Origin: Trypanosoma brucei
Lineage: Eukaryota
NCBI GenBank assembly: GCA_000002445.1
Contig: AL929603.2
Span: 1-64,000 of the forward strand
Reading direction: 5' to 3'
Length of the DNA stretch: 64,000 nt
In this document: positions 1 to 64,000 of the stretch, one piece after another
Layout: each line of letters starts with the position of its first letter
How positions within the stretch are numbered: position 1 is the first letter of the stretch
Position numbers and translations under genes: made by a program
The notes under the pieces: model-generated
The model's input: the letters and a program-made list of their open reading frames with translations, nothing else
Database searches by the model: none
Told to the model about the DNA's origin: nothing

Positions 1-10100: not shown

Positions 10101-12406
10101 AAACCGAGGAAACTTCTGCTTAGGAGCACTGTGTGTGACATCTGCGACGCGCCTTCACTCACTCATCACCAGTCGAACATTTTAAAATGCACAATTGCCC
10201 CCAGCTATATTTACATTCCAACAAGTCTGCGGTCTATTCCCATCAACGAGAAATCAAAGGGATACGCCGCAATATGGAGTTTCACCAAACGGTGCTGTGG
10301 CCCATTTTGTTTAAGCACCTTTTTAGTGTCCGGAGCTGTAAAAAGCGGAGCAAAATAACAAAACTAAAATACACTGCAACAAAGTACCAGACAATCCTAG
10401 GAAACAATCCGAATGTTGCAATATAAAGTTCAATCAAATAACCGAGTCGCTACCGAAACCAAATCGTTTCGCAAGTCGCTAACGAAGGACGTGAGTGCGG
10501 CGCATTAGCAAGCACGAATCCATTGCGAGCACCTTCAGTGTGACTCACATCACCAATGCAGCCGTAGACACAGTAAATTCCAAACAAGCTTGCCGGAGCG
10601 GGCACTCAAATGCCCAAATAGAGAACACAAACGGAGTCACTCGCATCTTTGCAAAAGTGGGACCTTGATCTGTATTTGTTGCCTCCAGTGTCCTCACGAG
10701 TATCCGCATTTACCAGCTACAAATTGCACACTTGAGCCCCTCCCTCCCTCTTGAGATAGAAGGGAAACCGAACAGGGGAAGCTGACGCCCGAACTGCAAG
10801 GGAAACTCAGCATGGACAGAATGAGACACGGCAAATAAGAACCGATAGAAGATCTCTATGAAGTAGGGAGGGTCACTGCCAACACTCCACCAATTTCGTG
10901 TTAGTACACTTTCCAAACCTTTAAGACCCCTTAAGGAGCGTACAACACATACAAAATGGTAACTGGAATACAGCCACAACCGTGAATCAATCGTAGCGGA
11001 CTAACACTTTCATTTCACAAATCTCCAAATACCAAACACACTCGCCCGTAGCAGAAGCAAATGATCCGAAGCATGGGTAAGAGGCCAGACACGTCCAATA
11101 GCACCGGCGGCACCGGCTGGCATCCGAGCGAAACCTAAAGCGGCTAATTAGCAGACGATGAGGACCAACAAAAAAACACAGAGGCAAATCATCCTTGTCC
11201 CACATACGGAGTGTCGGCTGCCGCTCCGACGAGGACACCTCGGCGCTGCCGCCTGTCCGCCAGATCAGGGACTTCCAAACAGCACATCAACCGCGTCCCT
11301 TCACCATGCTTACCTCCCTGCCGCCAACGAAAATTTTCAGCAATGGCACAACAAACTGCGAAGACAACGTCGACAAAGGACACCGTGCAAAAGGTCAGCC
11401 ACTCCAAACACCACCTACGAAAAGCACAGCGCCGCCCAACTGCGCAGCCGAATTCACCAGCCGAAAACCCCGCCCCGCAGCAAAAGACCGGAACCGCGGA
11501 GGAAGCGGACTAACAGCAAATCGCAGCGCCGACGCCAGAGCGCGATTAAGAAACTGCATCGCGCGCGGGTAACACCATCTTCCTCCCCCCAAAGATTACA
11601 TTACCCCAAGGAACGCCGGCGGCCCGTCCTTTTTCCACGCCTCGCCGACATCGACGCCAAGACGGCTCCGGCCACGCGCAACGTAGTCGCTGACGCACCA
11701 AAGAAAAATCCGGCAGATCACATCGGCCAGCGCTCATTGCCATCGCCTGCTGACTACCGACCACCGTCGGAATTGGTCCGCTTCCTGGAGGAAAAACCAG
11801 AAATTTTTCCAATAGCCTCCCCTGTAACAGATACTGGTGTGGTAATAGGGGGACGATATGTGTAGACGGTTGTCCCGCTTTCCGGACACTGAATCAGCGT
11901 TGTGTCGGACTCGTTTTTTGTAAAACATGGGACAACGTTGATGCAATTCCTCCGAATACATCTCCCTTTATTTAAAGAAAGAAATCCCATCTGCTCTCTC
12001 CGACAACACAGTTAACAATTAAGACACCGCAAGACCTTCATTTATCACGCGTTTCTCGTGTGAAAAGAACACCTCATAACTCTTAAAAATAAACAAATAG
12101 GAAAAAGGGGGCATCACATAAAAGCTGCGACAAATGTATTATCCAGTGTCTTTCATTGGTAACAAACCGAAATATCGCTCTGCATTATAGTGATTCTAAC
12201 CCTGTGAAAAGTACTAAAGAAAGCTCTAGTGATATAGACGTCGATATTCCTTACCTCACACCCATAAAGGAAGAATCACCAACTTTACGCTTGCTTACTT
12301 CACTATAAATTGGCGCCTAGCATCTGTGAAAACTTACCTATTTAACATCAAGGTTAGTCGTCAGATCGATATGGCATCAGTTGTAAGTGCGATAGTTGTA
12401 ACCGTG

Positions 12407-12733
12407 TTAAAGTGGATTACAAATTTCATTGAAAATTTTTTTTGCTGAAGGAAAACATACTGCAACAACAATCTTTACAGCCAATTCATACTCAAGACAA
12501 AGGGCAACACATTCTAGTGTTTCAGCCACAAGCGGTCCGTAACACTGAAAAACATGCTTTTGGCCTGATCCATAATACGATTCAACCAACAAACTCCCTT
12601 CGAAAACTGGCGAGTTGATGTCCTCATCTAGTAAATAAAAAAAGCATCTGAAATATTCTCCTAACAAATCATCAACATTCCTCCCCACAGAAAGACAATA
12701 AGTAAGCCAACCTATTAGCTCTTTCAGTTTCAT
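12407..12733 (-). CDS. Hypothetical 108-aa ORF in the interval where the expression-site promoter and first gene would be expected. It may be spurious.
   Basis: The ORF is on the transcribed (minus) strand ~400 bp downstream (in the minus sense) of the 50-bp array. I recognise no family. It does not resemble the ESAG7/6 N-terminus as I recall it. Confidence 0.15.
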   Translation of the reverse strand: MKLKELIGWLTYCLSVGRNVDDLLGEYFRCFFYLLDEDINSPVFEGSLLVESYYGSGQKHVFQCYGPLVAETLECVALCLEYELAVKIVVAVCFPSAKKIFNEICNPL

Positions 12734-13140
12734 CCGGCAACATAAATCACCCTAAGAACCACATAACAAAAGGAAAAATAACAAATAAAAGTTTCCCACT
12801 AGTTAAACAAAGCATCTTTCACACGCATTATGCACATGAATTTACAATAACTAAAAACAGTGAACATAAAAAAACAAAAAAGTAGTGATAGAAAGCACAA
12901 CACATTTAACAACTTTCACAACTGGGATAAATACCTTATCTAAAGCCAAAACCTTTTAGATATCAAACATATTTTACAAAAAATACATATATTAAAAACA
13001 TTTAAACACAAAAACATGAAACGAACAAAACTTTTCACTACTTAAATTTTAAAAAATAAAACAATAAAATATTATTAAATATAACAATAAAAAATTAATA
13101 ACTAAATAATACACAAAACATATATAAAAATATAATTATT

Positions 13141-16100
13141 ACGCTCTATACTGCCACTTGTGTGAGAATACTTTTAGTACAAGCGAGTACACGCAGTATA
13201 CTGCCACCCCTCTGAGAATACTTTTAGTACAAGCGAGTACACGCAGTATAGTGCTACTTGTGTGAGTATACTTTTAGTACAAGCGAGTACACGCAGTATA
13301 CTGCCACTTGTGTGAGTATACTTTTAGTACAAGCGAGTACACGCAGTATACTGCCACCCCTCTGAGAATACTTTTAGTACAAGCGAGTACACGCAGTATA
13401 GTGCTACTTGTGTGAGTATACTTTTAGTACAAGCGAGTACACGCAGTATACTGCCACTTGTGTGAGTATACTTTTAGTACAAGCGAGTACACGCAGTATA
13501 CTGCCACTTGTGTAAAATAACTTTTAGTACAAGCGAGTACACGCAGTATACCGCCACTTGTGTGAGAATACTTTTTGTACAAGCGAGTACACGCAGTATA
13601 CTGCCACCCCTCTGAGAATACTTTTAGTACAGGGGAGTACACGCAGTATAGTGCCACTTGTGTGAGAATACTTTTTGTACAAGCGAGTACACGCAGTATA
13701 CTGCCACTTGTGTGAGAATACTTTTTGTACAAGCGAGTACACGCAGTATACTGCCAATTGTGAGAGGATACTTTTAGTACCAGCGAGTACACGCAGTATA
13801 CTGCCACTTGTGTGAGATTACTTTTTGTACAGCGAGTACACGCAGTATAGTGCCACTTGTGTGAGAATACTTTTAGTACAAGCGAGTACACGCAGTATAC
13901 TGCCACTTGTGTGAGAATACTTTTTGTACAAGCGAGTACACGCTTTACACTGCTACTTGTGTGAGTATACTTTTAGTACAAGCGAGTACACGCAGTATAC
14001 TGCCACTTGTGTGAGAATACTTTTAGTACAAGCGAGTACACGCAGTATACCGCCACTTGTGTGAGAATACTTTTAGTACAAGCGAGTACACGCAGTATAC
14101 TGCCACTTGTGTGAGAATACTTTTAGTACAAGCGAGTACACGCAGTATAGTGCCACTTGTGTGAGTATACTTTTAGTACAAGCGAGTACACGCAGTATAC
14201 CGCCACTTGTGTGAGAATACTTTTAGTACAAGCGAGTACAAGCAGTATACTGCCACTTGTGTGAGAATACTTTTAGTACAAGCGAGTACACGCAGTATAG
14301 TGCCACTTGTGTGAGTATACTTTTAGTACAAGCGAGTACACGCAGTATAGTGCTACTTGTGTGAGAATACTTTTAGTACAAGCGAGTACACGCAGTATAC
14401 TGCTACTTGTGTGAGAATACTTTTAGTACAAGCGAGTACACGCAGTATACTGCTACTTGTGTGAGAATACTTTTAGTACAAGCGAGTACACGCAGTATAC
14501 TGCTACTTGTGTGAGAATACTTTTAGTACAAGCGAGTACACGCAGTATACTGCTACTTGTGTGAGAATACTTTTAGTACAAGCGAGTACACGCAGTATAG
14601 TGCCACTTGTGTGAGAATACTTTTAGTACAAGCGAGTACACGCAGTATACTGCCACTTGTGTGAGAATACTTTTAGTACAAGCGAGTACACGCAGTATAC
14701 TGCTACTTGTGTGAGAATACTTTTAGTACAAGCGAGTACACGCAGTATACTGCTACTTGTGTGAGAATACTTTTAGTACAAGCGAGTACACGCTGTATAC
14801 TGCCACTTGTGTGAGAATACTTTTAGTAGAGAAGAATACACGCAGTATACTGCCACTTGTGTGAGAATACTTTTAGTACAAGCGAGTACACGCAGTATAC
14901 TGCTACTTGTGTGAGAATACTTTTAGTACAAGCGAGTACACGCAGTATAGTGCCACTTGTGTGAGAATACTTTTAGTACAAGCGAGTACACGCAGCATAC
15001 TGCCACTTGTGTGAGAATACTTTTAGTACAAGCGAGTACACGCAGTATACTGCCACTTGTGTGAGAATACTTTTAGTACAAGCGAGTACACGCAGTATAC
15101 TGCCACGTGTGTGAGAATACTTTTAGTACAAGCGAGTACACGCAGTATAGTGCCACTTGTGTGAGTATACTTTTAGTAGAGAAGAATACACGCAGTAAAC
15201 TGCCACTTGTGTGAGAATACTTTTAGTAGAGAAGAATACACGCAGTATACTGCCACTTGTGTGAGAATACTTTTAGTACAAGCGAGTACACGCAGTATAC
15301 TGCCACTTGTGTGAGAATACTTTTAGTACAAGCGAGTACACGCAGTATACTGCTACTTGTGTGAGAATACTTTTAGTACAAGCGAGTACACGCAGTATAC
15401 TGCCACGTGTGTGAGAATACTTTTAGTACAAGCGAGTACACGCAGTATAGTGCCACTTGTGTGAGAATACTTTTAGTACAAGCGAGTACACGCAGTATAC
15501 TGCCACTTGTGTGAGAATACTTTTAGTACAAGCGAGTACACGCAGTATACTGCCACGTGTGTGAGAATACTTTTAGTACAAGCGAGTACACGCAGTATAC
15601 TGCCACTTGTGTGAGTATACTTTTAGTACAAGCGAGTACACGCAGTATACTGCCACTTGTGTGAGAATACTTTTAGTACAAGCGAGTACACGCAGTATAC
15701 TGCCACTTGTGTGAGAATACTTTTAGTACAAGCGAGTACACGCAGTATAGTGCCACTTGTGTGAGAATACTTTTAGTACAAGCGAGTACACGCTGTATAC
15801 TGCCACTTGTGTGAGAATACTTTTAGTACAAGCGAGTACACGCAGTATACTGCTACTTGTGTGAGAATACTTTTAGTACAAGCGAGTACACGCAGTATAC
15901 TGCTACTTGTGTGAGAATACTTTTAGTACAAGCGAGTACACGCAGTATACTGCTACTTGTGTGAGAATACTTTTAGTACAAGCGAGTACACGCAGTATAC
16001 TGCTACTTGTGTGAGAATACTTTTAGTACAAGCGAGTACACGCAGTATAGTGCCACTTGTGTGAGAATACTTTTAGTACAAGCGAGTACACGCAGTATAC

Positions 16101-19100
16101 TGCCACTTGTGTGAGAATACTTTTAGTACAAGCGAGTACACGCAGTATACTGCTACTTGTGTGAGAATACTTTTAGTACAAGCGAGTACACGCAGTATAC
16201 TGCCACGTGTGTGAGAATACTTTTAGTACAAGCGAGTACACGCAGTATAGTGCCACTTGTGTGAGAATACTTTTAGTACAAGCGAGTACACGCTCTATAC
16301 TGCCACTTGTGTGAGAATACTTTTAGTACAAGCGAGTACACGCTCTATACTGCCACTTGTGTGAGTATACTTTTAGTACAAGCGAGTACACGCAGTATAC
16401 TGCCACTTGTGTGAGAATACTTTTAGTAGAAAAGAATACACGCTCTATACTGCTACTTGTGTGAGAATACTTTTAGTACAAGCGAGTACACGCAGTATAC
16501 TGCCACTTGTGTGAGAATACTTTTAGTAGAGAAGAATACACGCAGTATACTGCCACTTGTGTGAGAATACTTTTAGTACAAGCGAGTACACGCAGTATAC
16601 TGCCACTTGTGTGAGAATACTTTTAGTACAAGCGAGTACACGCTCTACACTGCTACTTGTGTGAGAATACTTTTAGTACAAGCGAGTACACGCAGTATAC
16701 TGCCACTTGTGTGAGAATACTTTTAGTACAAGCGAGTACACGCTCTACACTGCTACTTGTGTGAGAATACTTTTAGTACAAGCGAGTACACGCAGTATAC
16801 TGCCACTTGTGTGAGTATACTTTTAGTACAAGCGAGTACACGCAGTATACTGCCACTTGTGTGAGAATACTTTTAGTACAAGCGAGTACACGCTCTATAC
16901 TGCCACTTGTGTGAGTATACTTTTAGTACAAGCGAGTACACGCAGTATACTGCCACTTGTGTGAGAATACTTTTAGTACAAGCGAGTACACGCAGTATAG
17001 TGCTACTTGTGTGAGAATACTTTTAGTACAAGCGAGTACACGCAGTATAGTGCCACTTGTGAGAGAATACTTTTAGTACAAGCGAGTACACGCAGTATAC
17101 TGCCACTTGTGTGAGAATACTTTTAGTACAAGCGAGTACACGCAGTATAGTGCTACTTGTGTGAGTATACTTTTAGTACAAGCGAGTACACGCAGTATAG
17201 TGCTACTTGTGTGAGAATACTTTTAGTACAAGCGAGTACACGCAGTATACTGCCACTTGTGTGAGAATACTTTTAGTACAAGCGAGTACACGCAGTATAC
17301 TGCCACTTGTGTGAGAATACTTTTAGTACAAGCGAGTACACGCAGTATAGTGCCACTTGTGTGAGAATACTTTTAGTACAAGCGAGTACACGCAGTATAC
17401 TGCCACTTGTGTGAGAATACTTTTAGTACAAGCGAGTACACGCAGTTTACTGCCACTTGTGTGAGAATACTTTTTGTACAAGCGAGTACACGCAGTATAC
17501 TGCCACTTGTGTGAGAATACTTTTAGTACAAGCGAGTACACGCAGTATACTGCTACTTGTGTGAGAATACTTTTAGTACAAGCGAGTACACGCAGTATAC
17601 TGCCACTTGTGTGAGTATACTTTTAGTACAAGCGAGTACACGCAGTATACTGCCACTTGTGAGAGAATACTTTTAGTACAAGCGAGTACACGCAGTATAC
17701 TGCCACTTGTGTGAGAATACTTTTAGTACAAGCGAGTACACGCAGTATACTGCTACTTGTGTGAGAATACTTTTAGTACAAGCGAGTACACGCAGTATAC
17801 TGCCACGTGTGTGAGAATACTTTTAGTACAAGCGAGTACACGCAGTATAGTGCCACTTGTGTGAGAATACTTTTAGTACAAGCGAGTACACGCTGTATAC
17901 TGCTACTTGTGTGAGAATACTTTTAGTACAAGCGAGTACACGCAGTATACTGCCACTTGTGTGAGAATACTTTTAGTACAAGCGAGTACACGCAGTATAC
18001 TGCCACTTGTGTGAGAATACTTTTAGTACAAGCGAGTACACGCAGTATACTGCTACTTGTGTGAGAATACTTTTAGTACAAGCGAGTACACGCAGTATAC
18101 TGCCACTTGTGTGAGAATACTTTTAGTACAAGCGAGTACACGCAGTATACTGCTACTTGTGTGAGAATACTTTTAGTACAAGCGAGTACACGCAGTATAC
18201 TGCTACTTGTGTGAGAATACTTTTAGTACAAGCGAGTACACGCAGTATAGTGCCACTTGTGTGAGAATACTTTTAGTACAAGCGAGTACACGCAGTATAC
18301 TGCCACTTGTGTGAGAATACTTTTAGTACAAGCGAGTACACGCAGTATACTGCTACTTGTGTGAGAATACTTTTAGTACAAGCGAGTACACGCAGTATAC
18401 TGCCACGTGTGTGAGAATACTTTTAGTACAAGCGAGTACACGCAGTATAGTGCCACTTGTGTGAGAATACTTTTAGTACAAGCGAGTACACGCTCTATAC
18501 TGCCACTTGTGTGAGAATACTTTTAGTACAAGCGAGTACACGCAGTATACTGCTACTTGTGTGAGAATACTTTTAGTACAAGCGAGTACACGCAGTATAG
18601 TGCCACTTGTGTGAGAATACTTTTAGTACAAGCGAGTACACGCAGTATAGTGCTACTTGTGTGAGAATACTTTTAGTACAAGCGAGTACACGCAGTATAC
18701 TGCCACTTGTGTGAGAATACTTTTAGTACAAGCGAGTACACGCAGTATACTGCTACTTGTGTGAGAATACTTTTAGTACAAGCGAGTACACGCAGTATAC
18801 TGCCACGTGTGTGAGAATACTTTTAGTACAAGCGAGTACACGCAGTATAGTGCCACTTGTGTGAGAATACTTTTAGTACAAGCGAGTACACGCTCTATAC
18901 TGCTACTTGTGTGAGAATACTTTTAGTACAAGCGAGTACACGCAGTATACTGCTACTTGTGTGAGAATACTTTTAGTACAAGCGAGTACACGCAGTATAG
19001 TGCCACTTGTGTGAGAATACTTTTAGTACAAGCGAGTACACGCAGTATACTGCCACTTGTGTGAGAATACTTTTAGTACAAGCGAGTACACGCAGTATAC

Positions 19101-22100
19101 TGCTACTTGTGTGAGAATACTTTTAGTACAAGCGAGTACACGCAGTATAGTGCCACTTGTGTGAGAATACTTTTAGTACAAGCGAGTACACGCTCTATAC
19201 TGCCACTTGTGTGAGAATACTTTTAGTACAAGCGAGTACACGCAGTATACTGCTACTTGTGTGAGAATACTTTTAGTACAAGCGAGTACACGCAGTATAC
19301 TGCCACTTGTGTGAGAATACTTTTAGTACAAGCGAGTACACGCAGTATAGTGCCACTTGTGTGAGAATACTTTTAGTACAAGCGAGTACACGCTCTATAC
19401 TGCCACTTGTGTGAGAATACTTTTAGTACAAGCGAGTACACGCAGTATACTGCTACTTGTGTGAGAATACTTTTAGTACAAGCGAGTACACGCAGTATAC
19501 TGCTACTTGTGTGAGAATACTTTTAGTACAAGCGAGTACACGCAGTATACTGCTACTTGTGTGAGAATACTTTTAGTACAAGCGAGTACACGCAGTATAC
19601 TGCTACTTGTGTGAGAATACTTTTAGTACAAGCGAGTACACGCAGTATAGTGCCACTTGTGTGAGAATACTTTTAGTACAAGCGAGTACACGCAGTATAC
19701 TGCCACTTGTGTGAGAATACTTTTAGTACAAGCGAGTACACGCAGTATACTGCTACTTGTGTGAGAATACTTTTAGTACAAGCGAGTACACGCAGTATAC
19801 TGCCACGTGTGTGAGAATACTTTTAGTACAAGCGAGTACACGCAGTATAGTGCCACTTGTGTGAGAATACTTTTAGTACAAGCGAGTACACGCTCTATAC
19901 TGCCACTTGTGTGCGTATACTTTTAGTACAAGCGAGTACACGCAGTATACTGCTACTTGTGTGAGATACTTTTAGTACAAGCGAGTACACGCAGTATACT
20001 GCTACTTGTGTGAGAATACTTTTAGTACAAGCGAGTACACGCAGTATAGTGCCACTTGTGTGAGAATACTTTTAGTACAAGCGAGTACACGCAGTATACT
20101 GCCACTTGTGTGAGAATACTTTTAGTACAAGCGAGTACACGCAGTATAGTGCCACTTGTGTGAGTATACTTTTAGTACAAGCGAGTACACGCAGTATACC
20201 GCCACTTGTGTGAGAATACTTTTAGTACAAGCGAGTACACGCAGTATACTGCCACTTGTGTGAGAATACTTTTAGTACAAGCGAGTACACGCAGTATAGT
20301 GCCACTTGTGTGAGAATACTTTTAGTACAAGCGAGTACACGCAGCATACTGCCACTTGTGTGAGAATACTTTTAGTACAAGCGAGTACACGCAGTATACT
20401 GCCACTTGTGTGAGAATACTTTTTGTACAAGCGAGTACACGCAGTATACTGCCACCCCTCTGAGAATACTTTTAGTACAAGCGAGTACACGCAGTATACC
20501 GCCACTTGTGTGAGAATACTTTTTGTACAAGCGAGTACACGCAGTATACTGCCACTTGTGAGAGAATACTTTTAGTACAAGCGAGTACACGCAGTATACT
20601 GCCACTTGTGTGAGAATACTTTTTGTACAAGCGAGTACACGCAGTATACTGCCACTTGTGTGAGAATACTTTTAGTACAAGCGAGTACACGCAGTATACT
20701 GCTACTTGTGTGAGAATACTTTTAGTACAAGCGAGTACACGCAGTATACTGCTACTTGTGTGAGAATACTTTTAGTACAAGCGAGTACACGCTGTATACT
20801 GCCACTTGTGTGAGAATACTTTTAGTACAAGCGAGTACACGCAGTATACTGCCACTTGTGTGAGAATACTTTTAGTACAAGCGAGTACACGCAGTATACT
20901 GCTACTTGTGTGAGAATACTTTTAGTACAAGCGAGTACACGCAGTATAGTGCCACTTGTGTGAGAATACTTTTAGTACAAGCGAGTACACGCAGTATACT
21001 GCCACTTGTGTGAGAATACTTTTAGTACAAGCGAGTACACGCAGTATACTGCCACTTGTGTGAGAATACTTTTAGTACAAGCGAGTACACGCAGTATACT
21101 GCTACTTGTGTGAGAATACTTTTAGTACAAGCGAGTACACGCAGTATACTGCCACTTGTGTGAGAATACTTTTAGTACAAGCGAGTACACGCAGTATACT
21201 GCCACTTGTGTGAGAATACTTTTAGTACAAGCGAGTACACGCAGTATACTGCACGTGTGTGAGAAATACTTTAGTACAAGCGAGTACACGCTCTATACTG
21301 TGACTTGTGTGAGAATACTCTTAGTACAAGCGAGTACACGCAGTATAGTGCCACTTGTGTGAGAATACTTTTAGTACAAGCGAGTACACGCAGTATACTG
21401 CCACTTGTGTGAGAATACTTTTAGTACAAGCGAGTACACGCAGTATACTGCCACTTGTGTGAGAATACTTTTAGTACAAGCGAGTACACGCAGTATACTG
21501 CCACGTGTGTGAGAATACTTTTAGTACAAGCGAGTACACGCAGTATAGTGCCACTTGTGTGAGAATACTTTTAGTACAAGCGAGTACACGCTGTATACTG
21601 CCACTTGTGTGAGAATACTTTTAGTACAAGCGAGTACACGCAGTATACTGCTACTTGTGTGAGAATACTTTTAGTACAAGCGAGTACACGCAGTATACTG
21701 CTACTTGTGTGAGAATACTTTTAGTACAAGCGAGTACACGCAGTATACTGCCACGTGTGTGAGAATACTTTTAGTACAAGCGAGTACACGCAGTATAGTG
21801 CCACTTGTGTGAGAATACTTTTAGTACAAGCGAGTACACGCTGTATACTGCCACTTGTGTGAGAATACTTTTAGTACAAGCGAGTACACGCAGTATAGTG
21901 CCACTTGTGTGAGAATACTTTTAGTACAAGCGAGTACACGCAGTATACTGCCACTTGTGTGAGAATACTTTAGTACAAGCGAGTACACGCAGTTTACTGC
22001 CACTTGTGTGAGAATACTTCTTGTACAAGCGAGTACACGCAGTATACTGCCACTTGTGTGAGAATACTTTTAGTACAAGCGAGTACACGCAGTATACTGC

Positions 22101-25100
22101 TACTTGTGTGAGAATACTTTTAGTACAAGCGAGTACACGCAGTATACTGCCACTTGTGTGAGTATACTTTTAGTACAAGCGAGTACACGCAGTATACTGC
22201 CACTTGTGAGAGAATACTTTTAGTACAAGCGAGTACACGCAGTATACTGCCACTTGTGTGAGAATACTTTTAGTACAGGGGAGTACACGCAGTATACTGC
22301 CACTTGTGTGAGAATACTTTTAGTACAAGCGAGTACACGCAGTATACTGCCACTTGTGTGAGAATACTTTTAGTACAAGCGAGTACACGCAGTATACTGC
22401 CACTTGTGTGAGAATACTTTTAGTACAAGCGAGTACACGCAGTATACTGCCACGTGTGTGAGAATACTTTTAGTACAAGCGAGTACACGCAGTATACTGC
22501 CACTTGTGTGAGTATACTTTTAGTAGAGAAGAATACACGCAGTATACTGCCACTTGTGTGAGAATACTTTTAGTAGAGAGCGAGTACACGCAGATCTGCC
22601 CTTGTGTGAGAATACTTTTAGGTACAAGGCGAGGTACACGCAGTATACATGCCACTTGTGTGAGAATACTTTTAGGTACAAGGCGAGGTACCACGCAGGT
22701 ATACTGCCACGTGTGTGAGAATACTTTTAGGTACAAGGCGAGGTACACGCAGGTATAGGTGCCACTTGTGTGAGTATACTTTTAGTAGAGAAGAGATACA
22801 CCAGGTAACTGCCACTTGTGTGAGAATACTTTTAGTACAGGCGAGTACACGCTTTATACTACCACCCCTCTGAGAATACTTTTAGGACAAGCGAGTACAC
22901 GCAGTATACTGCCACTTGTGTTAGAATACTTTTAGTAGAGAAGAATACACGCAGTATACTGCCACTTGTGTGAGAATACTTTTAGTAGAGAAGAATACAC
23001 GCCAGTTTACTGCCACTTGTGTGAGAATACTTTTAGTACAAGCGAGTACACGCAGTATACTGCCACTTGTGTGAGAATACTTTTAGTACAAGCGAGTACA
23101 CGCAGTATACTGCTACTTGTGTGAGAATACTTTTAGTACAAGCGAGTACACGCAGTATAGTGCCACTTGTGTGAGAATACTTTTAGTACAAGCGAGTACA
23201 CGCAGTATACTGCCACTTGTGTGAGAATACTTTTAGTACAAGCGAGTACACGCAGTATACTGCCACTTGTGTGAGAATACTTTTAGTACAAGCGAGTACA
23301 CGCAGTATACTGCCACTTGTGTGAGAATACTTTTAGTACAAGCGAGTACACGCAGTATAGTGCTACTTGTGTGAGAATACTTTTAGTACAAGCGAGTACA
23401 CGCAGTATACTGCCACTTGTGTGAGAATACTTTTAGTACAAGCGAGTACACGCAGTATACTGCCACTTGTGTGAGAATACTTTTAGTACAAGCGAGTACA
23501 CGCAGTATAGTGCCACTTGTGTGAGAATACTTTTAGTACAAGCGAGTACACGCAGTATACTGCCACTTGTGTGAGAATACTTTTAGTACAAGCGAGTACA
23601 CGCAGTATACTGCCACTTGTGTGAGAATACTTTTAGTACAAGCGAGTACACGCAGTATACTGCCACTTGTGTGAGAATACTTTTAGTACAAGCGAGTACA
23701 CGCAGTATACTGCTACTTGTGTGAGAATACTTTTAGTACAAGCGAGTACACGCAGTATACTGCCACTTGTGTGAGAATACTTTTAGTACAAGCGAGTACA
23801 CGCAGTATAGTGCCACTTGTGTGAGTATACTTTTAGTACAAGCGAGTACACGCTGTATACTGCCACTTGTGTGAGAATACTTTTAGTACAAGCGAGTACA
23901 CGCAGTATACTGCCACTTGTGTGAGAATACTTTTAGTACAAGCGAGTACACGCAGTATAGTGCCACTTGTGTGAGAATACTTTTAGTACAAGCGAGTACA
24001 CGCAGTATACTGCCACGTGTGTGAGAATACTTTTAGTACAAGCGAGTACACGCAGTATAGTGCCACTTGTGTGAGAATACTTTTAGTACAAGCGAGTACA
24101 CGCAGTATACTGCCACTTGTGTGAGAATACTTTTAGTACAAGCGAGTACACGCAGTATAGTGCCACTTGTGTGAGAATACTTTTAGTACAAGCGAGTACA
24201 CGCTCTATACTGCCACTTGTGTGAGAATACTTTTAGTACAAGCGAGTACACGCAGTATACTGCTACTTGTGTGAGAATACTTTTAGTACAAGCGAGTACA
24301 CGCAGTATACTGCTACTTGTGTGAGAATACTTTTAGTACAAGCGAGTACACGCAGTATACTGCTACTTGTGTGAGAATACTTTTAGTACAAGCGAGTACA
24401 CGCAGTATACTGCTACTTGTGTGAGAATACTTTTAGTACAAGCGAGTACACGCAGTATAGTGCCACTTGTGTGAGAATACTTTTAGTACAAGCGAGTACA
24501 CGCAGTATACTGCCACTTGTGTGAGAATACTTTTAGTACAAGCGAGTACACGCAGTATACTGCTACTTGTGTGAGAATACTTTTAGTACAAGCGAGTACA
24601 CGCAGTATACTGCCACGTGTGTGAGAATACTTTTAGTACAAGCGAGTACACGCAGTATAGTGCCACTTGTGTGAGAATACTTTTAGTACAAGCGAGTACA
24701 CGCTCTATACTGCCACTTGTGTGAGAATACTTTTAGTACAAGCGAGTACACGCAGTATACTGCTACTTGTGTGAGAATACTTTTAGTACAAGCGAGTACA
24801 CGCAGTATACTGCTACTTGTGTGAGAATACTTTTAGTACAAGCGAGTACACGCAGTATAGTGCCACTTGTGTGAGAATACTTTTAGTACAAGCGAGTACA
24901 CGCAGTATACTGCCACTTGTGTGAGAATACTTTTAGTACAAGCGAGTACACGCAGTATACTGCTACTTGTGTGAGAATACTTTTAGTACAAGCGAGTACA
25001 CGCAGTATAGTGCCACTTGTGTGAGAATACTTTTAGTACAAGCGAGTACACGCTCTATACTGCCACTTGTGTGAGAATACTTTTAGTACAAGCGAGTACA

Positions 25101-28100
25101 CGCAGTATACTGCTACTTGTGTGAGAATACTTTTAGTACAAGCGAGTACACGCAGTATACTGCCACTTGTGTGAGAATACTTTTAGTACAAGCGAGTACA
25201 CGCAGTATACTGCTACTTGTGTGAGAATACTTTTAGTACAAGCGAGTACACGCAGTATACTGCCACTTGTGTGAGAATACTTTTAGTACAAGCGAGTACA
25301 CGCAGTATAGTGCCACTTGTGTGAGAATACTTTTAGTACAAGCGAGTACACGCAGTATACTGCCACTTGTGTGAGAATACTTTTAGTACAAGCGAGTACA
25401 CGCAGTATACTGCCACTTGTGTGAGAATACTTTTAGTACAAGCGAGTACACGCAGTATACTGCCACTTGTGTGAGAATACTTTTAGTACAAGCGAGTACA
25501 CGCTCTATACTGCCACTTGTGTGAGAATACTTTTTGTACAAGCGAGTACACGCAGTATACTGCCACTTGTGTGAGAATACTTTTAGTACAAGCGAGTACA
25601 CGCAGTATAGTGCCACTTGTGTGAGAATACTTTTAGTACAAGCGAGTACACGCAGTATACTGCCACTTGTGTGAGAATACTTTTAGTACAAGCGAGTACA
25701 CGCAGTATACTGCTACTTGTGTGAGAATACTTTTAGTACAAGCGAGTACACGCAGTATACTGCCACTTGTGTGAGAATACTTTTAGTACAAGCGAGTACA
25801 CGCAGTATACTGCCACTTGTGTGAGAATACTTTTAGTACAAGCGAGTACACGCAGTATACTGCCACTTGTGTGAGAATACTTTTAGTACAAGCGAGTACA
25901 CGCAGTATACTGCCACTTGTGTGAGAATACTTTTAGTACAAGCGAGTACACGCAGTATACTGCTACTTGTGTGAGAATACTTTTAGTACAAGCGAGTACA
26001 CGCAGTATACTGCTACTTGTGTGAGAATACTTTTAGTACAAGCGAGTACACGCAGTATAGTGCCACTTGTGTGAGAATACTTTTAGTACAAGCGAGTACA
26101 CGCAGTATACTGCTACTTGTGTGAGAATACTTTTAGTACAAGCGAGTACACGCAGTATACTGCTACTTGTGTGAGAATACTTTTAGTACAAGCGAGTACA
26201 CGCAGTATACTGCCACTTGTGTGAGAATACTTTTAGTACAAGCGAGTACACGCAGTATACTGCCACTTGTGTGAGAATACTTTTAGTACAAGCGAGTACA
26301 CGCAGTATACTGCCACTTGTGTGAGAATACTTTTAGTACAAGCGAGTACACGCTCTATACTGCCACTTGTGTGAGAATACTTTTAGTACAAGCGAGTACA
26401 CGCAGTATACTGCTACTTGTGTGAGAATACTTTTAGTACAAGCGAGTACACGCAGTATACTGCTACTTGTGTGAGAATACTTTTAGTACAAGCGAGTACA
26501 CGCAGTATACTGCCACTTGTGTGAGAATACTTTTAGTACAAGCGAGTACACGCAGTATACTGCCACTTGTGTGAGAATACTTTTAGTACAAGCGAGTACA
26601 CGCAGTATACTGCCACTTGTGTGAGAATACTTTTAGTACAAGCGAGTACACGCAGTATACTGCCACTTGTGTGAGAATACTTTTAGTACAAGCGAGTACA
26701 CGCAGTATACTGCCACTTGTGTGAGAATACTTTTAGTACAAGCGAGTACACGCAGTATACTGCCACTTGTGTGAGAATACTTTTAGTACAAGCGAGTACA
26801 CGCAGTATACTGCCACTTGTGTGAGAATACTTTTAGTACAAGCGAGTACACGCAGTATACTGCCACTTGTGTGAGAATACTTTTAGTACAAGCGAGTACA
26901 CGCTGTATACTGCCACTTGTGTGAGAATACTTTTAGTACAAGCGAGTACACGCAGTATAGTGCCACTTGTGTGAGAATACTTTTAGTACAAGCGAGTACA
27001 CGCAGTATACTGCCACTTGTGTGAGAATACTTTTAGTACAAGCGAGTACACGCAGTATACTGCTACGTGTGTGAGAATACTTTTAGTACAAGCGAGTACA
27101 CGCAGTATACTGCCACTTGTGTGAGAATACTTTTAGTACAAGCGAGTACACGCTGTATACTGCCACTTGTGTGAGAATACTTTTAGTACAAGCGAGTACA
27201 CGCAGTATACTGCTACTTGTGTGAGAATACTTTTAGTACAAGCGAGTACACGCAGTATACTGCCACTTGTGTGAGAATACTTTTAGTACAAGCGAGTACA
27301 CGCAGTATACTGCTACTTGTGTGAGAATACTTTTAGTACAAGCGAGTACACGCAGTATACTGCTACTTGTGTGAGAATACTTTTAGTACAAGCGAGTACA
27401 CGCAGTATACTGCTACTTGTGTGAGAATACTTTTAGTACAAGCGAGTACACGCAGTATACTGCCACTTGTGTGAGAATACTTTTAGTACAAGCGAGTACA
27501 CGCAGTATACTGCCACTTGTGTGAGAATACTTTTAGTACAAGCGAGTACACGCAGTATACTGCCACTTGTGTGAGAATACTTTTAGTACAAGCGAGTACA
27601 CGCAGTATACTGCCACTTGTGTGAGAATACTTTTAGTACAAGCGAGTACACGCAGTATACTGCCACTTGTGTGAGAATACTTTTAGTACAAGCGAGTACA
27701 CGCAGTATACTGCCACTTGTGTGAGAATACTTTTAGTACAAGCGAGTACACGCAGTATACTGCCACTTGTGTGAGAATACTTTTAGTACAAGCGAGTACA
27801 CGCAGTATACTGCTACTTGTGTGAGAATACTTTTAGTACAAGCGAGTACACGCAGTATACTGCTACTTGTGTGAGAATACTTTTAGTACAAGCGAGTACA
27901 CGCAGTATAGTGCCACTTGTGTGAGAATACTTTTAGTACAAGCGAGTACACGCAGTATACTGCCACTTGTGTGAGAATACTTTTAGTACAAGCGAGTACA
28001 CGCAGTATACTGCTACTTGTGTGAGAATACTTTTAGTACAAGCGAGTACACGCAGTATACTGCCACTTGTGTGAGAATACTTTTAGTACAAGCGAGTACA

Positions 28101-31100
28101 CGCAGTATAGTGCCACTTGTGTGAGAATACTTTTAGTACAAGCGAGTACACGCAGTATACTGCCACTTGTGTGAGAATACTTTTAGTACAAGCGAGTACA
28201 CGCAGTATAGTGCCACTTGTGTGAGAATACTTTTAGTACAAGCGAGTACACGCAGTATACTGCCACTTGTGTGAGAATACTTTTAGTACAAGCGAGTACA
28301 CGCAGTATACTGCCACGTGTGTGAGAATACTTTTAGTACAAGCGAGTACACGCAGTATAGTGCCACTTGTGTGAGAATACTTTTAGTACAAGCGAGTACA
28401 CGTTTTATACTGCCACTTGTGTGAGAATACTTTTAGTACAAGCGAGTGCACGCAGTATACTGCTACTTGTGTGAGAATACTTTTAGTACAAGCGAGTACA
28501 CGCAGTATACTGCCACGTGTGTGAGAATACTTTTAGTACAAGCGAGTACACGCAGTATAGTGCCACTTGTGTGAGAATACTTTTAGTACAAGCGAGTACA
28601 CGCAGTATACTGCCACTTGTGTGAGAATACTTTTAGTACAAGCGAGTACACGCAGTATACTGCTACTTGTGTGAGAATACTTTTAGTACAAGCGAGTACA
28701 CGCAGTATACTGCTACTTGTGTGAGAATACTTTTAGTACAAGCGAGTACACGCAGTATACTGCCACGTGTGTGAGAATACTTTTAGTACAAGCGAGTACA
28801 CGCAGTATAGTGCCACTTGTGTGAGAATACTTTTAGTACAAGCGAGTACACGCTCTATACTGCCACTTGTGTGAGAATACTTTTAGTACAAGCGAGTACA
28901 CGCAGTATACTGCTACTTGTGTGAGAATACTTTTAGTACAAGCGAGTACACGCAGTATACTGCTACTTGTGTGAGAATACTTTTAGTACAAGCGAGTACA
29001 CGCAGTATAGTGCCACTTGTGTGAGAATACTTTTAGTACAAGCGAGTACACGCAGTATACTGCCACTTGTGTGAGAATACTTTTAGTACAAGCGAGTACA
29101 CGCAGTATAGTGCCACTTGTGTGAGAATACTTTTAGTACAAGCGAGTACACGCTCTATACTGCCACTTGTGTGAGAATACTTTTAGTACAAGCGAGTACA
29201 CGCAGTATACTGCTACTTGTGTGAGAATACTTTTAGTACAAGCGAGTACACGCAGTATAGTGCCACTTGTGTGAGAATACTTTTAGTACAAGCGAGTACA
29301 CGCAGTATACTGCTACTTGTGTGAGAATACTTTTAGTCACAAGCGAGTACACGCAGTATACTGCTACTTGTGTGAGAATACTTTTAGTACAAGCGAGTAC
29401 ACGCAGTATAGTGCCACTTGTGTGAGAATACTTTTAGTACAAGCGAGTACACGCAGTATACTGCCACTTGTGTGAGAATACTTTTAGTACAAGCGAGTAC
29501 ACGCAGTATACTGCTACTTGTGTGAGAATACTTTTAGTACAAGCGAGTACACGCAGTATACTGCCACGTGTGTGAGAATACTTTTAGTACAAGCGAGTAC
29601 ACGCAGTATATTGCCACTTGTGTGAGAATACTTTTAGTACAAGCGAGTACACGCTCTATACTGCCACTTGTGTGAGAATACTTTTAGTACAAGCGAGTAC
29701 ACGCAGTATACTGCTACTTGTGTGAGAATACTTTTAGTACAAGCGAGTACACGCAGTATACTGCTACTTGTGTGAGAATACTTTTAGTACAAGCGAGTAC
29801 ACGCAGTATAGTGCCACTTGTGTGAGAATACTTTTAGTACAAGCGAGTACACGCTCTATACTGCCACTTGTGTGAGAATACTTTTAGTACAAGCGAGTAC
29901 ACGCAGTATACTGCTACTTGTGTGAGAATACTTTTAGTACAAGCGAGTACACGCAGTATACTGCTACTTGTGTGAGAATACTTTTAGTACAAGCGAGTAC
30001 ACGCAGTATAGTGCCACTTGTGTGAGAATACTTTTAGTACAAGCGAGTACACGCAGTATACTGCCACTTGTGTGAGAATACTTTTAGTACAAGCGAGTAC
30101 ACGCAGTATACTGCTACTTGTGTGAGAATACTTTTAGTACAAGCGAGTACACGCAGTATACTGCCACGTGTGTGAGAATACTTTTAGTACAAGCGAGTAC
30201 ACGCAGTATAGTGCCACTTGTGTGAGAATACTTTTAGTACAAGCGAGTACACGCTCTATACTGCCACTTGTGTGAGAATACTTTTAGTACAAGCGAGTAC
30301 ACGCAGTATACTGCTACTTGTGTGAGAATACTTTTAGTACAAGCGAGTACACGCAGTATACTGCTACTTGTGTGAGAATACTTTTAGTACAAGCGAGTAC
30401 ACGCAGTATACTGCTACTTGTGTGAGAATACTTTTAGTACAAGCGAGTACACGCAGTATACTGCTACTTGTGTGAGAATACTTTTAGTACAAGCGAGTAC
30501 ACGCAGTATACTGCTACTTGTGTGAGAATACTTTTAGTACAAGCGAGTACACGCAGTATACTGCTACTTGTGTGAGAATACTTTTAGTACAAGCGAGTAC
30601 ACGCAGTATACTGCTACTTGTGTGAGAATACTTTTAGTACAAGCGAGTACACGCAGTATACTGCCACTTGTGTGAGAATACTTTTAGTACAAGCGAGTAC
30701 ACGCAGTATACTGCTACTTGTGTGAGAATACTTTTAGTACAAGCGAGTACACGCAGTATACTGCCACGTGTGTGAGAATACTTTTAGTACAAGCGAGTAC
30801 ACGCAGTATAGTGCCACTTGTGTGAGAATACTTTTAGTACAAGCGAGTACACGCAGTATACTGCCACTTGTGTGAGAATACTTTTAGTACAGGGGAGTAC
30901 ACGCAGTATACTGCCACTTGTGTGAGAATACTTTTAGTACAAGCGAGTACACGCAGTATACTGCCACTTGTGAGAGAATACTTTTAGTACAAGCGAGTAC
31001 ACGCAGTATACTGCCACTTGTGTGAAAATACTTTTAGTACAAGCGAGTACACGCAGTATACTGCTACTTGTGTGAGAATACTTTTAGTACAAGCGAGTAC

Positions 31101-34100
31101 ACGCAGTATAGTGCCACTTGTGTGAGAATACTTTTAGTACAAGCGAGTACACGCAGTATACTGCCACTTGTGTGAGAATACTTTTAGTACAAGCGAGTAC
31201 ACGCAGTATACTGCTACTTGTGTGAGAATACTTTTAGTACAAGCGAGTACACGCAGTATACTGCCACGTGTGTGAGAATACTTTTAGTACAAGCGAGTAC
31301 ACGCAGTATAGTGCCACTTGTGTGAGAATACTTTTAGTACAAGCGAGTACACGCAGTATACTGCCACTTGTGTGAGAATACTTTTAGTACAAGCGAGTAC
31401 ACGCAGTATACTGCTACTTGTGTGAGAATACTTTTAGTACAAGCGAGTACACGCAGTATACTGCCACTTGTGTGAGAATACTTTTAGTACAAGCGAGTAC
31501 ACGCAGTATACTGCCACTTGTGTGAGAATACTTTTAGTACAAGCGAGTACACGCAGTATACTGCCACTTGTGTGAGAATACTTTTAGTACAAGCGAGTAC
31601 ACGCAGTATAGTGCCACTTGTGTGAGAATACTTTTAGTACAAGCGAGTACACGCTCTATACTGCCACTTGTGTGAGAATACTTTTAGTACAAGCGAGTAC
31701 ACGCAGTATACTGCTACTTGTGTGAGAATACTTTTAGTACAAGCGAGTACACGCAGTATACTGCTACTTGTGTGAGAATACTTTTAGTACAAGCGAGTAC
31801 ACGCAGTATACTGCCACTTGTGTGAGAATACTTTTAGTACAAGCGAGTACACGCTCTATACTGCCACTTGTGTGAGAATACTTTTAGTACAAGCGAGTAC
31901 ACGCTCTATACTGCTACTTGTGTGAGAATACTTTTAGTACAAGCGAGTACACGCAGTATACTGCTACTTGTGTGAGAATACTTTTAGTACAAGCGAGTAC
32001 ACGCAGTATACTGCTACTTGTGTGAGAATACTTTTAGTACAAGCGAGTACACGCAGTATAGTGCCACTTGTGTGAGAATACTTTTAGTACAAGCGAGTAC
32101 ACGCAGTATACTGCCACTTGTGTGAGAATACTTTTAGTACAAGCGAGTACACGCAGTATACTGCTACTTGTGTGAGAATACTTTTAGTACAAGCGAGTAC
32201 ACGCAGTATACTGCCACGTGTGTGAGAATACTTTTAGTACAAGCGAGTACACGCAGTATAGTGCCACTTGTGTGAGAATACTTTTAGTACAAGCGAGTAC
32301 ACGCTCTATACTGCCACTTGTGTGAGAATACTTTTAGTACAAGCGAGTACACGCAGTATACTGCTACTTGTGTGAGAATACTTTTAGTACAAGCGAGTAC
32401 ACGCAGTATACTGCTACTTGTGTGAGAATACTTTTAGTACAAGCGAGTACACGCAGTATAGTGCCACTTGTGTGAGAATACTTTTAGTACAAGCGAGTAC
32501 ACGCAGTATACTGCCACTTGTGTGAGAATACTTTTAGTACAAGCGAGTACACGCTCTATACTGCCACTTGTGTGAGAATACTTTTAGTACAAGCGAGTAC
32601 ACGCAGTATACTGCTACTTGTGTGAGAATACTTTTAGTACAAGCGAGTACACGCAGTATACTGCTACTTGTGTGAGAATACTTTTAGTACAAGCGAGTAC
32701 ACGCAGTATACTGCTACTTGTGTGAGAATACTTTTAGTACAAGCGAGTACACGCAGTATACTGCTACTTGTGTGAGAATACTTTTAGTACAAGCGAGTAC
32801 ACGCAGTATAGTGCCACTTGTGTGAGAATACTTTTAGTACAAGCGAGTACACGCAGTATACTGCCACTTGTGTGAGAATACTTTTAGTACAAGCGAGTAC
32901 ACGCAGTATACTGCTACTTGTGTGAGAATACTTTTAGTACAAGCGAGTACACGCAGTATACTGCCACGTGTGTGAGAATACTTTTAGTACAAGCGAGTAC
33001 ACGCAGTATAGTGCCACTTGTGTGAGAATACTTTTAGTACAAGCGAGTACACGCTCTATACTGCCACTTGTGTGAGAATACTTTTAGTACAAGCGAGTAC
33101 ACGCAGTATACTGCTACTTGTGTGAGAATACATTTAGTACAAGCGAGTACACGCAGTATACTGCTACTTGTGTGAGAATACTTTTAGTACAAGCGAGTAC
33201 ACGCAGTATACTGCCACTTGTGTGAGAATACTTTTAGTACAAGCGAGTACACGCAGTATAGTGCCACTTGTGTGAGAATACTTTTAGTACAAGCGAGTAC
33301 ACGCTCTATACTGCCACTTGTGTGAGAATACTTTTAGTACAAGCGAGTACACGCAGTATACTGCTACTTGTGTGAGAATACTTTTAGTACAAGCGAGTAC
33401 ACGCAGTATACTGCTACTTGTGTGAGAATACTTTTAGTACAAGCGAGTACACGCAGTATACTGCTACTTGTGTGAGAATACTTTTAGTACAAGCGAGTAC
33501 ACACAGTATACTGCCACTTGTGTGAGAATACTTTTAGTACAGGCGAGTACACGCAGTATAGTGCCACTTGTGTGAGAATACTTTTAGTACAAGCGAGTAC
33601 ACGCAGTATACTGCCACTTGTGTGAGAATACTTTTAGTACAAGCGAGTACACGCAGTATACTGCTACTTGTGTGAGAATACTTTTAGTACAAGCGAGTAC
33701 ACACAGTATACTGCCACTACTGTGAGAATACTTTTAGTACAGGCGAGTACACACAGTATACTGCCACTACTGTGAGAATACTTATAGTACAAGCGAGTAC
33801 ACGCAGTATAGTGCCACTTGTGTGAGAATACTTTTAGTACAAGCGAGTACACGCAGTATACTGCCACTTGTGTGAGAATACTTTTAGTACAAGCGAGTAC
33901 ACGCAGTATACTGCCACTTGTGTGAGAATACTTTTAGTACAGGCGAGTACACGCAGTATACTGCCACTTGTGTGAGAATACTTTTAGTACAAGCGAGTAC
34001 ACGCAGTATAGTGCCACTTGTGTGAGAATACTTTTAGTACAAGCGAGTACACGCTCTATACTGCCACTTGTGTGAGAATACTTTTAGTACAAGCGAGTAC

Positions 34101-37100
34101 ACGCAGTATACTGCTACTTGTGTGAGAATACTTTTAGTACAAGCGAGTACACGCAGTATACTGCCACTTGTGTGAGAATACTTTTAGTACAAGCGAGTAC
34201 ACGCAGTATACTGCTACTTGTGTGAGAATACTTTTAGTACAAGCGAGTACACGCAGTATAGTGCCACTTGTGTGAGAATACTTTTAGTACAAGCGAGTAC
34301 ACGCAGTATACTGCCACTTGTGTGAGAATACTTTTAGTACAAGCGAGTACACGCAGTATACTGCTACTTGTGTGAGAATACTTTTAGTACAAGCGAGTAC
34401 ACGCAGTATACTGCCACGTGTGTGAGAATACTTTTAGTACAAGCGAGTACACGCAGTATAGTGCCACTTGTGTGAGAATACTTTTAGTACAAGCGAGTAC
34501 ACGCAGTATACTGCCACTTGTGTGAGAATACTTTTAGTACAAGCGAGTACACGCAGTATACTGCCACTTGTGTGAGAATACTTTTAGTACAAGCGAGTAC
34601 ACGCAGTATACTGCCACTTGTGTGAGAATACTTTTAGTACAAGCGAGTACACGCAGTATACTGCCACTTGTGTGAGAATACTTTTAGTACAAGCGAGTAC
34701 ACGCAGTATACTGCCACTTGTGTGAGAATACTTTTAGTACAAGCGAGTACACGCAGTATACTGCCACTTGTGTGAGAATACTTTTAGTACAAGCGAGTAC
34801 ACGCAGTATACTGCTACTTGTGTGAGAATACTTTTAGTACAGGCGAGTACACGCAGTATACTGCCACCCCTGTAAGAATACTTTTAGTACAGGTTAGTAC
34901 ACACAGTATACTGCCACCCCTGTAAGAATACTTTTAGTACAGGCGAGTACACACAGTATACTGCCACCCCTGTAAGAATACTTTTAGTACAGGCGAGTAC
35001 ACACAGTATACTGCCACCCCTGTAAGAATACTTTTAGTACAGGCGAGTACACGCTGTATACTGCCACCCCTGTAAGAATACTTTTAGTACAGGCGAGTAC
35101 ACACAGTATACTGCCACCTCTGTAAGAATACTTTTAGTACAGGCGAGTACACACAGTATACTGCCACCCCTGTAAGAATACTTTTAGTACAGGCGAGTAC
35201 ACACAGTATACTGCCACCCCTGTAAGAATACTTTTAGTACAGGCGAGTACACACAGTATACTGCCACCCCTGTAAGAATACTTTTAGTACAAGCGAGTAC
35301 ACGCAGTATACTGCTACCCCTGTAAGAATACTTTTAGTACAGGCGAGTACACACAATATACTGCTACCCCTGTAAGAATACTTTTAGTACAGGCGAGTAC
35401 ACGCTCTATACTGCTACTCCTGTAAGAATACTTTTAGTACAGGCGAGTACACACAATATACTGCTACCCCTGTAAGAATACTTTTAGTACAAGCGAGTAC
35501 ACACAGTATACTGCCACCCCTGTAAGAATACTTTTAGTACAGGCGAGTACACACAGTATACTGCCACCCCTGTAAGAATACTTTTAGTACAGGCGAGTAC
35601 ACGCAGTATAGTGCCACTTGTGTGAGAATACTTTTAGTACAAGCGAGTACACGCAGTATACTGCCACCCCTGTAAGAATACTTTTAGTACAGGCGAGTAC
35701 ACACAGTATACTGCCACCCATGTACGAATACTTTTAGTACAGGCGAGTACACACAGTATACTGCCACCCCTGTGAGAATACTTTTCGTACAGGCGAGTAC
35801 ACACAGTATACTGCCACCCCTGTAAGAATACTTTTAGTATAAGCGAGTACACGCAGTATACTGCCACCCCTGTAAGAATACTTTTAGTATAAGCGAGTAC
35901 ACGCAGTATACTGCCACCCCTGTGAGAATACTTTTAGTACAGGCGAGTACACGCAGTATACTGCCACCCCTGTAAGAATACTTTTAGTACAGGCGAGTAC
36001 ACGCAGTATACTGCCACCCCTGTAAGAATACTTTTAGTACAGGCGAGTACACGCAGTATACTGCCACCTCTGTGAGAATACTTTTAGTACAGGCGAGTAC
36101 ACGCAGTATACTGCCACCCCTGTAAGAATACTTTTAGTACAGGCGAGTACACGCAGTATACTGCCACCCCTGTAAGAATACTTTTAGTACAAGCGAGTAC
36201 ACGCAGTATACTGCCACCCCTGTAAGAATACTTTTAGTACAGGCGAGTACACGCAGTATACTGCCACCCCTGTAAGAATACTTTTAGTACAGGCGAGTAC
36301 ACGCAGTATACTGCCCCCCCTGTGAGAATACTTTTAGTATAAGCGAGTACACGCAGTATACTGCTACCCCTGTGAGAATACGTTTAGTACAGGCGAGTAC
36401 ACGCAGTATACTGCTACCCCTGTGAGAATACTTTTAGTACAAGCGAGTACACGCAGTATACTGCTACCCCTGTGAGAATACTTTTAGTACAAGCGAGTAC
36501 ACGCAGTATACTGCCACCCCTGTAAGAATACTTTTAGTACAAGCGAGTACACACAGTATACTGCCACCCCTGTGAGAATACTTTTAGTACAAGCGAGTAC
36601 ACACAGTATACTGCTACTTGTGTGAGAATACTTTTAGTACAAGCGAGTACACACAGTATACTGCCACCCCTGTGAGAATACTTTTAGTACAGGCGAGTAC
36701 ACACAGTATACTGCCACCCCTGTGAGAATACTTTTAGTACAGGCGAGTACACGCAGTATACTGCCACCCCTGTAAGAATACTTTTAGTACAAGCGAGTAC
36801 ACGCAGTATACTGCCACTTGTGTGAGAATACTTTTAGTACAGGGGAGTACACGCTCTATACTGCCACCCCTGTGAGAATACTTTTAGTACAGGCTAGTAC
36901 ACACAGTATACTGCCACCCCTGTGAGAATACTTTTAGTACAGGGGAGTACACACAGTATACTGCCACCCCTGTGAGAATACTTTTAGCACAGGGGAGTAC
37001 ACACAGTATACTGCCACCCCTGTAAGAATACTTTTAGTACAGGCGAGTACACACAGTATACTGCCACCCCTGTGAGAATACTTTTAGTACAGGCGAGTAC

Positions 37101-40100
37101 ACGCTCTATACTACCACCCCTGTAAGAATACTTTTAGTACAGGCGTGTACACACAGTATACTGCCACCCCTGTAAGAATACTTTTAGTACAGGCGAGTAC
37201 ACACAGTATACTGCTACTTGTGTGAGAATACTTTTAGTACAAGCGAGTACACGCAGTATACTGCTACTTGTGTGAGAATACTTTTAGTACAAGCGAGTAC
37301 ACGCAGTATACTGCTACTTGTGTGAGAATACTTTTAGTACAAGCGAGTACACGCAGTATAGTGCCACTTGTGTGAGAATACTTTTAGTACAAGCGAGTAC
37401 ACGCAGTATACTACCACCCCTGTGAGAATACTTTTCGTACAGGCGAGTACACGCAGTATACTACCACCCCTGTAAGAATACTTTTAGTATAGGCGAGTAC
37501 ACGCAGTATACTACCACCCCTGTAAGAATACTTTTAGTATAGGCGAGTACACGCAGTATACTACCACCCCTATGCAATTACTTTTCGTACAGGCGAGTAC
37601 ACGCAGTATACTGCCACCCCTATGCAATTACTTTTCGTACAGGCGAGTACACGCAGTATACTGCCACCCCTGTAAGAATACGTTTCGTACAGGCGAGTAC
37701 ACACAGTATACTGCCACCCCTGTAAGAATACGTTTCGTACAGGCGAGTGCACACAGTATACTGCCACCCCTATGCAATTAGTTTTCGTACAGGCGAGTAC
37801 ACGCAGTATACTGCCACCCCTGTAAGAATACGTTTCGTACAGGCGAGTACACACAGTATACTGCCACCCCTATGCAATTAGTTTTCGTACAGGCGAGTAC
37901 ACGCAGTATACTGCCACCCCTGTAAGAATACTTTTAGTACAGGCGAGTACACGCAGTATACTGCCACCCCTGTGAGAATACTTTTAGTACAGGCGAGTAC
38001 ACACAGTATACTGCCACCCCTGTAAGAATACTTTTAGTACAGGGGAGTACACACAGTATACTGCCACCCCTGTAAGAATACTTTTAGTACAGGGGAGTAC
38101 ACGCAGTATACTGCCACCCCTGTGAGAATACTTTTAGTACAGGGGAGTACACACAGTATACTGCCACCCCTGTAAGAATACTTTTAGTACAGGGGAGTAC
38201 ACACAGTATACTGCCACCCCTGTAAGAATACTTTTAGTACAGGGGAGTACACACAGTATACTGCCACCCCTGTGAGAATACTTTTAGTACAGGCTAGTAC
38301 ACGCTCTATACTGCCACCCCTGTAAGAATACTTTTAGTACAGGGGAGTACACACAGTATACTGCCACCCCTGTGAGAATACTTTTAGTACAGGCGTGTAC
38401 ACACAGTATACTGCCACCCCTGTGAGAATACTTTTAGTACAGGCGTGTACACACAGTATACTGCCACCCCTGTAAGAATACTTTTAGTACAGGCGTGTAC
38501 ACACAGTATACTGCCACCCCTGTGAGAATACTTTTAGTACAGGCGTGTACACACAGTATACTGCCACCCCTGTAAGAATACTTTTAGTACAGGCGAGTAC
38601 ACACAGTATACTGCCACCCCTGTAAGAATACTTTTAGTACAGGCGAGTACACACAGTATACTGCCACCCCTGTGAGAATACTTTTAGTACAGGCGAGTAC
38701 ACACAGTATACTGCCACCCCTGTAAGAATACTTTTAGTACAGGCGAGTACACACAGTATACTGCCACCCCTGTAAGAATACTTTTAGTACAAGCGAGTAC
38801 ACACAGTATACTGCCACCCCTGTGAGAATACTTTTAGTACAAGCGAGTACACACAGTATACTGCCACCCCTGTGAGAATACTTTTAGTACAAGCGAGTAC
38901 ACACAGTATACTGCCACCCCTGTAAGAATACTTTTAGTACAGGCGAGTACACACAGTATACTGCCACCCCTGTGAGAATACTTTTAGTACAGGCGAGTAC
39001 ACACAGTATACTGTCACCCCTGTAAGAATACTTTTAGTACAGGCGAGTACACGCTCTAGACTGCTACCCCTGTAAGAATACTTTTAGTACAAGCGAGTAC
39101 ACACAATATACTGCCACCCCTGTGAGAATACTTTTAGTACAGGCGAGTACACACAATATACTGCTACCCCTGTAAGAATACTTTTAGTACAGGCGAGTAC
39201 ACACAATATACTGCTACCCCTGTAAGAATACTTTTAGTACAGGCGAGTACACACAATATACTGCCACCCCTGTAAGAATACTTTTAGTACAGGCGAGTAC
39301 ACACAGTATACTGCCACCCCTGTGAGAACACGTTTAGTACAGGCGAGTACACACAGTATACTGCCACCCCTGTAAGAATACTTTTAGTACAGGCGAGTAC
39401 ACACAGTATACTGCCACCCCTGTGAGAATACTTTTAGTACAGGCGAGTACACACAATATACTGCTACCCCTGTAAGAATACTTTTAGTACAGGCGAGTAC
39501 ACACAGTATACTGCCACCCCTGTGAGAATACTTTTAGTACAGGCTAGTACACACAGTATACTGCCACCCCTGTAAGAATACTTTTAGTACAGGCGAGTAC
39601 ACACAATATACTGCCACCCCTGTAAGAATACTTTTAGTACAGGCGAGTACACACAATATACTGCCACCCCTGTAAGAATACTTTTAGTACAAGCGAGTAC
39701 ACGCAGTATACTGTCCCCCCTGTGAGAATACTTTTAGTACAGGCGAGTACACACAGTATACTGCCACCCCAGTAAGAACACGTTTAGTACAAGCGAGTAC
39801 ACACAGTATACTGCCACCCCTGTAAGAATACTTTTAGTACAGGCGAGTACACACAGTATACTGCCACCCCTGTAAGAATACTTTTAGTACAGGCGAGTAC
39901 ACACAATATACTGCTACCCCTGTAAGAATACTTTTAGTACAGGCGAGTACACACAGTATACTGCCACCCCTGTAAGAATACGTTTCGTACAGGCGAGTGC
40001 ACGCAGTATACTACCACCCCTATGCAATTACTTTTTGTACAGGCGAGTGCACGCAGTATACTACCACCCCTATGCAATTACTTTTAGTACAGGCGAGTAC

Positions 40101-40153
40101 ACGCAGTATACTACCACCCCTATGCAATTACGTTTCGTACAGGCGAGTACACG
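13141..40153. repeat. 50-bp repeat array (~27 kb, ~540 units), the characteristic upstream boundary of T. brucei VSG expression sites
   Basis: Unit ctgccacttgtgtgagaatacttttagtacaagcgagtacacgcagtata (50 bp) is repeated head-to-tail with point variants. There is a sharp onset at 13141 after an AT-rich tract and a sharp end at ~40153 (acacggggggaacc). Stop-free frames generate the many artefactual 60-160-aa ORFs in the track. Confidence 0.93.
34850..40153. repeat. Divergent distal sub-families of the 50-bp repeat: type II ctgccacccctgtaagaatacttttagtacaggcgagtacacacagtata and type III ctaccacccctatgcaattac(g/t)ttt(c/a)gtacaggcgagt(a/g)cacgcagtata
   Basis: Read directly. From ~34850 the cttgtgtgag core is replaced by cccctgtaag/cccctgtgag, and aagcgag by aggcgag/aggggag. 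Short re-intrusions of the type I unit occur at ~36600 and 37200-37380. Type III blocks are at ~37550-37900 and 39960-40140. Confidence 0.85.
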
Positions 40154-41025
40154 GGGGGAACCAAGCGAAATTATTTGTTAAGGTGATGTCAGCGGTGGGG
40201 TAGTGAGTGAAATGTTGTGGAGGAATGTGGAGTTATGGTATGGGAGTTTATGATGGTATTTGCTTAAATTAGAAGTAGTGTCAAGGAATTAAAAGATGAC
40301 AAATAAAATGTGAAACCGGTATACGTGAGTGGGTGATTAATATATTTTATAATTTGTTCTTTTCTTAAGAATGAAATGGGTATATAAAAAAACCAAATAA
40401 CGTATGTTTAGGAGCCTTTATATGGATTTATTTCACAACGTCTTTCTAACTTATTCTTGCTGAACTTATGAGTATATTGGCCCTGTTCCACCTATAAAGC
40501 CGTTGATTTATAAATGGGGTGGATTTAACTTCTTCACATTAGCCACTGTTTCCACAAAACAATACGATGAGCCATTGTTATAAATTTTAAGACGTTGTCA
40601 CACATGCTTAAAGTGTTTGACATTAGAAAAGAATGTAGTTCCCTGCGCATTATGCTGCCACAGTGCAACATTTCCTACAGTCCTATGTTGGTAAATCAGC
40701 AACCTACTGAAAGGCGTAACGGAAAGCACCGTTTCTTTTTTAAAAGTTTATCTTCATTCGGTTTTTTTTTTGTCAAGCGATATGAATGAGCTTCTGTGTG
40801 TGTATCTGTGTATGTCTGTGTTTGTTTGTGTGTACCAACACATATTTGGCATCAACTTCCATGGTTGCTACAATACTGTCTGCTGGAAGTACTTTTAGAA
40901 ACGCGGTGGAAACAGGGACCTCCACATCGCTTTTATTTTTAGACGCGTCTGGTGGACATAACTGATGTCGCTTCTGCCAACGTGACCATGAGGAAGAGAG
41001 ATATAATAATAATAATAACTTTTAT

Positions 41026-41331
41026 TTATAAAAAATGTTTAGAAACAGATGGTGATGAACAATCCTTCTGACAGGACTGCAGTGGTGGGATGAGCACCTC
41101 AACATCAGCACCATTATGGGTGGCGTCCACCGTCCAAACAGTTGTGTACGGGACAGCGGTCACAAGGCGATTTTGTGTTATTTCAGCGAGAGGAGTAAAG
41201 AAATCCACACGGCACTGGTCGTCTTGATCTGCATTTTTTTCCAAAGATGACAGCAACACCACAAGCAGAGCTAAAGCATGCATAGGCGGAACAGCACCCT
41301 CGTCGATATGGAACAACACAGCAACTGTCAC
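41026..41331 (-). CDS. Hypothetical 101-aa ORF (unassigned) between the 50-bp array and the duplicated RHS unit
   Basis: Only an ORF is seen and no recognisable motif. It is on the same strand as all other genes. Confidence 0.15.
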   Translation of the reverse strand: MTVAVLFHIDEGAVPPMHALALLVVLLSSLEKNADQDDQCRVDFFTPLAEITQNRLVTAVPYTTVWTVDATHNGADVEVLIPPLQSCQKDCSSPSVSKHFL

Positions 41332-42039
41332 GCTCTCATTTCCTTTAGCGCGTGCATCAACTACTCATGTTACATACACTACCTGTAGAGCCACCTTCAG
41401 ACACATTAATATATCAATGTATTTAAAATAAAGTAAAAAAAAAAAGAAAATAGAAAAGAAAAGAAGTGAAGAGGACTTCACTGCATTTTCACGGCATACA
41501 ACGGCGAAATCGTTATTTTCGTTGTTGTTTTCTCTCCCTCCATCTCTTTTGTTATCGCCAAATAACAAAAGGAACCATGAATATTATCACAATTACTGCG
41601 CGTTACAGTTTGGTGTCACATTTTATTTTTAAATCCCCATGTGAGGATGCGCAATTTAGTGTACAGATAAATTTCACCCGATTCATCATTCTTCATGCAG
41701 GAAAGATGTATCAAAAAAAAAGTAAAAAATAAAAAAAAGAGAAATCACACTTTATACTATTTCTATCATTGGAATCCCATGAAATCAAGCGAAAGACACG
41801 TACTTATTCCCATTCCTTGAAGTTCTTGAAGTAAAATCTTGAACACATTGGGGGAATCCACATGTGAGACGGGTATTTTTGGCATTACATTATGAACAAT
41901 ACATGTCCTCTTCTCACCATTTATAACCCACACGAGCAGCATCAAATATAAATTGTGAAGAGGTATGAGATCACAAGGAGCTCGCTCTCATTGAGAAGGT
42001 TGGATGCGTCATATATATATATAATCATGTAATCCCTTT

Positions 42040-43798
42040 TCATTTCAACAATACGCAAACCTCCACTGCGGAATCGACTTTGAATGAGTTGACCTCGTCA
42101 GCACGAAACGGGGCCCGCCCAGTGGCATGAACATTAATCTTATCAGTAAACATGTGTTTGAGGTGTTGGTAATAAATGGGGTCAAAGAAAACATAAGTGC
42201 GTATCATCTTCCCCGTTATGCCCGAGTGGAAAATATACATCATCTCCGTGAAGATAATTGTATCCATGTTGTATCAATTCCTCATCCAGCTCTTCATCCT
42301 TATCGGTACCCAAAGATAGTGCCATCGCCTAACTTTTCCGTGAATGCACTCACACCTTTGAGCTAACAAGTTCCAGCAACTTTCCAACTGTCATACGGCT
42401 CGGGAATCCATGAGAATTTATGATCATATCTGTGCAAATGCCTTTACTCATTGAAGGGCATGTTAATACACCATCAGTCATGAGATCCACTACTCCCTCC
42501 AGCCCGTGCCGTGAGGAAAACTTATTTCAGACCTCGGGACCGCGAACTTCTCTCGTAGCAACTTTAACTTTATTGTTCTACATCCATTGATATATCCGAG
42601 TCACTGGAAGGTGAGAGATGACCACATTTGGTTCACAACAGCAGGCTGAGGGTATTTATTATATTCAAGAAAATTAGGTCTTGTTTTCATGGAAGGCACG
42701 GGAGGGTATTTGTTTACTAAAATATCAAACTGACAAACAGCCGCACCTTTACTACTGGCAATACCATCAATATTAAAGGCATTGTGTCTCGCAACATTCC
42801 AATCTGTTGGAAGAATTATATCATACATACTCACCGTTGGGAAGTCTTTCCAGTTCCATCTCATGCTTGCAGAAAACAACATAGCACCCATAGCCACAAT
42901 TGAGCGAACTGCGGTTGTGTACACCTTTGCGTCTTCAATATCGTAACCTCTATAGCTCATAATGCATACCATTGTATTAATTCCCGCATCTAATATTTTG
43001 TAGTTGCTTAGGTTCATAGCCTTCGTCCAGCAAAGGGATCGTTGAGAGTAAGCACTCAACATAAGTACTGTGTCCATTTATAATGTACTGAATATACGCA
43101 ATGGTTCCAACAGCTTGCTTGCCAATGGCTGACTGTAATGTGTTTCGTGCAAATTGATTGTGATGTGGAAAGGAAAATAATGCTAGCGACAACTCCAAGT
43201 GAGTCTCGTGTACTGCTCAATGTCTTTGTGGTGAACTGCTATAAGACAGACATTCGCTTCGTCATATAAGTCAATGAATTCCACAACAAACCTTCAGCTA
43301 AAATATCGTTAATCGATCACTTACTTGAACTCAAGTTATCCAGGTGTTAAGAAATTACAGCGTGTTTACCGTCGCTAACGAAAACATACAACCTCACGAT
43401 CCTTCTGCCAACACAAACAATTTGAACACTCTTCTGACGGTCATTTATCGCAATTGAAACGTGTGGATGCAAGCGGCCTGTGTTCCTCAGGGTTCGTAAT
43501 ACATCCCGACACAAACGGCTCATGTATCGATAAACGCACATCAGCACTTCATTGAGGAAAACTGTGTAGTATTTAAGAAATTCGTTAAGGCTGATATAAT
43601 CTATTTCCTCCACTCCAATATTGTACGCATCCGCATGTAAACAAACAAATTATCCATGTTGAGTGTTACCTGACTAAGAATAGCAAAATTATTAACCAAA
43701 CAGCAACAACTTTCACCCTCTGGGGTATTGCAAGGAGGGATATACACCATTCCCCATTGACTTGAATAGAGAAATAATGATCCGCACATGTGGGTCAA
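42040..43798 (-). pseudogene. Degenerate pseudogene of a DNA-directed RNA polymerase second-largest subunit (RPB2/RPA2/RPC2 family; C-terminal ~half), copy A
   Basis: Four collinear minus-strand ORF pieces carry hallmark motifs of the second-largest subunit in the correct N-to-C order. These are PEGESCCCLVNNFAILS (cf. PEG..CGLVKNL; ORF 43601-43798), VLRTLRNTGRLHPHVSIAINDRQKSVQIVCVGRRIVRLYVFVSDGK (cf. [39 protein letters not shown]; 43347-43613), IMSYRGYDIEDA (cf. GYNQEDS / Pol I GYDMEDA; 42601-43077), and HSGITGKMIRTYVFFDPIYYQHLKHMFTDKINVHATG (cf. HTGK...IF.GP.YYQRLRHMVDDKIHAR.RGP; 42040-42267). Catalytic and invariant residues are altered and the frames are broken, so this is a pseudogene. 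Confidence 0.7.
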
Positions 43799-44936
43799 TA
43801 CACGAAGTCATGGTCACTCCACTGCTGCCGTTACATATGATCACTGCATGGTTTTCGTATCAATGTTGATGATGATATGGGATTTGCTGCTGGAGGCAAC
43901 CAGAAACATAAGTTTAAGGTTCCCACGTGTGGAGAGAGGCCCAACTGCCAACCCTCAAGCAGGATAACAGAAGTGATTATAAGTAAAGAGAAGACAACAT
44001 ATCATAGCATGTTTACCCACCGACACATAATTGAAGAAAGAAAGAGATAGAAAGAGAGGAAAATAGAAACAATCACGTCACCAGCTGCGTGTCTGCGAAG
44101 AGCATCATCAAGAGCTGCTCCATAACTGCAACCATAACTAACATGTATAATATAATTATAACAGCTCGTATATAAAACAGCACATCCAGTAATTGCTTCT
44201 AATGTTTGCATATTTCGCTCCGTCACAATCTCTCTCCCATGACACCTACTAGAAATACAACTCAGAGGAGTTATAGTTTAGGCATGTTTCCAATACGCTC
44301 TCTCCACCAAGGATGGCGAAGAAGCAAAAAGTACTATTACATTTTTGTTCTTTTTATCATTGGCCTATAGATCCCTATCTCTACACGGATGTAAAATTTA
44401 GATTGTATAAATGAAAAGAAGATGTGAAGAGTTAGTGTAGTATAATCCAATCCTATAGTTTGTAATAGCACAAATGAAAACAAAACGTCACAATGTTTTC
44501 TTACGTCTTTCGATAACATTATTTCTGTCTTTCTTTGTGACCCTTAAGATTACGATGTGGCTTAACTCCAGTTATGCGTTAGCCTATAAAATACTGCACT
44601 CCTTCTACTTCCTCCACTACGTTGTCGTCTCGCCACGTTTCCTTGGAAACTTCATTACATTCATACCATGGCCTCCTTGCTGCACCCAAAAGAAAAAGCA
44701 GCTACACCTCCTTGCCCGCTGTGAGGTTACTGAATATACTTCGGACGTCACTGATTATGTGCACCTCTGTGTTACTCTTGTTTTGACTGCAGTCCGCTGA
44801 ACTTGGTTTCCTTTCAAACTGCCACACCCCAAGCGCTGCCCACTGCCGAGGAGATTGAACCGCATATATTCACCTCCTTCCACAGCGTCCGTTGCGTGTC
44901 AAACAACAGCGACTGGCCTTACTCCAGCTATTGGGT

Positions 44937-46994
44937 TCACCTTCGCTTTGCTTTCATCGCTCGCCTTCCCTGTGCCTTTTTTGCTTCCTGAAGATCTACC
45001 ATCAGATGAGCATTCATTTCGTCCCCAAACGTTACCTGGAATTGTTCAATCGTTTCCCAAAATGTTTGAAGTTGTTTCGCCTTCCTGGCAGGGATAACTT
45101 TGTCGACGTTAGCCTCACATTTTTGCCAATTGGTAATCACACCGCCATTAACTCCATTCATGTATATCATCTCCCAAGCCATGTTACCCGAAAACGTGTT
45201 CCAGTCCGAAAAATATCCTTTAATTCTCTCCGTGAACGCATTCAACTTTGTCGCAGTGGTGGAGTGACAGCCCGACTTGGTCACGTGTAAAAGGACAAGT
45301 GTCTTTGGTTTTGGCGCTTTTTTCGCTTGCCTTCCAGGCGACATCGTGAAGCGCCCCTCAACGAAAAAAAAGCCATCCACCAAGGGTTCATAGGCTGTGG
45401 CGGGAGTGTAGAGCACCATGTATTCGCAGCGTTCAATTGGGTTCTGCCTGGCTGCTGGTAAGACTTCCCATCCAGTGAGGCACAACTGCTGAGGAGTCAT
45501 GCTACTCAGTATACTTTGTTTTCCCCTCAGCTTCTCAGGCGGATGGAGGTGTCTCAAGTTCTTTGCCATCATCTCGAGAACTCGAGGATTGAGCACCGCA
45601 AACAACGCATGGCTTTCAAATGAAATGAAAGCGGCACTTCTGTTTCTCATCATGAGCTGGGACTCTGCTACTTTTCGCGCAGTAATGCCAAGCACCGCCC
45701 AAAGTAGCAAGGTCCTTATGTGCCCGGAAAGCTCTTTGCTGCGATATGAATCTCCGGAAACTCCATTTCCACGCGAACGGACTATCTGTACCATCTGGTA
45801 CGACACCTCTTCAGTTTGCCAGTTCATTGATGACCTAAAAAGATCCTCGCAGCCATTTTTATCATTAGCATCGAGGCCTCTTATTTTTTTTGCCACCGCC
45901 TCCATTCGCCCGCCGTGCCCCACAGCGTCGTAAACGGCACGAGGCACCGGGCCTGCCACGGCAATACGCTGCTTTACAGTTTCCCATTCGTCCTTTAGTC
46001 CTCCTCTTAACTCTTGTTTCGCCGTGTTGGATACCTTTTTATCTAATGCTACTGATAAATTCTTCCATGCCACAAACGCCTTTATGTCACGCACATCATC
46101 GCAGTTTATAATAATATGGCGGCTTCCCATGTCCTTTTCCCACTCCTCGTAATGTACCGTATCGGGGGAAGTGAGGACAGTTACACCCCAACCCAAATGG
46201 CACAGCTCATCAGGCGGTATAAGTAAGCTCTTACCGATGTCGACAATGATGTGACCTCTTTTTTTTCTTATTGTTTTTATGAAGGTAACGGCGGAATCGG
46301 TGCTTCTGTCTTCCTCAACCCTCCCCTCTTCTCCGGGTTTCTTGTTATATATTAGGTAAGCGATTTTACCCACGAAATATGCAACAACATCAAGCATTCC
46401 TTCATGGAAGTGAAGCAGTGAATGAAGCAAAAATGATCCAAGGCCACATGATTTACCAATACCAGGTGTACCAATAACAATATGTATCGGTGAATCCTCA
46501 GCTTTTTCTACCCAACATGCTCTCAGCCCTTTTTCGACTTTATACCACACGCGCATAATTTCACGACGGATGTATACATGTTTAAATTTTTCGTTGCACC
46601 TCTCAGTGTGGCCCAATGCAAACCTGTTGTATGGCCAACCCTTCTCCGAAGTGAGAACGAAAATCTCCAAACCATCGGGTCTCTCCTCAATCTCTGCATC
46701 AACATTCGCAGGGTCAGGAGTTATATCAACCTCCGCTTCGGTCCATATGCGCTGTGGTTTTCCATCGAACACTTTCATTCCAAGTGGATCTTCATCATAA
46801 CCCGACATCACATAACTCCATTTCGCATTATAAATGGAATCGTATAATTTCTCTTCGAGAGATTTGCCCTCTCCGGTTTCTGATGGGTTCTCGTTTTTTC
46901 GGCCGGCTTGTCTCTTCATCGGGCGGTACGCACCATTCAACCATCCATTTAAAATATTCCGAGTATCTCCCACACAACCACCATTCTGATTCAT
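44937..46994 (-). CDS. RHS: Retrotransposon hot spot (RHS) protein, 685 aa, with a P-loop NTPase motif and an alternative short N-terminus
   Basis: Conserved RHS core KLYDSIYNAKWSYVMSGY...PDGLEIFVLTSEKGWPYNRFALGHTE...VYIRREIMRVWYKVEKGL...IHIVIGTPGIGKSCGLGSFLLHSLLHF (Walker A GTPGIGKS)...INCDDVRDIKAFVAWK.... It is collinear with the 856-aa copy at 60266-62836. The first ~55 residues differ and ~170 residues are absent relative to copy B. Confidence 0.8.
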   Translation of the reverse strand: MNQNGGCVGDTRNILNGWLNGAYRPMKRQAGRKNENPSETGEGKSLEEKLYDSIYNAKWSYVMSGYDEDPLGMKVFDGKPQRIWTEAEVDITPDPANVDAEIEERPDGLEIFVLTSEKGWPYNRFALGHTERCNEKFKHVYIRREIMRVWYKVEKGLRACWVEKAEDSPIHIVIGTPGIGKSCGLGSFLLHSLLHFHEGMLDVVAYFVGKIAYLIYNKKPGEEGRVEEDRSTDSAVTFIKTIRKKRGHIIVDIGKSLLIPPDELCHLGWGVTVLTSPDTVHYEEWEKDMGSRHIIINCDDVRDIKAFVAWKNLSVALDKKVSNTAKQELRGGLKDEWETVKQRIAVAGPVPRAVYDAVGHGGRMEAVAKKIRGLDANDKNGCEDLFRSSMNWQTEEVSYQMVQIVRSRGNGVSGDSYRSKELSGHIRTLLLWAVLGITARKVAESQLMMRNRSAAFISFESHALFAVLNPRVLEMMAKNLRHLHPPEKLRGKQSILSSMTPQQLCLTGWEVLPAARQNPIERCEYMVLYTPATAYEPLVDGFFFVEGRFTMSPGRQAKKAPKPKTLVLLHVTKSGCHSTTATKLNAFTERIKGYFSDWNTFSGNMAWEMIYMNGVNGGVITNWQKCEANVDKVIPARKAKQLQTFWETIEQFQVTFGDEMNAHLMVDLQEAKKAQGRRAMKAKRR

Positions 46995-49900
46995 TTCACT
47001 CTCCGAATAATAATCTTAATTGAGTGTGTTGTGTTATTCCTTTCTTTGTAATATAAATTAAGAAAAGAATTAAGATGAGGGAATTTAAAATGGATACGCT
47101 TCTAAACCAAATCAAATATACAATCAATGAATATTAGGTATTAATATGGAAGATGGAAACTATTTATTGAAATTAAGATTCGGTTCAAATCTTATCATGT
47201 GTTAAGAACTCACAGCAACTTAAGCACAAATAAGGTATGACAGTATGAATAAACATTTCTGTTGAGAGGAAAACTCAAACAACAATTCCCAGTTACTTCA
47301 CACAATCATTTCAGAAAAATTAATATACTTACATATATATTTATAGAAAAGCAAAAACAAATAAATAAATGTGGCATTGCCATGAAAAACAGCATATAAT
47401 AGGTTTATTGATAAATCATGCAAAACGTAGAATACTCGGTTAAAGGTGCTCACGTGCATAATGATGGCGCTTCACATTGAAAAATAATACAAGCAACGAT
47501 CAGAACTTGCGTATAATCTCATATGACCCGTCACTCGAAATGACACGTTGCTGTGACCAATTAATTTTGCAACAACAATTTTTATGAATACTCTCACACT
47601 CCGAATCAGTACACAGTGTGCAAATGAGAGTACGAGATATCAAAAAAACGATAATAATCGCCGTAAAAAGTAAAACCAACAAAAATAAAATCTTATACAT
47701 CAAAGAGTAACCTCTCTCACCTGACGAACAAGTGCTGCTCACTTTCTTTATTCTTTATTTAAGTGATCCTGTGTTTATTTTTCCTGCAGCCATGGAACCA
47801 TGAATCAAAGAAATATATATATTAAGGCATGAAAGGTATTAGTTTTTGTTTTTGGTATTGGAGCACCTCGCCATGCGTCTGCTTTTGCTCCTTGGTGAAA
47901 CTCAAAAGGAACGAAAGGCTCACGGAATGGAACAAATATATTTGTGGGAATAATAATTCAATATTAGGCCTCTTTTGAGGAGTGTGCTAAGTGGAATAAT
48001 GGTGAAAAAGAAGTATTGAAAATTTATGCCACATGGACAAATGCTTTACAATATTTTCTCGCTGTCTGAAAAATATGGAATATATGGAATATATAAGGAA
48101 CCAGAAACATAGGGAATATATGAAGTATAAGAAAATATATCAAATATAAGAAAATATATGATATATTCTGAAGTGCCGGATGTGTTTGTGCGTGTCTTTG
48201 TATGTGTTCTCTGCTTTATATATCACTAAATGTTTTACACAATTCATTTTACTTTGCGTATGCTAATCGCTTGTTTCTCCCTGTATAAATTAGTGGAAAT
48301 ATCCATTAGAGAAATAATAATTTACTTTTTTTCTTTTCCCTTCTCTTCCATTCCCGCTAATGTTTCACCCGCCTATTTTCATTCCTTATAAATACTGTAA
48401 ATTTCTTTTTGTTACTGTAACTATTTCCAAAAAAAAAAAATGTAAGACACTTTAAGCATTACATATCATAATATTTCTAAACTCCTCTTTTGTTATGTTA
48501 AGCTACTAATATTTTTATTTCCCATTCATTTTATTCAGTGGAACATACAAAACCCCTTCAAAAGTCCTTCCTTGGTTTTTTCTTCAACATTATAATATAG
48601 CTTGTGGAATATACAAATATATAATAACCATAAATGTGTTATACATCTTCACAACATCAGAAGCTATACAACAGAATTATGTTCTTCAAGAAGCAGTGGT
48701 TGTGTTTCCTTTTATTTTATCTCATAGTCAAACTAATTAATTAATTACTAATAACTTCCTCCAAAGATATTGCTTCCACTTTCTTGGATTACTCAGCAGC
48801 GTAACACCGGAGTCTTGAAATGAAGAGTCGCAGTTCAAAGAATACAAAACAGGAAACAGAGACTCGCACCTTCACAATTGGTTGCATTTGAATACATCAA
48901 ACGCATTTATACACTTGCATTCCTAGTTTCTTTTTGGGGGGGTGGAGGGTAAATGCAAAATGTATCAAGTTGACGAGTAGCAGAAATACAACACTTGATA
49001 TAATTTCACTTACATATAAGCTTTCTTTTCCCACTTTATTTCAATTCATAATATTTTGATAGCAATGTAATGCAGCATTCAGCTATAAACATTTTAACCA
49101 TAAATATAGTAACTAATGTGTGAATGGTAACCCATTGCGATACATTCCATATGGAACAATACCACATTGTTAAATATACGCATTTAATTAAAACTATAGC
49201 ACTAAATTGAAAATTAAAAAATTAAAAGAGAAAAAGATATGAATTATCAAAAGAGGCATATTCTTCACTAACATGCACTTGTTTCAATATAATCATAATT
49301 TGAAATTAATTTAAATGATAAGTGGCCCAATATCCTGAAATGACACAATAACAATGATTTCATTATAGCAACTGTAAAATAATGATATGCAATAAAATAA
49401 ATAATATAAATAAATTAAAATACAGCAAGCAGTGCAGAATATATTCTATTGCTATATATAAACATTTGCCAACAGATGAATACCTTTACTCATTGGGAGA
49501 AAATAATTAAATTCAAACTTCCTATGATTCTGCCAGTGTTTGTCGGCTACATGTGGGACTCAAAAAAACAAAAGTTTATTTTAAATAAACATGAAAAAAA
49601 GAAAAACTTCGCATGAAACCATAAGGGCACCCCTGTGAGTTATGTGCTACTGTCAAACATAGTTAACTTCACAGCCCTCAAGAAAGAGAGAAATAAATAA
49701 AAGTAAAATTCCAGGTAAAAAATAAAATAAAAATTAAGGAAATATAACATAATTATGCTTAACTAACTGTAACGTGAGGAATGTAAAAATAACAAAATGT
49801 TACTCAAAATTTAATGTTATCAATGTTTTCCTTCACAAACAAAAACTGTCACATCTCAATGTGTTCTTTCAAATTAATGTAACGGAACCAGATATGTTTG

Positions 49901-50427
49901 TATAATATTCTACAATGTCATTTGGCATTGTCCGATGCTCACTCAAAAAAAAACTTATTCGTTTTGTTGCGATGTAGCTATTGACAGTGTTGTGCTCTTT
50001 TTCTTTTTTTTTATTTTTTTTTAACATACCGCTCCGCACTTCCGTAATCCCCTCAATATTCCTGCAGTTCCCATCATAAAAGATACAAAAGAAATCCATC
50101 AAAATAAAGTAACTGGAGTCCAAGATGCTGTAGATCGCAATGTATTTATTTTGAATAATGGAATCCTGTGATATCAGAGACAATCATCTGCAATGAATAA
50201 ACTGAAACATTCATTGACTCATGCCACTAAAATAATAATTAAATTGTTAAACACATATTCCCATCGTGTGTTAAGTAATTCAAACAATTCTGTGACCACA
50301 TGAAATACTCGACGAAAAAGGAAACGTATACAATGCATAAGCCATTAGTAAAGTATAAATACAGTTTTTGGTATCGAATCCATCATATGTTACAAAGTTG
50401 CATTTCATTAACAAACAAGAGCACAAT

Positions 50428-52205
50428 TTAACTCAACATCATATTTCGAATCATCAGTGATAGAGCTTGGCAACTGTATGATTCGATTCCACCAACATCT
50501 GCCTTCACTCTTACAACCTTTACCAACTTGTCCGTAACTTCATTGTTCTTCCAGGCAGCCGTATGCTCAATAATATCATTATAGGAATATTCACCCGACT
50601 TCTTCATAGTTTCCAACGCATCATGAACTCTTTTCAGACGCCATTCATAACAGCTTAAACCAAATATATATAACGAGGCAAAAGCCCAATTGAATTAATA
50701 CGTCCCTCCACTATTCTCCACTCATCTTCCATTTCCTTCCTCAATTCGTATCTTCTTCTGTTGGATACCTTTTCCCTTGTATGTATTGACAGTTTTTTCC
50801 ATGCCACAAATGCCTTCATGTCACGCACATCATCACAGTTTATAATAATTTGGCGGCCTCCCGTATTTGTAGTCCAGTTACCAAAGTGGGAACTATTCGG
50901 GGAAGTGAAAATAGTTACACTCCAAACATCAGAGGGAAGTTGAGTGTAAAGCTGCTGCATTGCATACCTTATGTCCATAATAATGTGTCCTCTGTTTTCA
51001 AATTTCATTTTATTTATGGCGTTGACCGCAGCTCTCAAATCTTCGTACCGCACAACCCTCCCTCTTTCATCACCCTTTCTGTTATATATTAAGTAGGCGA
51101 TCGTGTCTGTGAAATATGCAACAACATCAAGCATTCCTTCATGGAAGTGAAGCAACGAATGAAGCAAAAATGATCCAAGGCCACATGATTTACCAATACC
51201 AGGTGTACCAATAACAATATGTATCGGTGGTCTGTGAGCTGTCTTTTCCACCCACCATGTTTTCAGATCTTTTTCGACTTTATACCACACGCGCACAATT
51301 TCACGACGGATGTATACGTGCTGAAATACTACTTTGCGCCCCGTAGTGTAATCCAATGCAAACCTGTTGTATGGCCAACCCTTCTCCGAAGTGAGAACGA
51401 AAATCTCCAAACCATCGGGTCTCTCCTCAATCTCTGCATCAACATTGGTAGGATCAGGAGTTATATCCACCTCCGCTTCGGTCCAAATGCTCTGTGGTCT
51501 TCCATCGAACACTTTCATTCCAAGTGGCTCTCTACGATAACCCGACATCACATAACTCCATTTCGCATTATAAATGGAATCATATAATCCTTTCAGTTCG
51601 ACAGCACCACCAGCTGTTTGGGCAGCTCGCTTTTCCGCTCTCTTGGCGGCCGTCACCGCTCCATCCAACCTTCCCCTCGCCATGGGACCAACAAATTCCC
51701 TTATTTCCCCTCTCCCCTTCTCCTCCCACTGACTGAGGTAGTAAATTTCTTTTTCGTCAAGGTAGTCTACCTTCTCAGACAGATCAATAGCTGTCTTCAC
51801 TGTTTTAAACTCATCAGTGCCTTGTATATCCTCAAGAATCTCAGCATCAACAATATATCTTCTGGGATTCTTAACAAACAAAAACATGGCCACATTCTCT
51901 GTGTTATACGTGTTTGAGAAGTATTGATTCAAAAGGTCATGCAATTTCATATTACGCAGAACCTCATACCGTTGCAGCAGCGCATCTTCCAGCAGCACAT
52001 CCCTCACCTTACTATCCATAGTCCAGTTGGGCCCCCCTTCAGTTCTCTGCCGTATTTGTGGAGGCTGAGCGGCAGCAGCAGCAGCAGGAGGAGGAGGCGG
52101 TACATTTTCATCCCGCGGTCTCCTCACGGCTGCTCCAAAATTACCTGCCACTTGTTGGTTTGCATTATTTCCTTGTGGAGCTGCGGGACTATTTGCTCTT
52201 GACAT
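50428..52205 (-). pseudogene. RHS: RHS pseudogene (different N-terminal sub-family). It is C-terminally interrupted by a frameshift or stop and truncated at ~50428.
   Basis: ORF 50655-52205 (516 aa) has the RHS core including GTPGIGKSCGLGSFLLHSLLHF and IINCDDVRDMKAFVAWKKL, but stops at ...PRYIYLV where the other copies continue. ORF 50428-50616 in another frame continues the homology (TAAWKNNEVTDKLVKVVRVKADVGGIESYSCQALSL, cf. SAGWQNDVVTHKLVKIVRVSSGTVNVDSYRCRSLSV). Homology then ends in AT-rich sequence. Confidence 0.75.
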
Positions 52206-53624
52206 AACTCTTTTAATATTATTAACTTAACTTCCTTTCCTTTCCTTTTTTCTCTGAAATTATAAAAAACTGAAGTAAAATAATAGATAAGGAAACAATA
52301 GCGGGTGAACAAAGTAACACAATATCAAATGTAATAGAGCGCGTTAATGTTTACTCACTATTGTTTGTATAATATGATATCATAATGTATTTGGTATTGA
52401 GAAGAACAATTTCAAAATATAGCAGCTGTAAATAAATATTTCCCTTGCTTCATTATTATGTGCTAAATGTAATATATTCCTGTATCATTCTTTTTAAACC
52501 ATGAATAATATGGAAACAAAAAATATTACTGCCTCATATACCTGCATCAACACTTCGTATATATAATCAATATTAAAAGAGAATCAAATTCTATCAATTA
52601 AAATCAAGTAAAACAATAAACAAAAATATATATGGATATTAATGAAACGAAGAAAAAGAGTATCGGAACAACACATAGATATATACACACAGAACTGCAC
52701 AACTGTAAAAATGCTCCTTTATATATCCTCCCCATTTTTACAATACGTAACGTTCACTCGCATTGAATAAATTTATTGAAAATATAAATCACTTATCCCC
52801 TCCCCCGTGTATTCACTTACTTCCAAAGGAGAATATTAAATAATGTCTGTAGGACAGGTAAAAAAAAACTGATAGTCTTTTTGCATCAGATAACCAGAGA
52901 GTATTTCTGTTTACTTTCATAATAAATAAAAACATCATTTTGCCTTCAGTTAAAATAAAATTTAATTACTTGCCTCCTCATTGTTCACAACTATCAACAA
53001 CTAATTCAGCGACACACATTCATATGTATCTGATGTGCCATCGTTGTTTGATGAATTCACACATCTTCCATGATGGTGATGATACAACATATTGTAAATC
53101 ATTGGAATAAAATTAATACAATTAATTGAGGAAACCGTAAAAGATTATCATAACATATCTTTTATTTTCCCTTCCTTTCATTTACACAAATTAAATATGT
53201 AATGATACAATTCACTTTCAGTACGTGTCCACACTTATTGTATCATTATTGTAAGTTATTTTTTGCTCATATACACGAAGCTATTGGAACAACAAAAAAA
53301 TAAAACAACTCATTGAAACAACTTGAAAAAATATATAACAAATAAAGGTAATAGAGAGAATGAGCGTGAACAGACAGATAATAAAATGAAACACGTCTCG
53401 TACTTTCCTTCTAAATATTCAATAGTTGGCGGATTACAAATAAAAACAATTACACATTATAGAAAGGAAGGGATATAATTACATTATACACCTGCATGTG
53501 GATATGTAACAGTAAGTCATAGTAGAAATAAATTGGCTAAACACAATAGTTATGGAAGATAAAATAATTCAAAATATCAATAATATTATTCTATCAACAT
53601 TCCCTTCCTTCCCCATTAAGTTTC

Positions 53625-54245
53625 CAAATGGTTTCAAATAATAATTCACATAATTCCATACATATGTTACGATGGGCATTGCATGCAGTACAATTTAAAG
53701 GAAGTGAAACTCATATAACATTTTCAAAAAAAGGCTTTGAATGGTTGTTTGCTACCATCAATTACATTTCCAATGCCTAATTACACTTTTATATGCGTGA
53801 ATGAAGTTACTGATGATAACTTTGACATGCTCGAGAATTCATAACACAAAGCAGCAGCTGCATGCAATAAAAAATAAAAATATAAATAACATCCGAATTC
53901 ATTTACTGACAGATGAGTGCAATTCATTCACCCAAACTTCATAGCTGTAAACATAAACTCGCTGCTGCCAATAGGAAATGATCCCGCATAAATATTGAGC
54001 ATCTGAAAATGATAGCAACGGGTTTCCATTTTTGAGATATATGCATAAACTACATGAGGTATATGAAGCCATATTGGTAAAGTGTCACTACGCATGTTGC
54101 AATTTACTATCAGAAGTGTCTGCCTTATTTTATTTCTTTTGTTACTGTAACTCATGAGTATCATTCATTATTCTTTACAATACAACTGTAAGTCATTTTG
54201 CATTTTTACATATTTCCTTATTCCCTCATACTGGAAGTATTCCAC
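53625..54245. repeat. ~0.6-kb AT-rich dispersed element, copy 1 (second copy at 63399 to the window end)
   Basis: A near-identical stretch (catatgttacgatgggcattgcatgcagtacaatttaaaggaagtgaaactcatataacattttc ... ccctcatactggaagtattcc) occurs upstream of RHS pseudogene C and upstream of RHS copy B. Confidence 0.8.
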
Positions 54246-57200
54246 ATATAAGATTCCTCAATATCGTTCACAAAATAAAAATAATTTCATTTCCTTCTGT
54301 ATTCAGTTTCTCGTGTAGCAGTGTGTACACTAATCATCCATAAAGTTTTTAATTTGCCAAATACATCATTACGAAACTATTTTCCACAAATAAACAAACA
54401 AACAAATCATTGGGACAATATCTTTGAGATATTTCCTTCACTATATTTGCAGTTCAGTAGTAATTAAAATACACTTTTCTGTATAATTCAACACATGGTG
54501 GAATTGCAAAGAAATGTGATGGTACTTATAATCCATAAGTTCTCAATTTTCCTCATACGGTCTCCTTTCATGCCTTTACATCCTTATATAATTCACAGAG
54601 AATTACTGCAATTTCTTTCATATGCTTTCAGGATTCCATATGTCACAACACAAATAATATATACATTTACACATATATATAATTTGGACATAATATTGCT
54701 TAACATATAAATTATCACAAACCTATGACTTTACACTCCTCCTAAGAATAATAGAATCAAATTATTTCTATTTTGCATCATTACATGAAGCTTCGGAAAA
54801 GGAAAGAAAAAGAATCAAACAAAAGGTAATGTAAACAACACAGTTTCATAATACAGATTATAACTTGTTTGTGAATTTCAGATGCAAACACAAAATGTTC
54901 AAACAGGGAAACAGTAAAGGACGGTACTGGTGATGTAAGCACAAATTAACCAAAAATAGAAACATAAATAAAACTTAAAACTTGTAAAAACACAAATATA
55001 TATGATACAAATATTTACCACATATTATAATTCGCCACCCTCACACTTGAATTATAAAGAGGACATAACACACATATGTGGTAAAACTAATACAACTCGA
55101 ATATACATATGTGACATCTTCTTAACATAATCATTCCAATATTTACTCAGTATGTATGTCTGTGTATCTGTGTGTGTGTAGAAATGATGAAATGTAATTG
55201 TAACAAATCAGGCACAACACAAACAAAAAATATGCATTATATTATTCTCTAAAAAGGAGAAGAATAAAAATCAAGAAATATTACGCAGCTTTTCTCACAA
55301 GTAATTTTGTTTCTGTATATATACATATATACATATATAACACGACAGCTGGCAACATTAAACTCTCAATTCCATAATATCTGACACCTGAAGTGATAAT
55401 TAGCAGCGGATGCCTTTAACAAAAAACAACAGAAATAACAACATCAAAGCATGTTTTGAAAGCTTAAATAAACTTCCTCATGGATAAACCATTTGTACAA
55501 AGTTTGAGTGCCAAGTAGGAGGAACAAAGAAAAATAAAAAAAGAAGAATTAAATGGTAAAACAATTGCGTGTGATATAACTAAAGGATTTGTTAGGCACT
55601 ACACTCATTAAACTCCAGTTTCATAAAAATACTGCAAGGCATAATATTTACTGCTTTACCGGTTATGTGCCTCCAGCAAGCAATAATAAATACTTCGAGT
55701 ATTATTCGATTTCTGATGCTATGAAGTGTGTAATAAATTAGTGCATGAGTAAAATATTCAAATGTTGGTGTTCACTTCAAATTATAACCTCTGCACTATG
55801 AATGTCTCTCGATGTTTATAATTTGAGAGAGCAAAAGTGACGGCGCTACTATTTATTTCTTCCAGTTCATGAATATATAAATATATTTATACATATATAA
55901 TCAGATGTGACATGCAAAAGCGTTTAAACATCAGGCATGAACATCTTTCCATCCATTTAAAGCAAGACGATACAATAAGGTAAGTTTAGGATGAAGTGAA
56001 GGTATCATAATGTTAATATCTTCCTTCAAGCGGAGGATTCAATTTAAATAGGCGTACTTCACAAACAATAGTAAAATAACTGAGAAAACTTATATCACTT
56101 AATCGTTGTTTCCTTCAATTCTTATTTTGAATCGCTCTGTACCGTCACACCTTCAATAAAGTATATAGTGACGCATTTCACACATCCTCCCTAAGCCATC
56201 TCTCATAGTCATTAGCTCTCAACAGCAATAATAACAAATAATGAATAGTTTAGTTCTTACCTTCCCTTTTTTACTATCGACAAGAAAGATATACGAAATA
56301 ATTATCATACTGAATAAACAGTAGGCGTTCCTCATCATCCTACGCAAAATATGAATTGAAACGATAATTTACTAACGAAGCGGAAGTGTCTGAAAGCGTC
56401 TTTAACTCGTCTCCTGTGCGGGGCGAAGAGGGTTGTGTTGTGTGGGCTTTCTAAAAATTTCACTCTCTTGCAGACAGCTGCGTAAATAAACGGGGAGTAC
56501 AGGTGTGTTTAGAGAAAGATAACCGTACAAAATAATACTCTGCACTCCTAAGTCCAAAACCATTCATAATGCAGGCTTTCAAAATACACGACATCATCTC
56601 AACAAATTGTAATTATTTTTTTTGTATAATGTCCTCCAGAAGACAGAACAACAGATGACACAGTGAAATAACACATGACAAACAAGGAATATAACCGCAC
56701 ATCCTCAGCAGTAAATGTTTCAGTTTCTCCTTTTAAAAAAAAAAAGAAAAATAAAACAGTTTCACACGTGTGGCCCAAAAGCTGCATCAGCCAATACGAT
56801 ATCTTGACAGCTTGTCACGCAGTCTTGCCTCAAGAAGAAAATAAATCATTCATCTCTGCTTTCCCTTAATTGATAAATGAGATCCCATGCTGTGTTAACT
56901 CACGTCTCCATTCAAAAAGTTGACTCAACGTTGTGACGAGGCAGTGACCAAAAACAATCCAAATGCAATTCCAAATTTCTTCATATTACGTTTTCAGTTT
57001 TATTACACATTTCCCCAACCATTCCAAGTACTAACAGGAATAATTTGGTTCTATAATAATGCATGTGTTTTCTACAGCTCTTTCATTTTGTTATGATCCG
57101 CACAAAAATTATATATGTGGTTGTTGATTCGTCCTGTCAATCAAAGTAACAATCATAATAATTAATTTTATCGTTTCTTCATTTTTCTATTAGCACATGT

Positions 57201-57400
57201 GCACCTTGGTGAGATCACTTTCACTCATTTGCACTTATTGGTCAACACCATTTAGTTCGTCATTCAACACACTCCCTTACATGTCCTCTTCTCACCATTT
57301 ATAACCCACACGAGCAGCATCAAATATAAATTGTGAAGAGGTATGAGATCACAAGGAGCTCGCTCTCATTGAGAAGGTTGGATGCGTCATATATATATAA

Positions 57401-59172
57401 TCATGTAATCCCTTTCCATTTCAACAATACGCAAACCTCAACTGCGGAATCGACTTTGAATGAGTTGACCTCGTCAGCATGAAACGGAGTCCGCCCAGTG
57501 GCATGAACATTAATCTTATCAGTAAACATGTGTTTGAGGTGTTGGTAATAAATGGGGTCAAAGAAAACATAAGTGCGTATCATCTTCCCCGTTATGCCCG
57601 AGTGGAAAATATACATCATCTCCGTGAAGATAATTGTATCCATGTTGTATCAATTCCTCATCCAGCTCTTCATCCTTATCGGTACCCAAAGGCATTGCCA
57701 TCGCCTAACTTTTTCCGTGAATGCACTCACACCTTTAAGCTAACGAGTTCCAGCAACTTTCCATCTGTCATACGGCTCGGGAATCCATGAGAATTTATGA
57801 TCATATCTGGGCAAATGCCTTTACTCATTGAAGGGCATGTTAACACACCATCAGTCATGAGATCCACTACTCCCTCCAGCCGGTGCCGTGAGGAAAACTT
57901 ATTTCAGACCTCGGGACCGCGAACTTCTCTCGTAGCAACTTTAACTTTATTGTTCTACATCCATTGATATATCCGAGTCACTGGAAGGTGAGAGATGACC
58001 ACATTTGGTCCACAACAGCTGGCTGAGGGTATTTATTATATTCAAGAAAATTAGGTATTGTTTCCTTGAAAGGCACGGGAGTTTATTTGTTTACAAAAAT
58101 ATCAAACTGACGAATAACCGCACCTTTACTACTGGCAATACCATCAATATTAAAGGCATTGTGTCTCGCAACATTTCAATCTGTTGGAAGAATTATATCA
58201 TACATACTCACCGTTGGGAAGTCTTTCCAGTTTCATTTCATGCTTACAAAAAACAACACAACAACCGTAGCCACAATTGAGCGAACTGCGGTTGTACACA
58301 TTTGCGTCTTCAATATTGTAACCTCTATAGCTCATAATGCATACCATCGTATTAATTCCTGCGCCTAATATTTCGTAGTTGCTTAGGTTCATAGCCTTCG
58401 TCCGGCAAAGGGATAGTTGAGAGTAAGCACTCAACATAAGTACTGTGTCCATTTCTAATGTACTGAATATACGCAATGGTTCCAACAGCTTGCTTGCCCG
58501 TGGCTGACTGTAATGTGTTTCGTGCAAATTGATTGTGATGTGGAAAGGAGAATAATGCTAGCGACAACTCCAAGTGAGTCTCGTGTACTGCTCAATGTCT
58601 TTGTGGTGAACTGCTAAAAGACAGTCATTCGCTTCATCATATAAGTCAATGAATTCCACAACAAACCTTCAGCTAAAATATCGTTAATCGAGCACTTGCC
58701 TGAACTCAAGTTATCCAGGCGTTGAGAAATTACAGCGTGTTTCCCGTCGCTAACGAAAACGTACAACCTCACGATCCTTCCGCCAACAAAACAATTTGAA
58801 CACTCTTCTGACGGTCATTTATCGCAATTGAAACGTGTGGATGCAAGCGGCCTGACCTCCTCAGGGTTCGTAATACATCCCGACACAAACGGCTCATGTA
58901 TCGATAAACGCACATCAGCACTTCATTGAGGAAAACTGTGTAGTATTTAAGAAATTCGTTAGGGCTGATATAATCTATTTCCTCCACTCCAATATTGTAC
59001 GCATCCGCATGTAAACAAACAAATTATCCATGTCTAGTGTTACCTGACTAAGAATAGCAAAATTATTAACCAAACAGCAACAACTTTTACCCTCTGGGGT
59101 ATCGCAAGGAGGGATATACACCATTCCCCATTGACTTGAATAGAGAAATAATGATCCGCACATGTGGGTCAA
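57401..59172 (-). pseudogene. Degenerate RNA polymerase second-largest-subunit pseudogene, copy B
   Basis: ORFs 58975-59172 (PEGKSCCCLVNNFAILS), 58769-58987 (VLRTLRRSGRLHPHVSIAINDRQKSVQIV, truncated earlier than in copy A), 58198-58527 (IMSYRGYNIEDA) and 57401-57643 (HSGITGKMIRTYVFFDPIYYQHLKHMFTDKINVHATG). The motif set and order are the same as in copy A. Confidence 0.7.
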
Positions 59173-60265
59173 TACACGAAGTCATGACCACTCCACTGCT
59201 GCCGTTACATATGATCACTGCATGGTTTTTATATCAATGTTGATGATGATATGGGATTTGCTGCTGGAGGCAACCAGAAACATAAGTTTAAGGTTCCCAC
59301 GTGTGGAGAGAGGCCCAACTGCCAACCCTCAACCAGGATAACAGAAGTGATTATAAGGACAGAGAAGACAACATATCATAGCATGTTTACCCACCGACAC
59401 ATAATTGAAGAAAGAAAGAGAGGGAGAGAGAGAGAGAGAGAGGAAAATGGACACAATCACGTCACCAGCTGCGTGTCTGCGAAGAACACCATCAAGAGCT
59501 GCTCCATAACTGCAACCATAACTAACATGTATAATATAATTATAACAGCTCGTATATGAAACAGCACATCCAGTAACTGCTTCTAATGTTTGCATATTTC
59601 ACTCCGTCACAATCTCTCTCCCATGACACCTACTGGAAACACAACTCAGAGGAGTTATAGTTGAGGCATGTTTCCAATACGCCCTCTCCACCACGGATGG
59701 CAAAGAAGCAAAAAGTACTATTACATTTTTGTTCCTTTTATCATTGGCCTATAGATCCCTATCTCTACACGGATGTAAAATTTAGATTGTATAAATGAAA
59801 AGAAGATGTGAAAAGTTAGTGTAGTATAATCCAATTCTTTAGTTAGTAACAGCACAAATGAAAACAAAACGTTACAATGTTTTCCTACGTCCGTCGATAA
59901 CATTATTTCTGTCTTTCTCTGTGCCCCTTAAGATTACGATGTGGCTTAACTCCAGTTACGCGTTAGCCGATAAAATACTACTTTTACTATTCCTTAGTCG
60001 TCTTCATTTCCACTTCCCTTCCCTCACCTCCGGCACTCAAGTGAATTATCACGTCCCTTTCCTTGCAGCAGCTGCGGAAGCTCATTACTGGTGGACAAAC
60101 AACACACTTGAAAAGGCGCAACGGGGCACTTCAAGCTGTGATCATAAACCAAACCAGGTACAAAAACGAACCCGCTCCCCCTAATGGTTGGTTCCCTCCT
60201 CTTTAAGCATTTGTCACTCTTAACAGCAACGCCGTGCACTGCTACAAAAAAACAATTACGCGTCT

Positions 60266-62836
60266 TCATCTCCTTCCACGTCGTCTCATTGCTACGTCAC
60301 CTCGCCCCTCCACAACCTCTTCACGAGCGCGACGCCTTCCCGCCAGTCCCATCAATCCCGGTGCATTTCGCATGCCAGATTCTCGGCGATATGCCCGAAT
60401 TAATTCCGCTTGCATCGTTTCCTTGAGTGTCACTTGGAATTGGTCGATGGATTCCCAAAATGTTTGCGGTCCCAGAGGACCTCCGTCCCCACCTCTAGCT
60501 CTATCGGGAGGTCCTTCGCAAAGTTGCCTGATGGTTATCGTGCCACCGTTAACCGAATTAATGTATATCATCTCCCAAACCATGTCGCGGGAAAACGCAC
60601 CCCAATCAGAAAAATATCTTGCCATGTTTTTTCGGAACTTCTGCACCTTATCCGTAGCGGTGGGGTGCCTGTCCGACTTGGTTACTTGTAAAAGCACAGC
60701 TATATTTGACGGGATCGGTGCCGCTGTTCCGTCACGGTTTCTCCTGAACCGCCCCTCAACGAAAAAAAAGCCATCCACCACGGGTTCATTACCTGTGGCA
60801 GGGAGGTAGAGAACCATGTATTCACAGCGTTCAATTGGTCGCTGTCTGGCCGCAGGTAAGGCCTTCTGCCCAATGAGTCTCAACTGCTGAGAAGCCATGT
60901 CGTTCAGTATGCTTCGACGGTCAGCTATTTCTCCGCCTCGTCGCAGGTATTTCAAGTTGTTTGCGATAACTTTAAAAACTCGAGGGAAAAGAAGCGAAAG
61001 CAACGCAAGCCTTTCAAAAGCGTTGGCCCCAACACACTCGTCTGATAATGTAATCTCCTTTGACGTCATCTCTACAATAAGAATGCCAAATAATGTGCAA
61101 ATCAACATATTCCCAATAGTGACAGAAAGCGATCTGCAACGATATGAATCGACATTGACAGTCCCAGAGCTTACCCGCACTATCTTCACCAATTTGTGCG
61201 TTACCACATCATTTTGCCAGCCCGCAGATTTTCCAATAATCTTACCATATTTCTTTCCGTTATCGCTATCGAGCTGCCTAGCTTCTTTACGCACACTTTC
61301 CAGTCGTTCGTGATACTCAGGGGCTGAGAAAACAAAACGAGGCAATGGACCAACCATGTCAATGCGCTCTTCCACAATTTTCCACTCCTTTTCAAGGTCT
61401 TCCTTCAACTGCTGCTTCGTTTTGTCGCGCGGCGCCTCCTCCGAAAGCACACACAGCTTTTTCCATGCCACAAATGCCTTCATGTCACGTACATCATCGC
61501 AGTTTATAATAACTCTGCGGCTTCTCTTGTCTTTTGCCCAGTGATGAAAATGGGCCTCATCCGGAGAAGTGAGGAGAGTTACACCCCAAGCGTAAACCGG
61601 CAGACCATCGGGTGGCGTCTGCGCATTTCTGCATATGTCAACAATGATGTGCCCTTTTTTTTTCTTGGATACTAACGCAGCTATTGCGTCAACGGCATCT
61701 TCCGGGAATTTATACCTCTCAACCCTCCCCTCTTCTCCGGGTTTCTTGTTATATATTAAATAGGCGATCCCGTCTGTGAAATATGCAACAACATCAAGCA
61801 TTCCATCATTGAAGTGAAGCAATGAATGAAGCAAAAATGATCCAACACCGTATGATTTACCAATACCAGGTGTACCAATAACAATATGTCTCGGTGTTAT
61901 CTCAGCTTTTTCCACCCACCTTCCTTGCAGCCCTCGTTGGATTATATACCACACGCGCATAATTTCACGACGGATATATACATGTTTAAAATTTTCCCCG
62001 CACATCTCAGTGTGGCCCAATGCAAACCTGTCGTATGGCCAACCTTCCTCCGAAGTGAGAACAAAAATCTCCAAACCATAAGGTCTCTCCGGCACTCGTG
62101 CATCAAGATTCGCAGGATCAGGATTTATATCCACCTCCGCTTCGGTCCATATGCGCTGTGGTTTTCCATCGAATACTCTCATTCCAAGTGGCTCTCTACG
62201 ATAACCCGACATCACATAACTCCATTTCGCATTATAAATGGAATCATACACTCCTTTAATTTCGACAGCACTAGCAGCTGTTTGGGCAGCTCGTTCCAAT
62301 GCTACATTGAGTGCATTATTCAGTAGCGCATTGACAACAATCCAAAGGCGCTCTCCATCTCTCAGTCCACGAATATCCGCCTGTAACCTGACCTTTGCTT
62401 CCTCATCTGCTTGTTGCCACTGCTGAAGATCCAATATTCCCTCATCCTCAAAGAAACCATAGACGCTGACAAAACGTTTGTACACTTTATACTCTGGTGT
62501 CGCGAATATTCGATTGAGCGCATTAACGTCATTAATATACTCTTCGCATCGTTGTACAAAGGCAAACATTGATGCTCTCAGGAGACGTTGATCCAAGTCC
62601 ATATCATCGAGTAAATTACGCCTCAAAAAATCATTTACACTCACATTTTCAGGATGAACCCGACCTTCCAGCAAAACTGCGTCAATGCGGCTAAAAAGTC
62701 TCCATTGTGGTTGGTTATTATTCTCCACTCGTTGCTGCACTGCTGGAGGTTCCGCATCGTTACGCGCAGCCTCCTCATTTTCTCGTCTCCTTCCCTCAAT
62801 GTCACCCCTTCCTTCAATAGGAAATTGTTGATTCAT
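60266..62836 (-). CDS. RHS: Retrotransposon hot spot (RHS) protein, 856 aa, apparently full length and uninterrupted
   Basis: Long ORF with the RHS core (VYDSIYNAKWSYVMSGYRREPLGMRVFDGKPQRIWTEAEVD...IVIGTPGIGKSYGVGSFLLHSLLHF...INCDDVRDMKAFVAWKKL...), an Arg-rich C-terminus, and no ingi/RIME interruption. Its 5' flank is shared with copy A. Confidence 0.8.
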   Translation of the reverse strand: MNQQFPIEGRGDIEGRRRENEEAARNDAEPPAVQQRVENNNQPQWRLFSRIDAVLLEGRVHPENVSVNDFLRRNLLDDMDLDQRLLRASMFAFVQRCEEYINDVNALNRIFATPEYKVYKRFVSVYGFFEDEGILDLQQWQQADEEAKVRLQADIRGLRDGERLWIVVNALLNNALNVALERAAQTAASAVEIKGVYDSIYNAKWSYVMSGYRREPLGMRVFDGKPQRIWTEAEVDINPDPANLDARVPERPYGLEIFVLTSEEGWPYDRFALGHTEMCGENFKHVYIRREIMRVWYIIQRGLQGRWVEKAEITPRHIVIGTPGIGKSYGVGSFLLHSLLHFNDGMLDVVAYFTDGIAYLIYNKKPGEEGRVERYKFPEDAVDAIAALVSKKKKGHIIVDICRNAQTPPDGLPVYAWGVTLLTSPDEAHFHHWAKDKRSRRVIINCDDVRDMKAFVAWKKLCVLSEEAPRDKTKQQLKEDLEKEWKIVEERIDMVGPLPRFVFSAPEYHERLESVRKEARQLDSDNGKKYGKIIGKSAGWQNDVVTHKLVKIVRVSSGTVNVDSYRCRSLSVTIGNMLICTLFGILIVEMTSKEITLSDECVGANAFERLALLSLLFPRVFKVIANNLKYLRRGGEIADRRSILNDMASQQLRLIGQKALPAARQRPIERCEYMVLYLPATGNEPVVDGFFFVEGRFRRNRDGTAAPIPSNIAVLLQVTKSDRHPTATDKVQKFRKNMARYFSDWGAFSRDMVWEMIYINSVNGGTITIRQLCEGPPDRARGGDGGPLGPQTFWESIDQFQVTLKETMQAELIRAYRRESGMRNAPGLMGLAGRRRAREEVVEGRGDVAMRRRGRR

Positions 62837-63398
62837 TTCACTCTCTGAATAATAATCTTAATTGAGTGCGTTGTGTTATTTCCTTTCTTTGTAACATAAA
62901 TTTTAAAAAAGGGATAAAAGATGAGAGAATTTAAAATAGATACATTACTAAACCAAAGCAAATATAAAATCAATGAATATCAGGAATTAATATGGCAGGT
63001 GGAAACTATTTATTGAAATTAGGATTCAATACAAATCTTATCATGTGTTTAGAACTCACAGCAACTTAAGCACAAATAAGGTATGACAGTATGAATAAAC
63101 ATTTCTCTTGGGAGGAAAAACTCAAACAACAATTCCCATTCAGCTACTGCACACAATCATTCCAGAAAAAAAAAATATACTTATATATATATATTTATGA
63201 AAAAGCAAAAAAAAATGTGGCATTGCCATAAAAAACAGCATATAATAGGTTTAGTGATAAATCATGCAAAACGTAGAATACTCGGGTGCATACAGAAAAG
63301 TGCCTTACTTACCTTACAAAATTAAAAATATACCAAAAGTAAAAATAAATATAAAACATTATCTTCACAATTCAAACCAGACACGTATTAAGCAAGAG

Positions 63399-64000
63399 AA
63401 AATAATTCACATAATCTCATACATATGTTACGATGGGCATTGCATGCAGTACAATTTAAAGGAAGTGAAACTCATATAACATTTTCAAAAAAAAGGTATT
63501 GAATGGTTGTTTGCTACCATCAATTACATTTCCAATGCCTAATTACACTTTTATATGCATGAAGGAAGTTACTGATCATAACTTTGACATGCTCGAGAAT
63601 CCATAACACAAAGCGACTGCTGCATGCAATAAAAAATATAAATATAAATAACATCCGAATTCATTTACTGACAGATGAGTGCAATTCATTCATCCAAACT
63701 TCATAGCTGCAGAAATAAACTCGTTGCTTCCAATAGGAAATGATCGCGCATAAATATTGAGTATCTGAAAATGATAGCAACGGGTTTCCATTTTTGAAAT
63801 ATATACATAAACTACATGAGGTATATGAAGCCATATTTGTAAAGTGTCACTACGCATGTTGCAATTTACTATCAGAAGTGTCTTCCTTATTTTATTTCTT
63901 GTGTTACTGTAACTCATGAGTATTATTCATTATTCTTTACAACTGTAAGTCATTTTGCATTTTTACATATTTTCTTATTCCCTCATACTGGAAGTATTCC
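63399..64000. repeat. ~0.6-kb AT-rich dispersed element, copy 2 (runs to the window edge)
   Basis: Matches 53625-54245 along its full visible length. Confidence 0.8.

Follow-up and report, generated by a model that had tools for sequence, protein, structure and literature searches.

The 50-bp repeat array at the left end of Trypanosoma brucei chromosome 1: sub-family zones, dispersed multi-unit blocks and a palindrome without detectable extra constraint

The window analyzed here, a stretch of 64,000 nucleotides, lies at the left telomere of chromosome 1 in T. brucei TREU927; exact protein matches to the chromosome 1 records of this strain were obtained for the VSG, Tb927.1.30, Tb927.1.40 and two RHS4 genes, and the domain content is concordant. 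Reading inward from the telomere, a VSG gene is followed by 70-bp repeats, by about 6.8 kb of gene debris in which no intact ESAG was found, by a long array of 50-bp repeats, and then by RHS genes:

1–104, reverse strand: telomere repeats, read as (TAACCC)n
381–1961, reverse strand: telomeric VSG gene with a VSG_B and a VSG C-terminal domain; identical to TREU927 protein XP_001218755.1
3464–6325, strand not given: 70-bp repeat region, with a 100-N assembly gap inside it at 5097–5196
13140–40153, forward strand: whole 50-bp repeat array, unit consensus CACGCAGTATACTGCCACTTGTGTGAGAATACTTTTAGTACAAGCGAGTA in the register used here
44937–46994, reverse strand: RHS4 gene (XP_846380.1), nearest intact gene on the far side of the array

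The array is the canonical, long-known 50-bp repeat array found upstream of T. brucei VSG expression sites, and the sequence-only reading had correctly identified it as such, beside RHS genes, as the domain content and the exact protein matches confirm. It resembles the 50-bp arrays of other T. brucei expression sites in its unit length, in running head to tail for tens of kilobases, and in lying between RHS genes and a telomeric VSG/70-bp unit, but differs from them in that the site downstream of it lacks an intact ESAG; the adjoining expression site is truncated and degenerate, and Hall et al. in 2003 reportedly described this chromosome end as a truncated, degenerate putative expression site. 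The first description of 50-bp repeat arrays upstream of bloodstream VSG expression-site promoters is said to be that of Zomerdijk et al. in 1990, and, to our knowledge, such repeats accompany all known bloodstream VSG expression sites. The present account refines the description of an element already known, in a chromosome sequence already published, and reveals no feature of a new kind.

Tandem Repeats Finder returns a single array at 13147–40153 with a period of 50, 539.9 copies and 95% matches, and segmentation of positions 13140–40153 (27.0 kb) yields 540 head-to-tail units, 529 of which are exactly 50 bp long. All lie on the forward strand, none was found elsewhere in the window, and among the 540 there are 112 distinct sequences. 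Searches beyond the window yielded no other 50-bp array: the translated repeat open reading frame had no matches as a protein query, the sole homologue found for Tb927.1.40, at a distance of 400 bp from the array, was itself, RHS4 had homologues, no 50-bp repeat was seen at two T. b. equiperdum RHS loci (L001 and L002), and the 50-bp unit had no match in the JGI metagenome collection.

A boundary role is said to have been proposed for 50-bp repeats by Sheader et al. in 2003, and we know of no recombination role for them comparable to that of the 70-bp repeats. Two candidate functions have been published: the array may bound the regulated expression-site domain, a role cited as a proposal in a 2024 Nanopore preprint that still calls the function unclear, and it may serve as a platform for base J, H2A.Z/H2B.V and NLP, all of which 50-bp repeats carry according to the literature, together with slight RAP1 enrichment. 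Two other subtelomeric repeats of T. brucei, the 70-bp repeats that precede VSGs and the 177-bp repeats found on small chromosomes, are likewise tandem, with base J and, to varying degrees, NLP, H2A.Z and RAP1. In the 2024 preprint the 50-bp repeats are not replication origins, and they differ from the other repeats examined in accumulating no RNA-DNA hybrids. On unit structure the Nanopore preprint says "highly conserved" and nothing further, and the passages on 50-bp repeats in the literature consulted contain no mention of sub-family zonation, block structure or a palindrome. For a published unit or primer sequence there was no trypanosome match in the literature text searched. Maintenance of base J via the T(N12)A geometry (Genest et al. 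2015) does not account for how the unit is built: the consensus unit holds 4–5 such pairs against 4.3 expected, which is no enrichment, and this reading is rejected.

The units fall into 433 of type I, 97 of type II and 7 of type III, with 3 unclear, and their distribution along the array is zoned:

13140–34849, forward strand: zone 1, 434 units, nearly all type I (TTG at columns 19–21)
34850–40153, forward strand: zone 2, 106 units, type II and type III
37200–37399, forward strand: largest type I re-intrusion of zone 2 (4 units); those at 35600, 36600 and 36800 are single units
37550–37899, forward strand: first type III cluster (CCCCTATGCAATTAC or G ending), with type II units interspersed
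40000–40149, forward strand: final three array units, all type III, with GCAGTATACTAC
13190–13489, forward strand: expression-site-side edge, two repeats of a 3-unit (150-bp) motif, Q-R-I

Type II units are marked by CCC at columns 19–21, A at column 4 (in 59%), A at column 25 and G at column 43. The switch from type I to types II and III at 34850 is sharp. All 58 occurrences of CCCCTGTAAG lie from 34867 on and the 53 of ACACAGTATACTGCC within 33501–39951, while CCCCTATGCAATTAC occurs 5 times, with two further units having the G ending. Both the zonation and the short type I re-intrusions on the RHS side had been proposed from the sequence alone, and both hold; the latter amount to seven units in zone 2, at 35600, 36600, 36800 and 37200–37350. 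The interior of zone 1 is nearly uniform, with a mean of 0.45–1.8 differences per unit from the type I consensus, and in zone 2 the corresponding figure climbs from 5.45 to 7.40 toward the RHS side over the last 5 kb. Zone 2 also shows short-range spread of variants, with similarity excess at lags 1–3 (z = -10.6, -7.2 and -5.3). The expression-site edge is diverged as well (mean of 2.45 differences in the first 20 units), and its Q units carry CCCCTCTGAG, a CCC-type state that resembles the distal zone, such that CCC-type units are present at both edges (at 13190, 13340 and 13590, and in zone 2).

Within this zoned framework the order of variants departs strongly from random. There are 6 copies of the 8-unit string BBCABDCE, compared with none in 2000 shuffles, and the longest identical run is 12 units, compared with at most 8 in shuffles. 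Blocks of 8–12 units (400–600 bp) recur at eight or more places; related blocks start at 15839, 18139, 24199, 24349, 28699, 29900, 31950 and 32550, and the longest exact internal duplicate contains one such string:

19255–19913, forward strand: first of two copies of an exact 659-bp duplicate, the longest within the array, holding ACEBBBBCABDC; the second copy starts at 24065

The distances between recurrences are irregular (15, 28, 41, 44, 56 and up to 335 units). Units are also mosaic, with all four allele combinations present for each pair of columns 4, 16, 25 and 43.

The zones and recurring blocks are real features of this sequence and look like the products of ordinary tandem-repeat turnover. 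Satellite arrays such as human alpha-satellite with its monomeric flanks have homogenized cores and diverged edges and are modeled as evolving in concert through unequal crossing-over. The 50-bp array shares with them a near-uniform interior, progressively diverged edges, locally clustered variants, duplicated blocks and mosaic units; it differs in being subtelomeric rather than centromeric, in having no higher-order repeat of fixed period, and in the one-sidedness of its divergence, which extends over about 5.3 kb at the RHS edge and about 1 kb at the expression-site edge. We consider it likely that concerted evolution of a known tandem repeat, including a palindrome without detectable extra constraint (see below), best explains the anatomy of the array. 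Unequal sister-chromatid or ectopic exchange, together with short-tract gene conversion, would have spread the type I variant, and likewise multi-unit blocks of type I derivatives, through the interior; the edges would exchange less and retain older, more diverged units, namely types II and III on the RHS side and the CCC-type units at the expression-site edge. The direction of change is inferred to run from an older CCC type to a newer TTG type.

The interior pattern could in part be an artefact of assembly, a possibility that we regard as appreciable although the less probable one, and which concerns the positions of repeated blocks, the length of the array, and an island of divergent units:

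22520–23010, forward strand: divergent island inside the array, units of 49–55 bp, with recurrent G insertions (AGGTACAAGGCGAGGTAC, 3 times)

The array comprises 27 kb of near-identical units in a Sanger-era assembly, and its interior unit order is therefore uncertain. Since the longest exact repeat, at 659 bp, is about one Sanger read in length, part of what is seen in block positions and array length may be artefact; no 700-mer occurs twice, as an assembler limited by read length would give. The gap in the nearby 70-bp repeats indicates that this chromosome end is not fully finished, and there are rare unit types common only to 13.1–15.0 kb and 20.1–20.6 kb. Recurrent G insertions such as those of the island are typical of poor base calls; the island also holds the local variant TAGTAGAGAAGAATACACG, raises its 20-unit bin to a mean of 3.8 differences per unit, and represents either a relic or a place where low-quality reads were joined. 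Both the proximal edge motif and the distal zonation, however, are anchored to unique flanks, and the variants are reproducible rather than random, with an identical G-insertion pattern in three successive units. Moreover, misassembly of this kind touches order and length only, and leaves the unit repertoire and the palindrome statistics intact.

Those statistics concern a 12-bp perfect palindrome, GCAGTATACTGC, which occupies columns 4–15 of the consensus unit, as had been noticed in the dominant unit, and is confined to the array, where it is intact in 317 of the 540 units (59%):

13193–13204, strand not given: first instance of GCAGTATACTGC; the last of the 317 starts at 38103

A palindrome of at least 12 bp arises in just 1.6% of composition-matched shuffled 50-mers, and the TATA center is 99% invariant, so that the presence of the palindrome in the consensus is mildly non-random and could reflect function. 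On the sequence-only reading, a dimeric protein would recognize the palindrome in a sequence-specific manner in unit after unit, every 50 bp, and this binding would give the array a boundary or insulator activity. In addition to the perfect dyad and its invariant center, the inner 8–10 bp persists in 65–90% of distal units (except for the 10-bp form in the last bin, at 0.50), and proteins are enriched on 50-bp repeats, though none of them is known to be sequence-specific.

Several observations weigh against such a site. The 12-mer is missing from 41% of units, and variants that break it have been amplified, with G at column 12 in 84 units, A at column 4 in 66 and TC at columns 6–7 in 36; the breaking variant singled out by the sequence-only reading, GCAGTATAGTGC, was found 83 times. 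Four of the 12 positions in the palindrome rank with the unit's most variable columns, and by intactness GCAGTATACTGC ranks 37th of 50 among 12-mer windows (0.59 of units). Mean column conservation in the palindrome and in the rest of the unit is 0.956 versus 0.958 overall, 0.964 versus 0.981 in zone 1 and 0.940 versus 0.952 in zone 2, and rare variants are not depleted (0.83 versus 0.61 per column, p = 0.42). Compensating symmetric changes are essentially absent from the palindrome, a symmetric double change being present in 2 of 529 units. The best-kept block of the unit lies elsewhere, being GAATACTTTTAGTAC, at columns 26–42, where 0.90–0.94 of windows are intact. That type II units keep only the inner 10 bp is true of the 59% of distal units with A at column 4, but 28 distal units retain all 12 bp; in the last 1 kb of the array no unit (0%) has the full palindrome, and since the last three units carry GCAGTATACTAC, only its inner 8 bp is left there.

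The palindrome had been called conserved, with the proviso that it should not prove to be kept no better than the rest of the unit; in fact it is kept slightly worse in both zones, and this central claim therefore falls. Selective conservation, the most interesting of the proposals, is not supported: dyad symmetry is present, without extra conservation or compensating changes, and within this array the palindrome is under no detectable extra constraint. These statistics cover one array only, at the chromosome 1 left end, and because it evolves by amplification, so that column frequencies are dominated by the drift of amplified variants, conservation within it is a weak test of selection. Folding of three units as single-stranded DNA, as a probe of hairpin or cruciform potential, gave z = -2.2 to -3.9, arising from pairing between the palindromes of neighboring units; with such modest scores and arms of just 6 bp, folding is uninformative on function. 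Whatever its role, the array does not depend on every unit having the 12-bp palindrome intact, and we regard a dimeric binding site as unlikely. Slightly more doubtful still is a version in which a putative sequence-specific protein might read the unit through the palindrome's inner core (CAGTATACTG), or through a better-conserved interrupted dyad in GAATACTTTTAGTAC, and in which zonation might create a graded or two-state landscape, with full sites on the expression-site side and weakened ones on the RHS side, setting the upstream border of the regulated domain.

Least probable of all, and largely refuted for this assembly, is a true higher-order repeat of 10–12 units (500–600 bp) like that of centromeric satellites: 8–12-unit blocks do recur, far above chance, and the column-19 G variant is spaced by 12 units four times and by 10 and 13 once each, but there is no similarity excess at lags 10–12 (z = -1.7, -0.1 and -1.6), 10–13-unit spacings are not significantly enriched (p = 0.055–0.19 for three variants and 0.97 for a fourth), and the sole periodic signal is a weak one of 4 units (200 bp; lag 4 z = -5.0). 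The earlier suggestion of higher-order repeats thus stands as to the recurrence of 400–600-bp blocks and not as to a fixed 500–600-bp period, the blocks being dispersed and irregularly scattered rather than in tandem.

The unit-level map supplies reagents in the form of natural palindrome-broken variants (C12G, G4A and AG6-7TC) and of the block that really is best conserved, and with these named it makes binding tests and variant-aware ChIP possible. The 50-bp array keeps a record of its own turnover history.

Along the window, the features around the array of 50-bp expression-site repeats are arranged as follows.

Features at the left end of Trypanosoma brucei chromosome 1 (window coordinates)
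Window start: telomere repeats, (TAACCC)n
381-1961, minus strand: VSG gene with VSG_B and VSG C-terminal domains
About 3464-6325: 70-bp repeats, between the VSG gene and the array
5097-5196: assembly gap of 100 N within the 70-bp repeats upstream of the VSG gene
6326-13139, about 6.8 kb: interval from the 70-bp repeats to the 50-bp array
11158-11865, plus strand: Tb927.1.30, annotated hypothetical gene
12407-12733, minus strand: Tb927.1.40, annotated hypothetical gene
13140-40153, plus strand: 50-bp repeat array
42040-43613, minus strand: frame-broken Rpb2-like pseudogene, 2-3.5 kb distal to the array

An intact ESAG is absent from the interval at 6326-13139, where the sole traces are weak LRR (ESAG8-like) fragments at 9411-9815, and Tb927.1.40 has zero homologues among 5.8 billion proteins. 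Beyond the array lie the pseudogene and then three RHS genes. The pseudogene derives from a second-largest RNA polymerase subunit, and its pieces (42040-42267, 42601-43077, 42977-43198 and 43347-43613) match Pfam RNA_pol_Rpb2_6 and Rpb2_4. Exact look-ups returned the VSG, Tb927.1.30, Tb927.1.40 and two RHS4 proteins as T. brucei brucei TREU927 chromosome 1 records, and these identities, together with the order of the locus, establish the feature as the array of 50-bp repeats long known from VSG expression sites. The array is thus a known element whose sequence was published about two decades ago; the chromosome I paper of Hall et al. (2003) reportedly interpreted this end as a putative, truncated and degenerate bloodstream expression site.

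Tandem Repeats Finder calls a single array of 539.9 copies (13147-40153; period 50; 95% matches), and consensus-guided segmentation along the array delimits 540 units between 13140 and 40153, all on the plus strand and with zero copies elsewhere in the window. Lengths are nearly uniform (529 units of 50 bp, five of 49, three of 51, and one each of 53, 54 and 55 bp), and the consensus unit, in the register used here, is CACGCAGTATACTGCCACTTGTGTGAGAATACTTTTAGTACAAGCGAGTA. The units comprise 112 different sequences; the most frequent are listed below by column, that is, by position within the unit.

Commonest unit sequences
Consensus itself: 122 units
Column-16 C>T variant: 110 units
Column-12 C>G variant: 68 units
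Column-19 T>G variant: 24 units
Columns-6-7 AG>TC variant: 20 units

A minus-strand ORF of 160 aa threads the repeats at 13424-13906, and is open because a column-37 A>T variant deletes the sole stop per 150 bp; a search for homologues of this ORF came back empty, and it is a by-product of the repeat.

Classification of the units from columns 19-21 and 23-30, with TTG at columns 19-21 in type I and CCC in type II, yields 433 type I, 97 type II and 7 type III units, with 3 unclear. The switch from type I to type II is sharp, at 34850, and bears out the sub-family zonation proposed in an earlier, sequence-only reading of this DNA; it separates zone 1 (13140-34849, almost all type I) from zone 2 (34850-40153, types II and III, on the RHS side). 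Ahead of the switch, at about 33500-33750, are three units that resemble type II and have A at column 4, and seven type I units lie inside zone 2 (at 35600, 36600, 36800 and 37200-37350). Type III units are clustered at 37550-37899, and the array ends with three more of them. Relative to the type I consensus, units in the array interior carry 0.45-1.8 differences each; the figure is 2.45 over the first 20 units and climbs from 5.45 to 7.40 through zone 2 toward the RHS genes. The expression-site edge opens with two copies of a 3-unit motif, and three of its first ten units carry CCC at columns 19-21 (CCCCTCTGAG). CCC-type units are therefore found at both edges of the array and TTG-type units in its interior, a distribution most simply explained if the CCC state is the older and type I spread through the interior. 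GC skew is about +0.08 in the type I zone and -0.06 to -0.16 in the type II/III zone (34001-40000), a flip to which the TTG to CCC change contributes.

When unit types are coded as letters, the interior shows recurring strings: BBCABDCE occurs six times, against none in 2000 shuffles, and CABDC nine times, against 0.03 expected. The longest run of successive units identical between two places is 12 units (at most 8 in 30 shuffles), the longest stretch duplicated exactly, of 659 bp, lies at 19255 and again at 24065, and related blocks of 8-12 units are present at at least eight places. The sequence-only reading had suggested higher-order repeats at 500-600-bp spacings. Its multi-unit blocks are real and non-random, but a regular period of that length is rejected for this assembly, since the distances between blocks are irregular (15, 28, 41, 44, 56 and up to 335 units) and mean unit-to-unit distances in zone 1 give z = -1.7, -0.1 and -1.6 at lags 10, 11 and 12. 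Spacings of 10-13 units are likewise not significantly enriched for the four variants singled out in that reading (p = 0.055, 0.085, 0.97 and 0.19). The one periodic signal in zone 1 is at lag 4 (200 bp; z = -5.0), and copies of the column-12 G variant are most often 4 units apart (z = 3.8 at lag 4); in zone 2, likeness above chance is confined to neighbouring units (z = -10.6, -7.2 and -5.3 at lags 1-3). Every pair among the diagnostic columns 4, 16, 25 and 43 shows all four allele combinations, so that the units are mosaics. The distribution of variants is clearly non-random, and consists of dispersed duplicated blocks together with local spread.

These patterns are read from a Sanger-era assembly, in which every 700-mer of the array is unique and the longest exact repeat, at 659 bp, is about one read length. 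Assembly constrained by read length would yield exactly this combination, so the array may be imperfect in length and in the order of its interior. Most trust can be placed in the distal zonation and the proximal edge, which are anchored in unique flanks. The divergent island at 22520-23010 has units of 49-55 bp, identical G insertions (AGGTACAAGGCGAGGTAC) in three successive units, a CCC-type unit at 22848 and the local variant TAGTAGAGAAGAATACACG, and could be either a genuine remnant of an old array edge or the product of joining poor reads. Two stretches, 13140-15000 and 20100-20650, share six rare unit types (Q, Y, M, N, S and Z) that are seen nowhere else, in differing order; part of the expression-site edge could have been copied into the interior by segmental duplication, or the sharing could reflect misassembly.

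A homogenised interior, diverged edges, local variant clusters, duplicated blocks and mosaic units are all expected under concerted evolution of a tandem array, which would proceed here by unequal exchange and short-tract conversion, a mechanism that we infer from the anatomy of the array.

The 12-bp perfect palindrome GCAGTATACTGC occupies columns 4-15 and occurs 317 times, always within the array, in 59% of units. When the consensus is taken as circular and shuffled 20,000 times with its composition kept, a perfect palindrome of at least 12 bp arises in 1.6% of cases, so the presence of GCAGTATACTGC is mildly unusual, though it was spotted post hoc. The sequence-only reading took it to be conserved, and held that this would fail were it no better kept than the rest of the unit; it is no better kept. 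Mean column conservation is 0.956 within the palindrome versus 0.958 outside it over all units, 0.964 versus 0.981 in zone 1, and 0.940 versus 0.952 in zone 2, and the unit's most variable positions include columns 4, 6, 7 and 12 (majority frequencies 0.875, 0.907, 0.907 and 0.839). Whole in 0.59 of units, it ranks 37th of the 50 12-mer windows, and arm-to-arm compensation is not seen, with a symmetric double change in 2 of 529 units. Rare variants, which are nearer to independent mutations than amplified ones, are not depleted in the palindrome, with singletons at 0.33 per column versus 0.39 in the rest and variants seen at most twice at 0.83 versus 0.61 (p = 0.42). Throughout zone 1 a fraction of 0.60-0.82 of units keep all 12 bp; this drops to 0.45, 0.23 and 0.00 over the last 5 kb, where the inner 8 bp holds at 0.65-0.90. 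The palindrome thus lacks preferential conservation within this array, which is itself a weak test of selection because amplification makes column frequencies mirror variants spread by chance. When three units are folded as single-stranded DNA, z-scores run from -2.2 to -3.9, mostly because palindromes of adjacent units pair with each other, a result that says little about function.

The only features that stand out are the invariant TATA centre of the palindrome and a better-kept block, GAATACTTTTAGTAC, at columns 26-42. In both zones conservation peaks in this block, which holds an interrupted dyad, TACT-TTT-AGTA; 12-mer windows starting at columns 26-31 are whole in 0.90-0.94 of units. As read from the consensus, each unit has five copies of the AGTA/TACT 4-mer, at columns 6, 10, 30, 37 and 47.

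The 50-bp repeats are reported to carry base J, even beside the active site, to be enriched for H2A.Z/H2B.V and NLP and slightly for RAP1, and a boundary role has been proposed for them. A T(N12)A geometry has been proposed for base J maintenance; enrichment of the unit for it was rejected (4-5 pairs against 4.3 expected). A 2024 preprint finds neither origin activity nor RNA-DNA hybrids at the repeats and calls the meaning of their conservation unclear; according to it, the 2024 Nanopore assembly of Lister 427 contains 10 full arrays. A 2026 preprint reports the repeats undetected anywhere in its T. congolense assembly. Palindrome, sub-families and block structure go unmentioned in the passages on these repeats that the analysis covered.

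The sequence-only reading is largely correct as description; of its interpretation, the zonation and the blocks hold, and the regular higher-order repeat and the preferentially conserved palindrome do not. The unit-level description is a modest refinement of a known element, and its map supplies natural variant probes for binding experiments.

What the first reader, a model, noticed from the sequence alone, without database searches (positions are those of the whole stretch)
42040..43798. Degenerate RNA polymerase second-largest-subunit pseudogene embedded in the RHS duplication unit, with a Pol I-like GYD[IM]EDA motif
Four hallmark motifs of the beta-like second-largest subunit occur in the correct order on one strand across ~1.7 kb. 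These are PEG..C.LV.N, TLR..GR..P.VS...D...K..QIV..GRR..R..F, GYD/N-IEDA, and HSGITGK...FF.P.YYQ.LKHM.DKI..HATG. Catalytic-region residues are altered and the frames are broken. The GY(D/N)IEDA form resembles the Pol I subunit (GYDMEDA) more than the Pol II/III form (GYNQEDS), and this locus sits immediately upstream of a Pol I-transcribed VSG expression site. A dispersed, decayed paralog of a core polymerase subunit travelling with RHS genes is unexpected. It could mark an ancient segmental transfer from the RPA2/RPB2 locus into subtelomeres. A second copy is at 57401-59172.
Basis: partly seen in the sequence, partly recalled or inferred. Interest (0 to 1): 0.7.

Follow-up and report, generated by a model that had tools for sequence, protein, structure and literature searches.

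The report
Dead Pol III RPC2 gene fragment
Two copies of a decayed, front-truncated relic of the RNA polymerase III second-largest-subunit gene (RPC2, not the Pol I subunit) sit downstream of RHS4 genes near the left end of Trypanosoma brucei chromosome 1; this is an ordinary pseudogene, useful at most as a marker of how the subtelomere was built.

Summary
The minus strand at 43,790-41,766 carries a collinear, frame-broken relic of an RNA polymerase second-largest subunit. A second copy lies at 59,163-57,305. The window is the left end of T. brucei TREU927 chromosome 1. The relic derives from Pol III RPC2, not Pol I. Frame-corrected, it scores 424/416 bits against human/yeast RPC2, 251-281 against RPB2 and only 165-182 against Pol I RPA2. 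"GYDIEDA" is the exact RPC2 motif; solved Pol I subunits read GYDM[D/E]DA. It nests inside kinetoplastid RPC2 (100% bootstrap) and is closest to T. rangeli RPC2 (67%). It covers only the C-terminal ~58% of the protein, and copy 1 reaches the natural stop codon. Each copy has about 16-18 frameshifts and 6 stops; 16 lesions are shared. Differences between copies show no codon-position bias, and 27% of universally invariant RPC2 residues are lost. It was therefore dead before a sharp-edged 2.7-kb block (95.6% identical) was duplicated downstream of two RHS4 genes that are only 53% identical. Synteny suggests the functional RPC2 lies on the same chromosome arm, so a local DNA-level duplication is the likeliest origin. 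Its position beside the Pol I expression site is coincidental. Interest is low.

The parts
41766..43790 (-). psi-RPC2 copy 1: a 5'-truncated, frame-broken relic of the Pol III second-largest subunit gene. It corresponds to about residues 471-1127 of human RPC2 (1133 aa) and ends at the natural stop codon TGA (41768-41766).
   Evidence: TBLASTN collinear HSPs, P0001 aa 322-972. Frame-aware alignment 43783->41784: 641 aa pairs, 59% identity, about 18 frameshifts and 6 stops. C-terminus FKILLQELQGMGISTCLSLDFMGFQ* versus T. rangeli FKLLLQELQGMGISTRLSLDFIGRQ. PDB coverage.
57305..59163 (-). psi-RPC2 copy 2: the same relic, additionally 3'-truncated at the block edge (57278). It lacks the last ~45 codons and the stop codon.
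   Evidence: P0001 aa 322-927; 594 aa pairs, 61% identity, about 16 frameshifts and 6 stops; sharp breakpoint at 41900/57278.
41900..44590 (-). 2.7-kb low-copy repeat block, copy 1. It comprises about 800 nt of non-coding sequence (44590-43791) plus psi-RPC2 down to 41900.
   Evidence: blastn 41900-44595 versus 57278-59979, 95.6% over 2707 nt. Sharp edges and windowed identity. No RPC2 N-terminal remnant in the upstream part and no protein homologues.
57278..59975 (-). 2.7-kb low-copy repeat block, copy 2.
43676..43783 (-). C-terminal half of Rpb2 domain 3 (fork) with PEGESCCCLVNN. The 5' truncation point lies inside this domain.
   Evidence: P0001 domain 3 spans aa 295-359, while homology starts at aa 322-324.
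43377..43562 (-). Rpb2 domain 4 remnant (copy 1); copy 2 equivalent at 58752-58936.
   Evidence: Pfam PF04566, E=5e-08 and 3e-07; coordinates.
42074..43174 (-). Rpb2 domain 6 (hybrid-binding/catalytic region) remnant (copy 1); copy 2 at 57450-58549. It contains GYDIEDA (42948-42928), a stop codon then NKFSSRHGLEG (parent GDKFSSRHGQKG; KFSSRH at 42523-42506), HGFPSRMT (42412-42389), HSGITGK (42228-42208) and YYQHLKHM (42174-42151).
   Evidence: Pfam PF00562, E=3e-79 and 6e-77; motif coordinates.
41799..42064 (-). Rpb2 domain 7 (clamp/Zn region) remnant, copy 1 only. It includes GGLRIVEMKRD (parent GGLRVGEMERD).
   Evidence: Pfam PF04560, E=3e-10.
44937..46994 (-). RHS4 gene (685 aa, XP_846380.1/CAD53013.1) immediately upstream of block copy 1, on the same strand.
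   Evidence: Exact-sequence look-up.
60266..62836 (-). RHS4 gene (856 aa, XP_846383.1/CAD53018.1) immediately upstream of block copy 2. It is only 53-54% identical to the other RHS4 protein.
13147..40153 (.). 50-bp repeat array (about 540 copies) that separates psi-RPC2 copy 1 from the short telomeric VSG expression site (VSG at 381-1961, minus strand).

Best explanation
This is a non-functional, 5'-truncated pseudogene of the trypanosome's own RNA polymerase III second-largest subunit gene (RPC2/C128). A segment holding the C-terminal ~58% of the coding sequence, through the natural stop codon, was copied into the RHS-rich subtelomere of T. brucei chromosome 1. The copying was most likely a DNA-level segmental duplication or ectopic recombination from the functional RPC2 locus, which conserved synteny places on the same chromosome arm. 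The copy lacked the N-terminal half and any promoter or trans-splicing context of its own, so it was dead on arrival or soon after, and it accumulated frameshifts, stops and losses of invariant residues. Much later, a 2.7-kb block (about 800 nt of non-coding DNA plus most of the relic) was duplicated or gene-converted to a second site downstream of another RHS4 gene, and the two copies have drifted neutrally since. It has no role in Pol I or Pol III function, and its position next to the expression site is a by-product of subtelomeric patchwork recombination. Shown: identity as RPC2, truncation, decay, shared lesions, neutral drift and block structure. Inferred: the donor locus, the DNA-level mechanism and the lack of function.
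For: Class: frame-corrected translation scores 424.5/416.4 bits against human/yeast RPC2, 251-281 against RPB2, 284-297 against archaeal Rpo2 and 165-182 against RPA2/RPA135 (the same ranking with the uncorrected translation). All top hits among 5.8 billion proteins are RPC2, with kinetoplastid entries first. The motif GYDIEDA is identical in human, yeast and kinetoplastid RPC2, against GYDM[D/E]DA in Pol I. Phylogeny: 67% identity to T. rangeli RPC2, 58-60% to Angomonas and 52% to Trypanoplasma. Bootstrap support is 100% for placement inside kinetoplastid RPC2 and 89% with the trypanosomatid-type group. Pseudogene status: about 16-18 frameshifts and 6 stops per copy, with 16 lesions shared. 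27% of the 150 positions invariant in 12 functional RPC2s are lost; 31 are changed identically in both copies, against 4-5 private to each. Differences between copies fall 23/19/26 on codon positions 1/2/3 (p=0.57), and the substitution rate equals that of the adjacent non-coding DNA (3.6% vs 4.5%). No ORF of the relic is present in the 15-billion-protein collection. Truncation: no N-terminal remnant upstream (score 38 vs 42±6 for shuffles); Pfam domains 1-2 are absent and domain 3 is cut. Block: sharp edges, the 3' edge lies inside the coding relic, and the neighbouring RHS4 proteins are only 53% identical. Donor locus: in Angomonas the gene order is BRCA2-ASF1-x-PHO4-DOT1-WD40-RPC2. The T. 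brucei orthologues are Tb927.1.640 (PMC5825156), Tb927.1.630 (PMC3950673) and Tb927.1.570 (PMC4765897). The window itself is Tb927.1.30 onward. There are no retroposition hallmarks: no target-site duplication, no poly(A) tract after the stop, and a T-rich 3' flank.
Against: The functional T. brucei RPC2 sequence and locus could not be retrieved with these tools. The parent-copy divergence, the exact donor position and any flank homology are therefore untested, and the same-arm location rests on synteny with a distant trypanosomatid plus three gene IDs. The sister relationship to T. rangeli RPC2 has only 47% bootstrap support. No remnant of the RPC2 neighbour genes was found in the window, so a DNA-level origin is favoured only by the absence of retroposition marks, which could have eroded. 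Transcription and small-RNA production were not testable, so 'no function' is an inference from the decay pattern. Frameshift counts depend on the penalties of my own aligner and are approximate.
Confidence: 0.88

Rival explanations
1. One reading: a Pol I (RPA2)-like or RPA2/RPB2-derived pseudogene whose presence next to a Pol I-transcribed VSG expression site is meaningful.
For: The motif starts GYD as in Pol I (GYDMEDA), rather than GYN as in Pol II. The locus lies 1.6 kb from the 50-bp repeats of an expression site.
Against: Pol I subunits are the weakest match of the three nuclear classes, at 165-182 bits against 416-424 for RPC2. GYDIEDA is the exact RPC2 motif, while solved Pol I subunits have M at the fourth position. 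The relic nests in kinetoplastid RPC2 with 100% bootstrap support.
Confidence: 0.01
2. Processed (retroposed) pseudogene: an RPC2 mRNA was reverse-transcribed by the ingi/RIME machinery, giving a typical 5'-truncated, 3'-complete copy that was later amplified with the block.
For: The relic is 5'-truncated but complete to the natural stop codon, which is the classic LINE-mediated pattern. The region is a retrotransposon hot-spot gene cluster. An A10 run lies about 1 kb downstream of the stop, at 40771.
Against: There is no poly(A) tract near the stop. The 3' flank is T-rich, intergenic-like sequence. No target-site duplication is present, and the longest word shared between the junctions is 9 nt. 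Trypanosome genes lack introns, so the usual intron test is unavailable.
Confidence: 0.1
3. A functional, divergent RPC2 paralogue whose apparent frameshifts are sequencing errors or are bypassed (recoding or editing).
For: Long stretches remain open (158-aa ORF, 42601-43077), and many motifs are still recognisable.
Against: Each copy has 16-18 frameshifts and 6 stops, and 16 of these lesions recur at the same positions in two independently assembled copies. There is no codon-position bias. 27% of universally invariant residues are lost. The N-terminal 42% of the protein is absent. Copy 2 lacks its C-terminus.
Confidence: 0.005
4. Foreign origin: a fragment of a viral (giant-virus) or other horizontally acquired RNA polymerase subunit gene.
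For: Subtelomeres collect foreign and mobile DNA, and viral RPB2 homologues do appear in the hit list.
Against: Viral homologues score only 97-122 bits. The relic groups with kinetoplastid RPC2 at 100% bootstrap and is closest to a Trypanosoma sequence. Its C-terminal 25 residues are nearly identical to those of T. rangeli RPC2.
Confidence: 0.005

Closest known systems
RNA polymerase III second-largest subunit RPC2 (yeast C128/Ret1, human POLR3B); trypanosomatid orthologues such as T. rangeli TRSC58_04384 and Angomonas deanei RPC2
   Same: The order of Rpb2 domains 3(part)-4-6-7 is collinear. The RPC2-specific motif GYDIEDA is present. RPC2 is the best-scoring class by more than 130 bits. The relic is 67% identical to T. 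rangeli RPC2 over the C-terminal 434 residues, with the same C-terminal tail and stop position.
   Different: There is no intact reading frame (16-18 frameshifts and 6 stops per copy). The N-terminal ~42% (protrusion, lobe and part of the fork) is missing. 27% of invariant residues are substituted, for example GDKFSSRHGQKG to a stop codon followed by NKFSSRHGLEG, and GGLRVGEMERD to GGLRIVEMKRD. It is a relic, not a working member.
Duplicated (non-processed) gene-fragment pseudogenes in subtelomeric patchworks, such as the RHS, VSG and ESAG pseudogenes of T. brucei subtelomeres (general knowledge of trypanosome genome organisation)
   Same: It is a truncated fragment located in an RHS cluster, carried in a sharp-edged low-copy block and evolving neutrally. 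Block identity (95.6%) is decoupled from that of the neighbouring genes (53%), as expected from ectopic recombination or gene conversion.
   Different: The parent is a single-copy housekeeping core gene, not a member of a subtelomeric multigene family. The donor locus and the number of copies genome-wide were not determined here.
LINE-mediated processed pseudogenes
   Same: 5' truncation with a complete 3' coding end.
   Different: No poly(A) tail and no target-site duplication were detected.
RNA polymerase I second-largest subunit RPA2/RPA135
   Same: It belongs to the same Rpb2 superfamily and shares the generic domain-6 motifs.
   Different: It is the lowest-scoring nuclear class (165-182 bits), and its motif GYDM[D/E]DA differs at the diagnostic position.

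Membership tests
Rpb2 superfamily (second-largest subunit of multisubunit RNA polymerases) | Collinear Pfam Rpb2 domains with significant scores | tested here: met
   PF00562 E=3e-79, PF04560 E=3e-10 and PF04566 E=5e-08, in the correct order. TBLASTN HSPs are collinear.
Rpb2 superfamily (second-largest subunit of multisubunit RNA polymerases) | Intact full-length reading frame encoding all domains (needed for a functional member) | tested here: not met
   About 16-18 frameshifts and 6 stops per copy. Domains 1-2 are absent and domain 3 is cut. It is therefore a pseudogene of the family, not a member protein.
Pol III RPC2 orthologue group (as the parent of the relic) | Scores higher against RPC2 than against RPB2, RPA2 or archaeal Rpo2 | tested here: met
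   416-424 bits against 251-281, 165-182 and 284-297 bits. The top 120 database hits are all RPC2-type wherever a source gives a name.
Pol III RPC2 orthologue group (as the parent of the relic) | RPC2-type motif GYDIEDA in domain 6 | tested here: met
   Copy 1 has GYDIEDA and copy 2 GYNIEDA. Human, yeast and kinetoplastid RPC2 have GYDIEDA.
Pol III RPC2 orthologue group (as the parent of the relic) | Phylogenetic nesting within RPC2 of the host lineage | tested here: met
   100% bootstrap inside kinetoplastid RPC2 and 89% with the trypanosomatid-type sequences; the nearest sequence is T. rangeli. T. brucei RPC2 itself was not available.
Pol I RPA2/RPA135 orthologue group | Best match to RPA2 and the Pol I motif GYDM[D/E]DA | tested here: not met
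   Lowest score of the three nuclear classes. The motif has I, not M.
Pol I RPA2/RPA135 orthologue group | Trypanosome RPA2-specific N-terminal extension (my recollection of the literature; not checked here) | not testable with these tools
   The N-terminal 42% of the gene is absent from the relic.
Processed (retroposed) pseudogene | 3' poly(A) tract and flanking target-site duplication | tested here: not met
   The sequence after the stop is T-rich, the only A-run (A10) is about 1 kb away, and the longest shared junction word is 9 nt. Erosion cannot be excluded.
Duplicated (DNA-level) pseudogene | Homology to the parent locus extending beyond the transcript or into neighbouring genes | tested here: inconclusive
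   Neighbours of RPC2 from two other kinetoplastid contigs leave no trace in the window.
Neutrally evolving sequence (pseudogene criterion) | No codon-position bias, a substitution rate equal to flanking non-coding DNA, and loss of invariant residues | tested here: met
   23/19/26 differences at codon positions 1/2/3 (p=0.57). Rates are 3.6% vs 4.5%. 27% of invariant positions are lost.

The most novel reading that the evidence does not exclude
The relic is not inert. Transcribed together with the RHS4 genes, with some antisense transcription, it would feed the RNAi pathway and produce pseudogene-derived small RNAs that modulate the functional RPC2 mRNA, linking subtelomere state to Pol III capacity. 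A milder version is that the block is a dated fossil of the original core/subtelomere boundary of chromosome 1, from which the RHS array expanded.
Probability: 0.04. Interest if true: 0.55.

Novelty: new member of a known kind. Interest (0 to 1): 0.18.

Why it matters
It matters little for polymerase biology, because no evidence ties this relic to Pol I, to expression-site control or to Pol III function. Its modest value is as an evolutionary marker. A fragment of a single-copy housekeeping gene inside an RHS cluster gives a datable, unambiguous tag for tracing how T. brucei subtelomeres were assembled. The lesion pattern indicates a long period of decay before the block duplication (31 shared against 4-5 private losses of invariant residues). 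The mismatch between block identity (95.6%) and RHS4 identity (53%) documents patchwork recombination at kilobase scale. If the parent gene really is the core gene nearest the RHS array on the same arm, the relic would record capture of boundary sequence during array expansion. The case is also a caution against assigning a polymerase class from one short motif.

Tried and rejected
1. Two homology searches returned only proteins under 1000 aa, apparently because candidate selection favours short fragments, so no full-length T. brucei paralogue was obtained. I substituted kinetoplastid RPC2 fragments and the solved Pol I/II/III structures.
2. Finding other copies or strains through RHS4. Encoding-contig look-ups for both window RHS4 proteins and for H25N7.12 found nothing on record, so genome-wide copy number is unknown.
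3. Exact look-up of the relic's ORFs (158, 88 and 75 aa). None is in the collection.
4. Synteny remnants. Neighbours of RPC2 from an unnamed kinetoplastid contig (L001) and from Angomonas (L002) give no significant hits in the window.
5. N-terminal half of RPC2 upstream of 43,790. Not detectable.
6. Retroposition marks. None found.
7. Homologues of open segments in both flanks. None among 8000 candidates.
8. tRNA or Rfam genes near the relic. None.
9. Literature. Six full-text searches and several paper look-ups found no description of an RPC2 pseudogene in T. brucei. The RHS family paper and the chromosome I paper are not held. A 2026 preprint mentions 'RNA Polymerase III' beside accession XM_001218756.1, but its accession mapping conflicts (XP_001218755.1 is the VSG), so I did not rely on it.
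10. Biopython's clade-support routine gave meaningless values on arbitrarily rooted NJ trees. I recomputed support as unrooted bipartitions.
Full report
Where we are. Exact-sequence look-ups identify the window as the left end of Trypanosoma brucei brucei TREU927 chromosome 1 (1,064,672 bp). The VSG at 381-1961 (minus strand) is XP_001218755.1. The ORF at 11158-11865 is Tb927.1.30. The ORFs at 44937-46994 and 60266-62836 (both minus) are two annotated RHS4 proteins, XP_846380.1 and XP_846383.1. 70-bp-type repeats lie at 3464-6325, and a 27-kb array of about 540 50-bp repeats lies at 13147-40153. On the minus strand the order is therefore RHS4, the finding, 50-bp repeats, a short expression site, VSG, telomere.

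Checking the observation. A crude concatenation of the open pieces matches Pfam RNA_pol_Rpb2_6 at E=1e-51. TBLASTN with four kinetoplastid RPC2 proteins gives strictly collinear HSPs that hop between frames. In copy 1 they run 43789->41784 (residues 322-972 of the 975-aa partial protein P0001). In copy 2 they run 59163->57305 (residues 322-927). I wrote a frame-aware protein-to-DNA aligner. It gives 641 aligned residues at 59% identity with about 18 frameshifts and 6 in-frame stops for copy 1, and 594 residues at 61% with about 16 frameshifts and 6 stops for copy 2. The counts depend on my penalty settings and are approximate. The frame-corrected translations match Rpb2 domain 6 (E=3e-79 and 6e-77), domain 4 and, in copy 1 only, domain 7. 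The duplication is real: 41900-44595 matches 57278-59979 at 95.6% identity over 2707 nt. Its last 25 residues (FKILLQELQGMGISTCLSLDFMGFQ*) are almost the same as the C-terminus of T. rangeli RPC2.

Which polymerase. Against all solved structures, the frame-corrected copy 1 scores 424.5 bits on human RPC2 and 416.4 on yeast RPC2. It scores 284-297 on archaeal Rpo2, 251-281 on Pol II RPB2 and only 165-182 on Pol I RPA2/RPA135. The uncorrected translation gives the same ranking. All 120 best hits among 5.8 billion proteins are RPC2-type wherever a source names them, and kinetoplastid entries come first. The solved Pol I subunits read GYDMDDA (yeast) or GYDMEDA (S. pombe, human). Over the C-terminal 434 residues the relic is 67% identical to T. 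rangeli RPC2, 58-60% to Angomonas, 59-61% to P0001, 52% to Trypanoplasma and 43-45% to animal and fungal RPC2. In neighbour-joining bootstraps counted as unrooted splits, it falls inside kinetoplastid RPC2 in 100% of replicates and with the trypanosomatid-type sequences in 89%. Its position as sister to T. rangeli has only 47% support. It is therefore an endogenous trypanosome RPC2 derivative, not Pol I, not Pol II and not foreign.

How dead it is, and when it died. Homology begins inside Rpb2 domain 3. Nothing resembling the N-terminal 322 residues of P0001 is detectable in the 1.1 kb upstream (score 38, against 42±6 for shuffled queries), so about 42% of the gene is missing. Of the roughly 20 lesions in the region common to both copies, 16 occur at the same positions in both. 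Of 150 alignment columns invariant in 12 functional RPC2s from kinetoplastids to plants, animals and fungi, the relic has lost 27%. Of these losses, 31 are identical in both copies and only 4-5 are private to each. Differences between the copies fall evenly on codon positions (23/19/26, p=0.57). They occur at the same rate as in the adjacent non-coding part of the block (3.6% vs 4.5%). The gene was thus inactive long before the block was duplicated, roughly seven times longer by the shared-to-private ratio, which is a rough inference. It has drifted neutrally since. None of its ORFs exists as a protein in the 15-billion-sequence collection.

The block and its neighbours. The high-identity block has sharp edges at about 44590/59975 and at exactly 41900/57278. 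The latter edge lies inside the RPC2 reading frame, so copy 2 lacks the last ~45 codons and the stop. Copy 1 is the more complete version. The upstream ~800 nt of the block is non-coding and has no homologues. Each block starts about 290-340 nt after the stop of an RHS4 gene on the same strand. Yet the two RHS4 proteins are only 53-54% identical, and their DNA aligns only over an ~800-nt core at about 82%. The relic-bearing block has therefore been duplicated or homogenised independently of the RHS genes it follows. 'Embedded in the RHS duplication unit' is only loosely true.

Origin. The copy is 5'-truncated and 3'-complete, which fits retroposition. However, the sequence after the stop is T-rich and intergenic-like. 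The only A-run is 1 kb away, and the junctions share nothing longer than 9 nt. Neighbour genes of RPC2 from two other kinetoplastid contigs leave no trace in the window, and flank ORFs have no homologues. One positive lead emerged. In Angomonas deanei the gene order is BRCA2, ASF1, an unnamed gene, PHO4 permease, DOT1, WD40, RPC2. The T. brucei BRCA2, Asf1A and DOT1B genes are Tb927.1.640, Tb927.1.630 and Tb927.1.570. By conserved synteny the functional T. brucei RPC2 should lie just below Tb927.1.570 on chromosome 1. That is the same arm as this window (Tb927.1.30 onward), probably close to where the RHS-rich region meets the core. My unverified recollection of the ID is Tb927.1.540. I therefore favour a local DNA-level segmental duplication of the 3' part of a boundary core gene into the RHS array. 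This step is inferred, not shown, and I give it about even odds against retroposition or a more distant donor.

Function. Nothing suggests any. There are no tRNA or Rfam genes nearby. The relic derives from the Pol III enzyme, so its position 1.6 kb from the 50-bp repeats of a Pol I-transcribed expression site carries no mechanistic meaning. It is probably transcribed passively with the RHS4 genes (inference). A small-RNA role cannot be excluded with these tools but is unlikely, because both copies lie in the same orientation and are heavily diverged.

Known or new. I found no paper describing an RPC2 pseudogene in T. brucei. The papers most likely to mention it, on the RHS family and on chromosome I, are not in the held library, and the curated genome database could not be consulted. 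Since this is a 20-year-old reference chromosome, a pseudogene feature may well already exist there. In kind it is an ordinary duplicated gene-fragment pseudogene in a recombinogenic subtelomere.

Noticed in passing
window 44937-46994 and 60266-62836 versus 41900-44590 and 57278-59975: The two annotated RHS4 proteins are only 53-54% identical, while the 2.7-kb non-coding/pseudogene block just downstream of each is 95.6% identical with sharp edges. This points to kilobase-scale gene conversion or independent insertion of the block, rather than duplication of a whole RHS unit.
   Followed up: partly
window 50401-52205 (minus strand): The 516-aa ORF (50655-52205) is an RHS fragment, 62-65% identical to the N-terminal/central part of RHS4a. 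Similarity continues in another frame at 50670-50401, so this is probably a frameshifted RHS pseudogene. The exact ORF is not in the protein collection.
   Followed up: partly
window 13147-40153: A very long 50-bp repeat array: about 540 copies, 27 kb, 95% matches, with an occasional 99-bp step. It lies upstream of an unusually short expression site, with only about 7 kb between the array and the 70-bp repeats.
   Followed up: no
window 3464-6325: Degenerate 70-80-bp repeats rich in TTA/ATT (GC 0.21, strong GC skew) lie immediately upstream of the VSG at 381-1961. These are typical 70-bp-type repeats.
   Followed up: no
window 41029-41364 (minus strand): A GC-richer island holds a 112-codon open segment between the relic's stop codon and the 50-bp repeats. 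It has no homologue in the protein database, and its origin is unexplained.
   Followed up: partly
window 47000-50000 and 52200-56000: AT-rich stretches (GC 0.29-0.32) lie between the RHS genes. They have no long ORFs, and their content was not examined.
   Followed up: no
L002 7671-11302 (Angomonas deanei LR877148.1): The annotated Angomonas RPC2 protein (433 aa) covers only the C-terminal part. A 716-codon open segment with an RPC2-like N-terminus lies just upstream in another frame, so the gene model looks split. The T. rangeli model (434 aa, on a 1.7-kb contig) starts at the same methionine.
   Followed up: no
bioRxiv 10.64898/2026.06.15.732286, section 4.2: The preprint assigns XM_001218756.1/XM_001218755.1 to 'RNA Polymerase III' and a 'conserved hypothetical', and XM_001218754.1 to a VSG. 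Here XP_001218755.1 is the VSG at 381-1961, so its accession-to-function mapping appears shifted or unreliable.
   Followed up: partly
tool behaviour: the search for homologous proteins returned no protein of 1000 aa or more for an RPC2 query, although full-length RPC2 is 1100-1200 aa. Its candidate selection seems to favour short fragments, which hid the T. brucei orthologue.
   Followed up: no
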